A stretch of DNA of 64,000 nt from a bacterium. Its GTDB lineage: Bacteria > UBA8248. The stretch lies in the NCBI GenBank assembly GCA_965218885.1, contig OZ244713.1, positions 2,104,638-2,168,637 on the forward strand, read 5' to 3'. A model generated the notes under the pieces. It saw only the letters and a program-made list of their open reading frames with translations. It was not told where the DNA came from and did not search any database. Of this stretch, positions 1 to 64,000 are shown one piece after another; within the stretch, counting starts at the first letter, position 1; every line of letters begins with the position of its first letter. The position numbers and the translations under genes are program-made.

Positions 1-199
1 TCACTATCCTCTAATTTGGCGTTTACGCACACGCACAGGATTTCTGTTGACACGGAGAGTGAATTTTGATAGAGGAAAGTTCTCTGGGCTTTCCTTTATC
101 AAAACCAACAATCCGGGTCTGATTCATCCCCATTTGGGGGGGTCGGCCCTCCCCACTAGGGCCAGACGTTAATTATACCACTTCCACAACTCTGGGGGT

Positions 200-1270
200 C
201 AAGGGTGAATTTCACTATCACGCCCACGACTTGACGGAAAATAACTCACGACCTAGATTCAGGTAGACCACCCGTTTTACGGGAATGTGCATTGTCTGCA
301 ATTCGCATTCCATCCTAAACGGAGGTCTCCCGTGACAATCATTGAATTACTCGAGATGTTCCCGGATGAACCTACTGCGCGAAAGTGGTTTGAAGAAATC
401 CGCTGGCCTGGCGGAGAGCGCTTCTGCCCTCTCTGCGGAAGCGTGAGAACCACGCACGTCCACAACGAAAAACCCCTGCCTTATCGGTGCCTCGACTGCC
501 GACAGTTTTTCAGCATTCGGTCAGAAACCCCGATGCACCGAAGCAAGGTCCCGCTCCACAAGTGGGCTGCCGCGATATACCTGATGTCCACGGCCGTCAA
601 GGGGATCTCGAGCATCCGGCTCCACCGGTATATCGGCGTCACCCAGCGGACCGCGTGGTTCATGTTGCACCGCATCCGTGAGGGTTGGCTCAAGGGTGAC
701 GATCTGATGAGCGGTCCGGTCGAATTGGACGAGAGCTATATCGGGGGCAAGGAACGGAACAAGCACGCGAACAAGAAGTTGCGTCCGGGCGGTGGCGGAG
801 CCGGAAAGGTCGTGCTCCTCTGTATGCGCGATCGCGGAACGGAAACCATCCGTTCGGAACCGACCAAGGTATACGGCGAATGGGGATCCGGTTTGGACGC
901 CATGCAGTTGCGCGGCTTCGTGCGGCGCAATGCCGAAGCTGGAGCAACGCTCTTTACCGACAACAACCGCTCATATCGCCGGTTGCGCGAGTACAAGCAT
1001 TCCTACGTGACGCACAGCCGCGGCGAGTACGTTCGCGGCGACACGCACGTCAACGGATGCGAGTCGTTCTTCGCACTGTTCAAGAGAGGGTTTTTGGGAC
1101 CTATCATCAGATGAGCGTCAAGCATCTGCACAGATATTTGAATGAATTTGTCGGCAGATCGAATTCGAGGAAAATGGACACTATTCACCAGATGAAGGCT
1201 CTTGCTGGCGGGTGCGAAGGACGGCGTTTGACTTGGAAACAACTCACGTCATAAGTGATCATAAATTTAT
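200..1270 (+). mobile_element. IS1595-family (ISXO2-like) insertion sequence carrying the transposase below. The ends are approximate and inverted repeats were not identified.
   Basis: It contains a recognisable IS1595 transposase. The GC content drops sharply immediately to the right. The stop codon of the adjacent minus-strand gene lies within ~13 nt of the transposase stop. Confidence 0.45.
287..1254 (+). pseudogene. IS1595-family transposase that is frameshifted; the two ORFs 287-1114 and 880-1254 join with a -1 shift around 1095-1110.
   Basis: The N-terminal region has a zinc-ribbon-like CPLCGS...CLDCRQ motif and the core reads ...ESYIGGKERNKH... The C-terminal GTYHQMSVKHLHRYLNEFVGRSN motif, typical of ISXO2-like transposases, is found in the other frame after the KRGF/GTYH junction. 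The shift lies at a T5/G3 run, gggtttttgggacc. Confidence 0.7.
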
Positions 1271-1670
1271 GATTTCAATCTGTCCCCTAGCCTTTCGATT
1301 AACTCATCGACGGATGTTTCGTTCAGATCTGATTGTTCCTCTAGATCAATTTCCCACAATGGCACATAAATTCCTGTAATCACTTCACGTTTCCTTGACT
1401 CAATGAGTTTTTGATTGTGAGTTATAATGGTTTCCATGATTTTTACGATTTGCTTGATCTCTCTATGGAAGCCTGCCAAATATATGAATCTAATGTCGTC
1501 TTGAGGGAAATTTTCCGTTGGCATTGGTTCAGTGTCCAGCATTTGGATAAGCCTAGCATCTCGTTCTTTTGGTTTTTGTGATGAAGCTAAAAGCCACCCC
1601 AGAATGTCCTGCTGGGCTTTCAGTCTTCCTTCTAATTCCGCGAATTTTTGACCAGATAGGCTCACCATCT
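1267..1670 (-). CDS. Hypothetical protein of ~134 aa in an AT-rich cassette. The longest ORF runs to 1803, but the likely start is MVSLSGQKF.
   Basis: It is an ORF in a low-GC region and co-oriented with the downstream-facing peptidase gene. I recognise no domain. Confidence 0.4.
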
Positions 1671-1931
1671 CGTATCCTCCGGTTTTGGGTTTTAACGCTG
1701 AGAGGTCGCCTCCCACTATGGGAGGCGACCTCTTTGGTTCGTTCGCAATGTTCGATGTTCTCTTGGTTCGACTCGTTCGTACTCCGTGCTGTTCTGGCCT
1801 CACGACTCATTCAGACAATAGCTTAACTCGCACTTTTAGGCTTGGTTGCTACACCCTTTCCGCCAGTAGAACTTGTTCCACGTTCCATTTTTTGATAGGG
1901 ATATACGAGCTTTTGTGGACGGTTTTTAATG

Positions 1932-2792
1932 TCAGATATCCTCTGCTTGTTGGTTTGTTGGCTGTTGGCCGACATGATCGGTCTCCATTGGGTTTAGTGA
2001 TGCGGGATAGTAATGCTTTCGCTTAATCCACTTAAATCCTTCATGCTTCGTAACTGTTGCAATGTCGGTTTCGCCTCCAACGATATTCGCTAGCGGCAAA
2101 AATGAAAAATACTTCTTTGTCAAGTCTACTAGAAAATCAGCTAGATTTATAGCATCTTGAACCGGCATTGCGGGATTCACCAAGGGAGTGTTCGATCTAG
2201 CAGCGTATTCCTCAATGATTGAATCAACTGTATTCTTAGGCAAATTATGTTTTTCTAAAGTCTCATATAAAATGTTTAGCTCAGTACCATAGATTAAACG
2301 CGATATCGCACTTTGCTGACCACCCCAAATTATGTCACTCATATCTGGACCCAGCATAAGCAACGGCTTTCTTAGTGCCCCGTCAAGAATAGAAATTTGC
2401 CATATTTCACCTTGGGCATCATCAGAGCCATAGCCTCCAATCCAAAAATTAAAATTAGAATTCCCTGGGGGAGGATTTAGTTCTTTGTATTTTTGCTCGA
2501 AAAATTTATGTGATTTTTCAGCAATTTCCTCAATGCTGTAATTAGAATTATCAAGGCTTTCTGTCAATTCTAACCTTAAATCCTTAGCCAAGTTGCTGAT
2601 GGACGCGGGACCGAAGTTCCCCATGCCCGCGGTCATTGCAACGACAGGAAGTTTTTTGTGCAGGTTGAATACCTTAATGCCGTATTCCCATATATTGGCG
2701 ACAGTTCCAGGCTGATCACTTAATAAGGTCGATGCGCTATCTGCTGCAAAAACGATGCAGTTATAGACTTTAACGCCAACACATACGGTCAT
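1932..2792 (-). CDS. Standalone HslV/20S-proteasome-like Ntn threonine peptidase (T1 family-like) with a ~100 aa C-terminal extension.
   Basis: The N-terminus MTVCVGVKVYNCIVFAADSAST places Thr immediately after the initiator Met. An Asp sits 16 residues later (as proteasome Asp17) and a Lys follows in GIKV (as Lys33). The GMGNFG Gly-rich segment matches the proteasome beta fold pattern. No HslU-like ATPase is adjacent. Confidence 0.5.
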   Translation of the reverse strand: MTVCVGVKVYNCIVFAADSASTLLSDQPGTVANIWEYGIKVFNLHKKLPVVAMTAGMGNFGPASISNLAKDLRLELTESLDNSNYSIEEIAEKSHKFFEQKYKELNPPPGNSNFNFWIGGYGSDDAQGEIWQISILDGALRKPLLMLGPDMSDIIWGGQQSAISRLIYGTELNILYETLEKHNLPKNTVDSIIEEYAARSNTPLVNPAMPVQDAINLADFLVDLTKKYFSFLPLANIVGGETDIATVTKHEGFKWIKRKHYYPASLNPMETDHVGQQPTNQQAEDI

Positions 2793-3210
2793 TATCGACT
2801 CCCGAATTCTGCGCTGATTTCATCAAGAAGGTTTTGTATGATGTTCGTGGGCGAGAAGCGCGAAAAATTTCTTTCTGTCTCCTATGGTTTCGAGTACACG
2901 GATCCTGCCACCTGCACAAAAAGAGTGTCAAGCTTACTTCTGGGTATTCTTGGAACATGCAAGATTGGATAAGCTTAACACCTACACCTTCCCGGCCCCA
3001 AAAGCCCCAATCGCTTGTGGATGCATGAAAACGCCTCCCACTTCCGAATAACCAGGGCCACAGAATCGGACATGAATGCTCCGTGTGTTCCTTTCCTGAT
3101 TGAAGGAACCAGTTCCGTCAACGATTAGCTCGGACCAGCGCAGGTCCTGAAATCTCGCGCCCGTATTGAGTTTGTAAATGCCCTTGAACGAAACGTCTAG
3201 ATCGTTTCAG

Positions 3211-3849
3211 CACACGTCATAGGTCAGGGGCGCGGCTATCGCCCTGACGAGCTTGAAGCGCATGCTGGCGTACTCGAGCATCGGACATGCGGGCTACGTG
3301 CTGATGGGCGTGGTGGCCACCATGAGCGTTGTGGACGGCAAGGTGACCTTCACATCGATAGGCATCAGCGCGGTGACTTTTTACCTTCTCGCCTACCTGT
3401 TCACGAACCTGGGAGCCTTCGGCATGTTGATTCTCGTGTGCCGGGAGGGCTACCGGGGAGACAACATCGAGGACTGGAGGGGAATCGGCCAAGCCCATCC
3501 CTGGGCGGGGATGGCCTTCGTGGTGTTCCTGCTATCGCTCGGCGGCATTCCGCCGACGGCCGGCTTCGTGGGCAAGCTCTACCTGTTCGCCGCGGCGGTG
3601 CAAAACGAGTATTACTGGCTCGCCGCTATCGGGCTCCTCATGAGCGCGGTTTCGATGTACTACTACGGGCGCATCATGATGGTGATGTTCATGGAGAACA
3701 GGGGAGAGAGCCAGGAGGTGATGAGTCTTTCGAGCGCGCCTTCTCTGTTTTTCGCGCTGGTGGTGCTGGTGGTGGCGACCCTGCTGCTGGGCATCTTCCC
3801 GGGCAGCTTCCTCGACGCGGCGAAGGGCACCGTCGCCGGGTTCATATAG
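3211..3849 (+). pseudogene. nuoN: 5'-truncated NADH-quinone oxidoreductase subunit N (NuoN/ND2 family) fragment. Only the C-terminal ~210 aa are present.
   Basis: ELKRMLAYSSIGHAGYVLMGV... followed by several TM helices is characteristic of the NuoN C-terminal half. The frame opens only at 3211, after a TAG. Upstream DNA is non-homologous AT-rich cassette DNA. Confidence 0.7.
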
Positions 3850-4819
3850 AAACCACACACGACATATAAAGCAGTTACGCCGGCCTCTCGCTCTTACTGA
3901 CCGAGGAGGGAAGAGTCCGATTTTGCGGAATCGGCGCGCTTCATTTCAGGAGCGAACCCCTTGTCGGCCTCGTCTCATGGATTGCGGCTTGCCGTATTGA
4001 AGATGCGGTTACGCAGGAGAACAGGGTGGATTTGCAATCCACTCTTCCGGTTCCATTTCGACCCAAGGGTCAGGTCTTCCGAGAAGGGAAACCCGGGCTT
4101 TTTGAGCAAACCGGCGGTCTGTTTTCCACGCGGCCTCACCACCGCACAATCACTCCCTGCTCGGTCGGGATTGACCCCGCATTTGCCGTATCGGTGAAAT
4201 CTCAAGGTTCGTTATGGTGTGCGCGCACGTGGCGACGCTCACCCAAGTCTTCTCCGAAGCGGCTTCGAGGAGGAGCGAAGGACGGGGTCGCCGGGTTCAT
4301 TCAGAAGTGATGAAACTCAATTTAATACAAAAAATAATATCGATAAAATTAGATAAAATAGCGTGGTTATTCGATAAATTAACGTGGTTTTTCTGAAAAA
4401 TAACGAAGCCTTCAGGATGCGTTCTGCGGGCGTTGTTTTGCGTTATTGGCATTATTTTGGTATTTGAGTCGATCACCCGGATCTCAAGATTGACATTTTG
4501 TCAGAGGCGAATCGCCTATTCCCGAAAAATGGTCAAAGCATGAAGCTGCGCGCCGGAACCCGGAGGCATTTTTACGGGATTTTCCGTACCGAGCAGGTCT
4601 TATATCCTACTGATATGTCTTTGGTTACAGGATTCGCTGATTATCTGCTGGAAACAGGCCTTGTTTGGCATGATTCGTGCATTATATAGGGATGTGAACC
4701 TTTTGCCCTCAATGGGCGCCTTTAGCAGAGGAGCCTTTTCTCCCCGGTGGTCAGTTGAAGGGTCCCCCGATGCTGATTCACTGACATCTCGCCGAATGAT
4801 TCGCTGTTTTTGAGCGAAT

Positions 4820-4862
4820 TCCTTCCAAAATGGGGCATGTCCTTAGGGGCGTGCCCCAAGTC
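4820..4862 (-). terminator. Possible intrinsic terminator downstream of the HAD gene.
   Basis: Minus-strand GGGGCACGCCCCTAAGGACATGCCCC followed by ATTTTGG. The stem is imperfect. Confidence 0.3.
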
Positions 4863-4863
4863 T

Positions 4864-5448
4864 TTATTTATCAAGGAGTTGTTCGAGCAAGGCCGGCGCT
4901 TCCAGTAAGGACGGGAGGGTCAAATCGCTAGGAATGAAGGAATATTCCGACAGATGAACCGACAACATTCCGGCCGTCTTGGCGGCCATCATATCGTATT
5001 TGCCGTCCCCGATGACGATGCATTTTCCGGGCGATACGCCGATTGCCTCGGCTCCTGCGAGCAGGGGCCTCGGGTCCGGCTTCCAATAACCCATATCCCG
5101 GGTGATCAGAACATCGAACGAGATATTGATTTTTTCCGCCATTTTCAGAACATGCCGCTCCGCGTTGTTCGTCACGACCCCGAAGGGGATTCTTTTCGTT
5201 CGCAGATACGCAACCAACTCGTGCGCGCCGTCGTTGGCTTCGGCCATGTCGGCGGCTTTAAGTTCATGTATTTCAAGGATATTCGATATCTCATGCGCAC
5301 GTTCGGGAGAGAGTGTGGGGAGGTGATCCAGAATAGAAATGTCTCCATCGACCAATCCCATCTCCTCTTTCATCGTGGGCCAGTCAAAGGCGGGTTTCGT
5401 GAGGGTACCATCAAAATCAAGCAACACACCCTCCATGGCTCGTTTCAT
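4864..5448 (-). CDS. HAD-superfamily hydrolase (phosphatase-like).
   Basis: It has the LLDFDGTL motif I, a VVTNN motif and the GDGKYD motif IV. A GAGGAAG RBS precedes the ATG at 5448. Confidence 0.75.
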   Translation of the reverse strand: MKRAMEGVLLDFDGTLTKPAFDWPTMKEEMGLVDGDISILDHLPTLSPERAHEISNILEIHELKAADMAEANDGAHELVAYLRTKRIPFGVVTNNAERHVLKMAEKINISFDVLITRDMGYWKPDPRPLLAGAEAIGVSPGKCIVIGDGKYDMMAAKTAGMLSVHLSEYSFIPSDLTLPSLLEAPALLEQLLDK

Positions 5449-5458
5449 ATTTGCTTCC

Positions 5459-6472
5459 TCACAGCACTTTTGAAATTTCATCGGAATCAAATCGTTGAAG
5501 CGGAGAGGTTTTCCCGCCGCGTTGAATCATCACACCAGATTCAGGCGGGCATAATTTGCCGATACGAACACCCATCGCGCCCGTCGTTATGAGCGTTTCC
5601 CGCACGATTTCTTCTCCTTCGGCTGTAACCGCCAGTAAAAGCGCTCCTGATGTAATGACGCCCAAGGGGTCGAGTCCCAATGCTTCGCAAATCTTTTCCC
5701 CTTCAAAAGAGATGGGGATTTGACTCTCCTCCACGATTGCCCCCAAGCCTGCGGCTTCCGCCAATTCGTGAATACCTGTGGCGAGACCGCCCTCGGTCGG
5801 GTCGTGCATCGCGTGCACGCGGCCCGTACCGGCCGCCGCCAGAGCTTGCGACACTATACTGATGCCGGGAGAAACCAGATATCTTTTTGCATTCTCCAGT
5901 ATCTCGATATCCATGATGCTTTTCAGAAAATCGTATTTTGCATCCGCCAGGATCGCCGTTCCTTCAACAGGTATGGGGCGCGTAAGCAGAATCAAGTCAT
6001 CCGTACAAGCGTCCGCGCCTCGTATCAAATTCTCCTTGGATACTTCACCCAGCATGTGGCCCGAAAGAATCGGAAATTCCAATCCCGATGTAATCTCCGT
6101 ATGACCGCCGCATAAGGTAATGCCCAATTCAGTACAGGTATCTCCCACTTCTTCCCAAATACGGTTTATCATCGCCTCATCAGCGCGTCCTTCCGGCAAA
6201 AGGAGAGTCATCAGGAACCACAGAGGGGTAGCTCCCATACAAACGATATCGTTTGCGTTCACATGAACGGCGTAGCGTCCGATATGATGTTCCACAAACG
6301 TGATGGGATCTGATTTTACGACGAGATAACGATCTCCCATGTCGATAACGGCCGCGTCTTCTCCAACCTGTGGACCAACGATGAGGCGCGGGTGAGGATT
6401 CGCGTTTTTGAGTAAAGCGTCCAGCACGTCCGGCGGAAGTTTACCTACGGGAAATGAAGATTTATTCGTCAT
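5459..6472 (-). CDS. AIR-synthase-related protein of the PurM/HypE/ThiL superfamily (HypE-like).
   Basis: It shows the PurM-like N-domain pattern (GEDAAVIDMGDRYLVVKSDPITF) and the C-domain pattern (DPTEGGLATGIHELAEAAGLG). The start is chosen at MTNKSS. Confidence 0.55.
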   Translation of the reverse strand: MTNKSSFPVGKLPPDVLDALLKNANPHPRLIVGPQVGEDAAVIDMGDRYLVVKSDPITFVEHHIGRYAVHVNANDIVCMGATPLWFLMTLLLPEGRADEAMINRIWEEVGDTCTELGITLCGGHTEITSGLEFPILSGHMLGEVSKENLIRGADACTDDLILLTRPIPVEGTAILADAKYDFLKSIMDIEILENAKRYLVSPGISIVSQALAAAGTGRVHAMHDPTEGGLATGIHELAEAAGLGAIVEESQIPISFEGEKICEALGLDPLGVITSGALLLAVTAEGEEIVRETLITTGAMGVRIGKLCPPESGVMIQRGGKTSPLQRFDSDEISKVL

Positions 6473-6665
6473 CCTCTTACCATAAGTGGGAGGTTCAGCA
6501 ACATCAAGCCAGATATCTGGAGCACAAGGCGTTTCAATGTTGACGCCCGGGGTGGAGCGTTTTAGAATCCCGTCTTCCTGATAAAGGCATGGAAACACTT
6601 GCCTTTTACGGAAAATGGGCCGATAAGGAACAACCCTTGGTTGTCTGTCGATTGCTCCACATACT

Positions 6666-6741
<76 letters not shown>

Positions 6742-6768
6742 GAAAGTCTGTAAGAAATTTAGTCCGCG

Positions 6769-7332
6769 TCAATCCGTATTCGTGATTCCTTCTAATACAA
6801 GGTTTTTTCCGTTTATTTCGACAGTGCTCGTGAGTGGAACCGCCGTCTGAACCATTTGCTCGGCATAGCAGCCTTGCTTCGCCAATCGGATGATGTTCAG
6901 GATTTTCTCTTCCGCTTCGCTCGATTCCACCTTGAAATGCGTACGCACCCTTCGGCACCCTGAATTTACATCGCCCTTGAGGACGGAGCCTTTCAGAAAA
7001 TAATCGAATTCAACGCGGCAAGTGGCTTTCGCGAAGGTGGTTTTCGTCATATGGGCGTACCGCCCAAGCTGAGTCAACAGTCAGAATCCGACTCCCATGG
7101 CGATGTATGTGAGAGGCTGCGGATATCTGTCCTCTCCTCCGATGCGGGGTGGTTCGTCGCTAAAGACCTCAAAATGCCGGAAGCGTCCGATTTTGAGTTG
7201 TCCATCGTCCATCGTCTCGGTTTCTGCGAGCATGGTGATCTCATAACCGTCTTTTGGAAGTTCGGGTTTATCAATTGGTCTCTCGCCGGGCACGGTGCTC
7301 TCATGCCAGGGATAGTTTATGCTTTCCACCAT
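6769..7332 (-). CDS. OsmC/Ohr-family (peroxiredoxin-like) protein interrupted by a single in-frame TGA at 7081-7083. It is either a candidate selenoprotein with Sec in place of the first catalytic Cys, or a nonsense pseudogene.
   Basis: ORFs 7081-7332 and 6769-7077 lie in the same frame and are separated only by TGA: ...PLTYIAMGVGF-(TGA)-LLTQLGRYAHMTKTTFAKATCRVEF... The TGA falls where OsmC/YhfA-like proteins have their resolving/peroxidatic Cys (L..G.C..M motif). A second Cys (KATCRV) is retained. A GGGCG-GUA-CGCCC hairpin lies 16-30 nt downstream of the UGA. Confidence 0.5.
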
Positions 7333-7399
7333 ATTTGGTTGTCCTCCAGGGTTTGGACGGGAATGATTCTACTCTGAGAAATGATTGTTTATATGGGTA

Positions 7400-8149
7400 T
7401 TATTCCCATTTCAGCACACAGATGTAACCCTCTTGCGGAATGCTGACGAGCGGTTCCAAGTCTTCCTCTTTTTTGTGCATTTGGATGGTTTTCAAGTGTG
7501 CATACGCCTCCCAGAGCATGTGGCGAAACGTGTATTCCAGGTTGAAATGAAATAGTTCCGTATCCTCCGGGTCAATCCACACGCCTGTGCGATGGGCTTT
7601 GAGGGTGACGTTCTCGCGCCATTGGCGGACATTCTCGCCGGTTCCGGGCCGTATCATGCCCCGCGGCGCGCGCTCGGATATCTTTCTCCCGTCCCGGATG
7701 GATTCGGTCGTCTCCGCTCCCAGCACCTCCCAGGCGAGGGCGAACGAATCCCGCATGACGTCGATAAGGTCTTGAATTTGTGGGCAGTATTCGTCTTTCA
7801 TGATTCGCCCATCGAAGCGCTCGAACAACCCCTTATCGCGCGGAAGCTCATCAGTGAAGAGGATAGCTCCCCAGCGAATGAGCAGCCACCGGTAGGGCAG
7901 AGAGGCCACGTGGCTCACCTGATCCTGGATGGACCAGGAGCCCCAACTCTTCCCCTCTCTCGTTCTCCGCAATGTCCCCTCGGGGAGTCCTTCCGTTTCT
8001 TTTGCATATAATTCAACGACTTGCGGAATTTCGGGGAAAAGCGAGCGCGCTGAATTCTCTCGTTCCTGCATCTTCTTGATTCCTCCGGGCTGGTGTATGA
8101 TGCTCCGCAGTACTGGCCTGAATCGGGCCGGGGATCTCTCGGAAAACAC
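7400..8149 (-). CDS. DinB/YfiT-like (DinB_2 superfamily) putative metal-dependent hydrolase. This is the full-length copy.
   Basis: ORF of 249 aa. The SWSIQDQVSHVASLPYRWLL region resembles the DinB-family helix motif. A second partial copy lies at 11440-11775. Confidence 0.35.
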   Translation of the reverse strand: MFSERSPARFRPVLRSIIHQPGGIKKMQERENSARSLFPEIPQVVELYAKETEGLPEGTLRRTREGKSWGSWSIQDQVSHVASLPYRWLLIRWGAILFTDELPRDKGLFERFDGRIMKDEYCPQIQDLIDVMRDSFALAWEVLGAETTESIRDGRKISERAPRGMIRPGTGENVRQWRENVTLKAHRTGVWIDPEDTELFHFNLEYTFRHMLWEAYAHLKTIQMHKKEEDLEPLVSIPQEGYICVLKWE

Positions 8150-8226
8150 CTCGTTAATTTTCAGAAAAACCCCGTCAATTTATCGAAAAACCCCGTGAAT
8201 TTATCGATATTTTCAGAAATTCCTTA
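8150..8226. promoter_or_regulatory. Tandem 20-bp direct repeat (aaaaaccccgtSaatttatcga x2 plus a partial third copy) immediately upstream of the DinB-like gene. It is a putative operator/promoter element and is duplicated at ~11776-11852.
   Basis: It reads ...tttcagaaaaaccccgtcaatttatcgaaaaaccccgtgaatttatcgatattttcag... in both copies. Confidence 0.4.
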
Positions 8227-9050
8227 TTCTCGAACGCGCCGATTCGCTTCGCAATCATACACGCGCGCGCCTTGAGTCCGATGACGGCAAATGCGGGGAA
8301 ATTAGCCCCTCCGCCGCATCCCGGTGGGTCCGTGTCGGACGATTGCGCAGCCATCTTCCAAAGTCTGATTCGCAACACCTTGCTTACGGTTACGTTCCTG
8401 CGCCCCACAACGTTCACTCAGGAACCACCTCCGATGTGGCGTGCCCCATGAGTTCATTCGAGAAATCACAGAACCTGAGATAGAAATTATATTCGAGAAT
8501 GGATATAAAGCGCAGCCTCCATGGACGCCCTCTTAAGCCCGAGGAAGTTCGGCGCTTCACGGATATGGCGTGGTGGATTGCGAGGATATTGATGTCAATG
8601 GGGAATGATACCGAGGATACACCTCAGGTTTTTTTTGTAGGGGCGGTTCGTCTCTAACCGGGGAAAGATTGGCTGCCTATCTAAACAACCACCTCCCCTG
8701 ATATCATCGCCATCCCGTTCAGATTGTCGTCATTCGCGATTTCGACCACGAACCGGTTCGCCCCTCGTAACCCGTCAGCCTGTCCTTGACGTGGGTGGTG
8801 TAATCGGGCCGGGCCTGCTCGCCGTCGTTGATGACGTCGACTCCCGCCTCCACCTGTTTTCCACGTCGTCTTCTATCGCGCGCGCCACGGCGGCATCGAG
8901 ATCACCGGAATCAGCACCTCCTTCCTCCTGGGCCGGCAACAAATCGACCACTTACTGGGGGCGCGGCAGGCTTCCCGTGTGGGTCGTGGGTATTCTCTCG
9001 GTGCTGCGCTTCATCGTTCGATGCTCCCCTTTCTTCTCAAAAACCGGCCC
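8180..9050 (-). pseudogene. Degenerate cobalamin-independent methionine synthase (MetE C-terminal domain)-like gene remnant in multiple frames. The duplicated copy lies at ~11810-12690.
   Basis: Frame fragments resemble MetE-family motifs: LPAQEEGGADSGDLDVAVARAIEDDVEKRVEAGVDVINDGEQARPD...THVKDRLTGYEG and, further 3', FAVIGLKARA. The reading frame is broken repeatedly. Confidence 0.3.
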
Positions 9051-9752
9051 TTAGCGTTTGCCCCATTTTTTCTTCTCCACCGTCTCTTCTTCTATCTCAT
9101 AGAAGCCCTCGAGGCCGATCAAGTCCTCTACCCCCTGGCGGGCGGCCATGAACTCCTCATGCGTCATGCCCGTGTAATCGCCCGTCTTGCGCACTTCCTG
9201 TAAGGCTTTTTTCATGAAATGGAAACTGACGGTGAGATACAAAATGGCGCGCGATGCCGCCGCCGCCGCCCCGAAAGAGCCGCACGTGCCCGTGGCCCGC
9301 CATCCCTTCAGGCGGTGCGCGGCCATGTTGACCGCCATGCCCACCCGCGCCGCCGTCTCATAACCCGCCGATACCGCTTCTAGAAACGTTTTTCCGTCCG
9401 TTCCCCCAAGTTCACAGGCGGCCAGAGCCGCCGGGATTACGGCCACGCCGGGGTGAAGCTTGGATTTACGGTGCAGATCGTCAAAGATCAGGACGTGGGC
9501 AAGGATGCCGTTCGTAAGAGCAGCGGTGGCCGGGTCGGCCCCGAAATCCCGGCCGATGATCGTACAGGGCCCGTTTCCCGAAGCCGCTTCGGCGGCGCGC
9601 AGGTGAACGCCCGCCTCCTCGGTTCCCAAAGCCCCCAGCGCGCAGCCCAGGTGATCAAGCAGGCAGAACTTCAGAAAATCGGGTATCTCCTTGGGCATAT
9701 CCTCGAGGCGCAGCCCCGACATGAATCCGGCAAGTTGTTTCGAGCGATTCAT
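9051..9752 (-). pseudogene. Chimeric ORF in which the N-terminal ~170 aa of MmgE/PrpD (copy of 14513-15010) is fused in frame to the C-terminal ~65 aa of the PrpB-like gene (copy of 12674-12882). It is the product of an internal deletion in a duplicated segment.
   Basis: The N-terminus [16 protein letters not shown]...GTCGSFGAAAAASRA is ~90% identical to 13628-15010. The C-terminus ILYLTVSFHFMKKALQEVRKTGDYTGMTHEEF...KKKWGKR is identical to the end of 12674-13585. Confidence 0.7.
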
Positions 9753-9779
9753 CGTATCCCTTGGGTGCGATGACGTCTC

Positions 9780-10152
9780 GGCGCAGTGCGCGCACGCGAA
9801 CGGGGCCGACGGGACACTCAAGGCGCACTACAGCAACTGGCGCTGGGTGGTGGCGTCCTGCCGTGATGGTTTCGTGCATACGGCGCCTGTGGGTTCGTTT
9901 CGGGCGAATGGATTCGGATTGCACGATATGCATGGAAATGTATGGGAATGGGTAGTGGATTGTTGGAATGTAAATTATAAAGGCGGCCGGCGCGCCGGCC
10001 ACGGCCCCGGAAAAATAGCATTTGGAGAAGATTGCATTGATGTTTTAACATGGAAACGTTACAATACGGATAAATACTATTGCGATAAAGAAAATGTCCC
10101 ACCTGCATGCTGTACGAGAAAGGTTTCCGGGCGTGCGAACGCCCGTACATAG
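9780..10152 (+). pseudogene. FGE-sulfatase (formylglycine-generating enzyme/SUMF1-like) domain. Only the C-terminal fragment is present.
   Basis: [22 protein letters not shown] is the hallmark FGE-domain motif. The ORF's 5' portion overlaps the antisense strand of the chimeric prpD remnant and has no FGE N-terminal region. Confidence 0.55.
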
Positions 10153-10176
10153 GGTGTGATGCCATAGGGAGGAGCC

Positions 10177-11385
10177 ATGATGCGCATATACTCTTCAAAC
10201 CGGGTCTTGCTCACCTTCTTATGCGCCGCCCTCGCGTTTGTTGCGGCCTCGTTGTGGGGCATGGATTCAGCGCTTGCAGAGGTGCGCAACCCCAAGGGCG
10301 TAGCGGTGATCGTGGGCAACAAGGACTATGAGCACCGCGACATCCCCGACGTCTCTTTCGCCCACCGGGACGCGGACGCCTTTAAGCGCTACGCCGTGGA
10401 CGTGCTGGGTTTCGATCTCAAGAACATCATCGACCTTCGAGACGCTAGGCGCAGAAGGATGTTTGACGCGCTGGGCAGCGAGCGTTCGCCACAGGGGGAG
10501 TTGTGGAGCTACCTCGATCCCGACGGTGGTTCGGACGTCGTGGTGTTCTACTCGGGCCACGGTGTTCCGGGGATGAAGGACAAGCGCGGCTACCTGCTGC
10601 CCGTGGACGGGAGTCCGCACGCGGCGGAAGAAGACGGTTATCCGATCGACCTCCTCTACAAGAACCTGGGGAGTCTCAAGGAAGCGCGTTCGGTGGTGGT
10701 GTATGTGGACGCGTGTTTTTCGGGGAGCAGCGCTGGAGGGAACCTGACGCGTTCGGCGAGTCCGGTCTATGTGCGCGCGGCGCTGCCGAAGGAACTATCG
10801 AAGAAAGTGACGGCGCTGACGGCGGCGAGCGGCAAGCAGTTGGCCTCGTGGGATGATCGTGCGCGTCACGGGTTGTTCACGCATCATCTTCTGGATGCGC
10901 TCTACGGCAAGGGAGATGACGACAAGGACGGCAAGGTGACGGCCAAAGAGGCGAAGAGGTATCTGGACAAGCGGATGACGCGGGCGGCGCGGCGTCAATA
11001 CCGGCGGGTGCAGAATGCGTCGCTGATGGGCTTGAAAGATGCCGTGTTGTCGGTGGCTCGATTCCCGGAGCGCCAGTCTCTGGGCGGCGGGGCGAAGGCC
11101 GTAAAGAAAAAGACAGAAAAAGTCACAACGCTGCTGAAGTCGCCCGTCGTGGACAATGAGCCTGCCCTCGACAGGGAGAAGAAGGTACTGGTGCAGCGCG
11201 GCCTTGGTTCCCTGAAATTCGACCCGGGTCCGGCCGACGGGGCGTTCGGACCGAAGACGCGCGAAGCCATCCGTGGGTGGCAGAAGGCGAAGGGCTACGA
11301 AGAGACGGGCCGCCTCACACAAGAGCAGGCGGATGCGCTGGCCGCTGCAGGAAAATCCGGGAGGAGCGCTCCCTCGGGCGGGTGA
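10177..11385 (+). CDS. Secreted caspase-like (peptidase C14) domain protein with a C-terminal peptidoglycan-binding (PG_binding_1-like) domain.
   Basis: It has an N-terminal signal peptide (LLTFLCAALAFVAASLWG). The caspase core has the His site YSGHG and the Cys site YVDACFSG. The C-terminus GLGSLKFDPGPADGAFGPKTREAIRGWQKAKGYEETGRLT matches the PG-binding repeat. Confidence 0.7.
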   Translation: MMRIYSSNRVLLTFLCAALAFVAASLWGMDSALAEVRNPKGVAVIVGNKDYEHRDIPDVSFAHRDADAFKRYAVDVLGFDLKNIIDLRDARRRRMFDALGSERSPQGELWSYLDPDGGSDVVVFYSGHGVPGMKDKRGYLLPVDGSPHAAEEDGYPIDLLYKNLGSLKEARSVVVYVDACFSGSSAGGNLTRSASPVYVRAALPKELSKKVTALTAASGKQLASWDDRARHGLFTHHLLDALYGKGDDDKDGKVTAKEAKRYLDKRMTRAARRQYRRVQNASLMGLKDAVLSVARFPERQSLGGGAKAVKKKTEKVTTLLKSPVVDNEPALDREKKVLVQRGLGSLKFDPGPADGAFGPKTREAIRGWQKAKGYEETGRLTQEQADALAAAGKSGRSAPSGG

Positions 11386-11439
11386 GGCGGAGCGTGAGTT
11401 TGGGCTACGGTGAAGGAGAGTCAGTCTCCCTCGGACCTC

Positions 11440-11775
11440 GAAGCGCTCGAACAACCCCTTATCGCGCGGAAGTTCATCAGTGAAGAGGATAGCTCCCCAG
11501 CGAATGAGCAGCCACCGGTAGGGCAGAGAGGCCACGTGGCTCACCTGATCCTGGATGGACCAGGAGCCCCAACTCTTCTCCTCTCTCGTTCTCCGCAATG
11601 TCTCCTCGGGGAGATTCTTCGTTTCTTTTGCATATAATTCAACGACTTGCGGGATTTCGGGGAAAAGCGAGCGCGCTGAATTCTCTCGTTCCTGCATCGT
11701 CTGGATTCCTCCGGGCTGGTGTATGATGCTCCGCAGTACTGGCCTGAATCGGGCCGGGGATCTCTCGGAAAACAC
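11440..11775 (-). pseudogene. Duplicated 5' portion (~113 codons) of the DinB-like gene. It is truncated, and the ORF runs on into unrelated antisense sequence of the caspase gene.
   Basis: The first 113 aa are near-identical to 7400-8149, and identity stops at the duplication boundary (~11440). Confidence 0.7.
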
Positions 11776-12673
11776 CTCGTTAATTTTCAGAAAAACCCCG
11801 TCAATTTATCGAAAAACCCCGTGAATTTATCGATATTTTCAGAAATTCCTTATTCTCGAACGCGGCGATGCGCTTCGCAATCATACACGCGCGCGCCTGG
11901 AGTCCGATGACGGCAAATGCGGGAAAATTAGCCCCTCCGCCGCATCCCGGCGGGTCCGTGCCGGATCATTGCGCAGCCATCTTCCAAAGTCTGATTCGCA
12001 ACACCTTGCTTACGGTTACGTTCCTGCGCCCCATAACGTTCACTCAGGAACCACCTCCGATGTGGCGCGCCCCATGAGTTCATTCGAGAAATCACAGAAC
12101 CTGAGATAGAAATTATATTCGAGAATGGATATAAAGCGCAGCCTCCATGGACGCCCTCTTAAGCCCGAGGAAGTTCGGCGCTTCACGGATATGGCATGTC
12201 GAATTGCGAGGATATTGATGTCAATGGGAAATGATACCGAGGATACACCTCAGGTTTTTTTAGGGGCGAATCGTCTCTAACCGGGGAAAGATTGGCTGTC
12301 TATCTAAACAACCACCTCCCCTGATATCATCGCCATCCCGTTCAGATTGTCGTCATTCGCGAGTTCGACCACGAACCGGTTCGCCCCTCGTAACCCGTCA
12401 GCCTGTCCTTGACGTGGGTGGTGCAATCGGGCCGGGCCTGCTCGCCGTCGTTAATGACGTCGACTCCCGCCTCCACCCGTTTCTCCACGTCGTCTTCTAT
12501 CGCGCGCGCCACGGCGACATCGAGATCGCCGGAATCGGCGCCGCCTTCCTCCTGGGCCGGCAACAAATCGACCACTTACTGCGGGCGCGGCAGGCTTTCC
12601 GTGTGGGTCGTGAGATTCTCTCCGTGCTGCGCTTCATGGTTTGACGCCCTTCTTTCTTCTCAAAAACCGGCCC

Positions 12674-13585
12674 TTAGCGTTTGCCCCATTTTTTCTTCTC
12701 CACCGTCTCTTCCTCGATCTCGTAGAAGCCCTCGAGGCCGATCAAATCCTCTACCCCTTGGCGGGCGGCCATGAACTCCTCATGCGTCATGCCCGTGTAA
12801 TCGCCCGTCTTGCGCACTTCCTGTAAGGCCTTTTTCATGAAATGGAAACTGACGGTGAGATACAAAATGGCGTCGATGCAGGCGACGTAGCCCATCTCGG
12901 CCATCTGGGTTTCCGAGTAGAGCGGCCTTCCGTCCCTGTTGCCCCGGCTCTGGACGTACACCAGGGGAATCTTGGACTTCTCGGGGGCGGCGAGGGCTTC
13001 CTTGTGGTTCCGGGGAAAGACGAGGCCCATATCCGCGCCCACGTCCGCGGCCATGTTCACGCGCTTGACCGCCTCGCCGATGCCCCGGAAGCGCGCCGTA
13101 TCCGAACGCGCGATGATGACGAAATCCTTGTCCGTCTCGTCGCGCTGGCGACACGCCATCTTGATCTTGTCGACGAATTCCCTGGCCGGAATCGCGTGCG
13201 CGACGTATTTATGATAGTGCGCGCGCTTGGGGTAGAACTGATCCTCGATGTGAATCCCGGCTATGCCCGCGCGAATGAACTCCCGCACGGAGCGCATGGT
13301 GTGCATCGGCTCGCCGAAGCCCGCCCCGCCGTCTGCGAGGGTGGGTATTTTCACCGCGTTCGCGACGTCTCCGGCCACGTCCACCTGCTCGCGCATCGTC
13401 ACCATCGGCTCGGTGATGCAGCGCGAACCACCCGTCACGAAACCGCCCGTATAGGTCGCCTTAAAGCCCAGGCTCTCCGCCAGCCTGCCCCCGATGGGAT
13501 CGTAGGCGACGGGCATGAAGATGAAATTTCCCCTTTTCAGCAGGGCGCGGAACTTGGTGGTGTTGCGGCGAATGGCCATTTGCAT
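12674..13585 (-). CDS. Isocitrate lyase/PEP mutase-family enzyme (PrpB-like 2-methylisocitrate lyase or carboxyvinyl-carboxyphosphonate phosphorylmutase-like).
   Basis: MQMAIRRNTTKFRALLKRGNFIFMPVAYDPIGGRLAESLGFKATYTGGF... together with the IARSDT/EDQ motifs typical of ICL/PEPM-fold enzymes. Confidence 0.65.
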   Translation of the reverse strand: MQMAIRRNTTKFRALLKRGNFIFMPVAYDPIGGRLAESLGFKATYTGGFVTGGSRCITEPMVTMREQVDVAGDVANAVKIPTLADGGAGFGEPMHTMRSVREFIRAGIAGIHIEDQFYPKRAHYHKYVAHAIPAREFVDKIKMACRQRDETDKDFVIIARSDTARFRGIGEAVKRVNMAADVGADMGLVFPRNHKEALAAPEKSKIPLVYVQSRGNRDGRPLYSETQMAEMGYVACIDAILYLTVSFHFMKKALQEVRKTGDYTGMTHEEFMAARQGVEDLIGLEGFYEIEEETVEKKKWGKR

Positions 13586-13627
13586 CTCCTGTACGGCGAA
13601 ATATGAACCTCTCGGATTTTCCTGGTT

Positions 13628-15010
13628 TTATACTTTTTGAGTTTTCTCGAGGGCAACGAGTTCCTTGAGCTGCGAGAGATTGGGCTGCTCCTCGACACTC
13701 ATCACGAAATCGATGACGGCGTCCTGACTCCCCCGTACAAGCACGGGTGCCGTAAGATCACGGAATTTCTCGACGACCGCCTCCTCGGCGGGCCTGTTTT
13801 CCGGATCGCCCCGGCAGTATTCGACGCGCTCGTGGATGTGCTCGCCATTTTTCAGGTGAAACGTCACGTCGCACGGCTTCTTCTCGTGGTAGATGGCCGT
13901 GAGTTCCGGGTCGGCCTCCACCTGCGTGGCTTTGGCGAATCGCACCAGTTCCGGGTCGTATAAGGATTCGCCCTCGAGATCGGACGGCGAAACCTTGCCC
14001 CGCCTCAGCACAACCGCCATGGCGTATCCCATGTGAAAGATCATCTTGGCGGGCGGACCCGGCTCAAAATCCCAGCCGCACTGGATTTTCGTAATCTCAC
14101 CGGCCCGAATCGAGGTGCGCTCGACGTCCTCGAGCCTCAGGCCATGCTTTTGGCGGGCAAAGAGCGCGGCGTCGATGCCCGTCTGGCTGCTGTGGCAGGT
14201 GGGGTAGAGTTTGATGGAGGTGTCCATGAGCCAATACCGATCGCCCAATCCGTCGGTGAGAATCCCAGGGTTAGGGTCCCTGGTCGTCATGGAGAAAAAG
14301 CCCCCATCGACCGCTTCCAGGGGATCGGATGAGCCTCTGAAGCCTCCCCCGGCCAGAAGCGCCGAGACCACTCCGTTTCTGGCGGCCGTTCCCGCCGCCA
14401 GGTAAAGCTCCATCCCTGAGCCTTGCGTGAAGGCGAAATTACCCGAAGCCTGCCCCGCCGCCGCTGCGATGGCGTGGTGCAGGGTTTCGGACGAGTGATT
14501 CATGGCGCGCGATGCGGCGACGGCGGCCCCGAAAGAGCCGCACGTGCCCGTGGCCCGCCATCCCTTCAGGCGATGCTCGGCCATGTTGACCGCCATGCCT
14601 AAGCGCGCCGCCGTTTCATAACCCGCCGATATCGCTTCTAGAAACGTTTTTCCGTCCGCTCCCCCGAGTTCGCAGGCGGCCAGAGCCGCCGGGATCACGG
14701 CCACGCCGGGGTGAAGCTTGGACTTGCGATGCAGATCGTCAAAGATCAGGAGGTGGGAAAGGATGCCGTTCGTGAGAGCGGCGGTGGCCGGGTCGGCCCC
14801 GAAATCCCGGCCGATGATCATACAGGGCCCGTTTCCCGAAGCCGCTTCGGCGGCGCGCAGGTGAACGCCCGCCTCCTCGGTTCCCAAAGCCCCCAATGCG
14901 CAGCCTACGTGATCCAGCAGGCAGAACTTCAGAAAATCGGGTATCTCCCTGGGCGTATCCGCCAGGCGCAGCCCCGACATGAATCCGGCAAGTTGTTTCG
15001 AGCGATTCAT
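13628..15010 (-). CDS. MmgE/PrpD-family protein (2-methylcitrate dehydratase-like).
   Basis: 460 aa with the typical MmgE/PrpD N-domain and C-domain arrangement. It lies upstream of the PrpB-like gene. Confidence 0.7.
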   Translation of the reverse strand: MNRSKQLAGFMSGLRLADTPREIPDFLKFCLLDHVGCALGALGTEEAGVHLRAAEAASGNGPCMIIGRDFGADPATAALTNGILSHLLIFDDLHRKSKLHPGVAVIPAALAACELGGADGKTFLEAISAGYETAARLGMAVNMAEHRLKGWRATGTCGSFGAAVAASRAMNHSSETLHHAIAAAAGQASGNFAFTQGSGMELYLAAGTAARNGVVSALLAGGGFRGSSDPLEAVDGGFFSMTTRDPNPGILTDGLGDRYWLMDTSIKLYPTCHSSQTGIDAALFARQKHGLRLEDVERTSIRAGEITKIQCGWDFEPGPPAKMIFHMGYAMAVVLRRGKVSPSDLEGESLYDPELVRFAKATQVEADPELTAIYHEKKPCDVTFHLKNGEHIHERVEYCRGDPENRPAEEAVVEKFRDLTAPVLVRGSQDAVIDFVMSVEEQPNLSQLKELVALEKTQKV

Positions 15011-15093
15011 CGCATCCCTTGTGAGCGATGAAAAAGCGCAGCCGCGCCCGCACCCGAGCGGACGCGGCGCGCCGTTTCATCCGGCAAGTGAAA

Positions 15094-16137
15094 TTAGTTG
15101 CCGGTCAGTATCTTGAGCGAGTCCTTGGTCCATTTGTCTCGCATCTTGTCCATCTCGTTCGGGTCCCACCAGTGGTATTTGAGGTCGGAGAGCTTCACGC
15201 CCTCCACGCTGGTGAAATCCTTGCGCAGAGAAAACTTGCCCTTGTCGGAAACCACATTCTGGCCCTCGAGGCTCGAGAGCCATTCGATCAGCACTTTCGC
15301 GCCGGCGGGGTTGGGGCCGCCCTTGGTGATCGCCATCGGGGCGACGAGCAGTGCGCCGCCTTCTTTGGGGAACACCTCTTTGATGGGTGCGTTCTTGCCG
15401 CCCGGGTAGGGGCCGTCGCGGCGAACGAGCATGGAGAGATTCACGCCGAAGTGGCGCTCGCCCGATTTCACCTTGTTGTTCGTGGTGCCGTGGCTGCGCA
15501 CCATCATGGCGTTGTTGTCGCGCGTCTTGATAAACCAGTCGCGCCCGAAGAGCTTGTACATCGTGAACACGAAGTAATAGTGTCCGCCGCCGATCTTCGG
15601 ATCGCCGAAGCTGATCTTGCCCTTCCACTTGGGCTTGTGGAAGTCGAGCCAGCTGTTGGGGATGTCGCCGCCCTTGACGAGTTCGGGGTTGTAGGAAATG
15701 TATTGCAGCCAGGAGGTGTGATAGAAGTAGCCGCAATCCTTCGCCACGGCCCAGTCACGATAGTCCTTGTAGTTCGGGCTGCAATAACGGGTGAGCTGGT
15801 TTTTTCTGTTGAAGCTCAGGAACATTCCCGGATCGGCGGTGGAAATGGCGTCCATGCGCACCTTTCCGGCCCTCAACTCCTGCTTGTAGAGATTGGCGAT
15901 TTTGCCGGACTGGCTCCGGATCATCTTCGCCTTGATGCCGTACTTGGCGAATTTCTTGTTGAACGCCTTGTTCAGTTTTCGCTGGGCGGGCTTGAAGATG
16001 ATGTTGTACACGATGATCTGCCCGCCTTTGGTGCCGGCCGCCATTTTGAGCGTTTCCTTGTCGGCGCCGTGCGCGGCGCCCGCCGCCAGGCCCACCGACA
16101 GCACCAGGCTAATGATGAGGGTTGTCCACTTCTTCAT
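15094..16137 (-). CDS. ABC transporter periplasmic substrate-binding protein (Fe3+/polyamine/phosphonate family, bacterial extracellular SBP family 1).
   Basis: It has a signal peptide and an SBP fold. It is co-oriented with the ATPase and permease. Confidence 0.7.
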   Translation of the reverse strand: MKKWTTLIISLVLSVGLAAGAAHGADKETLKMAAGTKGGQIIVYNIIFKPAQRKLNKAFNKKFAKYGIKAKMIRSQSGKIANLYKQELRAGKVRMDAISTADPGMFLSFNRKNQLTRYCSPNYKDYRDWAVAKDCGYFYHTSWLQYISYNPELVKGGDIPNSWLDFHKPKWKGKISFGDPKIGGGHYYFVFTMYKLFGRDWFIKTRDNNAMMVRSHGTTNNKVKSGERHFGVNLSMLVRRDGPYPGGKNAPIKEVFPKEGGALLVAPMAITKGGPNPAGAKVLIEWLSSLEGQNVVSDKGKFSLRKDFTSVEGVKLSDLKYHWWDPNEMDKMRDKWTKDSLKILTGN

Positions 16138-16167
16138 CTTGCACCTCCTTTGAGATTGAGAAGACAG

Positions 16168-17250
16168 CTACGATTCAACGACGACGCATCGCTCCGGCTT
16201 GGCGGAGACGACCACTTCCTGACCCGTTTCGAACACCTGCGTTGGCTCCGCATGTATCTCGAGCGCCTTTCCGGAAACTTCGACCGCAAATATGGTCGAC
16301 TCCCCCAGGAAAGTAGAATGAATCACCCTGCCATTCCAATGATTCGGTGAATCGCCCCCATCTTGCGGCGCGGACAACCGGAGCGCCTCGGGACGAATCG
16401 AGACGTATACCTTCTCCTCATCCGGCATATGCTGGTCGCCGATGGAAATCTCGATTCCCTCATCCGAAAGAACGAGTGGTTCACCTTCCGCCCCCGCCTT
16501 CTTCGCACCCCCGAAAAGGTTCGTGGTTCCCATGAAACTGGCGACGAAGCGGTTCTGGGGCCGATTGTAGATTTCACGCGGGTCGGCGATCTGCTGCAGC
16601 ACCCCGTGATCCATGATGGCGATGCGATCAGAAAGCGCCATGGCTTCCGTCTGATCGTGGGTGACGTAGACGGCCGTGAAATTCAGCCTCTCCTGCAACT
16701 CCCGAATCTCGAGGCGCATCTGCACGCGCAGATTCGCGTCGAGGTTGCTCAGGGGCTCGTCGAACAACAGCAGGGAAGGTTCCGAAACCAGGCTCCGCGC
16801 GAGGGCTACGCGCTGCTGCTGGCCGCCGCTTATCTGGGTGGAGTAGCGGTGCTCCATGCCGTCGAGTTGAACGAGTTTGAGCGCGTTCATGACTTTTCCG
16901 GAAATGTCTCTGCCCGGCACCCCCCGCGCCCTCAATGGGTAGCCGACGTTCTCGAACAGCGTCATGTGCGGCCAAACGGCGTAGGATTGGAACACCATGC
17001 CCATTTCGCGCTTTTCGGGCAGAACGAAAACGCCGCCATCGATGTCGGTGACGACACCCTCGCCGAGAATGATGCGCCCGGCGGTCGGCCGTTCGAGGCC
17101 CGCGATGCACCGGAGCGTCGTCGTCTTGCCGCATCCGCTCGGGCCGAGGAGGGTCAGCATCTCCCCTTCTTCGACTTCCAGGTCGAGGGCATCCACCGCG
17201 CGCACTTCGTCGAAGTGTTTCGATAGATTCTCGATGGTCAGCGATGGCAA
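16168..17250 (-). CDS. ABC transporter ATP-binding protein (PotA/FbpC-like) with a C-terminal TOBE-like domain.
   Basis: It has Walker A GPSGCGKTT, the signature LSGGQQQRVALAR and Walker B LLLFDEP. Confidence 0.9.
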   Translation of the reverse strand: MPSLTIENLSKHFDEVRAVDALDLEVEEGEMLTLLGPSGCGKTTTLRCIAGLERPTAGRIILGEGVVTDIDGGVFVLPEKREMGMVFQSYAVWPHMTLFENVGYPLRARGVPGRDISGKVMNALKLVQLDGMEHRYSTQISGGQQQRVALARSLVSEPSLLLFDEPLSNLDANLRVQMRLEIRELQERLNFTAVYVTHDQTEAMALSDRIAIMDHGVLQQIADPREIYNRPQNRFVASFMGTTNLFGGAKKAGAEGEPLVLSDEGIEISIGDQHMPDEEKVYVSIRPEALRLSAPQDGGDSPNHWNGRVIHSTFLGESTIFAVEVSGKALEIHAEPTQVFETGQEVVVSAKPERCVVVES

Positions 17251-17265
17251 GGAGCCTCTCCTCCA

Positions 17266-18996
17266 CTATCGGTAGACGGGGGTCACATCCACCTTGAAAA
17301 CCCACTTGAACACGGAAATGACGACGAACATGATCGCCGTCAGAAGCAATGCGCCCGCGCACATGATATTCAACTCCCCGTCCGTCCACTGCTCGAAGAT
17401 CAAAACGGGCAGAACGCGCGTCTCGTGCGTAGTCAAAAGAACCGCCGTGGATATTTCGCGCAGGAAAATGATGAACAGCAAAATCCAGGTGGAATAAATG
17501 CCCGGACGCAAGAGGGGGAAGATGATCCGCCGGAAAGTGAGGAACCAGCTACCCCCGTGAACCCGGCTGCTCTCCTCGAGCTCTCCGTGCACCTGCACCA
17601 CGTTCGCCCCCAGGGCGCGGACGCCGTAGGGCATGAACAGCGTGAGGTACGCGACGACGAGAATCCAGACGGTCGCCCAAATCGGCCACTGGATATACGC
17701 CCATATCATCCCCAGGCCCATGACGATTCCGGGAATTCCCACCGGCATGACGCTCACCTGCTCAAGAATGCCGCGGCCGGGCGCCTTGCTCTTGTGGATG
17801 ATGTAGGCGATGACGGCCGTCATGAGCACGCTGATGGTCGCCCCGCCCGTGGAGAGGTACATCGAGCGGATGAAGGAGTCGAGCAAATCGGGGTTCGTGA
17901 AAAAGACCTCCCAGTTCTCCATCGTCCACAGCCCGAACTTGGGCGTGGCGTAGGGCTGCATGCTGACCTTGATGAGCACCAGCCCGGGCAGGATGACGGC
18001 GAGCAGCGCGTAGAGCGCCGTGAACAAATAGGCGAAGGGCGTCAGGCGGCCGAGAGAGTAGAGCTTGAGGCGAAACCCACGTCCGCTCACCAGGGCGTAG
18101 GAGCCTTTTCTGAGAATCCACCGCTGCAAGAGGATGCAAATGGCGGTGATGGCCATCAGCGTAAGGGCGGCGACGGTCGCCTCCCCGTACAGGGGCGGGG
18201 CGAAAACCGATTTTGCGAAAATATCCGTCGCCAGCACCACGATCCGCGCCGGAAAACCCAAAATGGCCGCCACGCCGAAGATCCCCATCGTAATGACGAA
18301 CACGAGCGTCATGCCCGAGAGGATGGCGGGAAGAATGACCGGAAACGTCACCCGCGTCAGGGTGCGGAACAAGCCCGCTCCCGACATGAACGAGGCCTCC
18401 TCATACGTCGTGTCCACCGAGCGGAGCGCCGCCGAGGTGAACAGAAACATATAAGGCGCCATGTATATGCCCGAGACCCAGATGATCCCCCAGACGGAGT
18501 ACACGTTGATGGGCAGTCCCGTCCAGAGTTTGACCATCCCGTTGGTGGGGTTGCCCAGAAGAATCCAGGCGAGCGCGCCGACGAAGGTGCTGGTGAAAAA
18601 CGGAAGAATGGCGGAAAGCTCCACCCAGCGCTTCCCGCGCATGTCGGTCTTCACGACCAGCCAGGCCAGGGGCGAGCCGATGATCGTCGCCAGGAAGACC
18701 ACGCCGAAACCGACCAGCAGGGTTCTGCCCACCGTGCGCCAGTAGCCCGGATTGCCGAAAACGACGCGGAAGTGCTCGAGCGTCCACACGCCTCCCTCCC
18801 CGGGAGGTTCGGACTGAAACGCGCCGTAGAACAGGTTGAGAACGGGAGCGAGGACGAACCACAGAACCAGCACCGTCATCACAACGACCGTGACGACCTC
18901 GAACGGCGTGACGCCCGCCGCGCGCAGCCTTCTGAGCGGCGCGTGGAAATAGCGCTCGAGCGCCCCTCCCGGGTTCTGAACAACTGTTTCGGCCAT
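17266..18996 (-). CDS. ABC transporter permease with two fused permease domains (FbpB/iron(III)-type).
   Basis: 576 aa and about 12 TM segments, with two EAA-like loops. Confidence 0.8.
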   Translation of the reverse strand: MAETVVQNPGGALERYFHAPLRRLRAAGVTPFEVVTVVVMTVLVLWFVLAPVLNLFYGAFQSEPPGEGGVWTLEHFRVVFGNPGYWRTVGRTLLVGFGVVFLATIIGSPLAWLVVKTDMRGKRWVELSAILPFFTSTFVGALAWILLGNPTNGMVKLWTGLPINVYSVWGIIWVSGIYMAPYMFLFTSAALRSVDTTYEEASFMSGAGLFRTLTRVTFPVILPAILSGMTLVFVITMGIFGVAAILGFPARIVVLATDIFAKSVFAPPLYGEATVAALTLMAITAICILLQRWILRKGSYALVSGRGFRLKLYSLGRLTPFAYLFTALYALLAVILPGLVLIKVSMQPYATPKFGLWTMENWEVFFTNPDLLDSFIRSMYLSTGGATISVLMTAVIAYIIHKSKAPGRGILEQVSVMPVGIPGIVMGLGMIWAYIQWPIWATVWILVVAYLTLFMPYGVRALGANVVQVHGELEESSRVHGGSWFLTFRRIIFPLLRPGIYSTWILLFIIFLREISTAVLLTTHETRVLPVLIFEQWTDGELNIMCAGALLLTAIMFVVISVFKWVFKVDVTPVYR

Positions 18997-19051
18997 AAAA
19001 CCTCGCCTCTCGCCCTACCCTCGGCCTATGAGAGCAGCCGCGCCGGCGGCG

Positions 19052-20314
19052 CTACCCCATGACGCGGCTGATAATCCGCTCGACTTCCGCGTCGGTCGCC
19101 AAGCTCTTCTCCTCGATCAACGCCCGAACGCCCGAGATGATCCGGTCCATCTGGGCCTCGTCCGCCTTTTTGCCCATCTGGTTCACCTTGGCGTCCAGGG
19201 GGCTGTCGGAGCCCTTTTGAAGCGCCGTGGGTCCATACACGATGCGCCTGCCGGCGCCGACGGTCTCCGAGCGCAGGTTCTCCCACAAAAACCAGTCCCC
19301 GCGCAGAATGCCGGGAATGTGGAGCCCGCCGTAGCTGAACATGTTGTGCCCCACCACCGGGGCGTTCTCGGCGACGGGAATCTCATAGAGTTCCGAGACG
19401 AGGCGGCTGAGTTCGGTGATTTTCTTCAGGTCGATTCCCGTCCGATACCCGAAGAAATACTCCAGCCCCACGGCGATCTGCTCGAAGCCCGCGTTGCCGC
19501 AGCGATGCCCCGTCCTGTTGATGCACACGTCGCACCCCATGGCGCCCGCCCTGATGCCCTCGAACGTGATGGCCGTGGCCAGGCCGAAATCGTCATGCGC
19601 ATGAACGGACACCTCTATCTTGTCATCGCTCGCCACACGCACGGCATGGACCACCATCGCCATCGTCTGCGGGAGGAACCACCCGCGCGGATCGTAGCAG
19701 ACCCACCTGTCCACGCCGGCGGCGACGGCGCGGCGAATCGTCTCGGGAATCAGGTCCGCGCGTGGATGATCCGTGCCGAAACCCACCTTGAGGCCCTTTT
19801 CCTTCGCGTAGGCGATGCACTCCTCCATCCGCACGAGAAACGACTCGCCCCGGAGCGTCGGGTGAAGCGCTTCTGTCATCGTGTAGCCCTGCATCCCTAC
19901 GAAATTCACCATGTCGGCCCCGCAACCGGCGATGCCGTCGATGTCGGATTTCCAGTTCGGGAGCCAGCAGCGCGCGTGCATGCCGCAAATGATTTTGGAG
20001 CCGCGCTTTTTGAGTTCACTCACGAATTTCTGATCATCGGGCAGCGAGCCGTAACCCACCTCGGCCTCCTGCACGCCCGCCTCATCGAGCAACTCGGAGA
20101 TCCGCAGCTTCTTCTCCACGCTCGCGTAAACGCCCGGCGTATTCGCGCCCGAGCGCAGCGTGTCGTCGCGCAAGACGATGCGCCGGGGCTGCGCGTTCAC
20201 GGCGTCAGGCACGGCCAGGGAGTTCATCGGGCTGGTTATCCAGCGGTGCTGCTCATCCAGCCGCGCATCGAGGTTCATGGCGTCCTGATCGACCCAGGAG
20301 GGAATCTCTTCCAT
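19052..20314 (-). CDS. DRE-TIM metallolyase (pyruvate carboxyltransferase/HMG-CoA-lyase-like domain protein).
   Basis: RDDTLRSG at the N-terminus resembles the RDGxQ motif. The HxH metal site (VHAHDDFG) is typical of HMGL-like/IPMS-fold enzymes. Confidence 0.55.
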   Translation of the reverse strand: MEEIPSWVDQDAMNLDARLDEQHRWITSPMNSLAVPDAVNAQPRRIVLRDDTLRSGANTPGVYASVEKKLRISELLDEAGVQEAEVGYGSLPDDQKFVSELKKRGSKIICGMHARCWLPNWKSDIDGIAGCGADMVNFVGMQGYTMTEALHPTLRGESFLVRMEECIAYAKEKGLKVGFGTDHPRADLIPETIRRAVAAGVDRWVCYDPRGWFLPQTMAMVVHAVRVASDDKIEVSVHAHDDFGLATAITFEGIRAGAMGCDVCINRTGHRCGNAGFEQIAVGLEYFFGYRTGIDLKKITELSRLVSELYEIPVAENAPVVGHNMFSYGGLHIPGILRGDWFLWENLRSETVGAGRRIVYGPTALQKGSDSPLDAKVNQMGKKADEAQMDRIISGVRALIEEKSLATDAEVERIISRVMG

Positions 20315-20905
20315 GGCGTCTCCAAATCCGGTTCAGTTACGCAAACCTCTCCGAGGGAAGCCTTCCGACACCTTCATCGGAAGCAGTAGAAATTCCCCGC
20401 AAAGATGAAGAGGTGAATTGTGATTGACGAATTGATTACAACACGATTCCCCATGGGCGCGCAATCCAAACCAGCCTCCGGAACAACTACTGAAAGACAA
20501 TCCTCTCCACCCTCTTTCACCAAGCGCAAGAAAAGGCGGGAGAACGAACCCTGGTTCGGATTGGCGCGGCGTCTGAGCAGGATGGGTTGCGCGACTTCGC
20601 TAAGGCCTTTGCCCAAAAGCGCAAAACTCGTGTAAAACTTCTTCTCGAAAACCCCGGATCGACATATCCGCACCATCTTGACGCTGCGCCCAGGAAGCGG
20701 AATGCGCGTGTGGTTTTCCCCTGAAGTTGTAGCGAAAAACCCGGGCGTTGCATGAGTTGGTGCGTTCGCCTCCAAAAACGTCCCGGCGGTGAACGCGCGC
20801 TTGCGAAACGCCTCGCCTTGTACGAAGAACAGAAAACGATTTTGACGGATGAGTGACGCGCCTTTCCGTCCCCTAAATCCACCCAAGTGAAGGAGAGAGA
20901 ATTTC

Positions 20906-22690
20906 ATGCCGGCCGGACGCACGAAAGCGAGCTCGAAAAAAGCGGCCTCGCGCCGCAAACCCATGAAGCGGCGCGCTTCCTCGGTGCCCGATCCGGTCGC
21001 GCTCGAGGTCTTCTCGAACGCCCTGCTCTCGGTGGCCGAGGAGATGGGCGCGGCGCTCATTCGCACGGCCTATTCCACGAACATCAAGGAGCGCCAGGAC
21101 GCCTCGACGGCCATATTCGACGCCGAAGGCCGCCTCATCGCCCAGGCCGAGCACATCCCCATGCACCTGGGCGCGATGCTGAGCATCATCCGCAACATTT
21201 TGAAGCGTTACCCGCTCGAGGAACTAAAACCCGGCGACGCTTTTCTGGCGAACGACGCCTATCACGGCGGCGGAACCCACCTCGCCGACGTCACGGTGGC
21301 CTCTCCGGTGTTCGAGGGTAAACGACTCATCGGCTTCGTCGCCAACATGGGCCACTGGCCCGACGTGGGCGGCATCAAGCCGGGCGCCGCGATGACCGAG
21401 GGCTGCAACGAGATATACCAGGAGGGCTTGAGGATACCGCCCATGAAAATCTTCAAAGAAGGCGAACTGCAAGAAGACCTCTTCTCCTTCATTCTCCTCA
21501 ACATGCGCTTTTCAGAAGACAGGCCGGCCGACCTCCGCGCGCAGGCCGCATGCAACCAGCTCGGCGTCCGCCGTCTCCAGGAACTCAGCGAGAAATACGG
21601 GGCCGAGCGTTTTCTCGAACTCGTGGAGGGCGTGCTCGACTACAACGAGCGAACGATTCGCTCGAAGATCAAGGAACTGCCCGAAGGAACATGGGACTTC
21701 GAGGACCAACTCGACGACGACGCCCACGTGCCCGGCCCGGTTCCCCTGAAGGTGACGCTCACCATCTCCCACAGCCCCGAGCCGCACATGGTTTTCGATT
21801 TCACGGGTTCGAGCCATCAGAGAACGGGCGGCGTGAACGTGGTCTACGAAGCGTTGTTCGCCACCGTCGCCTACGCGCTCAAAGCGACCATCGACCCCGA
21901 ACTCTGGTCGAACGCGGCTTTCGAGCGCGTGGTGAGGCTCGTCGCGCCCGAGGAGAGCATCGTGAACCCGAACGCGCCCGCGCCCGTGGGCGGACGCGGC
22001 ACCACCTGCCAGCGGCTGGCCGATCTGCTCATCGGCGTCATGTCCAAAGTGGCGCCCGAGCGCGTCTGCGCCTGCGGCCACGGCACCACCTCCATCAACC
22101 TCCACGGCTTCGACACCATCCGGCAAAGGCCGTTCATCTGCATCGACGGCATCGGCGGCGGCATGGGCGGCCGCGATACGAGCAATGGCATGGACGCCGT
22201 TCAGATTCACACGAACAACATACCGAACCTGCCGGTCGAGATTCTGGAGAGTGAATATCCCATCCGGGTGGAGCGCTTCGAACTCGTACCCGACAGCGGC
22301 GGCGCGGGACGCCACCGGGGCGGACTCGCCACGCGCAAGGATTTCCGGATGCTCAGCGACACGGGCTTCATCGCGCACGCCGACCGGCACGATTTCTCCC
22401 CCTGGCCTCTTTACGGCGGCAAAGAGGGGGCCCGGGGAATTCATCTGAAAAATCCCGGTGAGGAGAACGAAACGAAGCTGCCGAGCAAGGGCGGCCCCCT
22501 CGAGTTTCGAGAGGGCGAGGTGCTTAGGTGCCAGTCGGCCGGGGCCGGTGGATACGGCGATCCGGCAGAGCATTCCCCCGAAGAGTTGGCGATCGATCTC
22601 GCGGACGGGAAAATTTCGCTCGAATACGCCAGGGCGTCCTACCCGGAACCACTGGTCGCCGAAGCGCTGAAACGCAAGGAGACGCTCTAG
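20906..22690 (+). CDS. Hydantoinase B/oxoprolinase-family protein (HyuB-like; acetone/acetophenone carboxylase-type subunit). This is pair 1.
   Basis: 594 aa of the HyuB family. The next gene starts 3 nt after the stop. Confidence 0.8.
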   Translation: MPAGRTKASSKKAASRRKPMKRRASSVPDPVALEVFSNALLSVAEEMGAALIRTAYSTNIKERQDASTAIFDAEGRLIAQAEHIPMHLGAMLSIIRNILKRYPLEELKPGDAFLANDAYHGGGTHLADVTVASPVFEGKRLIGFVANMGHWPDVGGIKPGAAMTEGCNEIYQEGLRIPPMKIFKEGELQEDLFSFILLNMRFSEDRPADLRAQAACNQLGVRRLQELSEKYGAERFLELVEGVLDYNERTIRSKIKELPEGTWDFEDQLDDDAHVPGPVPLKVTLTISHSPEPHMVFDFTGSSHQRTGGVNVVYEALFATVAYALKATIDPELWSNAAFERVVRLVAPEESIVNPNAPAPVGGRGTTCQRLADLLIGVMSKVAPERVCACGHGTTSINLHGFDTIRQRPFICIDGIGGGMGGRDTSNGMDAVQIHTNNIPNLPVEILESEYPIRVERFELVPDSGGAGRHRGGLATRKDFRMLSDTGFIAHADRHDFSPWPLYGGKEGARGIHLKNPGEENETKLPSKGGPLEFREGEVLRCQSAGAGGYGDPAEHSPEELAIDLADGKISLEYARASYPEPLVAEALKRKETL

Positions 22691-22692
22691 CC

Positions 22693-24816
22693 ATGGCCTC
22701 GAGAAAGAAAGAAAAATATCGCGTCGGCATCGACATCGGCGGCACGTTCACCGACGTCGTCCTCATGGGAGAGGAAGAGGGGCTCATCGCCTCCTACAAG
22801 GTGGACACGACGCCGGTAAATCTGGAGGGCTGTTTCGTGGGCGGACTCCTGAGGGCGACGAAAGGCATATCCCCAGAAGAGGTGGGGCGCATCCTCCACG
22901 CCACTACGGTGGCCACCAACACCGTTTTGGAATCAAAAGGCGCGCGCACCGCCCTGGTCACCACCCGGGGGTTTCGGGACATTCTCGAGATCGCCCGCCA
23001 GCGCAGGCCGAGTCTGTACAACTTACAGGAGGTGAAGGCCAAGCCCCTCATCCCCCGGCGGCTCAGCTTCGAGGTGAACGAGCGGCTGGGATGGAACGGA
23101 GACGTCGTCACCAAACTGACGAAAGCGGAACTCGACCGGCTAGCGGATGCGCTCGATGCCTCGGGCGCCGAATCGGTGGTGATCGCGCTGTTGTTCTCCT
23201 ACGTGAATCCAGCCCACGAGCTTCGGGTGAAAAAACATCTCCTCCGCGCGCTTCCGGGCCGCCACATCGTGGCCTCCTCGGACATCACGCCCGAATTCCG
23301 CGAGTTCGAGCGAACCAGCACGGCAGCGCTCGTCGGCTACCTGAAACCCATATTCGCGCGCTACACGGAAAGGCTGCACGATGAGGTATCCAGGCTCGGC
23401 CACCGCCCCGAAAAGCTGCTCATCATGAACTCCGCCGGCGGGCTGATGTCGCCGGCATCTGCGCGCGAACGCCCCCACACGCTCATCGAATCGGGCCCCG
23501 CGGCGGGCGTCATCGCCGCCACCGTCCTCGCGCGGGAGATCGAAGAACCCGACATCATCTCCTTCGACATGGGCGGCACCACCGCCAAGACGAGCCTGAT
23601 CGAGGGCGGCGTCTACAAGACCACCACCGAATACGAAATCGGGATGGGCATGCACCAGTCCCTGGCGGTCCGTTTTACGGGATATCCCGTCAAGACGCCC
23701 GTCATCGACCTGACCGAATGCGGCGCGGGCGGCGGCTCCATCGCTTCGGTGGACGGCGTGGGCGTTCTGAAAGTCGGCCCCCACAGCGCGGGTTCGGAAC
23801 CAGGCCCGGTCTGCTACGGGCGCGGGGGCGGGGAACCCACCGTCACGGACGCCAACCTCGTTCTGGGCCGCCTGAACCCGGATTATTTCGTCGGCGGAGA
23901 ATCGCGTCTCCATCTTGATTACGCGGAAAAGGCCATCGAAGAGAAGATAGCCGAACCACTCGGGCTATCCACCATGGAAGCCGCCGCGGGTATCATCGAA
24001 GTCGTGAACGCCCACATGGTTCGCACCCTGCGCGTGATCTCGGTCGCCAGAGGCTATGACCCGCGCGATTTCGCGCTCATCAGCTTTGGCGGCGCGGGCC
24101 CCCTGCACGCGGCCGACCTGGCGAACGAACTCGGCATACCGCGCATCATCATCCCCGAGGCGCCGGGCGTTTTCTCCGCCCTCGGCCTGCTCTGGGCGGA
24201 CATGAGAGCGGACTTCACGGCCACGACCCGACTGAGCCTCGACAAAGAAAACGCGGAGCGAATCGCCGCTCTCATGGCCGAGCTCGAAGCGGAGGCGGAC
24301 GAATGGCTCAAAGGCGAAAAGGCGCCCCGGACGAAGCGCATGCTCGTGCGCTCGGCCGACCTGCGCTACCCGCTTCAAAACTATGAGATCAACGTGCCGC
24401 TGCCCGGCGGAAAGATAGGCCCCGCGTGGCTCGGCAAGGCGCGAAGGGCGTTTCACGACGCGCATCTGCGCCAGTACAGCTATTGCGATGAGGCGGAAAG
24501 CGTTCAGGCCGTGACCCTTCGCGTCTCGGCCATCGGCCTCACGGATCGCATTCGCCCGAAAAAAATCGCCGCTGGCTCCCAAAGTCCCAAGGCGGCGTTC
24601 AAGGGCGAGCGGGGGGTGCATTTCCAGGAGGCCGGAAATTTCATCGACTGCCCCATCTATGAACGGGAGTTTCTGAAAGGCGGAAACCGGGTTCAAGGCC
24701 CTGCGGTCATCGAACAACCCGATTCCACGGTGCTCATCCCGCCCTCGTTTCGCGTGGAGGTGGATTCTCTGGGCAGATTCGTTATGACGCGCAAGAAAAC
24801 GAGCCGGACGAAATGA
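22693..24816 (+). CDS. Hydantoinase A/oxoprolinase-family protein (HyuA-like ATPase). This is pair 1.
   Basis: The N-terminus YRVGIDIGGTFTDVVLM is the hallmark ASKHA-fold motif. Confidence 0.85.
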   Translation: MASRKKEKYRVGIDIGGTFTDVVLMGEEEGLIASYKVDTTPVNLEGCFVGGLLRATKGISPEEVGRILHATTVATNTVLESKGARTALVTTRGFRDILEIARQRRPSLYNLQEVKAKPLIPRRLSFEVNERLGWNGDVVTKLTKAELDRLADALDASGAESVVIALLFSYVNPAHELRVKKHLLRALPGRHIVASSDITPEFREFERTSTAALVGYLKPIFARYTERLHDEVSRLGHRPEKLLIMNSAGGLMSPASARERPHTLIESGPAAGVIAATVLAREIEEPDIISFDMGGTTAKTSLIEGGVYKTTTEYEIGMGMHQSLAVRFTGYPVKTPVIDLTECGAGGGSIASVDGVGVLKVGPHSAGSEPGPVCYGRGGGEPTVTDANLVLGRLNPDYFVGGESRLHLDYAEKAIEEKIAEPLGLSTMEAAAGIIEVVNAHMVRTLRVISVARGYDPRDFALISFGGAGPLHAADLANELGIPRIIIPEAPGVFSALGLLWADMRADFTATTRLSLDKENAERIAALMAELEAEADEWLKGEKAPRTKRMLVRSADLRYPLQNYEINVPLPGGKIGPAWLGKARRAFHDAHLRQYSYCDEAESVQAVTLRVSAIGLTDRIRPKKIAAGSQSPKAAFKGERGVHFQEAGNFIDCPIYEREFLKGGNRVQGPAVIEQPDSTVLIPPSFRVEVDSLGRFVMTRKKTSRTK

Positions 24817-24835
24817 CGACGCTAGCCGCGCGCCT

Positions 24836-26554
24836 TCATTCGCCGCGCAGTTTCATCGTCGAGGCTTCATCGAGCGCACCCGCTTCATCGACCGCGACCC
24901 TGTAGACCTCCCGCGCGCGCTGGGGAGAGATTTTCCCGTCCCGCACGTCGAGAGCCACCAGAGCCGGTTCACGCTCCTGCGGCGGACCGTGCCCTCCCGC
25001 TCCGGGAGTGACGTGGACATACACCGTTCCTTCGGGTACGTGAATCGTCTCGTTTCCCTTGAGACGCTTCTCGTTCGGGGTGTCGGGGTCGAGAACATTC
25101 TGGCAGATGGTGCCGTCGTGACCACCGTGAAGCCCCCACGGGGCGTGTTCCGCCCTTCCTGAGCGAACCTGGAGCACTCCGCCCTCGGGCGCGAGAATGC
25201 GAATCTTGCGCCGCACGCCCAGACCGCCCCGAAACTTCCCCGCGCCCTCCGAATCGGGCTCGTAGCCGTATTCCTCCACCAATACCGGATAGGTGCTCTC
25301 CACCATCTCGACGGGCGAGTTCGCCATGTTGGCGGCGACGTTCGCCACGCCGTCGATGCCGTCCATGTGAGGATGACCGCCCCAAGCGCCGACGAGCGCT
25401 TCGCTGAGTATGCTGGGCGCGCCTTTTTTCGTAGCGCCCACCGTATAGCGCGTGGTGCCGCCCTCGCTCGCCGCCCTTACCAGATGCGGAGCCGCCTGCC
25501 CCAGGGCGCCGAAAACGCAATCCGCCACCCGGTAGCCCACCACGCCCATCGCGCCCACGGCCGCCGGGAAGCTGGGATGAACGAGCGTTCCCTCGGGCGC
25601 GACGAGTCGCAGCGGGCGGAAAAAACCCGCCGAGTTGGGAATCTCCTGGTTCATGATGGAGCGCACCGCGAGATAAAACGCCGAGCGCGAATACGCGAGA
25701 GGAGAGTTGATGGCGGTGGGCGCCTGTAAATCCGTGCCCGTGAAATCGGCGGTCAAATCATCCCCGTCTATCGTGACGGTGACGAAGAGGCGCTGCGGCC
25801 CGCCATCCATGCCGTCGTTATCGAGCCAATCCTCAAAAGAATAGACGCCGTCGGGCATCGCGGCGATTTCCGCGCGCGCCATCTTCTCGCTGCGGTCGAG
25901 CAAGCCCGCCATGGCGGCGCGCATCACCTCGTTGCCGTAGCGCCGCGCCAGGGCGGAAAAACGCCTCTCCCCCAGGCGGCAGGCCGTGAGCTGGGCTTCC
26001 AAGTCGCCGAAAAAATCTCTCGGAAGCCGGGAGTTTTTCTCGATCAAGGCCATGAGCGTCGCATCGCGCTTCCCGCCGCGCTCCAGCAAGAGGGGCGGGA
26101 TCCTGAGGCCCTCGGCGAAAATCTCCCGGCTGTTCACCGGAACGCTTCCCGGCACGTGGCCGCCGACGTCCGTCATGTGGGCCATGGCGACCGCATGGCC
26201 CATCAATTCATCGGCGCAGAATATCGGCGTGACGAGCACGATGTTGGGCAGGTGCATACCGCCCTCGTAGGGGTCGTTCATGATGAGGGCGTCGCCCGGG
26301 CGGAGGTTTCCCTCGAACCGTTTGAGCATGGCGGCCACAGCGGTCGGCAATGCGCCCAGGTGAATCGCCATTCCCACGCCCTGAACCACCATCTCCCCTC
26401 GCGGGTTGCAAAGCGCGACGGTGAAATCGAGCAGGTCGCGGACCAGGGGGGAATAGGCCGTACGAACGATGACGGCGGCCATTTCATCGGCCACGCTGAA
26501 CAATCCGCGTTCCACGACGGAGGTCGTCACAGGGTCCAGACGCTTTTCAAGCAT
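24836..26554 (-). CDS. Hydantoinase B/oxoprolinase-family protein (HyuB-like). This is pair 2, transcribed divergently.
   Basis: It is a paralog of 20906-22690. The start is chosen at MLEKRLDPV (26554), which has a GGAGAA RBS. Confidence 0.75.
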   Translation of the reverse strand: MLEKRLDPVTTSVVERGLFSVADEMAAVIVRTAYSPLVRDLLDFTVALCNPRGEMVVQGVGMAIHLGALPTAVAAMLKRFEGNLRPGDALIMNDPYEGGMHLPNIVLVTPIFCADELMGHAVAMAHMTDVGGHVPGSVPVNSREIFAEGLRIPPLLLERGGKRDATLMALIEKNSRLPRDFFGDLEAQLTACRLGERRFSALARRYGNEVMRAAMAGLLDRSEKMARAEIAAMPDGVYSFEDWLDNDGMDGGPQRLFVTVTIDGDDLTADFTGTDLQAPTAINSPLAYSRSAFYLAVRSIMNQEIPNSAGFFRPLRLVAPEGTLVHPSFPAAVGAMGVVGYRVADCVFGALGQAAPHLVRAASEGGTTRYTVGATKKGAPSILSEALVGAWGGHPHMDGIDGVANVAANMANSPVEMVESTYPVLVEEYGYEPDSEGAGKFRGGLGVRRKIRILAPEGGVLQVRSGRAEHAPWGLHGGHDGTICQNVLDPDTPNEKRLKGNETIHVPEGTVYVHVTPGAGGHGPPQEREPALVALDVRDGKISPQRAREVYRVAVDEAGALDEASTMKLRGE

Positions 26555-26662
26555 GCGTTCTCCGTGCCAAGATGGTTCAAATATCAAAGTAGAGCGGGAA
26601 GCTATCATAACACCACGGTGGGACGCCATTCCCGGGCGCTTCCGCCTCCAGAAATCGAGATC

Positions 26663-28759
26663 ATGAGCGGACAATCTTTTCGAATCGGGGTGGACATCGG
26701 AGGTACGTTCACCGACATCGTTGTAATCGACGAGCAGGGATGCGTTCACACGGCCAAAGCCATCTCCACGACGGACGCCTACGAGCGAGGCATCCTGGAA
26801 ACGCTTGAAAATCTGCTGGCGGAGAACCGCTTATCCACCGGAGACTGCGCCGAGGTGGCCCATGGAACCACCGTGGCCACCAACGCCATCATCGAGCGCG
26901 AAGGCGCGCGGACCGGCCTCATCACGACCCGGGGTTTTCGGGACGTCCTCGAGCTGAGGCGAATCCGCATCCCCACCCAGTATGACTTGAACTGGACGAA
27001 ACCTCCGCCTTTGGTGGAGCGGTTCCTCCGCGCGGAAGTGCGTGAGCGAATGAGCCACACGGGCGAGGCGCTCGAAGCCCTGGACGCGGATTCGGCCCGA
27101 AGCGCCATCGCCGAACTCACCCGCCAGGGGGTGGAATCCATCGCGGTCTGTCTGTTGAACGCCTATGCGAATCCCGGGCATGAGCGCGCCGTGCTCGACA
27201 TCATCCGCGCTGAAAGCCCGGGCGTCGACGTCTCCATCTCCTCGGACATCCTGCCCGAAATGAGGGAATACGAACGCACCAGCACGACGGTCATCAACGC
27301 TTTCGTGATGCCGGTGGTCAAGCAGTATCTCGAATCGCTCGAAGCGGGCCTGCGCGCCCGGGAGTTCACGGCCCCGCTGCTGATCATGCAGTCAAACGGC
27401 GGAATCATGACAGCGGAAGTGGCCCGCGCGCAGCCCATTCACATCATCGAATCAGGACCCGCCGCAGGGGTCGTCGCGGCGCATCACCTCGCCAGGCGCA
27501 TTAACGTGAACAACGCCATCACGATGGACATCGGAGGCACCACGGCCAAGGCGAGCCTTATCGAAAACGGCGAGACGACATACTCCCCCGAATACGAGGT
27601 CGGCGGCGGATTCTCCCAGTCGAATCGCCTCGCGCGCGGCGGGGGCTACCTTCTGCGCGCCCCCACCCTCGATATCGCGGAAATCGGCGCGGGCGGCGGC
27701 AGCATCGTCTGGATCGACAAGGGAGGCGCTCTGCAGGTGGGACCCAAGAGCGCGGGCGCGAATCCCGGTCCCGCATGTTATGGACTCGGCGGCGAGGAAC
27801 CCACCCTGACGGATAGCTGCCTGCTCTTGGGCTATCTCGATTCTGAGGGCATCGCGGGCGGTTCGGTGAAGCTCGATTCATCCGCCGCCGAGCGCGCCCT
27901 CGGCGAGAAAGTGGCGAAGCCTCTGGGTCTCGAGATCACGACGCTCGCCCACGGAGTCGTTCAGATCGCGACGTCCAACATGACGCGGGCGATTCGTTCG
28001 GTCTCCACCGAGCGCGGCAAGGACCCTCGGGATTTCAGCCTGTTCGCCTTCGGCGGAAACGGGGGGCTGTTCGCGGCCTCCGTGGCGCGAGAACTGGAAC
28101 TCCCCCAAGTGGTCATTCCCCCTTCTTCGGGTATTTTCTCCGCCTTCGGGCTGCTTTATTCCGACCTGGAGCACCACTTCACCCAAACCCTTTTGGGAAG
28201 AACGGACGAACTCGACCCGGAGTCGGTCGAGGCCTATTGGGCGCATCTCGAGGTCGAGGCGCGCGATTTGCTCTCCAGGGAGGGATACCCGGGCGAGAGA
28301 TGCCGCCTCCGCAGGCGCGGGGAGCTCCGCTACTACGGGCAAACGCATGAGCTGTCGATTCCCTGGCCCGAGAACGGCTCGGCCGGCGATGCGCTCGCGC
28401 AAGCCTCCGAGGCCTTTGAAGATGAACACGAGCGCACCTACGGACACCGGGGAGGCGACGGACTCGTGGAACTGGTGAACCTCCACCTGGTCGCCACGGG
28501 CGTTCCCGAAACGCCGCGTTTCCCCGACTCGCTCTTGTTCCCGGAAATCCTGAAAACCAAGACGGGCGAGCGGCAAGCCTATTTCGGCGCCGAGATGGGC
28601 TGGGCCGCCGCGAAACTCATCAACCGCTCCATGCTCGATGAAACCATGACAAAAGGGCCTTTCATCTTACAGGAGTTCGACGCCACCATACTCGTTCCCC
28701 CCGATTTCACCGTCGCGAGGGATGCGTTCGACAACATCATCATGCGGCTTGAACGATGA
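26663..28759 (+). CDS. Hydantoinase A/oxoprolinase-family protein (HyuA-like). This is pair 2.
   Basis: The N-terminus FRIGVDIGGTFTDIVVIDEQG is the HyuA motif. It is a paralog of 22693-24816. Confidence 0.85.
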   Translation: MSGQSFRIGVDIGGTFTDIVVIDEQGCVHTAKAISTTDAYERGILETLENLLAENRLSTGDCAEVAHGTTVATNAIIEREGARTGLITTRGFRDVLELRRIRIPTQYDLNWTKPPPLVERFLRAEVRERMSHTGEALEALDADSARSAIAELTRQGVESIAVCLLNAYANPGHERAVLDIIRAESPGVDVSISSDILPEMREYERTSTTVINAFVMPVVKQYLESLEAGLRAREFTAPLLIMQSNGGIMTAEVARAQPIHIIESGPAAGVVAAHHLARRINVNNAITMDIGGTTAKASLIENGETTYSPEYEVGGGFSQSNRLARGGGYLLRAPTLDIAEIGAGGGSIVWIDKGGALQVGPKSAGANPGPACYGLGGEEPTLTDSCLLLGYLDSEGIAGGSVKLDSSAAERALGEKVAKPLGLEITTLAHGVVQIATSNMTRAIRSVSTERGKDPRDFSLFAFGGNGGLFAASVARELELPQVVIPPSSGIFSAFGLLYSDLEHHFTQTLLGRTDELDPESVEAYWAHLEVEARDLLSREGYPGERCRLRRRGELRYYGQTHELSIPWPENGSAGDALAQASEAFEDEHERTYGHRGGDGLVELVNLHLVATGVPETPRFPDSLLFPEILKTKTGERQAYFGAEMGWAAAKLINRSMLDETMTKGPFILQEFDATILVPPDFTVARDAFDNIIMRLER

Positions 28760-29420
28760 ATTTCATGACGCGGGCGGAGAAAACCCCGGTTTTAATGAAA
28801 ACGGGGATCAGGCGGAACCCTGCTTCTTCAACAGGGAAGTCCGCTTCAGAAAAACGATGATGAGGTAGATCAAGCCCAAGGCCAGAAACATCAGGCTTAT
28901 CGGCTTGCGGAAGAAAATCCCTGGGTCGCTATCAGAGAGAAAAAGAGACATTCCGCCCGCATAGACAGAGAGCGGTCTTCATCAGCGATGAAATCCCGTT
29001 ATCCATTGATATCATTGGGAAACTTGCATTGTTCCCAGTTTCGTTCGAAACCTTCCTTCCGCAGCGTGTAGTCAAACCGAAAGCGGATGAATAAAAACTC
29101 CCGCGCATCCCGGAGGGTATCTGTCGAATCATTCTCCGCTTTTCCAGAAAAAGCCCGTCTCGCAACGGATTGCCTGCGACGGGCTGTACGTCTCTTCTCG
29201 CCGGGGGCTAGGGGTTCATGCTCAGGCGGGTCGAGGAGGCCGGCCGGGACGTACGGCCGCGCCTCGCGCACGACGCCTGCGATGATGTTTCAGGGGTTCT
29301 GTCCGCGCATCCGGTTCGGCGCCGGCAGGCATGAACGACTCCGGGTTCGCCCCTTTATGGTTCGCGTATGTATGGGTATAGTGCTTGAAAATTCACACTC
29401 TCATAATAAGAGCAAACCAC

Positions 29421-30803
29421 ATGAGAAATAAAAATCGTTTCGCTCAGAAGGCTTTCACCGTTCTTCTCTCGTTCGCATTGATATTGCCCGGCTGCGGCGG
29501 CGGAGGCGGCGGCGGATCGTCTTTCCCCAGGCAGCCCGCCCTGATACCGGCTCAGGCGGTAAATGCGCCGGTCATTTATAGAAGAGATGGCGTCCAGATT
29601 GGCGGTGATGTCAGGCCGTCACGCCGCAGCTTGTCGCCGGCCGGAACGCACGGGGAGGTGTATGTATCAACTGGCCGCATAAGCGATGGAGAGAGTGCCG
29701 AGCGCGTACTTGATTTCATAGAAAAAATAGTGTTCTGGTATTCAAGTGATCCGGGAAAAAAATACTTGGAACTATTCGAAGGGACTCCAGTTGTCCGCAT
29801 TCGGGATACAACGCCGGACAGATATATCGATGATGTGATCCGTGTTGTGCAGCTTATGAATACCGCACTGCCCTACGATAAAAGAATCATTGTTTCCCCG
29901 GAGCGCGCCCCGCGTCCTGGCCTTGATGAATCATGGCCTAGTTACATTCCCGGCAAACATATATTCGTTGGCATCGAACCGCAAGGCTCGTGGCCTCCGG
30001 ATGAAATACCGCCAGTGCGTGTAGCAGGAGTTCAAGTAGGAGGCAGTTCGCTGGGCATCTATATCTGGCTCAATACGGACCTTCTAGACAATACAATTGA
30101 AATGAGGAAGGTCCTGGCTCACGAGCTTGGACATGCGATCGGTTTACTGGATCATATCGAGCGGAGTGACTACAACTCTATTATAAATATAGATTATCGG
30201 GACATTTTCATTCCGGCGCATATCCTTCATCAGATTGATACGGATGTGCTCTATGCACTTTACACTCGCTTCCTGGAACAATACGGAGACAGCCTGTACG
30301 ACCCTGACAAGCTAGGCCCGTGGACGGACGTATCCTTTCACCTGCGCGGCGATATGGATGACGTATCGTTCGGAGCCTCGTCGAGGAACGGGCTTATTCA
30401 GCCCTGGGCGCACGGTCAAAGCCCTGAAACGAATCTGGCGGATAATCAGTCGCTATTGGGAAGCGCAAGCTGGGCAGGCAGGCTCCTGGGGTTCACTTCC
30501 GAATCGGAATCGCTCGCAGGCGCTACGGATCTGACCATCAACCTCTCAACGCTCAGGGGCCGGATTGACTTTACCGGCCTCGAGCATTGGGGCGTGAACG
30601 CGACGCCGGGGCCTGCAGGCTCAGGAACGATGTGGAACGACGGCGACCTGCGGTACAGCGTCATCGTCCGGGGCAATACGTTCAATCAAACTGGCGGCGA
30701 TGCCGGAGAGGTTACGGGCGCGTTCTTTGGAGCACGGCACGAAGGAATGGGCGGTGTCGTCGAGAGGAGCGATATGTCCGCCGGATTCGGCGGAACCCGA
30801 TAG
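29421..30803 (+). CDS. Lipoprotein zinc metallopeptidase (HExxH).
   Basis: It has a lipobox (LILPGC) followed by a Gly-rich linker, and an HELGHAIGLLDH zincin motif. It sits in a local lower-GC region. Confidence 0.6.
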   Translation: MRNKNRFAQKAFTVLLSFALILPGCGGGGGGGSSFPRQPALIPAQAVNAPVIYRRDGVQIGGDVRPSRRSLSPAGTHGEVYVSTGRISDGESAERVLDFIEKIVFWYSSDPGKKYLELFEGTPVVRIRDTTPDRYIDDVIRVVQLMNTALPYDKRIIVSPERAPRPGLDESWPSYIPGKHIFVGIEPQGSWPPDEIPPVRVAGVQVGGSSLGIYIWLNTDLLDNTIEMRKVLAHELGHAIGLLDHIERSDYNSIINIDYRDIFIPAHILHQIDTDVLYALYTRFLEQYGDSLYDPDKLGPWTDVSFHLRGDMDDVSFGASSRNGLIQPWAHGQSPETNLADNQSLLGSASWAGRLLGFTSESESLAGATDLTINLSTLRGRIDFTGLEHWGVNATPGPAGSGTMWNDGDLRYSVIVRGNTFNQTGGDAGEVTGAFFGARHEGMGGVVERSDMSAGFGGTR

Positions 30804-32084
30804 AAAAAGAAGAAAAGGCAAGAATGAAGGAGTAGGGATCGCGAAATATCAAGCTGATCTGTATCTTTTTTCCGCTCTAACAATTGAGTCTGGAGTTTGT
30901 CGACTCTTCCTGGCAATTCCTGAAGAATCACTCCCCTCGGTACTGACTCTCGCCCGCTTTCAGACGGTAGGGTATTTCCAACGGCTATGAAATACAGTTA
31001 TCCTGTTGATATTGGTAGGACAAGTTCATTGTTCCCGATCCCGGCTGGAATTCGCCTACCGAAGAATGTAATCAAAACGGAAACGAGGAAATTCTAACTC
31101 CTGCGCATCCCGGCGCGTCCGTGTCGGTAAGCGTTCGGACGGGCGTGATAGCAGCACCCGAGTAGCGATAGTTCGGTGTCATGTCAGAACGTACCTAGTC
31201 CGGCCAAATGCTATCGCCCCATACAAGTCGGCAGAATCTCTAAGCACTTGTGGTGCATAGCTAGTATTCTCATCTTAGCCATCATGTCGTTGAACCCGCC
31301 GTCAAGCTCGACCCAGCCGATACTGTGGTCCGCTCTATCACGGCACGAGCAAACGCTTACCTCCTGTCGGAGCGTTGTACAACGCTCCTCCAAAGTCCGA
31401 CCCGAAACGGCTTGCTCATGGTCATGTTCCAGTACTCCTCAACCGCCCGGATTACCGGGGAAGTTCGAATTTTAATTTTGTTACAACATTCCAGAGTCAA
31501 CCCTTCTACTATACATATAGCAGGGTCGTATGCATTTTGTGATTTTCGCCGGGAGGAGTCGTTGGAGGGTCGAAGCCGTTTGCGGCGACCCAGGCGCAGT
31601 CGGCATCGAAAAGACGTTCCTCTTTCTTGATGACGCTTCGCCGATGAAGAGTAGGGAAGACGGTTTTGGAATAATCGACGTTCGACGATTGAGAAGGGAT
31701 TCAGGGAATCGGGGTTCCCCCTCTTCCATGTTCGCCGTCCGCCCAGCCGGCCACGACCTCCTCCCCACCCGGACCTCCGCCATGAGCGGAGCGACGTCGC
31801 TGCACCTCGCCTTGAGCTTGTCGAGATGGCGGATGATCTTGACTGCGTCCGCCTCCTCTATCCCGCCTGCCACGGCGACGAGGGTTCCCTGCGGTCGCAG
31901 TCATGCGGGCCGAAAAATCACATTGACATCTCGGCCGCTCAAACCTATCCTTTTGATATAGGCGCAAGATAAGCGCATCGTTGGACCCACGGAATTAGAC
32001 CCCCGTTCGGGGGGAGGAGAAAGGAGCCGGAGAAGATTCGTCCCGCCGACATAAGAGCAGAAACTGTTCGAGAGGAGAGGAGTT

Positions 32085-32825
32085 ATGAAGAAGTGGCGCT
32101 CATCCTTGGTTCCCGTCGGTTTTCTCCTCACTTCTTTGCTCATCGTCACATTCCTTTTCCCCACCGAAACCAAGGCTTTTGAGCGGGATTCCAAATGGGA
32201 TTCCGTCTATTCGAAGGGTAGCCGGCTTTACCTGACACACTGCGCGGCCTGCCACGGGAAGGACGGCGAAGGAGGCGTGGGTCTCCCCCTGAACCTGCAA
32301 AGCTTCCTGTCCGTCGCACCCGAAGGGTACATCCGCCGCTCTATCTTCTACGGACGGTTGCCGCGTCATATGCTCCCGTTCGGGATTTTCCTGAAGAAAG
32401 AAGACATCGAAGCCATCGCCTCCTACGTGCGAAGCTGGCAGCTCCGCGACTATGCAGGGATCGATCAAAACCGGGTGGCGGGCTCCGTTTCCCGCGGAAA
32501 GCTCTTCTTCGACGGGATGTGCTCCGGTTGCCATGGGCGGGACGGCCTCGGCGGCCCCCATGTGGGTGGAGGGCACGTGACCAATGCCATGGCGGGTTAC
32601 GCCGGACCCGCCCTGAACAACCAGGGTTTTCTGAAATCCGCCACCGACGGCTACATCAAGGCGACGATGATGCAGGGCCGGGTCGGTACGCCGATGGGCG
32701 CCTACCTCAAAGGAAAGCAAGGGATGGTGGAACTGACCGAGGAAGAGATTAACGACATCGTCGCTTACATCCGCACCTGGGAAAAGCATGGTTCGGGACC
32801 TGTAGACCCATGGAGGGCCAAGTGA
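32085..32825 (+). CDS. Diheme c-type cytochrome (class I-like) with a signal peptide.
   Basis: It has two CxxCH motifs (CAACH and CSGCH). Its stop overlaps the next start (TGATG). Confidence 0.8.
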   Translation: MKKWRSSLVPVGFLLTSLLIVTFLFPTETKAFERDSKWDSVYSKGSRLYLTHCAACHGKDGEGGVGLPLNLQSFLSVAPEGYIRRSIFYGRLPRHMLPFGIFLKKEDIEAIASYVRSWQLRDYAGIDQNRVAGSVSRGKLFFDGMCSGCHGRDGLGGPHVGGGHVTNAMAGYAGPALNNQGFLKSATDGYIKATMMQGRVGTPMGAYLKGKQGMVELTEEEINDIVAYIRTWEKHGSGPVDPWRAK

Positions 32826-35461
32826 TGCCGAGGTTTAATCGCCGTACGTTTCTGCAGTCGTCCACTGCCCTGGCCACCGGACTCGCCATGGGCGGAACCC
32901 TGACCCGCGACAAGGAGTTGTTTCAACTCGTCGGAGCAGCGGAAGGCGCCCAGGACACGCGAAAGCTGGTCCCCACGCAATGCCCCTACTGCGGAGTGGG
33001 ATGCCACACCTACTACGTCGTCGAGAATGAAAAGATCGTGGCGTGCATTCCGGACAAGGACTCCCCCGTCAACCTGGGTCTGCAGTGCATCAAGGGTCTC
33101 ACGGCCGCGGAGGCCCTCTACGTCGACCGGTTGGACGAGATCCTGATACGCAAGGACATGTCCAACCCGCTGACCGGGCACGTCTCGAAGACGAAAGGGC
33201 GTTTCGATGACGATGTCTTCCGGGTCGGCACGTGGGAAGAAGGCATGGACATCGTCTCCAACATGGTCGTCGGGATCGTGAAGAAACACGGGGGAAACTC
33301 CGTCGGGATCTATCAGTCCGGCCAGTTGACCATGGAGGAGCAATGGCTGGACAACATCCTCTACAAGGGCGTTCTCCAGTCGAATACCATCGAGGCCAAC
33401 GCCCGGATGTGCATGACCTCGGCCGTGACGGGCTACATTCACAGCCTCGGAAGCGACCATCCACCGGGGAACTATTCCGATATCGAAGATGCCGACTTCA
33501 TCAATCACTGGGGCCATAACGCGCGCGGGTCGCACCCCGTCCTCTTCTGGCGCGTGGCCGCCACCAAGGAAAAACGGAACATCCCGACCATGGTGGTCGA
33601 CCCGCGCTATACCGGGACCATGGACGGCTATGCCCAGGTCAACCGCAACAACAGCCTCTCGATCACCATTCGCCCCAACGGCGATCTCTCCCTTCAGAAC
33701 GCCATCGCCCACACCCTGATGAAGGAGTTCCCCCAAGCCGTGGACGAGGCCTTCATCCGGCAGCACACGGACGGGTTCGACGATTACCGCGAGGGAATCA
33801 TGGCCCGGTACAGCCCGGAGCAGGTCATCGATCGAACGGGGATCGCCCCCTCCGTGGTCAGGCGGATCGCCTCGATCTGGGCGGACGCCACCCTGAAGGG
33901 TCGGCGGCGCAAGAAAGGCGGCGTCCTCTCTTTCTGGGGGATCGGGTACAACCAGTCGATCCATGGACAGCACCGCACCATCAACCTCATCAACCTCCAT
34001 CTGCTGACCGGAAACATCGGCCGGCCGGGAGCCGGCCCGTTCTCCATGACGGGACAGCCCAACGCCATGAGCGAGCGCCTCATGGGCGGCCTTACCGGAC
34101 GGCTTCCGTTCAACGAGGGCATCAAGAACACCGGGCACCGCCGGAAGATAAACGAGGCCTGGGGCCTCCCTCCGGGACGGCTCGACGTCACCGCCGCCGC
34201 CCCGAACAAGGGCATGACCATCGGCATGTTCGAGCGCGCCTTGAAGGGTGAAGTCAAGGTGATGCAGTTCGCCTACGCCACCCACGTGGATCTGCCGGAG
34301 GTGGAAACCCTCATCCGGCCCGCCATCACCAAGACGTTTACCTACATGGTGGAGGCCTACCGGCACGCCCCGAATCTTCTCTACGGCGATGTCATCTTCC
34401 CCGCCGCCACCCACGGGGAGAAAGGGGGGGTGTACCAGAACAGCGAGCGAAAGATGTACGTCACGGACAAGGCCATGGAGCCGCCCAGGAACTGCAGGCC
34501 CGATCTGGACGTCATCATCGACGAGGGCAAGTCCATCGCCAGGAAACTCGGCCTGGACGCGGAGAAGATCTTCCCCTATGAGAGGAAGGCGGATGGTTTC
34601 TATGACCCGGAGGAGGTCTATCGGGACATCTGCCGGGCCAGCAAGGGAACGGATGCGGATTTGACGGGAATCGTGGAGGTGGAAAAGCGGGACAAGCTCT
34701 CTCCCTATGAGCAGCTCCGAAAGCGCAAGGGGATATTTTATCCCGCCCCCACGTATGAGATCGCCAAAGAGGGAGGGGTCGCGCGCAAGTACATGGCGCA
34801 GGAGAAGGGCTGGAAGGACAAGCCCTACAGCGCCTTCCGCCGCAAGAACGGCAGGGCGAAGTTCAAGCTCACCGAGCAGGACTATTCACGCGCCAAGGAG
34901 CTGACGGATATCTTCGCGAAAGCGGGCAAAGACCCGAATTTCTTCGCCATGGACCATTACGACGTCCTGATCCAGATGCGCGACAACGGGTTGACGCCGG
35001 AACTTCCGGATTTCGACTACTACGGAAAAGCCATGGCGGAGATTCAGAAAGCCGACAAGTACCCGTTCTGGCTGAGCCTGGGAGTCGTCTTCGAGCACTT
35101 CCACACCACCAAGACGATCCGGGCGCCCACCACCCGCCGGCTGGTGCCGGAACAGTATCTCGAATTAAATCCCCGCGACGCTCGAAAACTGGGAATCGAA
35201 GACGGGGAATGGGTCCGGGTCGTAACGCCGCGGGGTAGTTACGAGGCGCGTGCCAGCATCGGCACGAAGAGCAAGGTCAAACCCGCGCGCAACAAGGTCA
35301 TGCCGGGGCAGCTGTTCTCCCCGTGGAACTTATCCGTCGCGGACAGCGCCGACCCGAAGAAGAACCGCTGGCTCGTCAACGCGGTCACGCACCGGGCCTT
35401 TGATCCGGTATCCGGCCAGGTGGACTTTAAGCACGTAAAAGCAAGGATCGAGAAGATATGA
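32825..35461 (+). CDS. napA: Periplasmic molybdopterin oxidoreductase catalytic subunit of the NapA (periplasmic nitrate reductase) family, with a Tat signal.
   Basis: It has a twin-arginine signal (RRTFLQSSTALATGLAMGG). The N-terminal 4Fe-4S site CPYCGVGC...VACIPD...LQCIKG parallels NapA CRFCGTGC...VACQGD...LNCIKG. CMTSAVTGY aligns with the NapA Mo-ligand Cys segment CMASAVVGF. LLTGNIGRPGAGPFSMTGQPNA matches NapA [22 protein letters not shown]. The C-terminal VFEHFHTT is like NapA VLEHWHTG. Confidence 0.7.
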   Translation: MPRFNRRTFLQSSTALATGLAMGGTLTRDKELFQLVGAAEGAQDTRKLVPTQCPYCGVGCHTYYVVENEKIVACIPDKDSPVNLGLQCIKGLTAAEALYVDRLDEILIRKDMSNPLTGHVSKTKGRFDDDVFRVGTWEEGMDIVSNMVVGIVKKHGGNSVGIYQSGQLTMEEQWLDNILYKGVLQSNTIEANARMCMTSAVTGYIHSLGSDHPPGNYSDIEDADFINHWGHNARGSHPVLFWRVAATKEKRNIPTMVVDPRYTGTMDGYAQVNRNNSLSITIRPNGDLSLQNAIAHTLMKEFPQAVDEAFIRQHTDGFDDYREGIMARYSPEQVIDRTGIAPSVVRRIASIWADATLKGRRRKKGGVLSFWGIGYNQSIHGQHRTINLINLHLLTGNIGRPGAGPFSMTGQPNAMSERLMGGLTGRLPFNEGIKNTGHRRKINEAWGLPPGRLDVTAAAPNKGMTIGMFERALKGEVKVMQFAYATHVDLPEVETLIRPAITKTFTYMVEAYRHAPNLLYGDVIFPAATHGEKGGVYQNSERKMYVTDKAMEPPRNCRPDLDVIIDEGKSIARKLGLDAEKIFPYERKADGFYDPEEVYRDICRASKGTDADLTGIVEVEKRDKLSPYEQLRKRKGIFYPAPTYEIAKEGGVARKYMAQEKGWKDKPYSAFRRKNGRAKFKLTEQDYSRAKELTDIFAKAGKDPNFFAMDHYDVLIQMRDNGLTPELPDFDYYGKAMAEIQKADKYPFWLSLGVVFEHFHTTKTIRAPTTRRLVPEQYLELNPRDARKLGIEDGEWVRVVTPRGSYEARASIGTKSKVKPARNKVMPGQLFSPWNLSVADSADPKKNRWLVNAVTHRAFDPVSGQVDFKHVKARIEKI

Positions 35462-35542
35462 ATCCTCGATGAAACGAGAGGGATGGGGAGGGGACTCTCG
35501 CCTTCCTCATCTTTCCGGGCTTGGAGTTTTGGAGGTGGGAGA

Positions 35543-36133
35543 ATGGGCCTAAACAGACGGAGGTTCCTTCTTGCGGGGGCGCTGGCGCTATCCGGCGTCG
35601 CCTCCTGGGTCGCGGCCGGGCGGAGGGGTTTCGCGAGTTCCAAAACGCGTTTTCGCCGTCTCCTTCGCCCGCCCGGGGCTCTGAGCGAGCAGGATTTCCT
35701 CGATCGGTGCATTCGCTGCGCGAGGTGCGCCGCCGTCTGTCCGAACACCGCCATTCAGATGGCCGGGTTCGGGGAGGGCCTTCGAAACCTCAACACACCC
35801 TACATCGTCCCCCGCGAACAGGCTTGCATGCTTTGTATGAAGTGCACCGAAGTCTGCCCGACGGGGGCCTTGACCCAAATCGCCCCGGACGACGACTCCG
35901 TCCGCACTCAGGTCAAGATGGGACGCGCGGTGGTGGATCAATCCATGTGCTACTCGTACCAGAAGCGCACCTGCGGGGTGTGCATTCGCGCCTGTCCTTT
36001 TCCCGGGGTGGCCATGAAGACCGGAATGTACGAGCAGCCCATCGTGACGGACGCCTGCGTGGGTTGCGGGCTCTGCGAGCGCGCCTGCATCCACGTTCCG
36101 CAGGCGATCCGGATCGTCCCGGTGGAGTCCTGA
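35543..36133 (+). CDS. napG: NapG/MauM-family periplasmic ferredoxin (4x[4Fe-4S]) with a Tat signal.
   Basis: It has RRRFLLAGALALSG and the NapG-signature LRPPGALSEQDFLDRCIRCARCAAVCP. Four Cys clusters are present. Confidence 0.75.
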   Translation: MGLNRRRFLLAGALALSGVASWVAAGRRGFASSKTRFRRLLRPPGALSEQDFLDRCIRCARCAAVCPNTAIQMAGFGEGLRNLNTPYIVPREQACMLCMKCTEVCPTGALTQIAPDDDSVRTQVKMGRAVVDQSMCYSYQKRTCGVCIRACPFPGVAMKTGMYEQPIVTDACVGCGLCERACIHVPQAIRIVPVES

Positions 36134-36137
36134 TACC

Positions 36138-37661
36138 GTGGTTCGGTGGCTTCGAAGAGGGATTCAGTTGGGGGCCCTCGGTCTTCTCCTGGCCGTCCCC
36201 GCCCTCAATTACGGGGGGATCCTCTACCAGCAGTACGGCAAAAACGGGTACCACAAGATATCCCTGACGGGAACCGTTTTTGAACAATGGCTCTTCCACT
36301 TGTTTTCGGTCACGGTCGGGCGCCTGGCGGATCCCGCCGTCTGGTCGATGGACTGGGTGGGCAATTTCGGGTCGTTCTCCGTGTTCGGGTTCCCGATTCT
36401 CGATCCGGTGGTTGCGGCGGAGACCGTGATCCGCACCCCGGGCGCCTGGCTGGCTCTCCTGGCGGGGGCCGCGCTCCCGGTTGTTGTGGCCGTCGCCTTC
36501 GGGCGGATCTTCTGCGGGTGGGTCTGCCCGGTGAACACCCTCCTGGAGGGATTCGACCTCCTGAGACGGCGCGCGCTGCCGAAGATCGGCATCCGCCCGC
36601 CGGACCTCGTCGTTCCCCGGTGGGCCAAGTGGCTCCTGCTCTTCGTCGGGCTGAGCGCGGCGGTCGTCTTCGACATCGCCCTCTGGGCGAACCTCCTCCC
36701 CCACGTTCAGATCGGGCGGGACGTGTTCTCCCTCATGGTGTTCGGCGTCACCAACGGCGGCGTCCTGGTTTTCTCGGCGGTCATTCTGGCCGAACTGCTC
36801 CTCTCACGCCGGGCGTGGTGCCGCTCCCTTTGCCCGACCGGCGCGCTTCTGGGCTTCTTCGGCTCCCTGGCCCCCTTTCGGGTGCGAAAGGCCGAGCGTT
36901 CCTGCATCGATAATTGCACGGCCTGTGCGAGAGCCTGCCCCATGGGGGTCAATCCGGCGAAGCCGTTCTCCCTGGTCGAGTGTTACAACTGCGGGATCTG
37001 TACGACCGCGTGCCCCATCGACCTCCTGACCCTGGGATTCGCTCCCTCCCGCAGACGCTTTCCGGCCAGGCTCCTCTCGCGCCTGAGAAGGGGCGTCTCC
37101 TTGGGGTTGGGGGTGGCTTTGTTCCTGATCCCGGTCGCCGCTTCCGGCCACCATATGCGGGGAAAGCCCCACTACGGTTATGCAGAGAATTACCCCCAGA
37201 TCCCCACGCGCGAAACGCGCGTCCGGGTCGGCCGTTACGACATCACCGTGGTGAGCTATTTTTTCGAGGGGCTGCGCCGGCAAACTTCGGACACGCCGGA
37301 CGACGTGCAGTTCTACGTCAGCCTCACGGACTCTCGGACCGGCCAAAGCTACACGGGTCCCCTGACCATCGAGGTGCGCCGGGGGGAAACCCGGCTTGCG
37401 GTCTTCCAGCACGACCGGCCTCTCGAGGAAGCCGTGTACCGGGTCCGCCAGTCGGTGCCGGGAACGGGGCTTTATAACCTCAGGCTCGTCGCCGACGGGT
37501 TTCAGGGGTCCGTCTCGGTCGACGTCCGGGGCGATACCGTCTCCTGGATGCCGTACGCGGCATCGGGCGGGGTCCTGCTGTTCGTCTTACTCCTCTTTTT
37601 CCATCGCAGGCGAGCCCGGTCGGCCCGCCGAAGGAAGGCTCATGTGGCGCCTGGCGCGTAA
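36138..37661 (+). CDS. napH: NapH/MauN-family membrane polyferredoxin with an extra C-terminal FixH/CcoG-like periplasmic domain and a terminal TM anchor.
   Basis: GRIFCGWVCPVN and AWCRSLCPTGALLGF match the NapH CxxC motifs. There are two CxxCxxCxxxCP ferredoxin motifs. The protein is ~200 aa longer than canonical NapH and ends in a hydrophobic helix followed by RRRARSARRRK. Confidence 0.65.
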   Translation: MVRWLRRGIQLGALGLLLAVPALNYGGILYQQYGKNGYHKISLTGTVFEQWLFHLFSVTVGRLADPAVWSMDWVGNFGSFSVFGFPILDPVVAAETVIRTPGAWLALLAGAALPVVVAVAFGRIFCGWVCPVNTLLEGFDLLRRRALPKIGIRPPDLVVPRWAKWLLLFVGLSAAVVFDIALWANLLPHVQIGRDVFSLMVFGVTNGGVLVFSAVILAELLLSRRAWCRSLCPTGALLGFFGSLAPFRVRKAERSCIDNCTACARACPMGVNPAKPFSLVECYNCGICTTACPIDLLTLGFAPSRRRFPARLLSRLRRGVSLGLGVALFLIPVAASGHHMRGKPHYGYAENYPQIPTRETRVRVGRYDITVVSYFFEGLRRQTSDTPDDVQFYVSLTDSRTGQSYTGPLTIEVRRGETRLAVFQHDRPLEEAVYRVRQSVPGTGLYNLRLVADGFQGSVSVDVRGDTVSWMPYAASGGVLLFVLLLFFHRRRARSARRRKAHVAPGA

Positions 37662-37778
37662 GACAACCCAGACTCTCGCCGGCACGCCCTGGGCCCTTCG
37701 CCTAGTCGACTGGACCCTCGTGGAGTCGCTGAACGCCCTGGGGGCGCTGGCGGTCGCCGGCTGGTCTGAGGATGCGCG

Positions 37779-38357
37779 ATGAAGCCGATCGAATTCGACC
37801 GACGGACTTTCCTGCAAAAAGGGCCTTTCGCCTTTCTCCAGGCGGTCCTCTCCGGGTCTTCAACCGCTAGCGCCGATCCGCCCCGGCCGCCGCTCCGGCC
37901 GCCGGGCGCAGCACCGGAGGAGGAATTCCTCGAGCTGTGCTGTGGCGTCGGCGCGTGCGCGGAGGTCTGCCCGGCCGAAGCCATCCGGCTGGTCCCCGGG
38001 ACGGACGATTCAGGAGCCCTCCATCCGGTCATCGTCCCCCAGGAGGCCGCCTGTATCGTCTGTGAGGACCTCGCCTGTATGAAGGCCTGCCCGAGCGGCG
38101 CCCTCTCCCTGGTGTCCCGCGAGGAGATCCGGATCGGGCGCGCGCAGGTGAGCCCCGACCGCTGTCTCGTGTGGAGCGGGACGGACCCGGGCTGCGATTA
38201 TTGCGTGGACCGGTGCCCGCTCGGGACACAAGCCATCAGGTTCGAACGCGCCGGATCGGTTCGGGGTCCCGTAGTCGAGAAAGGGTGTATCGGGTGCGGC
38301 GTCTGTGAGTATTTCTGCCCGACGCAGCCTTCCGCCATTCGGGTGTACGGCTGCTGA
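37779..38357 (+). CDS. Second NapG/MauM-like Tat-dependent ferredoxin.
   Basis: It has RRTFLQKGPFAFL and LRPPGAAPEEEFLELCCGVGACAEVCP, plus further Cys clusters (CIVCEDLACMKACP, CDYCVDRCP, CIGCGVCEYFCP). Confidence 0.7.
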   Translation: MKPIEFDRRTFLQKGPFAFLQAVLSGSSTASADPPRPPLRPPGAAPEEEFLELCCGVGACAEVCPAEAIRLVPGTDDSGALHPVIVPQEAACIVCEDLACMKACPSGALSLVSREEIRIGRAQVSPDRCLVWSGTDPGCDYCVDRCPLGTQAIRFERAGSVRGPVVEKGCIGCGVCEYFCPTQPSAIRVYGC

Positions 38358-38953
38358 ATCCCGCCTGAAACCTCCGGTTCCGCCGGTTGCACGGCGGCGA
38401 ATGGATTGACGGAACAAAGTCCCCTGCCTTTCGATACGTAACGGAAAATTCCCGTACATTCTCGAATACATGGTTTCACTCCCGGCTTTTCGGGAGATGC
38501 CGGGAAGGTCTTTCTTCGCCCCTCGGCTTGAACAAGTTTGGGGGAGAATGGTAAATGCGGGAGGGGTATGATTTTGGGCCACAACGTTCTTTATGGAATC
38601 GAGCGTGCCTCGTCATGACGAATCTCGAATGCCGAAAGAACCCGACGAACCCCGCGCCACGCCCCCAGATCGATTGGGCCGAAAAAACCGACTCGCCCCG
38701 TCACCATACCCGCGCCCTCTCCCTGTCCCGCCGCCACAAATGCGGGGGAATGCGTCCCTCATATAGGGGTCGTCTCATGATGGTTCATTCCCGGTCGATG
38801 AGAAAAGTTCAATCCCGACCGAGAGGTGAGCGAGGAAAGCCTTCGATGTCGAGCCTTCGATTTCGTGGACAAATGACGCCCCGGCATGTAGATTGACGGT
38901 TCATCCATCGGTCCTCATTTTTTAGGATTCACTTCTTCATTCAGGAGTAAGCC

Positions 38954-41254
38954 ATGGCGGAAGCCAAAGACATGGGCGGCGCCGTAATCGGCGAATCTCT
39001 GCCCTTTTTGGACGATCCCGAAAAGGCGACCGGCGCTGCGGATTATCTCGACGATCTCCAGCTACCGGGAATGTTAACGGGCAAGGCGCTTCGCAGCGAA
39101 TACGCGCATGCCGAGATATGTTCGATCGACACGCGCGAAGCCCTGCGCGTCCCCGGCGTCGTTGCCGTTCTCACGGGCGATGACCTGCCGAACCATTCCC
39201 ACATCATTCCCCACGAGCGGGCCATGCCCGTCATCGCCTACGACAGGGTGCGCTATATGGGCGAAGTGGTCGCCCTCATTGCGGCGGAGACGCTCGAGGC
39301 GGCCGAGGCGGCGATGCGGCTGATACAGGTCGAATACCGCCCCCTGCCCGTCGTCTCCGATCCGCGCGAGGCGATGAAGAGAGGGGCGGAAAAACTCTTT
39401 CCCGGTGGAAACGTCCTGAACCAGGCGAAGATACGGAAAGGGGATGTCGGTGACGGCTTCGAGAAAGCCGACGTGATTGTCGAGAATGAATACTCGACTC
39501 CCTCCGTCGATCATCTTTATCTCGAGGTGGAGGCGGCGTGCGCGAGTCCGAACCCCGGCGGCGGAATTCAAATCTGGGGCTCGACCCAGCAGCCCTTTCT
39601 GGTGCGGCAGAACGTCGCCCGGATGCTGGGGCTCAAGGGTGAGAGTTCGGTTCGTTTCGTCCAGACGATCACCGGCGGGGCTTTCGGCGGAAAGAGCGAA
39701 GCGAGTCTCGACGTGTGCCTGCGCGCCGCGGCGCTCGCCGATGCCGCGGGCAGGCCCGTGAAGCTCGTGTATTCGCGCGAAGAAAGCATGATCGCCTCCT
39801 CGAAGCGTCACGCCACGTTCATCCGCTCGAAAACGGGAGCGACGAAAGACGGCCGCCTGGTGGCCGTTGAAGTGGAGGTATGGCTCGACAAGGGGGCGTA
39901 TGCGGCCAACGGGGGGGATAATCCGCCCGCTTTCAAGCGCGCGACCTACCATGCCGCCGGTCCCTATCAGGTGGCCAACACGAAGGTGGACGTGCACTGC
40001 GTGCACACGAATCACCCCTACGGAGGCCAGATGCGCGGGCCGGGATGTCCCCAGGTTCACTTCGCAGGTGAGCAGCAAATCGATGAAATCGCCAAGGTAT
40101 TGGGTATGGACCCCATCGAGATCAGGCGTATCAACGGGCTCCGGGTCGGTTCCCGTACGGCGTGGAACCAGCATTTGCCCGAGAGCGTCGGTTTTCTCGA
40201 TACGCTGAAGGAAGTGGGGGAGGCCTCATCCTGGGGAAGAGAGGGTGATGGAAACCGGAGACACGAAGATGGCCGTTTGCGTGGGCGCGGCGTGGCGAGT
40301 TGTCTGTATGGGACGGGGAACGCCTATTCTCCGGCCGAGGCGCACGTTTTTCTCCGGGCGGACGGCAAGGTGCAGGTGGCCGCCGGGGTCGTGGATTTCG
40401 GCCAGGGGAGCAAGACGGTGCTTTGCCAGATCGCTTCGGAGACGCTGGATATCCCGTACTCCGAGTTTTTGATGGATAGCGTGGATACCGCCATCGATCC
40501 GTTTGGCGGCACCAGTTCGAGTTCCCGAATCACCATGCAGGGCGGAAAGGCGGTCTACAACGCTTCTCTCAAGGCGCGCGTCGAATTGTTGCGCCTCGGC
40601 GGAATTCTGCTGGAGGCGGACCCCGAAGATCTGGAATTGCGAGGCGGCGTGGTTCGTTCGCGCTCGTATGAGGAAACGAGCATCACGCTTGCCGAGATCG
40701 CCAAGGCGTTCGTCGCCGATGAACTCAAACAAATCGCCGCTGCGGACAGCATTCCACCGCCTGCGAAAACCGACAAGGAAACGGGCCTGGGCGAGCCGTA
40801 TGAAGTCTACGGATTCGGCAGCCAGGTGGCCGAGGTGCTGGTGGACGAAGAGACCGGAGAGGTGGAGATCACCGGCGTCTGGGCAGCGCACGACGTGGGC
40901 CGGGCGATAAGCCCCATGGGCGTGGAGCAGCAGATCGAGGGCGGCGTGTATATGGGCATCGGTTTTTGCATGATGGAGGAAGTCGTTCAGCGGGAGGGTT
41001 TGATGCAAAACCCCGACATGCACGGCTACCTCGCTCCGACGGTGGAGGACGTGCCGGACCGGGTGGCGTCCGTCATCGTGGAGGATTCCTACTCGAACGG
41101 CCCTTACGGGGCGAAGGGAGTCGGGGAGCAGGTGAATGTCCCCACCGCGGCCGCCATCGCCAATGCGATTTACGACGCCACGGGCGTCCGGTTCCATGAC
41201 TTGCCCCTGACGCCGGATAGAGTCGCGATGGCGCTTTTGAAGGCGAGGTCGTGA
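38954..41254 (+). CDS. Xanthine dehydrogenase/aldehyde oxidase-family molybdopterin-binding large subunit (CoxL/XdhA-like). No FeS or FAD subunit genes are adjacent.
   Basis: 766 aa with the a/b-hammerhead and MoCo-binding domains. The GGAFGGK-type motif (TGGAFGGKSE) is typical of the family. Confidence 0.75.
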   Translation: MAEAKDMGGAVIGESLPFLDDPEKATGAADYLDDLQLPGMLTGKALRSEYAHAEICSIDTREALRVPGVVAVLTGDDLPNHSHIIPHERAMPVIAYDRVRYMGEVVALIAAETLEAAEAAMRLIQVEYRPLPVVSDPREAMKRGAEKLFPGGNVLNQAKIRKGDVGDGFEKADVIVENEYSTPSVDHLYLEVEAACASPNPGGGIQIWGSTQQPFLVRQNVARMLGLKGESSVRFVQTITGGAFGGKSEASLDVCLRAAALADAAGRPVKLVYSREESMIASSKRHATFIRSKTGATKDGRLVAVEVEVWLDKGAYAANGGDNPPAFKRATYHAAGPYQVANTKVDVHCVHTNHPYGGQMRGPGCPQVHFAGEQQIDEIAKVLGMDPIEIRRINGLRVGSRTAWNQHLPESVGFLDTLKEVGEASSWGREGDGNRRHEDGRLRGRGVASCLYGTGNAYSPAEAHVFLRADGKVQVAAGVVDFGQGSKTVLCQIASETLDIPYSEFLMDSVDTAIDPFGGTSSSSRITMQGGKAVYNASLKARVELLRLGGILLEADPEDLELRGGVVRSRSYEETSITLAEIAKAFVADELKQIAAADSIPPPAKTDKETGLGEPYEVYGFGSQVAEVLVDEETGEVEITGVWAAHDVGRAISPMGVEQQIEGGVYMGIGFCMMEEVVQREGLMQNPDMHGYLAPTVEDVPDRVASVIVEDSYSNGPYGAKGVGEQVNVPTAAAIANAIYDATGVRFHDLPLTPDRVAMALLKARS

Positions 41255-41373
41255 TTTCGGGATTTTTTAATTCACTCACCGTTGCCGGCTCAGACGCCAG
41301 GAAAAATCTGTCCTAGAAATTGTATGTCACGCTCAGCGCGATGAAGCTGTCTAGCGGGTGAGACGAGCGCGCA

Positions 41374-43668
41374 TCATAATTCCTTCCGGTCGAGAGCCAT
41401 CAGCAGAGTCGGCAGAAGCAGGAAATCGGCCAAAAGCGCAAAGACGAGCGTGATCCCGACCAGAAGGCCGAGTGACCAACTGAGTTCGAATCCCGAGAAA
41501 GAGAACACCAGAAAGCCCAACGATAAAACCGCGGTCGTGGTCCACAGCGCATGACCTACGGTGTTGAAGGTGGCGCGTACCGCATCGGGCGGGGATAGAC
41601 CCTCCTCACGGCGGGTTTTCAGATATTTGCTCAGAAAGTGAATCGTGTCGTCCACGATGATTCCGAAGGCGATGGCGACGACGACCGAGGAGGCAATACC
41701 TACCCGGCCGACCAGATGACCCCACAGGCCGAAGCTCATGGCCGCGGGAATGAAGTTGGGCACCAGGCTGATCAGACCCAGGCGAATGCTTTTGAAAACC
41801 AGTATCAAAATGAACGAAATAAGGGCCATGGCGATGATCGTGCCGCGCAGCATGCTGTGGATGTTTCGTTGGGAAAGGTGGGCGAAGATCATGCTGATGC
41901 CCGACGCTTCGGCCGCGAATTCGGGTAAGTTGGCGCGGAGCCAGGCCTGTGCGCGTGCGTCGAGATCGCGGTGGTCCCGGGAGGATATGCTGCGGACCAC
42001 GACGGTCATGCGCGTTGTGGATTTGGAGACGTCGATGCGGTTGTTGAGGTCGCTGCCGAAGGGAAGCGAGAACTCGTAGAGCAACAGATATTGCGCGGCG
42101 AGTTTGGGGTTGTCCGGTATTTGGTAGAAGGCCGGATTATCCCCGTGCATGTTCTTGTTCAGGCGCTTCATGATGTCCGGGAAGGCACGGACGTGACTCA
42201 CTTGGGGCTGCTTCCTGTACCATTCTGCGAAGGCGTCGACTTTTTTCAGGTATGCGGGGTCGGTGATGCCGCCTTCGCGTCCCGCTTTCAGCGCGTATTC
42301 CAGCGAATCCACGCCGGTCAGGTTTTCGATGACGAAGTCCGTGTCGCGCCGGAACTCGTAGCGCTCGTCGAAATAGTGCGCCCATCTGTCGGTCAACTCG
42401 TTGCGGGGAATGCCGCTGATGAGAACAACCGTCAGAATGGCGATGAACCAGAGCAGAGGCGTGCGGCGCTCGACGACGAAAGCGCCGAAGCGGTCGAAGA
42501 AGGCGGGCCGCTCGGCGCGGCGGCGCGGCGCGCGCAGCGGCAGGATGGAAAGCAGCGCCGGCAGAAGCGTCATGGAGTAGACGAAGGCGCACACCACGCC
42601 GAACGCCACGAAATTGCCCAGGACGTGAAAAGGCGGCGAATCCGAGGCGTTCAGGCTCAAAAATCCGATCACGGTCGTGATCGAGGTCAGGAACACGGGC
42701 CAGACGTTCTCTCGAAACGATTCCGCGATCGCCGCGTTCCTGTCTAGCCCACGCCCCATGCCCATCAGCGTGGCCGTGACGATGTGGACCGAATGGGCGA
42801 CGGAAACCGCCATAATGATGATCGGGACACCGGAATTGGCGGGGCTGAACACCGTGCCGAGCCAGCCTGCGACCCCCATGGTGTTCATGACGATGAACAC
42901 GAGCGCGATGATGATGGACAAGGTGCCGAGCACAGAGCGCAGGAGGAGTATGGTGGTGGCTACGATGATGAGAAACACAATCGGCGTGAGGATTTCGAGA
43001 TCGTCCTTCGTGGCGTCGGAGAAGGCGCGATGCATGACGACGTCGCCGGTCAGGTAATAGGCGATGTCCGGATGTTTCGCGCGCGCCTCCTTCAAAGCGG
43101 CGTTCAGATAATCGTTTATTTCGAGCACCGCGGCGTCGAGGTTGTCAGGCAGGATGAAAGTGACGGCCAGAGCTCCCACGCGTCCGTCGCGGGAGACGAG
43201 GCGCCCGGCGATTTCTGTGGCGCCCAGCGCGATTTTCCTGATTAGCGCGAGGTCGGCGTCTGTAAGCGCGCTCGCGTCGTCGACGAGCGGCTCGACAATC
43301 AGATCGTCTCCCTCCGCCCGGCTGTGGGAATAGTTGGTGAGGGAGTCGACCCGGCTGGAATGTGGCGTCTTCCACGCGGCTTTGGTCAGATCCTCGATAG
43401 CGCCGAGCGCCTCTTTGGTGAACACCGAGCCTTTTCGGGGCGCGATGGCGATGAGCGCCGTGTCGGATGTGGAGAAGGTGTTCTCGAGCGCGTTGAAAGC
43501 GGCGAGTTGCGGATTGTTTTCGCCGAACATAATGCGGTAATCGTTCGTGGTCTTGATGAAGCGCCCGCCCCCCGCCGTGATCAGCATGAGCAGCGTGGCG
43601 AGCGCGACGACCAGCCACCGATGGCGCAGAACGACGTCGATATAGCGGTCCAATTGCACGGGATTCAT
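41374..43668 (-). CDS. RND-superfamily MMPL-type exporter (COG1033-like). This is copy 1.
   Basis: 764 aa with two 6-TM bundles and two periplasmic domains. It is ~60-70% identical to 48450-50738. Confidence 0.8.
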   Translation of the reverse strand: MNPVQLDRYIDVVLRHRWLVVALATLLMLITAGGGRFIKTTNDYRIMFGENNPQLAAFNALENTFSTSDTALIAIAPRKGSVFTKEALGAIEDLTKAAWKTPHSSRVDSLTNYSHSRAEGDDLIVEPLVDDASALTDADLALIRKIALGATEIAGRLVSRDGRVGALAVTFILPDNLDAAVLEINDYLNAALKEARAKHPDIAYYLTGDVVMHRAFSDATKDDLEILTPIVFLIIVATTILLLRSVLGTLSIIIALVFIVMNTMGVAGWLGTVFSPANSGVPIIIMAVSVAHSVHIVTATLMGMGRGLDRNAAIAESFRENVWPVFLTSITTVIGFLSLNASDSPPFHVLGNFVAFGVVCAFVYSMTLLPALLSILPLRAPRRRAERPAFFDRFGAFVVERRTPLLWFIAILTVVLISGIPRNELTDRWAHYFDERYEFRRDTDFVIENLTGVDSLEYALKAGREGGITDPAYLKKVDAFAEWYRKQPQVSHVRAFPDIMKRLNKNMHGDNPAFYQIPDNPKLAAQYLLLYEFSLPFGSDLNNRIDVSKSTTRMTVVVRSISSRDHRDLDARAQAWLRANLPEFAAEASGISMIFAHLSQRNIHSMLRGTIIAMALISFILILVFKSIRLGLISLVPNFIPAAMSFGLWGHLVGRVGIASSVVVAIAFGIIVDDTIHFLSKYLKTRREEGLSPPDAVRATFNTVGHALWTTTAVLSLGFLVFSFSGFELSWSLGLLVGITLVFALLADFLLLPTLLMALDRKEL

Positions 43669-43798
43669 CGCCTCGGTATCACGGGCCGGGTGCGGCTAGG
43701 GGCTCACCGATTCGAGCGCGCGGCACCATCGACGCGACCAGGCTTTCTTTTGACGGATGGAGACGGGCGCGCCACGATACGCACAATATGAACATCGC

Positions 43799-44965
43799 TT
43801 ACCAGTCGCTTGATTCTGCCGTGTGTACGTGGTCGGGCATCTTGTAACTCAGTCCACCTTCGTCGTACACCGAGATTTGGATAAGCTGGGAGAAATTCTG
43901 TGATCTGACGAACTGTTTGTTCTTCAAAAATCGCTGGATGCGTTGTTTCAGCCGGAAACTGAACAGGGTCGTCGCGTTTTCAAAGAAAGAGAACCTCGGA
44001 AAATCGAACTGTTCGGCGAGGTCTTTTCCAATCAACGACCGCGAAAGGCGGTAGGCCAGATTCGTCAACTCTTTCTGCTCATCCGGATCCGTTACGCCCG
44101 CGACTATCGGAATGGCCGTGATCAGCGTATTCGCCACGGCTACCGAGTCGGCGTCCGCCCGGGGTTCGCACATATAGCCGATCTCGTATATTTTTTGCGC
44201 CTCAGCACCTGTGGTATAGAGGATGGTTTCGGGTATCCCCATGAGATAGCCGGCGTAGCGCCAAATGGCGAGAACGCTTTCTTGTTCTTCCTTGTTGTAG
44301 CGCGCGCCCATCGCCATCGAGTATTCCAACAGGCGCATGGAGAAGACGGAGATGGCGAAACCCAGGTGCGCCGCGCTTACCGGCGCGCCCCAGGCTCCGT
44401 GGTCCCAATCCTCGGATTGATTCAGCAGGTGCCTGATTCGGGCATGAATGAAGCGAATGCGCATGGACAGCTTCCATCCATCGCCGTTTCTCAACATGCC
44501 ACCCGGGAAAAATATCTCCATCATGTGGCGGTTGTTCTGCTGGAGGCGTCTTTTGGTCATCGCCACTCGCCCGGTAATCGAGAAAGACTTGGCGATGAGC
44601 GTCGAGAAGCCCTCCACCAGCACTCCCGTAACGAATGCGGTGAGCATGAGGTCTACGTTTACGTTAAAGGAGCGAATCCCTGGCTGGAAGGCTTTGTAGC
44701 CGAGCCAGGGAGGTTCTTCGAAGTTGTTGAAGAAATCGCGCAGGATTTTTGGCGCAATAGCCAGAGTCTCATCCTGCTGCTCTATGCCGGCCTCGACGAA
44801 CCGATGCAGGATCCTGGGAGGCAACGAGGAGAGTTCCTCCATGATCTCGTCCATCACGGGGTCGCCAATCATGGTGTGCTTGATATAGTTGTCGGCCGCG
44901 GCTTTATCGCGGGGAAGAACCTTCTTCTCGTAACCCTCAACGTATGCCGATGGGATTTCCGTCAT
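43799..44965 (-). CDS. Hypothetical protein, possibly DUF2236/MpaB-like. It was not confidently recognised.
   Basis: ORF of 388 aa with good coding look. No motif was confidently identified. Confidence 0.3.
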   Translation of the reverse strand: MTEIPSAYVEGYEKKVLPRDKAAADNYIKHTMIGDPVMDEIMEELSSLPPRILHRFVEAGIEQQDETLAIAPKILRDFFNNFEEPPWLGYKAFQPGIRSFNVNVDLMLTAFVTGVLVEGFSTLIAKSFSITGRVAMTKRRLQQNNRHMMEIFFPGGMLRNGDGWKLSMRIRFIHARIRHLLNQSEDWDHGAWGAPVSAAHLGFAISVFSMRLLEYSMAMGARYNKEEQESVLAIWRYAGYLMGIPETILYTTGAEAQKIYEIGYMCEPRADADSVAVANTLITAIPIVAGVTDPDEQKELTNLAYRLSRSLIGKDLAEQFDFPRFSFFENATTLFSFRLKQRIQRFLKNKQFVRSQNFSQLIQISVYDEGGLSYKMPDHVHTAESSDW

Positions 44966-45189
44966 CTTATCAGACCCTCTCTGATGTTTATCTACATGCG
45001 TTCACGAATCTACAAGACTTTAGAAATATGAAGCCATCTTGAAAAAAGTCAAGAGCTCATACTCGTCAGCGTAGATAGAACTTAGAGAATGCCCTCGTGA
45101 AGGTAACTTCTGCACCCGTTTGTTCCATTTTTCTTTAACATATCCTTACAACTTGTTTAATATACTATCCATGCGTTCTCTTATGCAAT

Positions 45190-45330
45190 AGATTTTTCAG
45201 CCGATTCCGGACGGGTATCCCAGCCTCTTGGTTCGCCCACAATTCCTGCGACAGGATTCACGCGGAATCTCTCACCCTTTGTCCCAAGGGTGAGACGAGC
45301 GCGCCCTATCACTCCCTCCGGTCGATGGCC
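45190..45330. repeat. ~230-nt repeat unit (degenerate livF 3'-end remnant, a short hairpin and the last ~8 codons plus 3' flank of an MMPL gene). Related copies lie at ~48340-48470 and ~47940-47990, in part at ~50950-51050 (the intact livF end), and at the 3' end of MMPL copy 1 (~41345-41410).
   Basis: Shared strings were read directly: ...tttcagccgaKYccggacggg...cctcgttcgcccMMaattSc...aggattcacgSg...ccctttgYYccaagggtRagaYgRgc...tcactccYtccgRtcRatggcc. Minus-strand translation of the 45300-45330 copy gives ...AIDRRE*, the MMPL C-terminal motif. Confidence 0.6.
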
Positions 45331-45772
45331 CTCACCGCGCCGCTTCCTCATGGAGTGCCTGCGCATGTACCCGATTGTCCCGATGTCTATGCGAGACGTG
45401 ATGAATTCGTTTGTGGTCGAGGGCTACGAACTACCGGTGGGGTCACGGATCTACATTGCCCAGACGGCCTCGCATTACGTGGACGACGTCTTCCCGGACC
45501 CCTACTCATTCGATATCGATCGCTATCTGCCTCCACGCAACGAGCACCGCAGTCCCGGGTACGCGCCGTACGGGCTGGGCACGCACACGTGTCTCGGCTC
45601 CCGGTGGGTGGAGCTGCAACTGGCCGTCAACGTGCTGATGGTCGCGCATTACTTTACCCTCGAGGTGTCCCCCGCGAACTATAAGCTCCGGTTCAGCCCG
45701 CTTCCGTCGATGAAACCGAGCAAAAAGCTGAAGTTCCACATCACCGGGCAGAAGCGCGAACTGCCCGTCTGA
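45326..45772 (+). pseudogene. Cytochrome P450 C-terminal fragment (~140 aa including the heme-binding loop). The N-terminal ~260 aa are missing.
   Basis: It has the ExxR motif (ECLRMYP), a PERF-like region and the heme Cys loop YGLGTHTCLGSRW. The homology starts abruptly at a junction with an MMPL 3'-end remnant. Confidence 0.7.
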
Positions 45773-45902
45773 CGCACCAGGGCCTCCGGATCCGGGGCAC
45801 GGGGTAGGTGGGTTTTCCGCACTTGAACACCTTCTGCGCACAAGTCCGAAGGTGTCCACCAAAACGGGGTAACTCCAGGCACAGAGGCAAGAAAAATCTG
45901 CT

Positions 45903-47159
45903 CTAGAAGTTGTACGTCACGTTCAGCGCCACGAAGCTGTCTCGCCTCGTGTCATAGATGATGTCCTCTTCGTCGACATCCATGAGAACAATCGCTTCGA
46001 GCTTCAGGGACCACTGGTCCGAAAGTCGGCGTCTCATTTCGATGCTCAGGGTGCGTGTTGTATGATCCGCGTCCGCGAGAACACCGGCGATGAGTTCCGT
46101 GCTCTGGGTGTCGTTCAGCGCAAGGCGAACGGCGTAGAAGAGGTCGTTCTGGAACTCGGAGTTCGAACGCAGTCCCCGCTCGTCGTAATTCCATTCGGCG
46201 AGCAGGCCGAGATCGGCGGCCGAGCCCCAGATGGAGTTGAAGGTGTATTCACCCCCGATAACGAAAGCGGCGTAGTCTTCTTTCACGCCCCGGAGGTTTC
46301 GGGCGCCTTCGCGCTGAAGGGCTTCCAACTTGAACAGCCAAGACTCCACGGTAAACTGGGCGTCCACGCTGAACTGGCGCATCTGCTCGTAGTGTTGGCT
46401 TAAGGTCACCGCGCCGCGAGAGTCCACGCGCGGCATGAAAAAAGGCTCCCGGCTGGTGCCCTCGAATACGCTGAGCCCTAAATCGAAAGGCCCGAAGCTG
46501 TGGCTGTAGCGCGCCGCGAGGTCCACGCGCCACTCCTTGGCGGCGCTTTCGTATGAAACGTGCTCATCGTCTATGAGAATCGAGGAGCGCAGGCGGCCAT
46601 GGCGGCCCGGGAAGGTGCGCGCGCGGTGATAGGTCAGGGCGAAAAATTCCAGGATGCCCCACTCCGCCGACCAGGTGAGGTGGGCCATGGGCTGGCCCAG
46701 TTTGGCCTCTTTGTTCGGATGTTCGATGAGGTCGGTCTGGTTGATGATGTCGACCAAGTGCTGCGATTCGGTGACTCCCCAGAACACGCGGTCCACACCC
46801 AGTCGTAACTCCCATTCCCCATGGCTGATTTCACCAAACACCAAGAGATAGGCTTCGCGCAGATCGGCATGGGTGCGGCGCGAGTCCGCCCCGTCGTAGC
46901 GAAAAAACGGCGCGATCGTGAAACTCCAGTTGCCCTCGTCTTTGAGATGGAGTTTCGGCTCGGCGGCGAAACCGCTCACATGTGCGCGCTGGCCGGGATG
47001 GGCCGCGTCCTGGGGATACCACCGGCTGTCGACGTCCAGGCTGCCGGAGAGTTCGTGCTCGATGCTTTCGGCCCCGTGGCTCGACCCGGCGAAAAAGAAA
47101 ACAGCCAGGAAGGGGACGGCGGCGAGCACCGCGCGGTGAAGAGCGGCGCGCAGCGGCAT
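45903..47159 (-). CDS. Outer-membrane beta-barrel protein with a signal peptide and a C-terminal aromatic residue.
   Basis: It has a signal peptide, alternating amphipathic strands and a C-terminal ...VTYNF. It is cotranscribed with the LolA-like gene and an MMPL gene. Confidence 0.5.
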   Translation of the reverse strand: MPLRAALHRAVLAAVPFLAVFFFAGSSHGAESIEHELSGSLDVDSRWYPQDAAHPGQRAHVSGFAAEPKLHLKDEGNWSFTIAPFFRYDGADSRRTHADLREAYLLVFGEISHGEWELRLGVDRVFWGVTESQHLVDIINQTDLIEHPNKEAKLGQPMAHLTWSAEWGILEFFALTYHRARTFPGRHGRLRSSILIDDEHVSYESAAKEWRVDLAARYSHSFGPFDLGLSVFEGTSREPFFMPRVDSRGAVTLSQHYEQMRQFSVDAQFTVESWLFKLEALQREGARNLRGVKEDYAAFVIGGEYTFNSIWGSAADLGLLAEWNYDERGLRSNSEFQNDLFYAVRLALNDTQSTELIAGVLADADHTTRTLSIEMRRRLSDQWSLKLEAIVLMDVDEEDIIYDTRRDSFVALNVTYNF

Positions 47160-47977
47160 CAGCGCACCCGTTTCAGCCCGGTCCGGGTGAAGTCGCGGTC
47201 TTTGAGGTTGGTGCGGAACTTGTAGTCCTTCCAGCGCAGCACGGTGCTTTTGCCCGTCAGGTGGTTCACCATCTTCATTTCGCTGGCCTGCCAGTAGCGA
47301 TCCAGATACTTCTTGTATTTCCCCAGCGTGAGCGTCTTTAAGTGTGAGTTCTTCCGGTCGTAGTACTGCACCTTCCAGGCGCGAAGATCGCCCTTATCCT
47401 GCCAGACGATTTGGCGCCGGTAGCCCGACCTCTTGCTCACAGGGAAGCGCTCGACGACCGTGCAGGTCAGTTTGCCGCAAGCCTCATCGCGCAGGTAGCG
47501 GTATGTGTATTTCTCCACCTCCTGGGTGCCCATGTCCTCATAAGCGAATTCGCTTCCCATGAATGAGCCGGATTGGTTCGACGAACTGATGCGCTTGACC
47601 CGTTTGAGAGCGGGCAGGTAGAGCCATTGATCGTCGTTCTTCTTCTTGTGTGTGTGGACGAGCAGCGCGGTGCCTTTGACGTCGCGCGGGCGATCGAAGA
47701 CGAACAGGCTCTTGTTGCCTCCTCCGTCCGTCTCGAGAACCTTCACGCGGAGCCGGCGCCGGCTCTCCTGCCCGTGCTTGTTGCGCAGCACCATGTTCTG
47801 CTCGGCCGTGAAATTCCCAAAACCTTTCGCTTTCTCGCGGGTCTCGCTAGCGATCTTCAGCCCTTTTTCTTCGGGCGTCGCGCCCTCGGCACTCGGCGGG
47901 GCAAGCGGATGAACCAGAACGCAAGCGCAGATCGCGAGAAGCAGGAGAGTCGAGCGGGCGAGACGAGCGTGCATCAT
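47159..47977 (-). CDS. Outer-membrane lipoprotein-sorting (LolA-like) family protein, commonly partnered with COG1033 RND exporters.
   Basis: It has a signal peptide. The family assignment rests on overall similarity and context, so confidence is moderate. Confidence 0.45.
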   Translation of the reverse strand: MMHARLARSTLLLLAICACVLVHPLAPPSAEGATPEEKGLKIASETREKAKGFGNFTAEQNMVLRNKHGQESRRRLRVKVLETDGGGNKSLFVFDRPRDVKGTALLVHTHKKKNDDQWLYLPALKRVKRISSSNQSGSFMGSEFAYEDMGTQEVEKYTYRYLRDEACGKLTCTVVERFPVSKRSGYRRQIVWQDKGDLRAWKVQYYDRKNSHLKTLTLGKYKKYLDRYWQASEMKMVNHLTGKSTVLRWKDYKFRTNLKDRDFTRTGLKRVR

Positions 47978-48180
47978 GGTTCCCTCCTGTCGATGGCCAT
48001 CAGCAGAGTCGAGAAAAGCAGAAAATCGGCCAGGAGCGCGATAACAATCGTTATCCCGAGCAGGAGGCCGAGCGCCCTGTCATTTGCCAATCCCGATGCG
48101 GCGAAAGCCATGAAACCCAGGGCAAAAACAGCGGTTGTCATACATAACGCATGGCCTGCGGTGCGAAAGACTGACCGCAC
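47974..48180 (-). pseudogene. MMPL exporter C-terminal fragment (last ~68 aa).
   Basis: MRSVFRTAGHALCMTTAVFALGFMAFAASG...LLADFLLFSTLLMAIDRREP aligns with the C-termini of both full MMPL copies. Confidence 0.75.
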
Positions 48181-48449
48181 GGCCTCGGGCGACGAAAACC
48201 CCTCTTACCGGGCATTCTTTCGAAAAGCCGTTAAAATACCCTCTTAAATGCTTGCCTGCAATTATTTGTTTCAGGGCTCCTTACAACTTCTTTCCATTTC
48301 CTTGACATCTTATCAAATTCGTTCATCAGCGCAATATGCATTTCAGCCGAGCCCGGACGGGTTTTCCGGCTTCCTCGTTCGCCCCAAATTGCCCGGCAGG
48401 ATTCACGGGCAGTCCAGTACCCTTTGCTCCAAGGGTAAGATGGGCATCA

Positions 48450-50738
48450 TCACTCCTTCCGATCAATGGCCATCAGCAGAGTCGGCAGAAGCAGAAAATC
48501 GGCCAGGAGCGCGAAGATGATCGTGATCGACACCATCAGGCCGAGCGCCCTGCTGCCCTCGAATCCCGATAAGGCGAATACCAGGAAACCGAGCGTCAAG
48601 ACCGTGGTTGTCGTCCATAGCGCCTGGCCTACGATTCGAAAGGTGGCGCGCACGGCCTCGGGTGCTGCGAGGCCCATGCGTCGGGCATTGAGATATCGGC
48701 TCATGAAGTGAATCGTATCGTCCACGATGATACCGAATGCGATGGCGCTCATCACGGAGCCGGCGAGACCCACGCGACCAACCAGATAGCCCCACAGGCC
48801 GAAGGTCATGGCCGCGGGAATGAAGTTGGGCACGAGGCTGATGAGGCCCAGGCGGACGCTTTTGAAAACCAGGATCAGGAGGAAAGAGATGAGCAGCATG
48901 GCGATGATCGTGCCGCGCAGCATGCCGTGGATATTTCTCAGGGAAAGATGCGCGAAGATCATGGTGATGCCCGACGCCTCGTCCGCAAATTCGGGTATGT
49001 TGGCGCGGAGCCAGCCCTGTGCGCGCTCGTCGAAATCGCGCTGGTCCCGGGAGGAGAGGCTGCGAATCACGACGGTCATGCGCGTCGCGGATTTCGCGAC
49101 GTCGATGCGGTTGTTGAGGTCCATACCGAAGGGAAGCGAAAACTCAAAGAGCAGCAGATATTGCGCGGCGAGCCTGGGATCTTCAGGGATTTTATAAAAG
49201 GCCGGGTCGTCGCCGTGCATGTTCTTGTTCAGGCGCTTCATGATGTCCGAAAAAACCTGGACTTGAGTCACTTCGGTTTGTTTCCGGCACCATTCGGCGA
49301 ATGCCTCGACTTTTCTCAGGTATTCAGGCTCGGTGATGCCGCCTTCGCGCCCCGCTTTCAGCGTGTATTCCAGGAAATTGAGACCGGTCATGTTTTGGGT
49401 GATGAAATCCGTGTCGCGCCGGTATTGATAGCGTTTGTCGAAGTTGTGCGCCCACCTCTCGGTCAACTCGTTGCGGGGAATGCCGCTGATGAGAACGAGC
49501 GCCAGGATGGCGACGAACGAGAGCAGAAACGCGCGACGTTTGACCACAAAAGCGCCGAAGCGATCGAAGAAGGGGGATTTATCGGAGGGAATTCGGCGCG
49601 CGCGCAAGGGCAGAAGCGATAGCAGCGCCGGTAGCAGGGTCATCGAATAGATGAAGGCGCAGACCACGCCGAGCGCCACGAAATTGCCCAGGATGCGAAA
49701 GGGAGGCGAATCCGAGTAGTTCAGGCTGAGAAACCCTATGGCAGTCGTGAGCGAGGTCAGAAACACCGGCCAGGCGTTGCTGCGAAGCGATTCGGCAATC
49801 GCCTTATCCTTGTCCAACCCATGGCCCATGCCCAGCAGAGTGGTCGTGATGATGTGGACCGAGTGGGCGACGCATGTCGCCATGACGATGGTCGGTACAC
49901 CGGCGTTGGCGGGGCTGAACACCGTGCCGAGCCAGCCCGCGATTCCCATGGTGGTCGTGACGACGAACCCGATCACGACGATGATGGACACCGTGCCGAG
50001 AAGCGAGCGCAGGAGAAGGGTGGTGGTGGCGATGATCATGAGAAACGCGATTGGACCCAGGGTGACGAAATCATCGAAAGTCGCCTCGGCGAAGGCGCGG
50101 TTGAGGATCACGTCGCCGCTCATGTAGTAGGCGATGTCCGGGTGTTTCGTCCGGGCTTGCTTCAGAAGAGCGTTCAGATAGTCGCTTATCTTGAGGACCG
50201 CGGCGTCCATGTTGTCGGGCAGGATGAAACTAATCGCCAGCCCGCCCACGCGCTCGTCGCGGGAGACGAGACGTCCGGCCAGGTCGGCCGATTCAAGCGC
50301 GATTTTCCTGATTCGCGCGATGTCGGCATTGCTCAGCGAGCGCGCGTCGTCGACGAGCGGCTCGACGATCAATTCATCGCCCTGCGCACGGCTGTGCGTG
50401 TAATTCGTAAGGGAGTCGACCCGTCTGGAATGAGGCGTTCGCCAAGCGGCTTCCGTCAACTCCTCGAGCGCGCCGAGCGCCTCGCGGGTGAAAACCGATC
50501 CCTTTCGAGGAGCGATGGCGATGAACACCATGTTGGATGTGGAAAAAGTGTTCTCCAGGGCCTTGAAAGCGGCGAGTTGCGGATTGTCTTCGCCGAACAT
50601 GATGCGGTAATTGTTCGTGACGGTGATGAAGAGCGCGCCGACTCCCGTGACCAGCATGATCGATACGGCCAGCGCGACCACCGGCCACCGATAGCGAAGA
50701 ACGGCGTAGATGTAGCGATCCAATTGCACGGGAGTCAT
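48450..50738 (-). CDS. RND-superfamily MMPL-type exporter (COG1033-like). This is copy 2.
   Basis: 762 aa and collinear with copy 1. The 5' leader region is shared. Confidence 0.8.
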   Translation of the reverse strand: MTPVQLDRYIYAVLRYRWPVVALAVSIMLVTGVGALFITVTNNYRIMFGEDNPQLAAFKALENTFSTSNMVFIAIAPRKGSVFTREALGALEELTEAAWRTPHSRRVDSLTNYTHSRAQGDELIVEPLVDDARSLSNADIARIRKIALESADLAGRLVSRDERVGGLAISFILPDNMDAAVLKISDYLNALLKQARTKHPDIAYYMSGDVILNRAFAEATFDDFVTLGPIAFLMIIATTTLLLRSLLGTVSIIVVIGFVVTTTMGIAGWLGTVFSPANAGVPTIVMATCVAHSVHIITTTLLGMGHGLDKDKAIAESLRSNAWPVFLTSLTTAIGFLSLNYSDSPPFRILGNFVALGVVCAFIYSMTLLPALLSLLPLRARRIPSDKSPFFDRFGAFVVKRRAFLLSFVAILALVLISGIPRNELTERWAHNFDKRYQYRRDTDFITQNMTGLNFLEYTLKAGREGGITEPEYLRKVEAFAEWCRKQTEVTQVQVFSDIMKRLNKNMHGDDPAFYKIPEDPRLAAQYLLLFEFSLPFGMDLNNRIDVAKSATRMTVVIRSLSSRDQRDFDERAQGWLRANIPEFADEASGITMIFAHLSLRNIHGMLRGTIIAMLLISFLLILVFKSVRLGLISLVPNFIPAAMTFGLWGYLVGRVGLAGSVMSAIAFGIIVDDTIHFMSRYLNARRMGLAAPEAVRATFRIVGQALWTTTTVLTLGFLVFALSGFEGSRALGLMVSITIIFALLADFLLLPTLLMAIDRKE

Positions 50739-50972
50739 TGTCTTGCCATCACGGTTGAGTGCGGCGGCAGGTCACCGATTCGAGTCCACGACTCCCTCGC
50801 CGCGGCTTGGTTTTCTTCGGGTGATGGAGAGAGGCGCGCCAGAGTTCGAACTCGTTTTCTGGTATGAAACTTTGGAAACGCCCTCGTGGAACCACCTCTT
50901 CGTTCATCTGTTTCACTTCCGACGCAACTATCCAACCATACTATGAAAACATTTCGTTTTGCGAGGTTTTTT

Positions 50973-51683
50973 TCAGCCGATGCCCAGGTGGGTTTTTCTG
51001 ACTTCCTCGTTCGCCCACAATTCCCCCGGCGAGGATTCATGGACGACCTTTCCGTTCGCGATGACGCAAACCCTGTCCACCGTCTTGACGGCGAAGGCGG
51101 CGTTTTGCTCGACGAGCACGACGGCGAGTCCTTCGGCCTTGAGTGATTGTATGGCGTTTCCGATGTCCTGGATGATCATGGGCGCCAGCCCTTCGGAGGG
51201 CTCATCGAGAATGAGGCAACTCGGGTTGGTCATCAGGGCGCGGCCCACGGCCAGCATCTGTTGCTCGCCGCCCGAGAGGGAACCCGCCCGCTGGTTGGCT
51301 CGCTCCCCGAGACGGGGGAAGAGTTCGTAGACTTCCTTGAAATCCCAGCGATAGCCCACGTCGTGTTCCTGCTGGGCCACCAGTAGGTTTTCGCGCACCG
51401 AGAGGGTCGGGAACACGCGCCTTCCCTGCGGGCACAGGCCGATTCCCATTTTAGAGATGTCGAAGCTGCTTGTGGTGGTGATGTCTTCTCCCCGGAAATG
51501 GATGGCGCCCCGCCTCGGCGGCACGAAACCCATGATCGAGTTGATCAGCGTCGTCTTGCCCATGCCGTTTCTGCCGAGAATGCCCAGCGTCTCCCCCTCG
51601 TCGACGTGGATGCTCAAACCCTGTAGGACGTAGGAATCGCCGTAGTAGGTATGAATGTCGCTCACGCTCAGGAGGGCCGACAC
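50973..51683 (-). CDS. livF: Branched-chain amino acid ABC transporter ATP-binding protein LivF.
   Basis: Walker A GRNGMGKTT and the signature LSGGEQQMLAVGRAL. Confidence 0.85.
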   Translation of the reverse strand: MSALLSVSDIHTYYGDSYVLQGLSIHVDEGETLGILGRNGMGKTTLINSIMGFVPPRRGAIHFRGEDITTTSSFDISKMGIGLCPQGRRVFPTLSVRENLLVAQQEHDVGYRWDFKEVYELFPRLGERANQRAGSLSGGEQQMLAVGRALMTNPSCLILDEPSEGLAPMIIQDIGNAIQSLKAEGLAVVLVEQNAAFAVKTVDRVCVIANGKVVHESSPGELWANEEVRKTHLGIG

Positions 51684-51684
51684 G

Positions 51685-52443
51685 TCATTCCGCCTTTCCG
51701 AGGTAGATTTCCTGCACCTTGGGGTCGTTGCGGATGTCGTCGCTGGGCCCCTCGGCGAGAACCTCGCCGTAGTGTAGAACGCTGATGTGGGAGACGACCT
51801 CGAATATGACGTCCAGATCGTGCTCGATGATGAGAATGGCTATTTCCGGATCGAGTGATTTCAGGAAATTGGCCATCTCGTGGGATTCTCCCGTGGCCAG
51901 GCCGGCGGAGGGTTCGTCGAGAAGCAAAACCTTGGGGTCGCTCGCCAGGGCGAGGACGATTTCGAGTTGGCGCTGTTCTCCGTGGGAGAGGTTGCGGACT
52001 TCCTGGTCTCTCAAATGCCAGAAGTTGACATCGCTGAGCAGTTTTTCGGCTTTTTCATACACGTCCTTGTACATGAAGAGGGGTTTCAGCATCATCATCT
52101 TCATCTTCCGCAAGCCCTGCACGGCGAGCAGAACGTTCTCGAGCACGGTGAGCCTGGGAAACAGGCTGGTGATCTGAAAAGTGCGCGCCATGCCCAAGGC
52201 CACGCGCTTGTGGGTGGCCCACCCCGAGACATCCTGTCCGAAAAGGCGGATGCGGCCCGAGGTGAGTGGAAGCACGCCCGTTATCAGGTGAAACAAGGTG
52301 GTCTTCCCCGCTCCGTTCGGCCCCAGGATTCCCCGCCGCTCGCCGAGGCTCAGGCGCAGGTTCACGTCCTCGACGGCGTGGAGGCCGCCGAAATGCTTGG
52401 TGACGCTCTCCAGTTCCAGCCCTGGTTGCTGCCCGTTCGCCAA
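51685..52443 (-). CDS. livG: Branched-chain amino acid ABC transporter ATP-binding protein LivG.
   Basis: Walker A GPNGAGKTT and the signature LSHGEQRQLEIVLAL. Confidence 0.85.
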   Translation of the reverse strand: MANGQQPGLELESVTKHFGGLHAVEDVNLRLSLGERRGILGPNGAGKTTLFHLITGVLPLTSGRIRLFGQDVSGWATHKRVALGMARTFQITSLFPRLTVLENVLLAVQGLRKMKMMMLKPLFMYKDVYEKAEKLLSDVNFWHLRDQEVRNLSHGEQRQLEIVLALASDPKVLLLDEPSAGLATGESHEMANFLKSLDPEIAILIIEHDLDVIFEVVSHISVLHYGEVLAEGPSDDIRNDPKVQEIYLGKAE

Positions 52444-52526
52444 AATCTGGTTGCTCCTTCGAAAAGTCCGCTGGCGCGAATCCGCCGCCCGGGCTGGAGA
52501 GGTCCGGGCGGCGGGAACTTCGCCCT

Positions 52527-53780
52527 TTACTTACAATTCGTGCACGGCGGGAACTTCTTGCTGTACACGGGGTCCTTTAGGAAATCCTTCGCCGGCCACT
52601 TCCAGAACTGGCCCACGGCAGGATAGGTTTTAATCACGAGGTTCCAGAGCGAGTTCGCTTTCACGCCCAGACCCAGGCGATCGCCCTTCACGCGGGTCAC
52701 CCGGCGGATGTAGCTGTTGTGCACCGGGTTTCCGTAAGCGTCCAGATACACCGGTCCCCTGATGGCGTTGATGCGAATGGTCTTGAACGCCTTGAGGAAC
52801 GCATCGGTGTTCTCCGGCTTGTAGCCGATCTTCTTCAGCGTGAGGTCCACCCACTGGGCCGTGGTGTAGCAGGACTCCGAGTAGTAGGAGGCCATCTTCC
52901 CGTAGCGCTGCTGATACTCCTTGACGAACGCCTTGTTTTTGTCCGTCATGAGAGCGGCGCTGTACTGCGAGGCCGTCACGTAGCCGAGCGCCTCATCGCC
53001 CATGCTGGGGAGGATGAACTCGTCCGCGCTCGTCACGCCGCCGAGCATCGGCATCTTGAAGCCCGCGGCGCGGAACTGTTTCGGGAAGGCCAGGGACATG
53101 GGGCCGACCATCAGGGTGAAGATGGCGTCGGCGTCCTTGGGAATCTGCGGCAGATAGGGACCGAAATCCTTCGTGCCGAGTTTCGCCCATATCTTCTTGA
53201 CGACCTTGCCGCCGCGCGCCTCGAAGGCCTTGTGGAAGCCGCCCACGGTCTCGTAGCCGAACGCGTAGTCCGCGCCGATGGTGACCACGTTGCGGTAGCC
53301 CTGGTCGTACGCCCATTCTCCGAGGGGGTGGCTGTTCTGGCTGCTTGTGAAGCCGCTGCGCAGGAAATGCTTGAAGAGCTTGCGCTGGGTGAGGTCGTCC
53401 GCCGCCGGCACGGGCGAGATGTAGGGCACCTTGAAGCGGTTGGACACTGGCGCGAGCGCATAGCCTGTGCTGGCGAGCAGGCCGCCGATGAACATGTGCA
53501 CCTTGTCGCGCTTGATGAGCTTGAGCGCCTTGCGCACGTTCACGGCCGGCTTGCCGGTCGAGTCCTCTAGGATGAACTTGACGTCCAGGGGACCCATCTT
53601 GTTCTTCGAGTGCGCCATGTACATCTTAAAGCCGTTGCTCATGTCTTTGCCGATCTGGGCGAAGATGCCCGTCATCGGCGCGATGAACCCGATGCGAACC
53701 TCGGCGGCCTGGGCGCCGCCGAGACCGGCGGTAAAGGCGATGCCGAGTGCTGCGATGATGGTGATGAGTTTCCGTTTCAT
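52527..53780 (-). CDS. livK: Branched-chain amino acid (Leu/Ile/Val-type) ABC transporter substrate-binding protein.
   Basis: Signal peptide and type-I periplasmic binding fold. It lies between the permease and ATPase genes. Confidence 0.75.
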   Translation of the reverse strand: MKRKLITIIAALGIAFTAGLGGAQAAEVRIGFIAPMTGIFAQIGKDMSNGFKMYMAHSKNKMGPLDVKFILEDSTGKPAVNVRKALKLIKRDKVHMFIGGLLASTGYALAPVSNRFKVPYISPVPAADDLTQRKLFKHFLRSGFTSSQNSHPLGEWAYDQGYRNVVTIGADYAFGYETVGGFHKAFEARGGKVVKKIWAKLGTKDFGPYLPQIPKDADAIFTLMVGPMSLAFPKQFRAAGFKMPMLGGVTSADEFILPSMGDEALGYVTASQYSAALMTDKNKAFVKEYQQRYGKMASYYSESCYTTAQWVDLTLKKIGYKPENTDAFLKAFKTIRINAIRGPVYLDAYGNPVHNSYIRRVTRVKGDRLGLGVKANSLWNLVIKTYPAVGQFWKWPAKDFLKDPVYSKKFPPCTNCK

Positions 53781-53828
53781 GTTTTTCCCTCCTTCATTTC
53801 GTTTAGGAGACGCGGGGCCGCTCCGTCC

Positions 53829-54854
53829 TCAACCCTCCGGGGTTTCAGGCGGGGCGGCGGGTTTGCGGAACTTGCCGAACAATCCGAGAATTCCCTCGAC
53901 GCCGTAGAGGCGTCCCAACATGATGGTGATGATGTAGATGGCGCCCAGAATCAGCGGCCAGCGCTCCACGTAGATGCTGATGAATTGTTGCAGCGATCGG
54001 ATGATCGCCGAGCCGATCACCGGGCCGATCAGGGTGGCGGGCCCTCCCAGCGCCACCATGAAGAGCGCCTCGGCCGAGGTGATGAGTTCGATGTCCGGTG
54101 GACTCACGAAGAGGTTGAACAGCGTCCACATCACGCCAGAAACGCCGCTGAACACCCCTGCGATGATGAACGCGAGGTATTTGTGGAGCCAGATGTTGTA
54201 GCCGAGCATCTCCATGCGCTCCTCGCGCTCCCTGATGCCGACCAGCGTTTTTCCGAAGGGGCTTCTCACGAACAAATACATCAGCCCCAGGCAGATGAGA
54301 AACACCGCGAGTGTGAAATAGAAGAACGGAATTTCCGATTCCAGCGATATGCCGAACAGAGACGGTCTCCCCAGGACGTTGATGCCGTTGTCTCCTTCCG
54401 TCACGGCGCTCCAGCGATAGGCCAGACCCCAGACGACCATGGCGAGAGAGAGGGTGATCATCAGAAAATACACGCCCACGGCGCGTATGGCCAGAAAACC
54501 GAAGAACGCGGCGAAGGCCATGGCCACGATCAGCGCGAATATGAAGATGTAGAAAAGGCCCAGCCCCAACGAGTTTGTCCACTGGAAGGCGGCGTAGGTC
54601 CACGTCCAGTCTTCTTTCGTCATGATGATGGCCGTGGTGTAGGAGGCGACCCCGAAATAGGCGGCGTGTCCCAGAGAGGCCAGCCCGGTGAAACCCAGGA
54701 GAAGGTCGAGGCTCATGGCCAGGATGCCGAAGACGAGGATCTCCGTCACCAGGCTCTGCATGAAGAGGTCGAGAAACGGCGTGAAGACGCCGAGCGCGAC
54801 GAAGGCGCCCAGCACGATGAGCACCCTTCTTTTCTCCGCCAGATTCTCCGCCAA
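53829..54854 (-). CDS. livM: Branched-chain amino acid ABC transporter permease LivM.
   Basis: 341 aa, multi-TM, LivM-like. Confidence 0.8.
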   Translation of the reverse strand: MAENLAEKRRVLIVLGAFVALGVFTPFLDLFMQSLVTEILVFGILAMSLDLLLGFTGLASLGHAAYFGVASYTTAIIMTKEDWTWTYAAFQWTNSLGLGLFYIFIFALIVAMAFAAFFGFLAIRAVGVYFLMITLSLAMVVWGLAYRWSAVTEGDNGINVLGRPSLFGISLESEIPFFYFTLAVFLICLGLMYLFVRSPFGKTLVGIREREERMEMLGYNIWLHKYLAFIIAGVFSGVSGVMWTLFNLFVSPPDIELITSAEALFMVALGGPATLIGPVIGSAIIRSLQQFISIYVERWPLILGAIYIITIMLGRLYGVEGILGLFGKFRKPAAPPETPEG

Positions 54855-54857
54855 GGT

Positions 54858-55955
54858 TTAACCCTTTCCGAACAGGCCGGTCGGCTTGATCGCCAGAATG
54901 ATGGCCATGGGCGCGAAGAGCGCGAAATAGGAGAGTTCGGGAAACAGCGCGGTCCCGAAGTTCTCGATGAAGCCGACCACGATGCTGCCGAGGACGGCGC
55001 CGCCCAGGCTGCCGAGACCCCCGATGATCACTACGGCGAACGCATAGGGGAGTATCTCGAAATCGAGCCCCGGGTAGACGCCGAAGAACGCGCCGCCCAC
55101 CACGCCGCCCGTGGCGGCCAGCATCGCCCCGATGGCGAATATCGCCATTTGCACGACGTTGGTGTTGATGCCGATGCCGCGCGCCATCTCGGGGTCGTCC
55201 ACCGCCGCGCGCATGATGGCGCCGAGACGGGTGCGCTCTATCCCCAGGAACAGGGCCACGGCCACCAAGACGGCGATGAAGATCATGAAGGCGCGGTACT
55301 GCGGCAGCGACAGGCCCCAGACGACGGCGCTGTAGTTGAGGGGCCAGGGTTGTTTGAGCATGAAGTTGTCCCCGCCCCAGGTGTAAAGCGAGCCGTCTTG
55401 TAAGATGAAGGCGAAGCCGATGGTCACCAGCACCTGCGCGAGCGTGTCCTGCCCGAGAAGGCGTAGGAAAAATCGTTCGATGAACATCCCGCACAGCGCC
55501 GCGATGGAAAGCGCGACGGCGATGGCGGCTATCATCCCTGCGAAGTTGATCCTGTCGACCGGCTTGATGGGCACGTGCGGGAAGAAGAGTTCGAAGAATT
55601 TAAAGCCCCATATCAGGCTGCTCAGGGCTTCCAAGACGATATAGGTCAGCAGGAGCGCCAACGCGGCGTGTCTGGGAGCGATGTATCCCGTGAGTCCCCG
55701 CCATGCGAGATACAGCAGGGCCCACGAAATGAGTTGGATGATTCGCGGCATCAGGCTCAGGGAGCCGAAAATGATGTTGTAGAATTCCAGGGCGAGATAG
55801 CCGGCGAAGAGGAAAAAAGCGGCGTGCGCGAGGTTCACGATGCGCATCACGCCGAAGATGAGCGAGAGTCCGCTTGCGAGGAGAAAAAGAATCGCGGCGT
55901 AGGAGAGGGAATTATAGCTGAGAACGAGGATGTTCGTGAAACTCAGAGTGGTCAT
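54858..55955 (-). CDS. livH: Branched-chain amino acid ABC transporter permease LivH.
   Basis: 365 aa, multi-TM, LivH-like. Confidence 0.8.
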   Translation of the reverse strand: MTTLSFTNILVLSYNSLSYAAILFLLASGLSLIFGVMRIVNLAHAAFFLFAGYLALEFYNIIFGSLSLMPRIIQLISWALLYLAWRGLTGYIAPRHAALALLLTYIVLEALSSLIWGFKFFELFFPHVPIKPVDRINFAGMIAAIAVALSIAALCGMFIERFFLRLLGQDTLAQVLVTIGFAFILQDGSLYTWGGDNFMLKQPWPLNYSAVVWGLSLPQYRAFMIFIAVLVAVALFLGIERTRLGAIMRAAVDDPEMARGIGINTNVVQMAIFAIGAMLAATGGVVGGAFFGVYPGLDFEILPYAFAVVIIGGLGSLGGAVLGSIVVGFIENFGTALFPELSYFALFAPMAIILAIKPTGLFGKG

Positions 55956-56250
55956 GCAAGTCTCTCTTTTGTCCGGGAATGGCGCGTCGCGCGATCAAAC
56001 GCCACCTCGCGTCACCGGGTCGTCAAGCCGCGTGAGAACCGAGATGAAATATGACCCTGAATCCTTCATTATGTTCACGATTCCAGGTGTGGGTCAAGTT
56101 GACGGGAAACGGGTTTTTTCAGGCTTCCTCCTTTTTCGCTGGCGAAAATTCGCGCGGAAAGATAGAGTTCGTAATGTCGAGTTTCTCCATTTTACGACTA
56201 TGGACGATGCGCGTTTCGTATCTGTTAAGGTGATATTTCACTCCGGTTAA

Positions 56251-57519
56251 ATGGTCATGAGCGCCGAGATTACGAACGATAGAATTTTTAGGAACGCCAG
56301 AATCGACTTAGGGGGACCCTTGGTGGATTTGTGCGTCGCCGGAGGCCGGTTTTCGGGAATATCGCCTGGAATCGAGAACGATGCCGGCTGCGAGGAGATC
56401 GACCTGGGCGCACGCGTCGTGTTGCCCGCGTTCGTGGAGAGCCATATTCATCTGGACAAGGCGTTTTTGGAAGAGCGTGAGCCCAATCTTTCCGGCACGC
56501 TCGAGGACGCCATATCCATCACGCTCGCCCTGAAAAAAAGTGTCACGAAACAAGACATGATGGAGCGCGCCGAGCGCGCGCTTCGCATGGCCATCCGGCA
56601 CGGCGCCACCTGGTTTCGCGCGCAGGTGGAGGTCGACCCCATCGTCGGACTGAAGGGGGTGGAAGTCGCCCTGGCGCTCAAGGAAAAATACGCCGGTCTG
56701 GCGGATTTTCAATTCGTTATTTTTCCGCAGGAGGGCATCGAGCAGCAGCCGGGAACGGAGGATTTGATGCGCGAGGCCATGCGGATGGGCGGGGACCTGG
56801 TGGGCGGAATCCCGTATAACGACCTGGACGCCGAGCGGCATCTGGATATCGTTTTCGCGATGGCCGAGGCGTTTGGCTGCGGCCTGGATTTTCATCTCGA
56901 TTTCGCGGACGACCCGCGGGTAAGGAACATCGAATCCGTGGCCGCCCGCACGATGGCCGCCGGTTTGCAGGGCAGGGTGGCCGTGGGGCATCTCACTTCC
57001 CCGGGCGCCATGTCGCGGGATGAGGCCGCGCCGGTCATCGAGAAGATTCTGGAGGCGGGCATCTCCGTCCTGCCCTTGCCGGCGACGGATTTGTTCCTGG
57101 GCGGCAGGGGAGAGGAGCCGCCTCGCTTCAGGAGTCTCGCCCCCGTGAAGGACTTACTCAATGCGGGCGTCAACGTGGCCATTTCATCGAACAACATCCG
57201 GAACGCCTTTACGCCCTCGGGTCGCGGTGATTTGCTCGAAATCGGCCTTCTCCTCGCCCATGTGCTCCACATGAGCGGCGCATCGGATAGGGCTGTGGTT
57301 CCCCAGCTTTTCACGACCAACGGCGCAAAGGCGTTGGGGGTGGAGGATAGTTACGGCCTGCGGCCCGGCTGCTCGGCCGATTTCGTGGTACTCGATTCTC
57401 GGAATTTCGACGACGTTCTCATCGATCAGCCCGAGAAGAGATTCGTGGTGAAGGGCGGGCGTCCCATCGTGGAGAACGTCGCGGAGACGACCTGGCGGGA
57501 GATGGCTGGATGGGCGTGA
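56251..57519 (+). CDS. Amidohydrolase-superfamily enzyme (cytosine deaminase/CodA-like, AtzC-like subgroup).
   Basis: It has HIHLD metal-binding motif 1 and downstream His/Asp ligands. Its stop overlaps the start of the next gene. Confidence 0.65.
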   Translation: MVMSAEITNDRIFRNARIDLGGPLVDLCVAGGRFSGISPGIENDAGCEEIDLGARVVLPAFVESHIHLDKAFLEEREPNLSGTLEDAISITLALKKSVTKQDMMERAERALRMAIRHGATWFRAQVEVDPIVGLKGVEVALALKEKYAGLADFQFVIFPQEGIEQQPGTEDLMREAMRMGGDLVGGIPYNDLDAERHLDIVFAMAEAFGCGLDFHLDFADDPRVRNIESVAARTMAAGLQGRVAVGHLTSPGAMSRDEAAPVIEKILEAGISVLPLPATDLFLGGRGEEPPRFRSLAPVKDLLNAGVNVAISSNNIRNAFTPSGRGDLLEIGLLLAHVLHMSGASDRAVVPQLFTTNGAKALGVEDSYGLRPGCSADFVVLDSRNFDDVLIDQPEKRFVVKGGRPIVENVAETTWREMAGWA

Positions 57520-58760
57520 TCACGGACGCGAACACGGAGGCGCTCTCGCGCATCACCGAAGCGGAACCCGTTTTGGTGGACGTGCGCCCGGCGGGGGAGA
57601 TGATACCGGGTTTGGAGGATGGTGTTCTCCTGCATGCAGGCCCCCCGATCGAGTGGGAGCGGATGTGCGGTCCCCTGCGCGGAGCCGTCGCGGGAGCGGC
57701 CGTTCTGGAAGGCTGGGCGGATGATTTGACCTCAGGCGAAGCCCTCGCCGCCTCGGGCGGTGTCGTGTTCCACCCGAATCATCATTTCGACGCCGTAGGT
57801 CCCATGACGGGCATCACCACGCGCTCGATGCCGGTGATGATCGTGGAGAACAGAAAATTCGGGAACCGGGCGTACTGCGCCCTGAATGAAGGCTTGGGGA
57901 AGGTGATGCGCTTCGGCGGAAACGACGAAGAGGTGCTGAACCGGCTTCGCTGGCTGGCGGAGCGCCTGGCGCCCGCGCTCTCAGGCGCCCTCCAGGCCAT
58001 AGGGGGCATGCCGCTCAAGAGCATCATCGCGCGGGGGCTTTCGATGGGGGATGAAATGCACCAGCGCAACGTGGCCTGCACGAGTCTCTTCATGCGCGAG
58101 GCGGCTCCTGCGCTGGCGCGCGTCGTGAGGGAAAGCGGGGCGCTGGAGGAGGTTTTGTCCTTCATCGGCGGAAATGATCAGTTTTTCCTGAACGTCGCGA
58201 TGGCTACCGGGAAGGCGGTGATGGACCCGGTGCGCGATATCGAGGCATCGAGTGTCGTCACGGCGATGTGTCGCAATGGAACGGACTTCGGCATTCGAGT
58301 AAGCGCGACGGGGGATGAGTGGTTCACGGCGCCGGTGGAGATGCCCGAGGGGTTGTATTTCCCCGGCTTCGGCGAGGACGACGCCAATCCGGACATGGGT
58401 GATTCCACGATCATCGAGACGATGGGACTGGGGGGATTCGCCATGGCCGCGGCTCCCGCCGTCGTCGGGTTCGTAGGCGCGGGCAGTGCGGCGGACGCGC
58501 TGAACTACTCCCGCGCCATGTATGAGATTACCCAGGGCCGAAACCCCGAGTGGACGATTCCCGCTCTTGATTTTCAGGGGGTTCCCACGGGCATCGACAT
58601 CACGAAGGTGGTGAAACTCGGCGTCACGCCCGTCATCAACACAGGCATCGCGCACAAAGAACCAGGCGTCGGCCAGGTTGGCGCGGGTGTGGTTCGCGCG
58701 CCGCTCGCCTGTTTCGAGCAGGCCCTGGAAGCCTATGGGGAGAAGATGGGCGTTGCCTGA
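57510..58760 (+). CDS. ylbE: DUF1116-family protein (YlbE-like; in E. coli a component of the oxamate carbamoyltransferase system).
   Basis: It aligns strongly with E. coli YlbE. LHAGPPIEWERMCGPLRGAVAGAAVLEGWA matches LHAGPPMRWQEMTGPMKGACVGACLFEGWA, and HHFDAVGPMTGITTRSMPVMIVENRKFGNRAYCALNEGLGKVMRFG matches HHVNAVGPMGGITSASMPMLVVENVTDGNRAYCNLNEGIGKVMRFG. Confidence 0.8.
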   Translation: MGVITDANTEALSRITEAEPVLVDVRPAGEMIPGLEDGVLLHAGPPIEWERMCGPLRGAVAGAAVLEGWADDLTSGEALAASGGVVFHPNHHFDAVGPMTGITTRSMPVMIVENRKFGNRAYCALNEGLGKVMRFGGNDEEVLNRLRWLAERLAPALSGALQAIGGMPLKSIIARGLSMGDEMHQRNVACTSLFMREAAPALARVVRESGALEEVLSFIGGNDQFFLNVAMATGKAVMDPVRDIEASSVVTAMCRNGTDFGIRVSATGDEWFTAPVEMPEGLYFPGFGEDDANPDMGDSTIIETMGLGGFAMAAAPAVVGFVGAGSAADALNYSRAMYEITQGRNPEWTIPALDFQGVPTGIDITKVVKLGVTPVINTGIAHKEPGVGQVGAGVVRAPLACFEQALEAYGEKMGVA

Positions 58761-58764
58761 GCCC

Positions 58765-60438
58765 TCAGTTCTCCAGGCGTTCGTATTCGATGTGGGCGTC
58801 GATTAAATACGGTTTGCCGCTCGCCAGTCCTTTGCTCATGGCCTCTTTGAGTTCCGCAGGCGTTTTCGCCCGGATGGCGTCCACGCCCATGGAACGGGCC
58901 ATCTGAATGAAATCGAGTTCGGGCTCCTTGAAATCCATGGCGACGAATTGCCGGTGTTCCTGCGTTTTGCCGTCGAGCCTCAAGACTCTCTCTTTGAGAA
59001 TCCGGTAGCTTTTGTTGTTCAGAATCACGAATACGGCGTCCAGACCGTATTTCGCGGCGCTCCAGAGCGCCTGAATGCCGTACATGGCGGAGCCGTCTCC
59101 CGACAGGCAGACAACGGGCGTATCGGGCAGGGCTTTTTTCACCCCGAGCGCGCTGGGAAGGCCCAGGCCGATGCCGCCTCCCTTCATTCCGAAGATGGAA
59201 TCTATCTTGCCGGCGACCGCGCTTTTGAGGCCTCCCCCGTGTCCCATGGTGAGGGATTCATCCACCAGCGCCGTCCCTTGAGGCAGGGCTTCCCCGAATG
59301 CGGCCTGAAAGGACTCTTTCGTCAAGGGGCCTCCATCGTCGCCTGCTTTTGGGGCAATCTCTTTTCTCGCGGCCGCCAGTTCTTTCTCGATCCACGCGCG
59401 GCGCTCGCTTGCGCTTTGAAGGCCCGGTTCGCCCAGTTTCTTCTCCACCTCCCCGGTGAGTTCGACGAGCGTGGCCTTGGGGTCTCCCAGCATGGCGACA
59501 TCGACGGGGAAGTTCTTGCCGATCTCCCAGGGGTCCAGGTCCAGATGAATGATTCGAGCACCGCGCGGAGCCAGCGGAATTTCCGGCGGGAAGGAGAAGG
59601 TGTAGGTTTCGGTGCCGATGAAGAACACGACGTCCGCGTCTTCGATCTGATCCAGAAGCGGCCCGATCGTGTTCAGGAGTTCTCCCGCATACAGGGGATG
59701 GGTGAGGGAGAACGAAAGAGAGTTCGGGCGGTTGTCGGAAAACACTTTCGCACCGATGCGCTCCGCCAGCCGGGCGACTTCGCCCACCGCGCCCGAGCGG
59801 GTGACGCGCGAGCCGGTGACGATGTATGGATTCTCCGCTTCGGCGAGCATCTGCGCCGCGCGATCGATGGATTCAGAAGATGCGGGAAAGGCGCTCGAAA
59901 GCCGCGTGGGACGGCCTGTAGGGCCTCCCGTCTCGGCGAGCATGACGTCCCCAGGCAATGAGAGAAAAACCGGACCCGTAGGGGGTGTGAGCGCGTATTT
60001 GATCGCCCGGCGTACGCTTTGCTCCAAATCCTCCACCCTGCGCACTTCATAGGACCATTTGGTGAGCGGCTCCGCCATGCGCGGCAAATTATCCCAGAGC
60101 ACGGGTTCTGAGAGTTGGCCGCGCTGGCCCTGGTTGCCCGCCGTGACGATAAGTGGAGTGCCGGCCCGCTTGATGTTGTACAGCATGCCCATCGCGTTGC
60201 CGAGACCCGGTGCTACGTGGAGATTGACCACTCCCACGCCGTCCGTGGCGTATGCGTAGCCCTCGGCCGCGCCGATGGTGACGGATTCCTGAAGGCAGAG
60301 GATGTAATCGAGCCTGCTCTCGTTCACCAGCGCGTCCATGAGAGGCAGTTCGGTGGTGCCCGGGTTGCCGAACATGCAGCGGACACCCTCGTCGATGAGT
60401 GTTTCCAAAAACAGGTCCGAGCCGTTTCCGCTATTCAT
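58765..60438 (-). CDS. Thiamine-diphosphate-dependent enzyme (benzoylformate decarboxylase/acetolactate synthase-like).
   Basis: N-terminal TPP Pyr domain (GNPGTTELPLMDA...), a central domain and a GDGS...NN TPP-binding motif (CLSGDGSAMYGIQALWSAAKYGLDAVFVILNNKSY). Confidence 0.75.
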   Translation of the reverse strand: MNSGNGSDLFLETLIDEGVRCMFGNPGTTELPLMDALVNESRLDYILCLQESVTIGAAEGYAYATDGVGVVNLHVAPGLGNAMGMLYNIKRAGTPLIVTAGNQGQRGQLSEPVLWDNLPRMAEPLTKWSYEVRRVEDLEQSVRRAIKYALTPPTGPVFLSLPGDVMLAETGGPTGRPTRLSSAFPASSESIDRAAQMLAEAENPYIVTGSRVTRSGAVGEVARLAERIGAKVFSDNRPNSLSFSLTHPLYAGELLNTIGPLLDQIEDADVVFFIGTETYTFSFPPEIPLAPRGARIIHLDLDPWEIGKNFPVDVAMLGDPKATLVELTGEVEKKLGEPGLQSASERRAWIEKELAAARKEIAPKAGDDGGPLTKESFQAAFGEALPQGTALVDESLTMGHGGGLKSAVAGKIDSIFGMKGGGIGLGLPSALGVKKALPDTPVVCLSGDGSAMYGIQALWSAAKYGLDAVFVILNNKSYRILKERVLRLDGKTQEHRQFVAMDFKEPELDFIQMARSMGVDAIRAKTPAELKEAMSKGLASGKPYLIDAHIEYERLEN

Positions 60439-60468
60439 GCGCTCTCCCTCACGAGAATTTTTTTAGAC

Positions 60469-61644
60469 TTAGAAGATGGATGCTGCCTCATCTTGACTTA
60501 AAACGAAGTTCGACGCCATTTGCAGGCACTTCTCCGTGCTGGGCGGCATCACCAGCGCGGCCCTGGCGTCGCGATGAAACCGCTGGAGCGGCTTGTCGTT
60601 CAGCAGGCCGGGGCCGCCCGCGATTTTCAGGGCCTTTTCCGTCATGGAAGCCGCCGCTTCGGAAGCGGTGTATTTCGCCTCGTTGATGAAGGGAATTGCT
60701 TTGGCCGCGCCCTGGGTCTCCAGCACCCAGGCGGCTTTCTGGATCATGATGAGCGCGGTTTCCAAGGCGATTTTCATTTCGCCGATCTGGCGCTGAATCG
60801 CAGGATAGCTCGCGATGGGCAGGTTATCGGGCAACAGCTTGCGCTTGAGCGCGTAGTCCACAATCCAGTCCATGGCGGCGGCGCCCGCGCCCAGATAAAC
60901 GGCGGCGTAGCCCAGGCCGAACCTGGGCACGAAATCGGGTTGGAGGATGTCCTCGCCCGTGCCCACGATGTTGCGCGCCGGGACCCTCACGTTCTCATAG
61001 GCGAGGGAGTGGCTGGCCGTGCCCCGCATGGCGAAGGCGTCCCAGCGGCTGGGGATACTGATGCCCTCTGAGTTTTTATCCAGCACCGCCCAGCGCAGGC
61101 CGAGCTTAAGCTCCTCGACCCCCTCGAGCAGACACCAGAGCACGTAATAATCCGCCTCCCCGGCCATGGAGCAAAAATGCTTTTTGCCGTTGATGACATA
61201 TTCATCGCCCTCTCTGCGCGCGCGCGTAGAGATAGTGCGGTTCCACTGGGGGCTGGAACTCGCCTCGCCCGCGTGGCTGCCGAAGATGGCCCCGTTTTGG
61301 GCCGCCTCGGCGAAGCGGTGCTTTTGCTCTTCATCCGAGAGTGTGAGGAGAAAGTATAGAATCGAACTGTGCATGTGCAGCGTCATGGCGGTGTTCGCGC
61401 AGCCCTTGCCCAGTTCGTGGAACACCATGGCGTAGCAGACGGGGTCGCGCCAGAGCGCTTGCCCGCCATAGGATTCAGGCAGCGTGAGGCGCGTGAAGCC
61501 CTCCCGGATCAAGGCGTCGAAACTCTCTCTCGGGAAGCGTTGTTCCTGGTCGCAGCGATCCGCGTGCGTGGCCAGCACGTTTCTGGCGAGTTCCCTGGCT
61601 TGCGTGATCAAAGCATCGTTTTTCGGGTTTAGGCGAAGGTCCAT
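60469..61644 (-). CDS. Acyl-CoA dehydrogenase.
   Basis: 391 aa with the ACAD N/M/C domain pattern. It is a paralog of the partial gene at 63272+. Confidence 0.75.
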   Translation of the reverse strand: MDLRLNPKNDALITQARELARNVLATHADRCDQEQRFPRESFDALIREGFTRLTLPESYGGQALWRDPVCYAMVFHELGKGCANTAMTLHMHSSILYFLLTLSDEEQKHRFAEAAQNGAIFGSHAGEASSSPQWNRTISTRARREGDEYVINGKKHFCSMAGEADYYVLWCLLEGVEELKLGLRWAVLDKNSEGISIPSRWDAFAMRGTASHSLAYENVRVPARNIVGTGEDILQPDFVPRFGLGYAAVYLGAGAAAMDWIVDYALKRKLLPDNLPIASYPAIQRQIGEMKIALETALIMIQKAAWVLETQGAAKAIPFINEAKYTASEAAASMTEKALKIAGGPGLLNDKPLQRFHRDARAALVMPPSTEKCLQMASNFVLSQDEAASIF

Positions 61645-61676
61645 GAATTCTCGTTGAAGCGCTCGAAAATGATTCT

Positions 61677-63251
61677 TTACGCTTGTTCTTTAAGCAATCG
61701 GCGCAATATTTTCCCGCTGCCCGATTTCGGGATGGCGTCGGTGAAGGCCACCGCGCGAATGTGTTTATAGCCCGCTATTTTTTCGTTCACGAAATCCATC
61801 AAGGCTTCTTCGTCGATTTGGGTGCCTTCTTTGGGAACAACGAAGGCCATGGGTATCTCGCCCGCCTCGGGGTCCGCCCGGGGGACGACGGCCGCGTCCG
61901 CAACGTCGGGGTGTAAGTGCAGGCAGGCTTCCAGTTCGGCGGGCGCAACGGCGAAGCCCTTGTATTTGATCATCTCCTTTTTCCTGTCCATCAGATAGAC
62001 GTAGCCCTGCTCGTCCACCCGCCCGATGTCGCCCGTATAAAGCCAGCCGTCGCGCAGCGCTTCGGCCGTGGCTTCGGGCGCGTTCCAGTAGCCTTTCATG
62101 ATGTGCGGGCCCCTGATTATCAGCTCGCCCGCCTCGCCCACGGGCAATTCCGTTTTTCCGGTTTCCACGTCGACGATTTTTTGCTCCTGATCGGAGACGG
62201 GAGGCCCCACGGACTCCTCCCGGATGAGCGCCTCCACGGGAGGGTTCAGGTGCGTGAGGGGCGAGGCTTCGGTGAGGCCGTAGGCCATAAAGGTGAGCAC
62301 GCCCGTTCTCTCCTGTACGACCCGCCTCACCTCGGGCGGAAGGGGCGCCGCCCCGCTCATGATGTACCTGAGGGAGGAGAGGTCGTATTCGCCCAGGTTT
62401 TCATGGTGCGCGATGGCCAAGAGCGCGGGCGGCACGCCATAGAAGAGCGTGAGCTTGTGCTCTTGCACGAGGCGCAGGGCGTCATCCACCGTGAATCGCT
62501 TCATCAGCACCTGGGTGGCGCCGGCGAGAATCAACCCGCCCATGATCAGCGCCCCGTATATGTGATAAAGGGGGAGAAACAAGAGACCCGCATCCTGGTC
62601 CGTGATTTGATGATTCGCCACGCACTGGTGGTAGTTCGATACCAGATTTCTGTGGGTCAGCATCACTCCCTTGGGAAGACCCGTGGTGCCGCTCGAATAG
62701 GGCAGGGCGATTAAATCTTGGGCAAAGTCGATTTGAGGCTCGGGCAAGCTCTCCGGCGAGTGCGCGCTTATCCAGTCCTCGAAAAGTATATGTTCTCCTG
62801 CGGCGTCATCCGTGACGATGATGGTCTCGAGCGTCGGGAGTTCTTTTTGCACTTCTCGAACCACGGCGGCTCCCTCCGCCGTAGTGATCAGAATCTTCGC
62901 GCCCGAATCGTTGAGCTGATACGCAGCCTCGGCTTCTTTGTACGCGGGGTTCATCGGCGTGAAGACGGCGCCTATCTTCGATGCGCCGAAAGCGGCGATC
63001 TCGAATTCGGCCGAATTGGGCAGGAACAGGCCGACGCGATCCCCGATTCCCACGCCCTCGGTGAGCATGGCGCGGGCGCAGGCGTTCGAGAGTACGTCGA
63101 GTTCCCGGAAACTCATGCGGATATCCCCATCCACCAGGGCGATGGCGTCCGGGCGACGCGCGCACGCCGTTTTGAGCAGGCCGTGAAACGCGTAATCGGG
63201 ATATTCCAGTGGCGGACGGAAATAAGGAGGAAGACGGACGCTTTCATTCAT
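61677..63251 (-). CDS. AMP-dependent synthetase/ligase (acyl- or aryl-CoA ligase).
   Basis: AMP-binding motif LPYSSGTTGLPKGVMLTHRNL, YGLTE, and a C-terminal GKI lysine motif. Confidence 0.8.
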   Translation of the reverse strand: MNESVRLPPYFRPPLEYPDYAFHGLLKTACARRPDAIALVDGDIRMSFRELDVLSNACARAMLTEGVGIGDRVGLFLPNSAEFEIAAFGASKIGAVFTPMNPAYKEAEAAYQLNDSGAKILITTAEGAAVVREVQKELPTLETIIVTDDAAGEHILFEDWISAHSPESLPEPQIDFAQDLIALPYSSGTTGLPKGVMLTHRNLVSNYHQCVANHQITDQDAGLLFLPLYHIYGALIMGGLILAGATQVLMKRFTVDDALRLVQEHKLTLFYGVPPALLAIAHHENLGEYDLSSLRYIMSGAAPLPPEVRRVVQERTGVLTFMAYGLTEASPLTHLNPPVEALIREESVGPPVSDQEQKIVDVETGKTELPVGEAGELIIRGPHIMKGYWNAPEATAEALRDGWLYTGDIGRVDEQGYVYLMDRKKEMIKYKGFAVAPAELEACLHLHPDVADAAVVPRADPEAGEIPMAFVVPKEGTQIDEEALMDFVNEKIAGYKHIRAVAFTDAIPKSGSGKILRRLLKEQA

Positions 63252-63271
63252 CGGCGATGGTCCTCCATTGG

Positions 63272-64000
63272 TTATGAGCCCAGCACGTTCGCGCTGCCCT
63301 CCAGCACGGTTTTGGCGGTGAGTTCCAGGCACTTTTCCGTGTTGGGCGGCATAATGAGTCCGGCTCTCGCCTCGCGGTGAAAGCGCTGGAGCGGATTATG
63401 CCGGAACAGCCCCGGGCCGCCGGCCACCTTGAGCGCTTTTTCCGTGATGAAGGCGGAGGCTTCCGCGCAAACGTATTTCGCCTCGTTGATGGCGCCATAC
63501 GCTTTGTCTGCTCCTTGGGCGTTGATCATCCACCCCGCTCTCAGGAGCATGAGAATCGCGCCCTCGAGCGCAATTTTCATCTCCCCTATCTGGCGCTGTA
63601 TGGCGTGATATGAAGCGATGGGCACGTTGTCGGGCATGAGCTTTCGGGTTTGCGCGTAGTTGACCACCCAGTCGAAGGCGCCTCCGCCCGCGCCCAGGTA
63701 GACGGCGGAGTAGCCGAAGCCGAACTTGGGCAGAACGTCCGGGCGTATCGGGTCTCCGCCACGGCCCACCAGATCCTCCACCGGTATTTGCACGTCGTCG
63801 TATATCATCGAGTGGCTCATCGTTCCGCGCATGGCGAAGGAGTTCCACTCCTGATCTATCTTGAAGCCGGGGTTGTCCGAGGGCGCGATGAGGAGCCCTA
63901 AGCTTTTCGTGAGGTCTTCCTCGTCTTCAAGCTGTACCCAAAGCACGTAGTAGTCCGCCTCTCCGGCCATGGAGCAAAAGTATTTTCTGCCGTTGATCCT
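63272..64000 (-). CDS. Acyl-CoA dehydrogenase. Partial: the N-terminal part lies beyond the window end.
   Basis: The C-terminal ACAD domains are paralogous to 60469-61644. The ORF runs off the window. Confidence 0.7.
   Translation of the reverse strand, partial: RINGRKYFCSMAGEADYYVLWVQLEDEEDLTKSLGLLIAPSDNPGFKIDQEWNSFAMRGTMSHSMIYDDVQIPVEDLVGRGGDPIRPDVLPKFGFGYSAVYLGAGGGAFDWVVNYAQTRKLMPDNVPIASYHAIQRQIGEMKIALEGAILMLLRAGWMINAQGADKAYGAINEAKYVCAEASAFITEKALKVAGGPGLFRHNPLQRFHREARAGLIMPPNTEKCLELTAKTVLEGSANVLGS

Follow-up and report, generated by a model that had tools for sequence, protein, structure and literature searches.

The locus lies in a 64-kb window (the whole stretch of DNA that was analysed) and consists of a unique segment of 1.66 kb (~9774-11437) enclosed between two repeat copies that are 92–96% (~95%) identical, in keeping with the preliminary description, made from the sequence and its open reading frames, which had placed it inside a rearranged region. 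The segment carries a fragment of an FGE-sulfatase-type domain, a conserved leader and a caspase-like ORF with Peptidase_C14 and PG_binding_1 domains (Table 1). The FGE fragment, the two domains and the catalytic dyad were each recovered where the preliminary description had put them, with matches far above chance.

Table 1. Features of the caspase-like locus and its flanks, in positions of the window.
Feature	Position	Strand	Description and basis
Repeat copy A	7805..9773		7805-9249 = 11431-12872; 9244-9773 = 14502-15031 (repeat search, alignments)
Chimeric pseudogene ORF	9051..9821	-	MmgE/PrpD N-terminal part plus last ~64 residues of PEP_mutase-family gene
Left junction, 7-nt microhomology GCGATGA	9767..9773		Common to PrpD-upstream sequence and the relatives' FGE gene
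FGE-sulfatase/C-type-lectin domain fragment, ~65 aa	~9774..9978	+	Pfam, tblastn, related genomes
Conserved 5' leader of the caspase gene	9979..10176	+	AT-rich; shares ~85% identity with the DNA that precedes P0012 in L003
Caspase-like gene ORF	10177-11385	+	402 aa; signal-peptide-like N-terminus, Peptidase_C14, PG_binding_1
Predicted Sec signal peptide, aa 1-34	10177..10278	+	Hydropathy and -3/-1 rule
Peptidase_C14 (caspase-haemoglobinase fold) domain, aa 40-300	10294..11076	+	Pfam; family conservation; AF2 and Foldseek
His128 codon; Cys180 codon	10558-10560; 10714-10716	+	Putative catalytic dyad
PG_binding_1 (PF01471) domain, aa 338-388	11188..11340	+	Pfam, E 1.6e-11
Stop (11383-11385), second in-frame stop and in-frame linker relic (...VKESQSPSDLEA)	11383..11437	+	Read-through translations of window, L001, L002, L082
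Repeat copy B	11431..12872		Opens with 5' fragment (to 11775, minus strand) of a 249-aa ORF
Right junction, 8-nt microhomology TCGAAGCG	11438..11445		Caspase 3' flank vs interior of 249-aa ORF; window-specific

The Pfam profile of Peptidase_C14 (PF00656) matches residues 40–260 of the caspase-like protein with an E-value of 2.6e-13 (50.6 bits, the cut-off being 21.4), and the residues of the putative dyad lie in the motifs YSGHG (His128) and VDACFSG (Cys180). Loss of the dyad in an alignment had been named in the preliminary description as one of two outcomes that would speak against it; in an alignment of 47 relatives, His128 never varies and the conservation of Cys180 is 90% or higher. The motif [FY][YF]SGHG is present in 119 of the 120 family hits and the strict form D[AST]CFSG in 113 of them. 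Five motif-negative hits fall within the 47-sequence alignment: three of these retain the cysteine (EACFSG, DACFTG) and the other two, P0016 and P0031, have glycine in its place. Two residues ahead of Cys180 stands Asp178, which is kept in the window ORF together with the dyad and the conserved block ASWD...HGLFTHHL. An aspartate at this position is typical of meta-, para- and orthocaspases, and caspases have glutamine there.

Sequence searches of the PDB with the C14 part yielded weak legumain-family matches only (single sequence, E 0.04–0.6) and, with a profile, none at E ≤ 0.01, so that a fold search was needed. The AF2 model of the 402-aa protein (pLDDT 79.7) was matched by Foldseek to the MALT1 paracaspase, the metacaspase 7qp0 and caspases, each with a probability of 1.0, and His128 and Cys180 are located at the C-terminal ends of the predicted strands 119–131 and 170–181. 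An hhalign comparison of the family alignment with human caspase-3 (an approximate query sequence) aligned the first beta-strand alone and did not map the dyad residue by residue. Judging from its motifs, the C14 protein is most likely a putative Arg/Lys-directed cysteine endopeptidase of the orthocaspase type. The PG_binding_1 profile is covered from position 7 to 57 of 57 (44.6 bits vs a cut-off of 23), and this domain, which forms three helices with pLDDT >90 in the AF2 model and is matched in PDB sequence searches by its counterparts in SltB3, an L,D-transpeptidase, CtpB and SleB, is predicted to bind peptidoglycan.

Both the PG_binding_1-type C-terminus and a signal peptide had been noted in the preliminary description; the former is confirmed by Pfam, and the N-terminus is signal-peptide-like according to heuristics alone (hydropathy and the -3/-1 rule). 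The heuristics delineate an n-region, MMRIYSSNR, an h-region, V10–W27, which is the sole hydrophobic segment of the protein, and a cleavage motif, ALA34/EV (the slash marks the cut); neither a lipobox nor a twin-arginine (Tat) motif was found in the N-terminus of the 402-aa protein. The relatives have a shorter h-region followed by AQA/EV, and the 18-residue h-region of the window protein could be a signal anchor instead of a cleaved signal peptide. The host appears to be a diderm, given that the signal peptide of a neighbouring ABC-transporter binding protein is not of the lipoprotein type and that the relatives all come from diderm phyla. The second ATG (10180), 5 nt past the Shine-Dalgarno sequence GGGAGGAG at 10167-10174, is a likelier start codon than the first at 10177.

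This Shine-Dalgarno sequence closes the conserved leader, which opens with a 16-nt palindrome, GGCCGGCGCGCCGGCC (9985-10000). In L003, an unrelated gene precedes the leader-like region upstream of P0012. A regulatory RNA in the leader was considered and dropped: a search of 7000-13000 against Rfam returned nothing except a chance-level SECIS_3 match, and the fold of 9978-10185 is no better than that of shuffled sequences (z = 0.21). A single sigma-70-like site (10037-10065) was found, no more than chance would provide, and it is not conserved in L003.

The FGE part was rightly described as a truncated remnant. The Pfam FGE-sulfatase match (E 6.5e-14) covers only profile positions 158–198 of 255, the family HMM matches the fragment at positions 150–194 only, and in tblastn searches with full-length relatives as queries it extends over 9793-9999 (E 5e-18 to 3e-14). 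Missing from the fragment are the N-terminal ~150 and the C-terminal ~55 profile positions, among them the stretch that in relatives is the variable region of a diversity-generating retroelement (DGR). Outside ~9774-~9978, nothing in the ORF 9691-10152 is FGE-derived: it comprises PrpD sequence read in antisense and, further on, the caspase leader. At the same place upstream, the three related genomes L001, L002 and L082 have either a longer FGE ORF or a paralogue that is whole though frameshifted, followed downstream by the same truncated caspase gene of 393–409 aa. The domain order in the family is signal peptide, C14, PG_binding_1 and then the FGE-type C-type-lectin (CLec) domain. Since the FGE domain is C-terminal in this order, the upstream scrap is the tail of a separate, deleted upstream tandem paralogue, and neither a part nor a partner of the caspase ORF, a correction to the reading in the preliminary description.

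True FGE/SUMF1 proteins have a catalytic cysteine pair after an RGGS motif. The domain is incomplete in the window, and the corresponding stretch of the full-length relatives, RVLRGGSW...LRSA.R....GFRVARTL, is free of cysteine. The best solved relative of the family FGE domain is periplasmic PvdO (PDB 5hha; E 9e-15), an FGE-fold protein that acts in pyoverdine maturation and, as is predicted for the family proteins, is located outside the cytoplasm; the window contains ~65 residues of such a domain and no pyoverdine context. PvdO is also the best NCBIfam match of the fragment (E 1.5e-17), with a score of 63.6 that is far under the equivalog cut-off of 500. As the family domain resembles PvdO, has no cysteines where the catalytic pair would be and in relatives is the hypervariable CLec domain of DGR targets, no role in sulfatase maturation is implied.

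The caspase-like ORF terminates straight after PG_binding_1, where its nearest full-length relatives (79–83% identity) have the FGE/CLec domain. Two in-frame stops, common to the window, L001, L002 and L082, are accompanied by an in-frame relic of the linker, which in relatives continues after the equivalent of VKESQSPSDLEA as EAYLKAYPEG; a Y..YL..[FY]P.G motif follows PG_binding_1 in 18 of the 120 family members. The stops and the relic of the linker motif together indicate that the ORF is C-terminally truncated. Through frameshifts or deletions, the final 10–17 residues differ among the four genomes. The ancestral gene might have had a CLec domain or just a short Y..YL..P.G tail as in the 506-aa relatives, either of which would fit. 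The C14 protein, which the preliminary description called intact, is so with respect to its open frame and its dyad, but it is an incomplete member of its family. An out-of-frame EAEREFGLR past the stop was considered as a relic of the FGE motif SEAEWEY and abandoned, having no tblastn support and fitting less well than the in-frame Y..YL..P.G relic. When compared by blastn with more distant loci, the 3' tail matched close relatives only.

Repeat copy A has an internal deletion of the stretch that matches 12873-14501. The chimeric ORF on the minus strand is the product of a deletion inside copy A: its MmgE_PrpD_N match covers only profile positions 1–162 of 244, and its C-terminal residues are those of the end of the ORF 12674-13585. 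The 249-aa ORF that is broken at the start of copy B has an intact copy at 7400-8149; the label 'DinB-like' for this copy was dropped, as it has no Pfam or NCBIfam match. The left junction was delimited by a three-way comparison of the window, its own copy B and L001/L002. Microhomologies of 7–8 nt at junctions specific to the window indicate illegitimate recombination.

The preliminary description had stated that FGE and C14 domains are often fused or adjacent; most close relatives indeed carry both, and 33 of 671 prokaryotic metacaspases have an FGE-sulfatase domain (PMC3501461). The relatives come from Binatia, Immundisolibacterales, Proteobacteria and Nitrospirota MAGs and from Thermodesulfobacteriota. 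Full-length relatives are DGR targets, with the last ~42 residues of the CLec domain rewritten by the DGR, as shown for L083. At this locus, bAvd and an RVT_1 reverse transcriptase adjoin three family genes, one of them P0009, whose product is 80% identical to the window protein, and a template repeat (8904-9032) has a match at the 3' end of the FGE domain in each of the three genes, with 21 of 25, 18 of 22 and 18 of 22 mismatches at template adenines. The DGR variable region was found at the 3' end of CLec in relatives in L083 and L003; template repeats in relatives are AAC-rich and serve several paralogous targets per locus, and Avd homologues adjoin family genes at at least eight further loci. 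In the 64-kb window, no TR/VR-like sequence was found and tblastn and jackhmmer with the RT and Avd of L083 detected no RT or Avd; the FGE fragment stops short of the VR position, and the caspase ORF has no CLec. About one-quarter of the sampled family loci share a set of neighbours that comprises an SLT-like transglycosylase, an S8 subtilase and 3–4 others (u511, u185, u455 and u366). For these four, no family or fold match was detectable; u511 is predicted to be all-helical (pLDDT 79), with a best E-value of ~1 in a PDB fold search.

The window protein resembles prokaryotic orthocaspases (MEROPS C14; examples from Microcystis are MaOC1 and MaOC4, the latter with FGE-sulfatase at its C-terminus) in its p20-type C14 domain with a His-Cys dyad. 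Orthocaspases also share with it and its family the aspartate two before the cysteine (in the Arg/Lys-specific members), C-terminal extra domains and the occurrence in multi-copy families with inactive variants (PMC5756287). Unlike the Microcystis orthocaspases, it is predicted to be exported, has PG_binding_1 and lacks an FGE domain of its own, and its activity is predicted from sequence; the inactive variants have Cys replaced by Gly in this family, compared with Tyr or Ser in cyanobacteria. Both the metacaspase–FGE-sulfatase and the metacaspase–peptidoglycan-binding combinations were catalogued by Asplund-Samuelsson et al. 2012 (PMC3501461), who considered N-terminal helices to be likely signal peptides. 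That catalogue took FGE as a possible formylglycine-generating activity, whereas in the relatives the domain belongs with PvdO and is DGR-variable. Cyanobacterial DGR proteins described by Vallota-Eastman et al. 2020 (PMC7517822) combine an N-terminal orthocaspase with a C-terminal CLec variable region, and the full-length relatives follow the same logic; they differ in being, by prediction, exported and peptidoglycan-binding and in coming from other phyla, and peptidoglycan is unmentioned in that paper. The window copy itself has no CLec, variable region or DGR and is thus a former or derived member, not a DGR target. MALT1, a fungal metacaspase and animal caspases share the caspase-haemoglobinase fold with it (Foldseek E 3e-12 to 3e-8; target-normalised TM-score ~0.7 for isolated caspase domains), although the identity is 13–19%, the death, Ig and CARD domains are missing and the predicted location of the window protein is extracytoplasmic. 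No publication was found in literature searches that paired caspase with PG_binding_1, or DGR with Peptidase_C14 or FGE-sulfatase.

We consider it probable that the segment is the remnant of a tandem pair of C14–PG_binding_1–CLec genes and that the survivor encodes what is predicted to be a sensor-less exported orthocaspase. The pair is flanked by two diverged copies of a segmental duplication; its upstream paralogue is reduced by deletion to the 65-residue CLec fragment, and the downstream gene keeps the putative signal peptide, C14 and PG_binding_1 but has lost all that lay beyond. Translated from the ATG at 10180 or 10177, the protein would be exported by Sec and cleaved after Ala34, or would be anchored in the membrane via its long h-region. 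PG_binding_1 would tether it to the sacculus in the periplasm of the diderm cell, and His128 and Cys180 would form the dyad of a cysteine endopeptidase that cuts after Arg or Lys, as the position of Asp178 suggests. What the protease of the relatives recognises, or what it reacts to, is presumably determined by the CLec module. With no CLec module and no DGR nearby, the window copy is an orphan, either a constitutive cell-wall-associated protease or a gene that is being lost.

It is possible, if unlikely, that the ORF is already a non-functional relic in a rearrangement hot spot, in which disabling mutations have not yet been acquired. The lost C-terminal part with two stops before the linker relic, the destroyed upstream partner, the separation from the gene cluster and DGR that accompany the relatives, the variation of the C-terminal tails among relatives and the occurrence of inactive Cys->Gly members in the family are all compatible with such a relic, and the comparison with L002, in which dN/dS over the whole ORF is 0.70 (calculated from just 7 synonymous and 15 non-synonymous changes), leaves room for a recent relaxation of constraint. 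Nevertheless, the frame is open, without frameshift or stop, through residue 392 in four genomes that are dS ~0.16–0.25 apart, and dN/dS of the C14 domain is 0.06 between the window and L001 (39 synonymous and 9 non-synonymous changes) and 0.07 between L001 and L002, in what are the two most informative of six pairwise C14 comparisons (overall span 0.06–0.56). These values are as low as those of neighbouring housekeeping genes (0.03–0.4 among the neighbouring genes). The dN/dS reading is blurred by recombination, as dS is uneven (0.23 in C14 vs 0.02 in PG_binding_1) and L082 has a converted tract. The preserved dyad, Asp178 and ASWD...HGLFTHHL block, the 13 ORFs with C14–PG_binding_1 and no FGE in other genomes, and the good Shine-Dalgarno sequence with its conserved leader likewise argue against a relic.

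An exported effector, which had been proposed in the preliminary description, would act on a host or on competing bacteria with PG_binding_1 aimed at foreign walls. The predicted signal peptide and the peptidoglycan-binding domain would suit this role, and some isolate names among the relatives' MAGs (e.g. APA_bin_69, RHO3_bin_20) hint, as a guess from names, at host association; but the 10 kb on each side contain no genes for secretion systems, immunity or toxin delivery, a Sec signal alone reaches only the periplasm in a diderm, and PG_binding_1 is usual in enzymes of the cell's own sacculus (SltB3, L,D-transpeptidase, CtpB) and argues for retention in the own envelope, which makes such an effector improbable. 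A role as caspase-like effector in a conflict system (anti-phage defence or abortive infection), comparable to CHAT/caspase effectors and DGR-diversified sensors, is very improbable for the ORF product. The genomic context lacks any NTPase, gasdermin, TIR, EAD or other defence gene nearby, the flanks being metabolic genes and transporters; the window ORF has no partner genes and lacks the sensor domain, its product is by prediction located outside the cytoplasm on peptidoglycan, and PADLOC gave nothing usable for the FGE fragment and no match for the conserved neighbours of full-length relatives. To be weighed against this are a weak PADLOC 'caspase' match (E 3e-5, 21 bits), a match to the NCBIfam model caspase_w_EACC1 that, at 73.6 bits, is far under the cut-off of 140 for the EACC1-associated caspase (NF047832), and the DGR-target nature of the relatives, given the published proposal that CLec sensors diversified by DGRs work with peptidase effectors in conflict systems (PMC10907252). 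A chimeric join of two strains during assembly is hardly credible: the source appears to be a metagenome-assembled chromosome and the repeat copies are just 92–96% identical, near the divergence between related genomes, but the gene pair, its neighbourhood, the stops, the 3' flank and the junction of FGE and leader recur in three independent related assemblies, each of which has different deletions in copy A, proteins 100% identical to the window protein (P0002 and P0003) are encoded on two further contigs, and the window-specific junctions have clean microhomologies.

Going beyond the remnant of a tandem gene pair, it may be suggested, tentatively and with considerable doubt, that the window ORF is a sensor-less offshoot of an undescribed envelope system of exported, peptidoglycan-tethered orthocaspases with a DGR-hypervariable lectin domain ('antigen-sensing proteases'). 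The widespread FGE–caspase fusion was earlier taken as a coupling of proteolysis with formylglycine generation; at least in this family, a protease with an attached lectin-type binding domain that a DGR can hypermutate is the better reading. For the relatives, export of the whole protein and attachment to the cell wall are predicted, and the wider value lies in them, with little for the window itself. Still, a natural variant without the binding domain is a ready control for the role of the variable domain in targeting or activation, and, if the window copy is still active, the protease module could be kept and used alone after the loss of the variable sensor. The locus is, besides, an example of a small hot spot at which duplication, microhomology-mediated deletion and gene conversion have taken place.

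What remains at the locus is a tandem gene pair in decay, from a protein family of a known kind. Most likely, the surviving gene codes for a periplasmic, peptidoglycan-tethered, Arg/Lys-directed cysteine protease that has lost the ligand-binding domain its relatives carry. The greater interest lies outside the window, in the link of these relatives to diversity-generating retroelements (DGRs) and in their conserved, uncharacterized neighbor genes.

Coordinates of features in the window and in the loci of full-length relatives (L003, L083, L085)
Feature	Position	Strand	Remark
Caspase-like ORF, 402 aa	10177-11385	+	Pfam matches to two families
Peptidase_C14	residues 40-260 of caspase-like ORF	+	Pfam E 2.6e-13
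PG_binding_1, complete profile	residues 338-388 of caspase-like ORF	+	Pfam E 1.6e-11
ORF with FGE-sulfatase match	9691-10152	+	Pfam E 6.5e-14, profile positions 158-198 of 255 only
Caspase gene leader, ~195 nt	9979-10176		AT-rich; opens with 16-nt palindrome GGCCGGCGCGCCGGCC
Unique segment between repeat copies A and B	~9774-11437
Repeat pair	7805-9249 vs 11431-12872		94-96% identity
Repeat pair	9244-9773 vs 14502-15031		92% identity
Chimeric pseudogene, PrpD N-part and PEP-mutase C-part	9051-9821	-	made by deletion inside copy A
Left junction	9767-9773		7-nt microhomology GCGATGA; specific to window
Right junction	11438-11445		8-nt microhomology TCGAAGCG; specific to window
249-aa ORF, intact copy	7400-8149	-
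249-aa ORF, 5'-only second copy	11431-11775	-	start of copy B
Meth_synt_2-like fragments	8719-8951, 12342-12575	-	short; one in each repeat copy
21-nt unit GAAAAACCCCGTCAATTTATC, x3.1	8142-8207, 11768-11833		just upstream of 249-aa ORF start, both copies
L083: complete DGR (bAvd, RT, TR)	7242-9032		TR at 8904-9032
L083: coordinates listed with DGR variable regions	15689-15814, 17733-17859
Conserved neighborhood	L083 5168-19114; L085 705-15427; L003 902-16533

Pfam, tblastn and a family HMM bear out the FGE piece and the caspase-like protease where the preliminary description placed them, with the domains it named. The catalytic dyad is intact as described: across 47 aligned relatives, His128 (YSGHG) never varies and conservation of Cys180 (VDACFSG) is at least 90%. 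Of the 120 top database hits, 119 contain [FY][YF]SGHG and 113 the strict pattern D[AST]CFSG; three of the five motif-negative hits within the 47-sequence alignment keep the cysteine in variant contexts, and the other two, P0016 and P0031 (379 aa, C14 and PG_binding_1 domains only), have the catalytic cysteine replaced by glycine (DAGFSG) and are probably pseudo-proteases. The AF2 model (pLDDT 79.7) places His128 and Cys180 each at the C-terminal end of a central strand and matches MALT1 paracaspase, fungal metacaspase and animal caspases with a Foldseek probability of 1.0. Two residues N-terminal to Cys180 lies Asp178; this position is Gln in caspases and Asp in the Arg/Lys-specific meta-, para- and orthocaspases (see also PMC5756287).

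The N-terminus of the protein combines two arginines, a single hydrophobic stretch (V10-W27) and an ALA34|EV motif, with no lipobox or Tat motif; in close relatives, the h-region is shorter and the cleavage motif is AQA|EV. A peptidoglycan-binding domain makes sense only outside the cytoplasmic membrane. The expected compartment is the periplasm, given this signal-like N-terminus, the peptidoglycan-binding domain, the origin of all relatives from diderm phyla, and the non-lipoprotein signal peptide on the neighboring solute-binding protein.

The best database hits, P0001-P0006 (393-409 aa), are identical or nearly so. Next come proteins of 650-700 aa, 79-83% identical, in which FGE-sulfatase accompanies Peptidase_C14 and PG_binding_1. 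When the ORFs of 78 species-representative loci are grouped by exact domain order, 23 are C14-PGB-FGE, 23 C14-FGE, 13 C14-PGB and 45 C14-only, with rarer orders forming smaller groups; tandem arrays of family genes are common in other genomes. The aligned family order is signal peptide, C14, linker, PG_binding_1, linker and FGE domain. Because this order puts the FGE domain C-terminally and the FGE fragment of the window sits upstream, the fragment cannot, on this arrangement, be part of the downstream caspase gene. It is, as had been proposed, a truncated remnant: only ~65 residues are left, the similarity ends near 9978-9999, and the rest of the ORF is antisense to the PrpD fragment (5' part) or caspase gene leader (3' part). 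Its origin in a separate paralogue is settled by three related genomes with the same shortened gene, which keep longer forms at the same place: in L001 and L082, a whole upstream paralogue (C14, PG_binding_1, FGE), frameshifted at different places in each, directly precedes the orthologous gene (409 or 393 aa), and L002 retains a 236-aa FGE ORF. The remnant in the window is the shortest.

The surviving gene is itself shortened, its product ending exactly at the start of the linker to the FGE domain. Read past its terminal stop (11383) and a further in-frame stop, the frame gives ...VKESQSPSDLEA in the window and carries on as EAYLKAYPEGTYA in L001, L002 and L082. This relic is a Y..YL..[FY]P.G motif, which 18 of 120 family members carry C-terminal to PG_binding_1, some in the linker ahead of the FGE domain and others near the C-terminus. 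Both stops are common to all four genomes, and therefore the gene was shortened before these lineages split; judging from the nearest relatives, its own ancestor likely had an FGE domain. 'Intact' holds for the dyad and for the frame, open to residue 392 in all four genomes, but not for the C-terminus, where the stops precede the linker relic. Overall, the preliminary description was right in its observation and in part only in its interpretation.

Copy A of the flanking repeats has lost the stretch between the two repeat blocks, and its deletion variant differs in each related genome, the pattern expected when a redundant duplicate decays, which argues against an assembly artefact. The junction between FGE remnant and leader (~9978) is common to all four genomes and is older than the window-specific left and right junctions. 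From the palindrome on, the leader shares ~85% identity with the upstream region of an L003 family gene that follows an unrelated gene; this conservation equals that of the coding sequence. The leader has no Rfam match and its folding energy is not unusual. The 249-aa ORF, without a match in Pfam or NCBIfam, is conserved in L001 and L002 (dN/dS 0.34-0.40); its 5'-only copy, fused to unrelated sequence, makes up a spurious 326-aa ORF (10795-11775). In L001, the caspase-pair insertion has its left edge at the end of the GAAAAACCCCGTCAATTTATC array, and an inverted 35-nt copy lies at 3170-3204.

On balance, with some doubt, the sequences suggest that the caspase gene is maintained. All four genomes keep residues 1-392 open, and the C14-domain dN/dS is 0.06 for the window versus L001 and 0.07 for L001 versus L002, comparable to the 0.03-0.4 of neighboring genes; the whole-ORF value of 0.70 for the window versus L002 comes from only 22 changes. 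Substitutions in codons 174-261 of the L082 ortholog (9090-10271) match the upstream paralogue type (P0019-like), which suggests gene conversion between tandem paralogues, and recombination therefore complicates the dN/dS figures.

A complete DGR lies in L083, the contig that encodes P0009, which shares 80% identity with the window protein. On this contig, a C14-PG_binding_1-FGE gene is followed, in order, by the DGR accessory gene bAvd, an RVT_1 reverse transcriptase (RT), an SLT-like gene, three unknowns, two C14-PG_binding_1-FGE genes and one C14-only gene. The RT gene ends with the template repeat (TR; 129 nt, AAC-rich), which matches the final ~126 nt of each of the three FGE domains at the locus. 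Mismatches with the variable regions fall at template adenines in 21/25, 18/22 and 18/22 cases, the signature of a DGR with these three predicted exported proteins as targets. The corresponding regions of three L003 genes, including P0008, differ from the L083 template mostly at adenines; in at least eight other loci, Avd homologues adjoin family genes, as do full RTs in two others. The FGE domain of the family is PvdO-like and, in full-length relatives, has no cysteines at the sites of the catalytic pair of true FGEs; it is the C-type-lectin (CLec) variable domain of DGR targets. Cyanobacterial DGR variable proteins with orthocaspase N-terminal domains (PMC7517822) and FGE-type CLec targets in putative conflict systems (PMC10907252) are on record; an exported, peptidoglycan-binding version was not found in the literature searched. 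The 64-kb window contains no RT, Avd, template or variable region, and its FGE fragment ends short of the variable-region position.

The conserved neighborhood of the full-length relatives, none of whose genes is encoded in the window, comprises an SLT-like transglycosylase, three proteins of ~511, ~185 and ~455 aa, a Peptidase_S8 and paralogous proteins of ~330-366 aa. The ~455-aa protein has a TM helix midway along its length, and in L085 the Peptidase_S8 is fused to OmpA. By blastp clustering, individual families of these neighbors occur in up to 17-19 of the 78 species-representative loci, across several phyla; tblastn searches with the proteins of L003 give lower counts. For the uncharacterized proteins, Pfam, NCBIfam, PADLOC and PDB sequences yield no match, and for the 511-aa protein the all-helical AF2 model (pLDDT 79) finds no PDB fold match.

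Elsewhere in the window, an apparently frameshifted IS1595-family transposase gene (287-1114, continuation 880-1254) lies beside a low-GC island (~1000-3000, 42-46% GC) with two ORFs without a family match. Both adjoin a 5'-truncated nuoN-like gene (3253-3849), at the corresponding place of which L002 has two full-length Proton_antipo_M genes. Diverged direct repeats at 41371-41908 and 47971-48978 (70-83% identity), unrelated to those flanking the caspase gene, are probably a pair of paralogous genes.

What the first reader, a model, noticed from the sequence alone, without database searches (positions are those of the whole stretch)
15094..28759. Two paralogous HyuB-HyuA pairs next to an HMGL-like DRE-TIM enzyme and an ABC importer: a candidate ATP-dependent carboxylase or lactamase locus
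Hydantoinase/oxoprolinase-family proteins form ATP-dependent heteromeric enzymes such as 5-oxoprolinase, acetone/acetophenone carboxylase and caprolactamase. Two HyuB/HyuA sets lie in a row, with pair 2 divergently arranged and sharing a 108-bp promoter region. This is reminiscent of the multi-subunit acetophenone-carboxylase type. The adjacent pyruvate-carboxyltransferase/HMG-CoA-lyase-like gene could process a beta-keto or carboxylated product, and the Fe3+/polyamine-type ABC importer could supply the substrate. The substrate is unknown.
Basis: partly seen in the sequence, partly recalled or inferred. Interest (0 to 1): 0.55.

Follow-up and report, generated by a model that had tools for sequence, protein, structure and literature searches.

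The report
Orphan ATP-dependent ring-opening catabolic gene cluster
A ten-gene block recurs in many uncultured bacteria and probably imports and breaks down an unidentified nitrogen-containing ring compound, using two ATP-driven ring-opening enzymes and three further enzymes whose usual catalytic residues have been swapped; the compound and the exact chemistry remain unknown.

Summary
Two HyuB/HyuA pairs, an HMGL-like gene and a binding-protein ABC importer lie at the stated coordinates, including the 108-bp divergent spacer of pair 2.

The unit is larger than reported. The HMGL-like operon continues into a MmgE/PrpD-family gene (13628-15010) and an isocitrate-lyase/PEP-mutase-family gene (12674-13585).

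The block is conserved. HyuB1A1, HMGL-like and the importer are adjacent in about 20 metagenomic or MAG loci with 65-98% identical proteins. Pair 2, PrpD-like and ICL-like accompany them in most long loci.

The pairs are old paralogs (36-40% identity). Where both are present, each has 1:1 orthologs.

Both pairs resemble ATP-dependent lactam/hydantoin hydrolases, not acetone or acetophenone carboxylases. There is no gamma subunit, the beta subunits are short, and carboxylase scores are low.

Four enzymes carry conserved substitutions at positions treated as invariant in their families:
- HyuB2: metal ligand Asp to Asn.
- HMGL-like: RDGEQ to RSGxN.
- PrpD-like: His to Arg, and the Lys/His pair lost.
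- ICL-like: catalytic Cys to Ala.

Best reading: catabolism of an imported anionic N-heterocycle to a substituted di- or tricarboxylate, then C-C cleavage. The substrate is unknown. It is a new variant of a known kind, of moderate interest.

The parts
12674..13585 (-). Isocitrate-lyase/PEP-mutase-superfamily protein (303 aa), last gene of the minus-strand operon. Non-canonical: A84-D-G-G-A-G where relatives have DxDTG, and E114-D-Q-F-Y-P-K-R-A122-H-Y-H where lyases have K(K/R)CGH.
   Evidence: Pfam PEP_mutase 1e-31. The best PDB matches are methylisocitrate lyase, oxaloacetate acetylhydrolase and petal death protein at about 100 bits, with the catalytic Cys aligned to Ala. The motifs are invariant in 24 subfamily members. 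AF2 mean pLDDT is 74, and the fold matches DMML, MICL, OAH and PA4872 about equally.
13628..15010 (-). MmgE/PrpD-family protein (460 aa). Closest solved relative is iminodisuccinate epimerase. Non-canonical: G-W-R152 where relatives have GWH, and G-S-G-M-E-L-Y-L-A-A-G (197-207) where relatives have ..TMTKPLHxG.
   Evidence: Pfam MmgE_PrpD_N 2.6e-58 and MmgE_PrpD_C 6.4e-32. PDB 2hp3 scores 114 bits, against 41-44 bits for PrpD itself. The substitutions are conserved in the orthologs of L001, L002, L090 and L091.
15041..15068 (-). Strong terminator-like hairpin (11-bp stem, 10 G-C pairs, T-rich tail) between the SBP gene and the PrpD-like gene. Possibly an attenuator or mRNA-stabilising element.
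   Evidence: Its function was not tested.
15094..16137 (-). Periplasmic solute-binding protein (347 aa) of the FbpA/AfuA/PhnS-like group.
   Evidence: Pfam SBP_bac_6, SBP_bac_11 and SBP_bac_1. NCBIfam PhnS2 scores 60 bits against a cut-off of 393. PDB matches are weak, to Fe3+-type, AfuA (4r72) and pyridoxal-5-phosphate-binding proteins.
16168..17250 (-). ABC transporter ATPase with a C-terminal TOBE domain (360 aa).
   Evidence: Pfam ABC_tran 8e-32 and TOBE_2 2e-13. It is below every NCBIfam equivalog cut-off.
17266..18996 (-). Fused two-domain ABC permease (576 aa).
   Evidence: Two BPD_transp_1 stretches. NCBIfam PhnU2 scores 162 bits against a cut-off of 593.
19052..20314 (-). HMGL-like DRE-TIM protein (420 aa), first gene of the minus-strand operon. 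It has a homocitrate/isopropylmalate/citramalate-synthase-type fold without a regulatory domain. Non-canonical: R49-D-D-T-L-R54-S55-G-A-N58 where synthases have DTTLRDGEQ, and G-H270-R-C272-G-N where they have GERAGN. The HxH motif (H238, H240) is kept.
   Evidence: Pfam HMGL-like 4e-33. NCBIfam IPMS/HCS scores 215 bits at best against cut-offs of 463 or more. PDB 6ktq alignment. The motifs are conserved in family members down to 39% identity; the 34% member (P0087) deviates. AF2 pLDDT is 92.6, with best folds 6e1j and 6ktq at TM about 0.8.
20315..20905 (.). 591-bp divergent intergenic region between the HMGL-like gene and hyuB1. Presumed promoter region. It is neither conserved in length nor coding.
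   Evidence: No ORF with coding signal and no Pfam hit. No Rfam family. The corresponding spacer is 137 bp in L002 and 86 bp in L091.
20906..22690 (+). HyuB1 (594 aa), beta subunit of pair 1, with the full metal tetrad D65/H125/D128/H150.
   Evidence: Pfam Hydantoinase_B 1e-173. Motifs. PDB 7hk5 scores 279 bits, 6yra_B 195, Apc beta 105 and Acx alpha 44.
22693..24816 (+). HyuA1 (707 aa), ATP-binding alpha subunit of pair 1. Its start lies 2 nt after the hyuB1 stop.
   Evidence: Pfam Hydant_A_N, Hydantoinase_A and Hydant_A_C. The ATP motifs DIGGTFTD, DMGGT and GSEPGP are present. PDB 7hk5 scores 499 bits, 6yra_A 386, Apc 301 and 172, and Acx 235.
24836..26554 (-). HyuB2 (572 aa), beta subunit of pair 2, with the tetrad D43/H101/N104/H126. 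Asn replaces the Asp equivalent to CapB Asp102.
   Evidence: Pfam Hydantoinase_B 1e-168. Alignment to CapB. HLPN occurs in 25 of 25 aligned sequences at 65% identity or more. HLPD (HLQD in one) occurs in all 18 next-nearest relatives, and HLAD in HyuB1.
26555..26662 (.). 108-bp divergent spacer shared by hyuB2 and hyuA2.
   Evidence: No palindrome, and only a 9-nt word shared with the other spacer.
26663..28759 (+). HyuA2 (698 aa), ATP-binding alpha subunit of pair 2.
   Evidence: Pfam Hydant_A_N, Hydantoinase_A and Hydant_A_C. The motifs DIGGTFTD, DIGGT and GANPGP are present. PDB 7hk5 scores 437 bits, 6yra_A 398, Apc 274 and 194, and Acx 238.

Best explanation
Window 12674-28759 is one conserved catabolic gene island for an imported, probably anionic, nitrogen-containing ring compound: a gamma- or delta-lactam, a hydantoin or a cyclic imide that carries carboxylate groups.

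Shown:
- The genes, their family memberships and their conserved linkage.
- The old paralogy of the two pairs, each with 1:1 orthologs.
- The hydrolase-type rather than carboxylase-type anatomy of both pairs.
- The conserved active-site substitutions.

Inferred pathway:
1. The periplasmic binding protein, the fused permease and the ATPase import the compound.
2. Each HyuA/HyuB pair is an ATP-dependent amidohydrolase of the caprolactamase, N-methylhydantoinase or 5-oxoprolinase kind. The alpha subunit uses ATP to activate the ring amide, and the beta subunit hydrolyses it at its metal site.
3. The two pairs are not redundant. They act on two ring amide bonds, on two isomers, or on two successive intermediates. 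Pair 2 has a remodelled metal site (Asn104).
4. The ring-opened product is an amino- or carbamoyl-substituted di- or tricarboxylate with a succinate/malate-like backbone.
5. The PrpD-family enzyme acts by proton abstraction next to a carboxylate, giving epimerisation or beta-elimination.
6. The homocitrate/citramalate-synthase-like DRE-TIM enzyme and the ICL/PEP-mutase-family enzyme break or rearrange C-C bonds to give central metabolites such as pyruvate or 2-oxoacids plus short acids.

The exact substrate and the reaction of each non-canonical enzyme are not established.
For: Linkage:
- HyuB1A1 lies divergently next to HMGL-like and the permease in every related locus that has flanking sequence.
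- Both pairs plus PrpD-like occur in L001, L002/3, L090, L091 and L093/94. L004 has both pairs but only a distant, split PrpD-family gene, and L102 ends before that position. ICL-like follows in L001, L002/3, L004 and L091.
- Pair-1 and pair-2 orthologs are 61-82% identical across loci, while the pairs are 36-40% identical to each other.

Hydrolase type:
- The best PDB relatives are N-methylhydantoinase 7hk5 and caprolactamase 6yra. Apc and Acx score far lower.
- The only NCBIfam hits besides Apc are CapA and CapB.
- ATP motifs are intact in both alphas.
- Betas are 572 and 594 aa. There is no gamma subunit.

Import: the SBP has a signal-like N-terminus, and its weak PDB relatives bind anionic ligands.

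Backbone inference:
- All characterised MmgE/PrpD enzymes act on C2/C3-substituted 1,4-dicarboxylates (PMC12290011).
- The HMGL-like protein folds like 2-alkylmalate synthases.
- The ICL-like protein's relatives cleave substituted malates or isocitrates.

Context:
- More distant HMGL-like family members again sit with PrpD-family genes. Their partners are a single Hyu pair and the same type of ABC system (L085), glutamate mutase (L086), or TctABC and an amidohydrolase (L087).
- TctC or TctCBA, AtuA/DUF4387 and genes resembling the itaconate/methylsuccinate cluster flank several loci.

Precedent: Ti plasmid pTiEU6 places hyuA/hyuB, a pot-type ABC system and mmgE in its succinamopine-lactam catabolic region (PMC6733357).
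Against: - No experiment bears on this cluster, and no cultured organism carrying it was found. Plasmid hits are at most 38% identical.
- Every downstream enzyme lacks residues considered essential in its family. The reaction types assigned by homology may therefore be wrong.
- HyuB2 lacks an Asp whose Ala mutant is inactive in caprolactamase. Pair 2 may not be a hydrolase at all.
- No aminotransferase, deaminase or amidase is encoded in the window cluster to dispose of the nitrogen.
- Pair 2 is not adjacent in L096 or L098.
- The ICL-like subfamily also occurs outside the cluster.
- A strong hairpin after the SBP gene may uncouple PrpD-like and ICL-like expression.
- The SBP ligand class is a weak inference.
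Confidence: 0.55

Rival explanations
1. The four Hyu subunits form one acetophenone- or acetone-carboxylase-like ATP-dependent carboxylase that carboxylates an imported ketone. The HMGL-like enzyme then processes the beta-keto acid.
For: The family includes such carboxylases, and Apc uses two alpha-type subunits. Caprolactamase itself needs bicarbonate (PMC8453981). The altered metal site of HyuB2 could reflect non-hydrolytic chemistry. Weak NCBIfam hits to ApcA, ApcC and ApcD exist.
Against: - There is no gamma or epsilon subunit gene. The spacers hold no coding ORF and are not conserved.
- Betas are 572 and 594 aa, against 684 aa for Apc beta and 776 aa for Acx alpha. The Acx alignment covers only about 150-210 residues.
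- Apc scores are 100-308 bits against cut-offs of 1250-1500.
- There are two complete alpha-beta pairs rather than alpha, alpha' and beta.
- A related cluster has a single pair.
- In the NJ tree both betas lie within the hydrolase-type radiation when rooted on Apc beta.
Confidence: 0.07
2. One or both pairs are ordinary 5-oxoprolinases that recycle pyroglutamate to glutamate, and their linkage to the other genes has no pathway meaning.
For: 5-Oxoprolinase is a member of this family. Databases name some relatives 5-oxoprolinase (P0230; the 6yra_A label). The HMGL-like family sits next to glutamate mutase in L086, which links it to glutamate metabolism.
Against: - The linkage of pair 1 to the HMGL-like gene and the importer is invariant over about 20 loci at 65-98% identity.
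- Two conserved paralogous pairs are unnecessary for one housekeeping reaction.
That is unlike a housekeeping enzyme.
- HyuB2 has a non-canonical metal site.
Confidence: 0.1
3. The cluster is biosynthetic, for example a phosphonate pathway in which a PEP mutase is pulled by a phosphonomethylmalate-synthase-like HMGL enzyme, as FrbD and FrbC do in FR-900098 biosynthesis (from my own knowledge).
For: A PEP_mutase-family gene and a homocitrate-synthase-like gene share one operon. The ABC components score best against the PhnS2, PhnT2 and PhnU2 models.
Against: - The PEP-mutase signature EDKxxxxxNS (from my own knowledge) is absent. The protein has EDQFYPKRAHYH.
- The PhnS2/T2/U2 scores are far below their cut-offs.
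- The transporter is a binding-protein-dependent importer.
- There are no tailoring or export genes.
- The HMGL-like protein lacks the canonical RDGEQ active-site motif.
- IclR and GntR regulators and catabolic-type neighbours occur in related loci.
Confidence: 0.03
4. The cluster is a hydantoin route. An ATP-dependent hydantoinase opens a 5-substituted hydantoin, such as hydantoin-5-acetate or hydantoin-5-propionate, to an N-carbamoyl amino-dicarboxylate. The IDS-epimerase-like PrpD protein epimerises it before further breakdown.
For: The best PDB match for all four subunits is an N-methylhydantoinase. The closest solved relative of the PrpD-like protein is an epimerase of an N-substituted aspartate. 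An M20 peptidase-family gene, a family that includes N-carbamoyl-amino-acid amidohydrolases, lies next to the cluster in L096.
Against: No carbamoylase or M20 gene is present in the window or in most loci. Identity to the N-methylhydantoinase is only about 31% for the betas. This is a special case of the best explanation rather than a true alternative.
Confidence: 0.12

Closest known systems
Caprolactamase CapAB of Pseudomonas jessenii (PDB 6YRA) and the P. putida lactamase OplBA
   Same: It is a two-subunit ATP-dependent ring-amide hydrolase with the same domain architecture and subunit sizes. The ATP motifs DxGGTxxD, DxGGT and GxxPGP are present in both alphas. The D-H-D-H metal tetrad is present in HyuB1.
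   Different: - Beta identity is only about 29-33%.
- Scores are 245-537 bits against NCBIfam equivalog cut-offs of 1000.
- HyuB2 has Asn at the Asp102 position, where CapB D102A is inactive.
- Two pairs are present instead of one.
- The partners are HMGL-like, PrpD-like and ICL-like enzymes, not an aminotransferase pathway.
N-methylhydantoinase (fused 1288-aa protein, PDB 7HK5/9H03)
   Same: It is the best-scoring solved relative of all four subunits, at 279-499 bits.
   Different: - It is a fused polypeptide, whereas the subunits here are separate.
- Beta identity is about 31%.
- No creatinine-pathway genes are nearby.
Acetophenone carboxylase (Apc, PDB 5L9W) and acetone carboxylase (Acx, PDB 5M45/5SVB)
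   Same: They belong to the same superfamily, and Apc uses more than one alpha-type subunit.
   Different: There is no gamma or epsilon subunit. The betas are short. Similarity is much lower: 44-131 bits for the betas and 172-301 bits for the alphas.
Opine-lactam catabolic region of Ti plasmid pTiEU6 (succinamopine and succinopine lactams)
   Same: It combines hyuA/hyuB, a pot-type ABC importer and an mmgE gene in a region assigned to the catabolism of lactams of N-(dicarboxyalkyl) amino acids (PMC6733357).
   Different: No HMGL-like or ICL-like gene is reported there, and the functions there are also only inferred. No plasmid protein exceeds 38% identity to the window's HMGL-like, PrpD-like or ICL-like proteins.
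Claisen-condensing DRE-TIM enzymes (homocitrate, isopropylmalate, citramalate and methylthioalkylmalate synthases)
   Same: The fold matches at TM about 0.8 to 6e1j and 6ktq. The HxH metal motif is kept. The size is that of a NifV-type enzyme without a regulatory domain.
   Different: The RDGEQ motif is RSG(A/G/S)N and GERAGN is GHRCGN in family members down to 39% identity. Identity is 21-25%. It is below all NCBIfam cut-offs.
MmgE/PrpD family (IDS epimerase, methylsuccinate isomerase, cis-aconitate decarboxylase, 2-methylcitrate dehydratase) and ICL/PEP-mutase lyases (methylisocitrate lyase, 2,3-dimethylmalate lyase, petal death protein, PA4872)
   Same: The domain architectures and folds match. 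Both families act on substituted succinate/malate-type acids.
   Different: The PrpD-like protein has Arg152 for the family His and has lost the Lys/His of the TMTKPLH motif. The ICL-like protein lacks the catalytic Cys and one Asp of DxDTG.

Membership tests
Hydantoinase/oxoprolinase ATP-dependent hydrolase/carboxylase superfamily | HyuA architecture (Hydant_A_N + Hydantoinase_A + Hydant_A_C) paired with a HyuB (Hydantoinase_B) subunit | tested here: met
   E-values of 1e-168 and 1e-173 for the two HyuB, and 7e-97 and 1e-98 for the two HyuA.
Hydantoinase/oxoprolinase ATP-dependent hydrolase/carboxylase superfamily | ATP-binding motifs in the alpha subunit (DxGGTxxD, DxGGT, GxxPGP; PMC8453981) | tested here: met
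   HyuA1 has DIGGTFTD, DMGGT and GSEPGP. HyuA2 has DIGGTFTD, DIGGT and GANPGP.
Hydantoinase/oxoprolinase ATP-dependent hydrolase/carboxylase superfamily | [quoted passage not shown] | tested here: not met
   It is met in HyuB1 (D65, H125, D128, H150). It is not met in HyuB2, which has D43, H101, N104, H126. Asn occurs in 25 of 25 aligned sequences at 65% identity or more.
Caprolactamase (CapA/CapB equivalogs) | Score at or above the NCBIfam equivalog cut-off (1000 bits) | tested here: not met
   CapA model: 531 and 537 bits. CapB model: 245 and 296 bits.
Acetophenone carboxylase | Subunit set alpha, alpha', beta (684 aa), gamma and epsilon, with NCBIfam ApcA/C/D cut-offs of 1250-1500 bits | tested here: not met
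   Scores are 100-308 bits. There is no gamma or epsilon ORF. Betas are 572 and 594 aa.
Acetone carboxylase | Long HyuB-type subunit (776 aa) plus a small gamma subunit | tested here: not met
   Similarity to Acx alpha is 44-62 bits over about 150-210 residues only. No gamma gene is present.
5-Oxoprolinase (OplAB / OPLAH) | Orthology to biochemically characterised 5-oxoprolinases, and activity on 5-oxo-L-proline | not testable with these tools
   No reference sequence of a characterised 5-oxoprolinase could be loaded. Only the label of 6yra_A and some database names are available.
Claisen-condensing DRE-TIM synthases (IPMS/HCS/CMS) | TIM-barrel catalytic domain plus subdomains with the synthase fold | tested here: met
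   The AF2 model has pLDDT 92.6. Foldseek best hits are 6e1j, 6ktq, 4ov4 and 3rmj at E 1e-29 to 1e-22 and TM 0.65-0.8.
Claisen-condensing DRE-TIM synthases (IPMS/HCS/CMS) | Active-site motif (D/E)TTLR(D/E)GEQ, with the acidic metal ligand after Arg, together with HxH | tested here: not met
   HxH is present (H238, H240). The motif is RDDTLRSG(A/G/S)N in family members down to 39% identity; the 34% member (P0087) deviates. NCBIfam scores are 215 bits or less against cut-offs of 463 or more.
MmgE/PrpD family | N- and C-terminal MmgE/PrpD domains | tested here: met
   (2.6e-58 and 6.4e-32).
MmgE/PrpD family | Conserved set of His/Lys residues that bind the 1,4-dicarboxylate (PMC12290011) | tested here: not met
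   H86, H100 and K267 are kept. The GWH histidine is Arg152, and the Lys and His of TMTKPLH are absent. This holds in five orthologs. The positions were mapped by pairwise HMMER alignment only.
Isocitrate-lyase-type C-C lyases (ICL, MICL, DMML, PDP) | K(K/R)CGH gating-loop motif with the catalytic Cys | tested here: not met
   The motif is KRAHYH, with Cys replaced by Ala122. It is invariant in 24 members. ICL Cys191Ser is inactive (PMC7609661).
PEP mutase | EDKxxxxxNS motif (from my own knowledge of the family) | tested here: not met
   The sequence is EDQFYPKRAHYH.

The most novel reading that the evidence does not exclude
The cluster encodes a pathway not yet described for a widespread environmental N-heterocyclic carboxylate. 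Candidates include substituted pyrrolidone or pyroglutamate carboxylates, opine-like lactams, and tetrapyrrole-derived maleimide or lactam fragments.

In this reading the Asn-variant pair 2 carries out a non-hydrolytic or otherwise new ATP-dependent step. The remodelled HMGL-like, PrpD-like and ICL-like enzymes each catalyse a reaction new to their superfamilies. That would make four new enzyme functions in one operon set.
Probability: 0.2. Interest if true: 0.75.

Novelty: new variant of a known kind. Interest (0 to 1): 0.55.

Why it matters
ATP-dependent lactamases and hydantoinases are few and poorly understood. They are of practical interest for nylon-monomer and lactam biocatalysis.

This cluster offers two new, evolutionarily stable members. 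One of them breaks the supposedly invariant metal tetrad.

It also offers three partner enzymes whose conserved substitutions mark unexplored branches of the DRE-TIM, MmgE/PrpD and ICL/PEP-mutase superfamilies. Finding the substrate would assign functions to several protein families that are common in soil and groundwater metagenomes. It would also define a new route by which bacteria mineralise stable ring amides.

Tried and rejected
- Exact-sequence look-up of the window's HMGL-like protein: not on record.
- Genome-collection scan with the family alignment. It was swamped by the generic HxHxDxG pattern. Only L005 (73% identity, a Betaproteobacteria MAG) and a 33% hit were relevant.
- Plasmid searches with the HMGL-like, PrpD-like and ICL-like proteins. 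Nothing exceeded 38% identity, so no cultured or annotated carrier was found. The contexts of H31 and H42 were uninformative.
- Phosphonate idea (PEP mutase plus an FrbC-like synthase). Rejected because the PEP-mutase motif is absent and the Phn model scores are far below their cut-offs.
- Search for a gamma-subunit gene or regulatory RNA in the spacers. No coding ORF, no Pfam hit, no Rfam family, no shared operator-like repeat, and no sigma-70-like site were found.
- Literature searches for the gene combination. Only the pTiEU6 paper appeared. One search was wasted because the prefix 'AtuA' matched Portuguese words. The PA4872 paper could not be read.
- Foldseek of the ICL-like model did not discriminate between lyase, hydrolase, decarboxylase and mutase relatives.
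- The taxonomic origin of the window was not settled. The nearest named relatives are MAGs of Burkholderiales or Betaproteobacteria, Acetobacteraceae, Xanthobacteraceae and Nitrospinota.

Full report

| Gene | Coordinates | Strand |
|---|---|---|
| Binding protein (SBP) | 15094-16137 | - |
| ABC ATPase with TOBE domain | 16168-17250 | - |
| Fused two-domain permease | 17266-18996 | - |
| HMGL-like | 19052-20314 | - |
| HyuB1 | 20906-22690 | + |
| HyuA1 | 22693-24816 | + |
| HyuB2 | 24836-26554 | - |
| HyuA2 | 26663-28759 | + |

- The pair-2 genes diverge from a spacer of exactly 108 bp.
- hyuB1 has a good Shine-Dalgarno sequence, and hyuA1 starts 2 nt after its stop.
- The pairs are paralogs: A1/A2 40% and B1/B2 36% identity.

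**The unit is larger than reported.** Downstream of the binding-protein gene, on the same strand, lie two more genes:
- a MmgE/PrpD-family gene at 13628-15010;
- an isocitrate-lyase/PEP-mutase-family gene at 12674-13585.

A strong hairpin with a T-rich tail (15068-15041) separates them from the transporter genes. It may modulate read-through.

**Conservation.** Homologs of the HMGL-like protein fall into a sharply delimited family:
- about 47 clusters at 64% identity or more;
- a second group at 39-47%;
- ordinary isopropylmalate synthases at about 30%.

Contig look-ups and tblastn mapping show the same gene set in L001, L002/3, L004, L005, L090, L091, L092 and L093/94, and in twelve further metagenome loci.
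- HyuB1-HyuA1 lies divergently next to HMGL-like and the permease in every locus that has flanking sequence.
- Pair 2 and PrpD-like accompany them in most long loci. ICL-like follows in L001, L002/3, L004 and L091.
- Each pair has 1:1 orthologs at 61-82% identity, against 36-40% between the pairs. The duplication is therefore old and both copies are maintained.

Variations are informative:
- Pair 2 is co-directional in L002, L091 and L102.
- In L096 its place is taken by AtuA, an M20 peptidase and TctC.
- In L098 its place is taken by TctCBA plus a third, unrelated Hyu pair.
- IclR, GntR and AtuA+DUF4387 recur.
- Genes with the composition of the itaconate/methylsuccinate cluster flank L004 and L090 (PMC12290011).

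More distant members of the HMGL-like family again sit with PrpD-family genes:
- with one Hyu pair and the same type of ABC system in L085;
- with glutamate mutase in L086;
- with TctABC and an amidohydrolase in L087.

**Hydrolase or carboxylase.** Scores for the four subunits against solved structures:

| Reference | Bits |
|---|---|
| Fused N-methylhydantoinase (7hk5) | 279-499 |
| Caprolactamase (6yra) | 195-398 |
| Acetophenone carboxylase | 105-301 |
| Acetone carboxylase | 44-238 |

- NCBIfam gives only CapA/CapB (245-537 bits, cut-off 1000) and Apc models (100-308 bits, cut-offs 1250-1500).
- The betas are 572 and 594 aa, like lactamase betas and unlike the 684-776-aa carboxylase subunits.
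- No gamma or epsilon gene exists. The only free DNA is two spacers that carry no coding ORF, Pfam or Rfam hit. The larger one is not conserved in length between loci.
- Both alphas keep the three ATP motifs defined for CapA.
- A rough neighbour-joining tree was built from window and locus sequences plus PDB sequences recovered from the alignments. It places HyuB1 and HyuB2 in separate uncharacterised clades within the hydrolase-type radiation. Both are at most 33% identical to CapB, to the N-methylhydantoinase and to Apc beta.

The lactamase/hydantoinase reading is therefore favoured. The Apc-like multi-subunit reading is not supported.

**Conserved active-site departures.**
1. *HyuB2.* CapB binds its metal through Asp41, His99, Asp102 and His124. 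The last three are described as fully conserved, and D102A is inactive (PMC8453981). HyuB1 keeps the tetrad. HyuB2 has Asn104 at the Asp102 position. Asn occurs in all 25 aligned sequences at 65% identity or more. All 18 next-nearest relatives (44-49% identity) have Asp.
2. *HMGL-like.* It has RDDTLRSG(A/G/S)N where the synthases have DTTLRDGEQ, and GHRCGN where they have GERAGN. HxH is retained. These motifs hold in family members down to 39% identity. Its AF2 model (pLDDT 92.6) nevertheless matches methylthioalkylmalate, homocitrate, isopropylmalate and citramalate synthases best.
3. *PrpD-like.* Its closest solved relative is iminodisuccinate epimerase. It has Arg152 where the family has the GWH histidine, and it lacks the Lys and His of the TMTKPLH motif. 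This holds in all five orthologs examined.
4. *ICL-like.* It has KRAHYH instead of K(K/R)CGH, so the catalytic Cys is Ala122. It has ADGGAG instead of DxDTG. Both are invariant in 24 subfamily members. The Cys is the catalytic acid of ICL and MICL (PMC7609661).

**Mechanism proposed.** The binding-protein-dependent system imports the substrate. Its weak structural relatives bind anionic ligands.

The two Hyu enzymes open ring amide bonds at the expense of ATP. Two facts argue for two distinct steps, isomers or substrates: both pairs are kept as distinct orthogroups, and pair 2 has a different metal site.

All three downstream families act on substituted succinate/malate-type acids:
- MmgE/PrpD substrates share a C2/C3-substituted 1,4-dicarboxylate.
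- The synthase relatives make 2-alkylmalates.
- The ICL relatives cleave substituted malates or isocitrates.

The ring-opened product is therefore most likely an amino- or carbamoyl-substituted di- or tricarboxylate. It would be isomerised or eliminated and then cleaved to central metabolites.

Tricarboxylate-transporter genes in related loci fit this picture. So does the link between the AtuA family (DUF1446) and methylaspartate-pathway clusters (PMC4682846). The pTiEU6 opine-lactam region, which combines hyuAB, a pot-type ABC system and mmgE, is a precedent.

All of this is inference. The non-canonical active sites mean that the actual reactions may differ from those of the characterised relatives. 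No nitrogen-removing enzyme is encoded in the window cluster.

**Comparison and novelty.** The locus works like a caprolactamase- or hydantoinase-initiated catabolic pathway. It fails the membership tests for caprolactamase, Apc and Acx, and the tests for canonical IPMS/HCS, PrpD-type enzymes and ICL-type lyases.

No paper in the library describes the gene combination. No plasmid-borne homolog exceeds 38% identity. It is best filed as a new variant of a known kind. Interest is moderate: a well-delimited orphan pathway with four testable enzyme oddities, but no anomaly that overturns current understanding.

**Side observations.** The 3' end of the operon is duplicated 3.6 kb to the left in a decayed, internally deleted form. 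The left end of the window looks like an island or rearrangement zone beside tRNA-Phe.

Noticed in passing
window 7812-9773 compared with 11438-15031: A second, decayed copy of the 3' end of the operon. 7812-9271 is 95.6% identical to 11438-12893, and 9244-9773 is 93.2% identical to 14502-15031. The equivalent of 12894-14501 is deleted. ORF 9051-9821(-) is an in-frame fusion of PrpD-like residues 1-178 (89% amino-acid identity) with ICL-like residues 239-303 (100%).
   Followed up: yes
window 1-8000: GC content falls to about 50%, against about 60% elsewhere. The stretch holds tRNA-Phe (6666-6741), an IS1595-family transposase (287-1114), a truncated Proton_antipo_M fragment (3253-3849) and a HAD hydrolase (4864-5490). 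It looks like an island or rearrangement zone at a tRNA gene.
   Followed up: partly
window 10177-11385 (+): A gene for a caspase-like Peptidase_C14 protein with a C-terminal peptidoglycan-binding domain and a signal-like N-terminus sits between the two copies of the duplicated segment.
   Followed up: no
window 11438-12673: About 1.2 kb downstream of the ICL-like gene has no convincing gene but is kept at 95.6% identity in the duplicate. It includes a 77-aa ORF (12342-12575, -) that resembles, by eye only, a fragment of a MetE-type methyltransferase. Possibly pseudogene debris.
   Followed up: no
window 28760-32000: A segment of lower GC (54-57%) holds a 472-aa lipoprotein-like protein with an HELGHAIG zinc-protease motif (29385-30803; a weak Peptidase_M10 hit below the cut-off). 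The 98%-identical relatives L093 and L094 carry different genes beyond hyuA2, so this flank is strain-specific.
   Followed up: partly
window 32085-41254: A redox gene group: dihaem cytochrome c (32085-32825), molybdopterin oxidoreductase (32810-35461), three 4Fe-4S proteins (35483-36133, 36138-37661, 37779-38357) and a xanthine-dehydrogenase-family molybdenum subunit (38954-41254). A molybdopterin oxidoreductase also lies beyond hyuA2 in L093 and L094, though farther away.
   Followed up: no
window 41374-50738: Two MMPL/sterol-sensing-type transporters (41374-43668 and 48450-50738). With them are an MpaB/Lcp-like oxygenase (43799-44965), a 418-aa protein without a Pfam hit (45903-47159) and a LolA-like/DUF1329 protein (47159-47977).
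   Followed up: no
window 50973-58760: A branched-chain-type ABC importer (two ATPases, a Peripla_BP_6 binding protein and two permeases) lies next to an Amidohydro_3 protein (56251-57519) and an AllG-family protein (57510-58760). This may be another nitrogen-compound catabolic unit.
   Followed up: no
L086 8033-11266; L004 17278-21344; L090 17493-21263: The HMGL-like family member of a Chloroflexi MAG lies directly after glutamate-mutase S and E genes. In L004 and L090 the cluster abuts acyl-CoA dehydrogenase and family-III CoA-transferase genes. L004 also has a second PrpD-family gene and a MaoC-like gene, which matches the composition of the itaconate/methylsuccinate cluster.
   Followed up: partly
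L107 7467-10897; L088 6513-9879: The unusually well conserved ICL-like subfamily (mean column identity 79%, invariant KRAHYHKYV) also occurs outside the cluster in a recurring MFS transporter / zinc alcohol dehydrogenase / ICL-like arrangement. It is therefore an accessory module rather than specific to the cluster.
   Followed up: partly

What the first reader, a model, noticed from the sequence alone, without database searches (positions are those of the whole stretch)
32085..38357. Atypical Nap-like periplasmic molybdoenzyme module: class-I-type diheme cytochrome, NapA-like, NapG-like, extended NapH-like and a second NapG-like, with no NapB/NapC/NapD/NapF
The catalytic subunit has the diagnostic NapA N-terminal 4Fe-4S motif, the Mo-ligand Cys segment and the GPFS(L/M)TGQP motif, but its middle and C-terminal regions are divergent. 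The electron-transfer partners are unusual. A cytochrome with CAACH/CSGCH (class-I like) replaces NapB, and the gene is translationally coupled (TGATG). Two Tat-exported NapG-like ferredoxins flank a NapH-like quinol-dehydrogenase subunit. This composition suggests a quinol to NapGH to NapG' or cytochrome to Mo-enzyme route. The substrate may not be nitrate; chlorate, selenate or another oxyanion is possible.
Basis: partly seen in the sequence, partly recalled or inferred. Interest (0 to 1): 0.6.

Follow-up and report, generated by a model that had tools for sequence, protein, structure and literature searches.

The report
Uncharacterised sister family of periplasmic nitrate reductase
This five-gene operon encodes a periplasmic molybdenum enzyme from a widespread, unnamed family that sits beside the known nitrate reductases (Nap and Nas) and has its own cytochrome and iron-sulfur partners; it probably reduces nitrate or a similar oxyanion, but nobody has tested it and gene surveys are likely to miscount it as ordinary napA.

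Summary
Window 32085-38357 holds five intact, co-oriented genes under purifying selection: a class-I dihaem cytochrome c, a Tat-exported Mo-bisPGD subunit, a NapG-like ferredoxin, a NapH-like membrane protein with a C-terminal extension of about 190 aa, and a second NapG-like ferredoxin. No NapB, NapC, NapD or NapF was found.

The Mo subunit is not a canonical NapA. It belongs to a monophyletic family outside the NapA clade. It is 32-34% identical to NapA and 33% to Nas. It scores 331 bits on the NapA model, where true monomeric NapAs score 716-812.

The active site keeps the Fe-S cysteines, the Lys, the Cys-Met at Mo and TGQPNA...Arg. It also has invariant family-specific changes.

The operon is not peculiar to this genome. 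At least 242 species-level genomes in more than 15 phyla carry the cluster. The usual form has a sixth gene, a second NapH-type membrane protein, which this window lost by deletion, leaving a 46-codon remnant.

The NapH extension is a periplasmic beta-sandwich with an invariant His-rich motif. It matches no Pfam family and seems confined to this system.

The most likely function is a quinol- or cytochrome-c-fed periplasmic reductase for nitrate or another high-potential oxyanion. The substrate is unproven.

The parts
31921..38445 (+). Conserved operon block (cassette). It is 96.8% nt identical to L001 and L002, and the flanks of all three are mutually unrelated.
   Evidence: no terminal repeats at the ends
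31923..31951 (+). Sigma-70-like promoter candidate, TTGACA-17-TATCCT, at the very start of the conserved block and about 135 nt upstream of the first gene.
   Evidence: This is a consensus match only: 1 site found against 1.6 expected by chance.
32085..32825 (+). Sec-exported class-I dihaem cytochrome c (246 aa). It has CAACH and CSGCH, each followed by a Met-Pro type distal ligand motif (HMLPFG, TPMGAY).
   Evidence: (closest solved structures: CcoP 1e-12, QcrC, cytochrome c4)
32825..35461 (+). Tat-exported Mo-bisPGD catalytic subunit (878 aa from ATG 32825; the ORF opens at 32810). It has an N-terminal [4Fe-4S] motif and a Cys-Met at the Mo site. It belongs to a family sister to NapA.
35543..36133 (+). 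NapG-like Tat-exported ferredoxin 1 (196 aa, four Cys clusters). The ORF opens at 35483.
36138..37091 (+). NapH-like core of the membrane subunit: 4 TM helices, CX3CP at residues 126 and 228, and two cytoplasmic [4Fe-4S] motifs at residues 256 and 282.
37092..37661 (+). C-terminal module fused to NapH: TM5, a periplasmic 8-strand beta-sandwich carrying the invariant HH-x-G-x-PH-x-x-Y-x-ENYPQ-x-P motif, TM6 and a basic tail. It matches no Pfam or NCBIfam family.
37642..37782 (+). 46-codon remnant of a second NapH-type gene. It is left by two deletions relative to L003 (L003 12870-13057 and 13148-14445) that removed a NapH2-NapG3 pair.
37779..38357 (+). NapG-like Tat-exported ferredoxin 2 (192 aa, four Cys clusters with variant spacing). 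It is still under purifying selection.

Best explanation
The operon encodes a self-contained periplasmic respiratory reductase of the Nap type, built on a catalytic subunit from a distinct, uncharacterised lineage next to NapA and Nas.

Shown by sequence:
- The Mo subunit is Tat-exported. It binds one [4Fe-4S] cluster and Mo-bisPGD through a Cys, and it has the Nap/Nas-type Cys-Met and TGQPNA...Arg active site.
- Two Tat-exported four-cluster ferredoxins (NapG-like) and one membrane NapH-like protein (4 TM, two CX3CP motifs, two cytoplasmic Fe-S clusters) are co-transcribed with it.
- A Sec-exported His/Met dihaem cytochrome c is translationally coupled to it.

Inferred:
- Electrons leave the quinol pool through the NapH-like/NapG-like pair, as in NapGH-dependent Nap systems.
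- Electrons may also arrive through the class-I cytochrome c, which a bc-type complex could feed.
- They reach the Mo centre, where a high-potential oxyanion is reduced. Nitrate to nitrite is the most likely reaction.
- The periplasmic His-rich beta-sandwich on NapH is an obligatory part of the membrane complex. It may be a docking or metal-binding element, but its role is unknown.

The window's copy is a streamlined five-gene version that lost the second NapH-type subunit yet remains functional.
For: Fold and domains:
- Pfam and NCBIfam domain hits.
- The AF2 model (pLDDT 84.7) best matches D. desulfuricans NapA, target TM-score 0.89-0.90, ahead of the formate dehydrogenases.

Active site: the Cys-Met, the Lys of CIKG, Gln and Arg are conserved as in Nap/Nas. 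The formate dehydrogenase signature (Cys/Sec-His and RGQ/RGH) is absent.

Export and topology: Tat signals on the three cofactor proteins, and a NapH topology with the Fe-S clusters in the cytoplasm.

Conservation:
- The gene order cyt c, Mo subunit, NapG, NapH(+module), second NapH-type, NapG recurs in about 80 loci from more than 15 phyla.
- Fusions NapH-module and NapH-module-X tie the membrane parts together.
- dN/dS is 0.04-0.26 for all five genes.

Context in related loci:
- FixK/FNR-type and sigma-54 regulators and a protoglobin-PAS kinase next to the cluster in L081.
- b6f-type cytochrome b and Rieske genes near it in the Phycisphaerae/Wallbacteria clade.
- MoeA near it in 3 loci.

Published work on Campylobacter shows that Nap can be fed by a quinol-cytochrome c reductase (PMC6195509, seen).
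Against: - No activity, expression or genetic data exist for any member.
- The family departs invariantly from residues conserved in both Nap and Nas: WGIGYNQ replaces W(T/C)MG(F/L)NQ (the Met308 position of D. desulfuricans NapA becomes Ile), and Arg-Leu/Ile/Phe/Tyr replaces Arg-Glu/Asp. NapA's DEPMG becomes D-(T/H/A)-PP. The substrate pocket may therefore differ.
- No NapD-type chaperone, nitrate/nitrite transporter or nitrite reductase is conserved nearby.
- Class-I His/Met cytochromes are more typical as electron acceptors of periplasmic dehydrogenases than as donors to reductases.
- The sister position to NapA rests on NJ trees only (80-94% bootstrap).
Confidence: 0.55

Rival explanations
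1. The architecture and electron flow are the same, but the physiological substrate is a high-potential oxyanion other than nitrate, for example chlorate/perchlorate, iodate, selenate or bromate.
For: - Invariant family-specific substitutions occur at positions conserved in both Nap and Nas: Met to Ile in WGIGYNQ, and loss of the acidic residue after the active-site Arg.
- The family is as far from NapA (32-34%) as from Nas (33%).
- A high-potential class-I cytochrome c donor fits only high-potential acceptors.
- Members are found mainly in marine sediment, sponge, oxygen-deficient-zone and groundwater MAGs.
Against: - The core Nap/Nas catalytic residues (Cys-Met, Gln, Arg, TGQPNA) are kept.
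- No chlorite dismutase or other substrate-specific accessory gene recurs in the neighbourhoods.
- The known chlorate, perchlorate, selenate and iodate reductases belong to other DMSO-reductase-family clades (general knowledge).
Confidence: 0.25
2. The enzyme runs in the oxidative direction. A periplasmic dehydrogenase oxidises a reduced inorganic compound such as nitrite or arsenite and passes electrons to the dihaem cytochrome c, and via NapGH-like proteins to quinone.
For: - The translationally coupled partner is a CcoP/c4-type His/Met cytochrome, the usual acceptor type for periplasmic dehydrogenases.
- Many carriers appear to be aerobes or microaerophiles, and one close relative comes from a MAG named as a putative nitrite oxidiser, L016 'ODZ_NOB7a'.
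Against: - The closest structural and sequence relatives are reductases (Nap, Nas).
- NapGH modules are known as quinol dehydrogenases that feed periplasmic reductases.
- FNR/FixK-type regulators are adjacent in some loci.
- The known nitrite and arsenite oxidases belong to other clades, and AioA scores only 127 bits.
Confidence: 0.1
3. It is an ordinary NapA operon that only looks odd because it is divergent.
For: Some sources (JGI) label fragments 'nitrate reductase NapA'. NapA is the top NCBIfam and PDB hit.
Against: - It scores 331 bits on the NapA model, against 716-812 bits for bona fide monomeric NapAs and a cutoff of 904. The Fdh-alpha model scores the same, 322 bits.
- The NapA clade has 99-100% support and excludes the family.
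- No NapB, NapC or NapD is present.
- The family has specific partners, the module and X, that are unknown in Nap systems.
Confidence: 0.04
4. It is a decaying, non-functional remnant in this (possibly symbiotic) genome, as suggested by the loss of the second NapH-type gene.
For: Two deletions removed NapH2-NapG3 and left a 46-codon remnant. Other relatives carry different partial remnants.
Against: All five remaining genes are full length relative to homologs and have dN/dS of 0.04-0.26, including the 'orphan' NapG-like 2. Translational coupling signals are intact.
Confidence: 0.04

Closest known systems
Monomeric periplasmic nitrate reductase NapA with NapGH (e.g. Desulfovibrio desulfuricans NapA, PDB 2NAP/2JIO; the Selenomonas/Desulfitobacterium-type napDGHCA operon)
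   Same: - Tat-exported single-[4Fe-4S] Mo-bisPGD subunit with a Cys-Met at Mo.
- TGQPNA...Arg segment.
- Best structural match, target TM-score 0.89-0.90.
- Co-encoded NapG- and NapH-like proteins.
   Different: - Only 30-37% identical, and outside the NapA clade.
- NapA-model score is 331 bits against 716-812 bits.
- No NapD and no NapC/NapM.
- About 120-150 extra residues.
- Ile replaces the conserved Met in WxMGxNQ, and a hydrophobic residue replaces the acidic one after the catalytic Arg.
NapAGHB-type Nap of Campylobacterota (Wolinella/Campylobacter), where NapGH is the quinol dehydrogenase and a dihaem cytochrome is the immediate donor
   Same: The logic is the same: NapGH plus a dihaem cytochrome c plus the catalytic subunit, with no NapC.
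   Different: - The cytochrome here is a class-I His/Met CcoP/c4-type protein, not bis-His NapB.
- There are two NapG-like genes and, ancestrally, two NapH-type genes.
- NapH carries an extra periplasmic module.
Assimilatory nitrate reductases NasA/NasC/NarB
   Same: The overall distance is similar (33% identity). The TGQPNAMG-xR spacing and the D-x-PP segment resemble Nas more than Nap.
   Different: Nas enzymes are cytoplasmic and lack a Tat signal. They partner with ferredoxin, flavodoxin or NAD(P)H modules. The family is periplasmic with respiratory-type partners.
CcoG/FixG/RdxA and NosR (NapH-like membrane polyferredoxins with extra domains)
   Same: A NapH-type TM and Fe-S core extended by a further domain. 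CcoG also carries a C-terminal Ig-like domain. There are weak CcoG and NosR model hits.
   Different: The best hit by far is NapH (114 bits, against 20-37 bits). The C-terminal module has no sequence similarity to FixG_C or any other Pfam family and only generic Ig-like structural matches.

Membership tests
NapA (periplasmic nitrate reductase catalytic subunit) | Scores at or near the curated NapA models (NF010055 cutoff 904, TIGR01706 cutoff 930) and clearly above other MopB models | tested here: not met
   It scores 331 and 304 bits, level with Fdh-alpha at 322. The best E-value among 40 family members is 2.5e-107. Bona fide monomeric NapAs score 716-812 bits, 150-250 bits above Fdh-alpha.
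NapA (periplasmic nitrate reductase catalytic subunit) | Falls inside the NapA clade in a phylogeny | tested here: not met
   NJ trees: the NapA clade (12 monomeric + 2 heterodimeric) has 100% support and the family forms a separate clade at 100%. The sister relation has 80-94% support. No ML tree was run.
NapA (periplasmic nitrate reductase catalytic subunit) | Tat signal, N-terminal CxxCxxxC...C [4Fe-4S] motif with a following Lys, and a Cys Mo ligand followed by Met | tested here: met
   NRRTFLQ; CPYCGVGC...QCIKG; ARMCMTSAV. All are invariant in the family.
NapA (periplasmic nitrate reductase catalytic subunit) | Full set of Nap-conserved active-site and funnel residues (D. desulfuricans numbering: Met141, Asp155-Glu156, Met308, Gln346, Arg354 followed by an acidic residue) | tested here: not met
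   Met141, Asp155, Gln346 and Arg354 are kept. Glu156 becomes His/Thr/Ala, Met308 becomes Ile, and the acidic residue after the Arg becomes Leu/Ile/Phe/Tyr.
NapA (periplasmic nitrate reductase catalytic subunit) | Dedicated NapD chaperone and a NapB and/or NapC/NapM redox partner encoded with it | tested here: not met
   There are no tblastn hits in the window, and none are conserved in about 80 loci. No small conserved ORF family appears in the cluster analysis. BLAST-level sensitivity is weak for a protein as small as NapD.
NapA (periplasmic nitrate reductase catalytic subunit) | Nitrate reductase activity | not testable with these tools
   No member has been characterised, as far as seven literature searches could show.
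Formate dehydrogenase alpha (FdhF/FdnG type) | Sec/Cys Mo ligand followed by His, and an Arg in the (L/V)RG(Q/H) segment | tested here: not met
   The family has Cys-Met and MTGQPN at those columns. The Fdh-alpha model scores 322 bits against a cutoff of 666.
Assimilatory nitrate reductase (NasA/NasC/NarB) | Cytoplasmic (no Tat signal); passes the Nas models | tested here: not met
   A Tat motif is present. It scores 257 and 240 bits against cutoffs of 1000 and 1100. The Nas sequences group apart from the family in the trees.
NapG (periplasmic four-cluster ferredoxin) | Tat signal, four Cys clusters, and a pass on the NapG/MauM models | tested here: inconclusive
   The Tat motifs and four Cys groups are present. 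NapG is the best hit, but at 126 and 103 bits both copies fall below the cutoff of 269. The subfamily model TIGR00397 gives 109 and 88 bits against a cutoff of 179. They are 37% and 34% identical to E. coli NapG.
NapH (membrane quinol dehydrogenase subunit) | 4 TM helices, two CX3CP motifs, two cytoplasmic [4Fe-4S] motifs, and a pass on the NapH/MauN models | tested here: inconclusive
   The topology and all motifs are present. The NapH models are the best hits but fall below their cutoffs: 114 bits against 234, and 110 against 213. There is also an extra module of about 190 aa that NapH lacks.
NapB (dihaem cytochrome c subunit of Nap) | Sequence similarity to NapB (Pfam PF03892), with bis-His haems | tested here: not met
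   There is no NapB hit by Pfam, NCBIfam or tblastn. Instead the matches are Cytochrom_C/Cytochrome_CBB3 domains with Met-ligand motifs, and the closest solved structures are CcoP, QcrC and cytochrome c4.

The most novel reading that the evidence does not exclude
The family is a previously unrecognised third lineage beside Nap and Nas. It would define a new periplasmic respiratory system with three distinguishing traits:
- its own electron-input machinery: two NapGH-type modules, a bc/c4-type cytochrome entry point and a system-specific His-rich periplasmic module;
- a physiological substrate, or a kinetic niche, that differs from classical Nap, for example iodate, chlorate or selenate, or very low nitrate concentrations;
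- wide distribution in marine, sponge-associated, sediment and groundwater bacteria, where it is currently miscounted as napA or ignored.
Probability: 0.25. Interest if true: 0.8.

Novelty: new variant of a known kind. Interest (0 to 1): 0.6.

Why it matters
Nitrogen-cycle inventories from metagenomes usually assign function by similarity to napA, narG or nas. This family has at least 242 species-level genomes in more than 15 phyla, and every one of the 120 best 90%-identity protein clusters listed scores 1166 bits or more. It sits between the curated models: NCBI calls it only 'molybdopterin-dependent oxidoreductase', while JGI variously calls it NapA, ferredoxin-nitrate reductase or 'selenocysteine-containing dehydrogenase'.

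If it reduces nitrate, a sizeable share of periplasmic nitrate-reducing capacity in sponges, sediments, oxygen-deficient waters and aquifers is being mislabelled or missed. If it reduces something else, it is a new respiratory pathway.

The conserved partners give concrete handles for biochemistry on how NapGH-type quinol dehydrogenases work. No structure of that module has been solved. These partners are a class-I dihaem cytochrome, duplicated NapGH-type modules and a system-specific His-rich beta-sandwich.

Tried and rejected
- **Canonical NapA.** Rejected on model scores, trees and missing partners.
- **Formate dehydrogenase or assimilatory Nas.** Rejected on active-site columns and the Tat signal.
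- **Literature.** Seven searches found no paper describing this clade. Two promising papers describe other systems: the Planctomycetota tunnel MAGs and Lacipirellula.
- **Plasmid collection.** It has no family member; the best hit is 32% identical.
- **Named members.** Cluster look-up gave only generic names and no cultured organism.
- **FNR box.** A search of the window (TTGAT-N4-ATCAA) gave no site near the operon, and the overall count is not above chance.
- **Rfam.** Nothing was found in 28.7-39.0 kb.
- **Mobile element.** No terminal direct or inverted repeats and no transposase lie at the cassette ends, so this is not supported despite the unrelated flanks.
- **Neighbour genes as substrate hints.** The MFS transporter next to the cassette in L092 is lactate/oxalate-formate type, not NarK. 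No nitrite reductase or chlorite dismutase recurs.
- **Exact look-up.** The window's Mo subunit is not on record in the contig collection.

Full report
**1. What is in the sequence**

- The first (246 aa) has a Sec-type signal and two class-I cytochrome c domains (Pfam Cytochrom_C and Cytochrome_CBB3). The haem motifs are CAACH and CSGCH, each followed by a Met-Pro-type distal ligand motif.
- Its TGA stop (32823-32825) overlaps an ATG at 32825, and a GGAGG lies 9 nt upstream. The Mo subunit therefore most likely starts at 32825 (878 aa), as gene callers chose in relatives.
- The Mo subunit has a twin-arginine motif (NRRTFLQ) and the domain set Molybdop_Fe4S4 + Molybdopterin + Molydop_binding.
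- NapG-like 1 probably starts at ATG 35543 (MGLNRRRFLL). NapG-like 2 starts at 37779 (DRRTFLQ). Both have four Cys clusters and hit NapG best, at 126 and 103 bits, below the 269-bit cutoff.
- The 507-aa membrane protein hits NapH best, at 114 bits against a cutoff of 234, over residues 51-299. It has four TM helices, two CX3CP motifs and two Fe-S motifs in a strongly basic, hence cytoplasmic, loop.
- After that core come a fifth TM helix, about 130 residues predicted to be periplasmic, a sixth TM helix and a basic tail.

**2. Missing Nap partners and evidence of function**

tblastn with NapB, NapC, NapD and NapF from E. coli, and NapC/NapD from Selenomonas and Niveispirillum, finds nothing in the 64 kb window except Fe-S cross-hits to the NapG/H-like genes. 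All five genes have dN/dS of 0.04-0.26 against six relatives.

**3. The catalytic subunit is not a NapA**

*Model scores*
- It scores 331 bits on the NCBIfam NapA model (cutoff 904) and 322 bits on Fdh-alpha (cutoff 666), so the models do not discriminate.
- Forty diverse relatives do no better, with a best E-value of 2.5e-107.
- As a calibration, five bona fide monomeric NapAs (Selenomonas, Symbiobacterium, Desulfitobacterium, Desulfuribacillus, Thermoanaerobaculia) score 716-812 bits on NapA and only 550-575 bits on Fdh-alpha.

*Trees.* I built NJ trees with 200 bootstraps.
- The first used 3 NapAs.
- The second used 12 monomeric and 2 heterodimeric NapAs, 3 Nas, FdhF, YdeP and FdnG.
- The NapA clade has 99-100% support and excludes the family.
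- The family is monophyletic at 100%.
- Its sister position to NapA has 94% and 80% support in the two trees.

*Identities*
- Family to NapA: 32-34%.
- Family to Nas: 33%.
- Monomeric NapA to heterodimeric NapA: 45%.
- Monomeric NapA to Nas: 40%.

The family is thus a lineage of about the same rank as Nap and Nas.

*Structure.* An AF2 model (pLDDT 84.7, pTM 0.87) best superposes on D. desulfuricans NapA (target TM-score 0.89-0.90, 27-28% identity). E. coli and Cupriavidus NapA follow at 0.82-0.83, and the formate dehydrogenases at 0.62-0.85. About a quarter of the query remains unmatched (query TM-score 0.74).

**4. Active site**

Kept, and invariant in the family:
- the four Fe-S cysteines and the Lys of QCIKG;
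- ARMCMTSAV, the Cys Mo ligand followed by Met as in Nap and Nas (formate dehydrogenases have Cys/Sec-His);
- Asp155, Gln346 and Arg354 (D. desulfuricans numbering) within TGQPNAM(G/S)-ER.

Changed, and also nearly invariant in the family:
- WGIGYNQ where Nap and Nas have W(T/C)MG(F/L)NQ, so Met308 becomes Ile. FdhF and YdeP also keep Met at this position.
- D-(T/H/A)-PP where NapA has DEPMG.
- A hydrophobic residue after the catalytic Arg, where Nap and Nas have Glu or Asp.

The chemistry is Nap/Nas-like, but the pocket is not identical.

**5. It is a widespread, conserved system**

*Extent of the family*
- The protein search returned 120 listed clusters, all scoring 1166 bits or more and named only generically.
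- The genome scan found 242 species-level genomes.
- Apart from Candidatus Entotheonella, all 80 loci kept are MAGs. They are labelled Nitrospinota/Tectomicrobia/Binatia (81-99% identical) and Myxococcota, Planctomycetota/Phycisphaerae, Hydrogenedentota, Latescibacterota, Gemmatimonadota, Poribacteria, Entotheonella, Sericytochromatia, Wallbacteria, Elusimicrobia, Cloacimonadota and Omnitrophota (55-62%).
- No named cultured carrier turned up.

*Conserved neighbours.* Across the loci only four families are conserved around the Mo subunit: the cytochrome c, the Mo subunit, NapG-like (about two per locus) and NapH-like (about two per locus).

*The sixth gene*
- The usual cluster has six genes. 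Between the extended NapH and the second NapG lies 'X', a membrane protein of about 530 aa with CX3CP and Fe-S motifs, weak NapH/CcoG similarity and extra C-terminal helices with conserved histidines.
- In the Nitrospinota-like clade a normal NapH2 plus a third NapG occupy that position instead (L003, L016, L039).
- Relative to L003, the window has two deletions that remove this pair and leave a 90-bp fragment inside a 46-codon ORF at 37642-37782. That ORF still overlaps the NapG-like 2 start by ATGA.
- Several relatives carry other partial remnants.

**6. The NapH extension**

It matches no Pfam or NCBIfam family. Alignment across phyla shows an invariant motif, HH-x-G-x-PH-x-x-Y-x-ENYPQ-x-P, directly after the hydrophobic helix.

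The module occurs in three forms:
- fused to NapH, as in the window;
- as a stand-alone gene of about 210 aa with an N-terminal signal or anchor and a C-terminal TM helix (for example L022 and L041);
- in triple fusions NapH-module-X of 1057-1161 aa (L030, L034, L048).

An exhaustive HMMER search of 1.84 billion representatives found only 116 proteins. Their lengths mostly cluster around these three forms, so the module seems specific to this system.

AF2 gives a confident 8-strand beta-sandwich (pLDDT above 90 for residues 50-150), while the His-rich segment is poorly predicted. Foldseek against the PDB returns only generic Ig-like domains with no hit at E <= 0.001. The CopC-like copper protein CrdA ranks third. 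Its role is unknown. Docking or metal binding are guesses.

**7. Genomic setting**

The block 31921-38445 is 96.8% nt identical to L001 and L002, yet the flanks of the window, L001 and L002 are mutually unrelated. The 94% relative has a giant PKS upstream instead.
- The conserved block begins exactly at a sigma-70-like TTGACA-17-TATCCT, though one such site is no more than chance expectation.
- There are no terminal repeats or transposase genes.
- The operon therefore behaves as a discrete cassette that has been moved or reshuffled. No mobility mechanism is evident.

Neighbours elsewhere give only soft hints:
- a FixK/FNR-type regulator, a sigma-54 response regulator and a protoglobin-PAS kinase in L081;
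- b6f-type cytochrome b and Rieske genes in the Phycisphaerae/Wallbacteria clade;
- MoeA in three loci.

No nitrite reductase, NarK or chlorite dismutase recurs.

**8. Most likely mechanism**

*Shown:* a periplasmic Mo-bisPGD/[4Fe-4S] enzyme with a Nap/Nas-like active site, two periplasmic four-cluster ferredoxins, one NapH-type membrane Fe-S protein and one periplasmic His/Met dihaem cytochrome c, all co-transcribed and co-conserved.

*Inferred, by analogy with NapGH-dependent Nap systems and with the Qcr-fed Nap of Campylobacter (PMC6195509):*
- Quinol electrons enter through NapH/NapG, or through a bc-type complex and the cytochrome c.
- They reduce a high-potential oxyanion at Mo. Nitrate is the most likely substrate.

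I put about 0.55 on this reading. The rivals are the same machine with another oxyanion (0.25), operation as a dehydrogenase (0.1), and canonical Nap or a decaying remnant (about 0.04 each).

**9. Novelty**

Seven full-text searches found no description of the clade. No curated model or solved structure covers it, and no NapG or NapH structure exists at all. The library is incomplete, so a prior description cannot be excluded.

I rate it a new variant of a known kind: a Nap-type periplasmic reductase system built on a separate catalytic lineage with partly new accessory proteins.

Noticed in passing
window 37642-37782: 46-codon ORF that is the remnant of a second NapH-type gene. Two deletions relative to L003 removed a NapH2-NapG3 pair. 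Other close relatives (L005, L009, L010) keep different N-terminal remnants, which suggests repeated independent decay of this part of the cluster.
   Followed up: yes
window 31921-38445 versus L001 7110-13638 and L002 7112-13563: The operon is a 6.5 kb block, 96-97% nt identical in three genomes whose flanking DNA is mutually unrelated. It has no terminal repeats or transposase. This points to recent transfer or rearrangement by an unidentified route.
   Followed up: partly
L081 14874-16478 (also L022 12742-14286; fusions in L030, L034, L048): 'X' is a conserved membrane protein of about 530 aa in most family loci but absent from the window. It has a NapH/CcoG-like CX3CP and Fe-S core plus extra C-terminal TM helices with conserved histidines, which might bind haem b. 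In L057 the gene at the same position (12603-14093) has a thioredoxin-like DUF255 N-terminus. It has no Pfam family.
   Followed up: partly
L081/L082 4066-9000 (minus strand): Divergently upstream of the cluster lies another NapG/NapH-like pair together with a multihaem cytochrome (Cytochrome_C554/MtrC-like), DUF4266 and DUF3570. This could be a second periplasmic or outer-membrane electron-transfer module.
   Followed up: no
L092 1-8765 (same place as L003): A polyketide synthase gene of more than 3493 aa sits directly upstream of the cassette in the 94%-identical relative on a 4.28 Mb chromosome.
   Followed up: no
window 38954-41254: A xanthine-dehydrogenase/aldehyde-oxidase-family molybdenum-cofactor-binding subunit lies just downstream of the cassette but outside the conserved block. 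It is a second, unrelated molybdoenzyme.
   Followed up: no
window 20906-28759: Two hydantoinase/oxoprolinase B + A gene pairs lie side by side: HyuB 20906-22690 (+), HyuA 22528-24816 (+), HyuB 24836-26749 (-) and HyuA about 26666-28759 (+).
   Followed up: no
window 41374-43668 (-), 48450-50738 (-), 43799-44965 (-): Two MMPL/sterol-sensing-domain transporters and an MpaB/Lcp-like oxygenase.
   Followed up: no
window 29385-30803 and 30804-31920: A 472-aa lipoprotein-like ORF with a Gly run and an HELGH metalloprotease-like motif has no Pfam hit. It is followed by about 1.1 kb of lower-GC DNA (0.54) with no convincing ORF, no Rfam hit and no similarity to the relatives' loci.
   Followed up: partly
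window 1-8000: GC content is 0.50-0.52 here, against about 0.60 for the rest of the window.
   Followed up: no
L073 3517-5088; L066 2631-3125: b6f-type cytochrome b (closest NCBIfam model ExtP, 236 bits against a cutoff of 290) and Rieske genes sit a few kb upstream of the cluster in the Wallbacteria/Phycisphaerae clade. A bc-type complex may feed the dihaem cytochrome there.
   Followed up: partly
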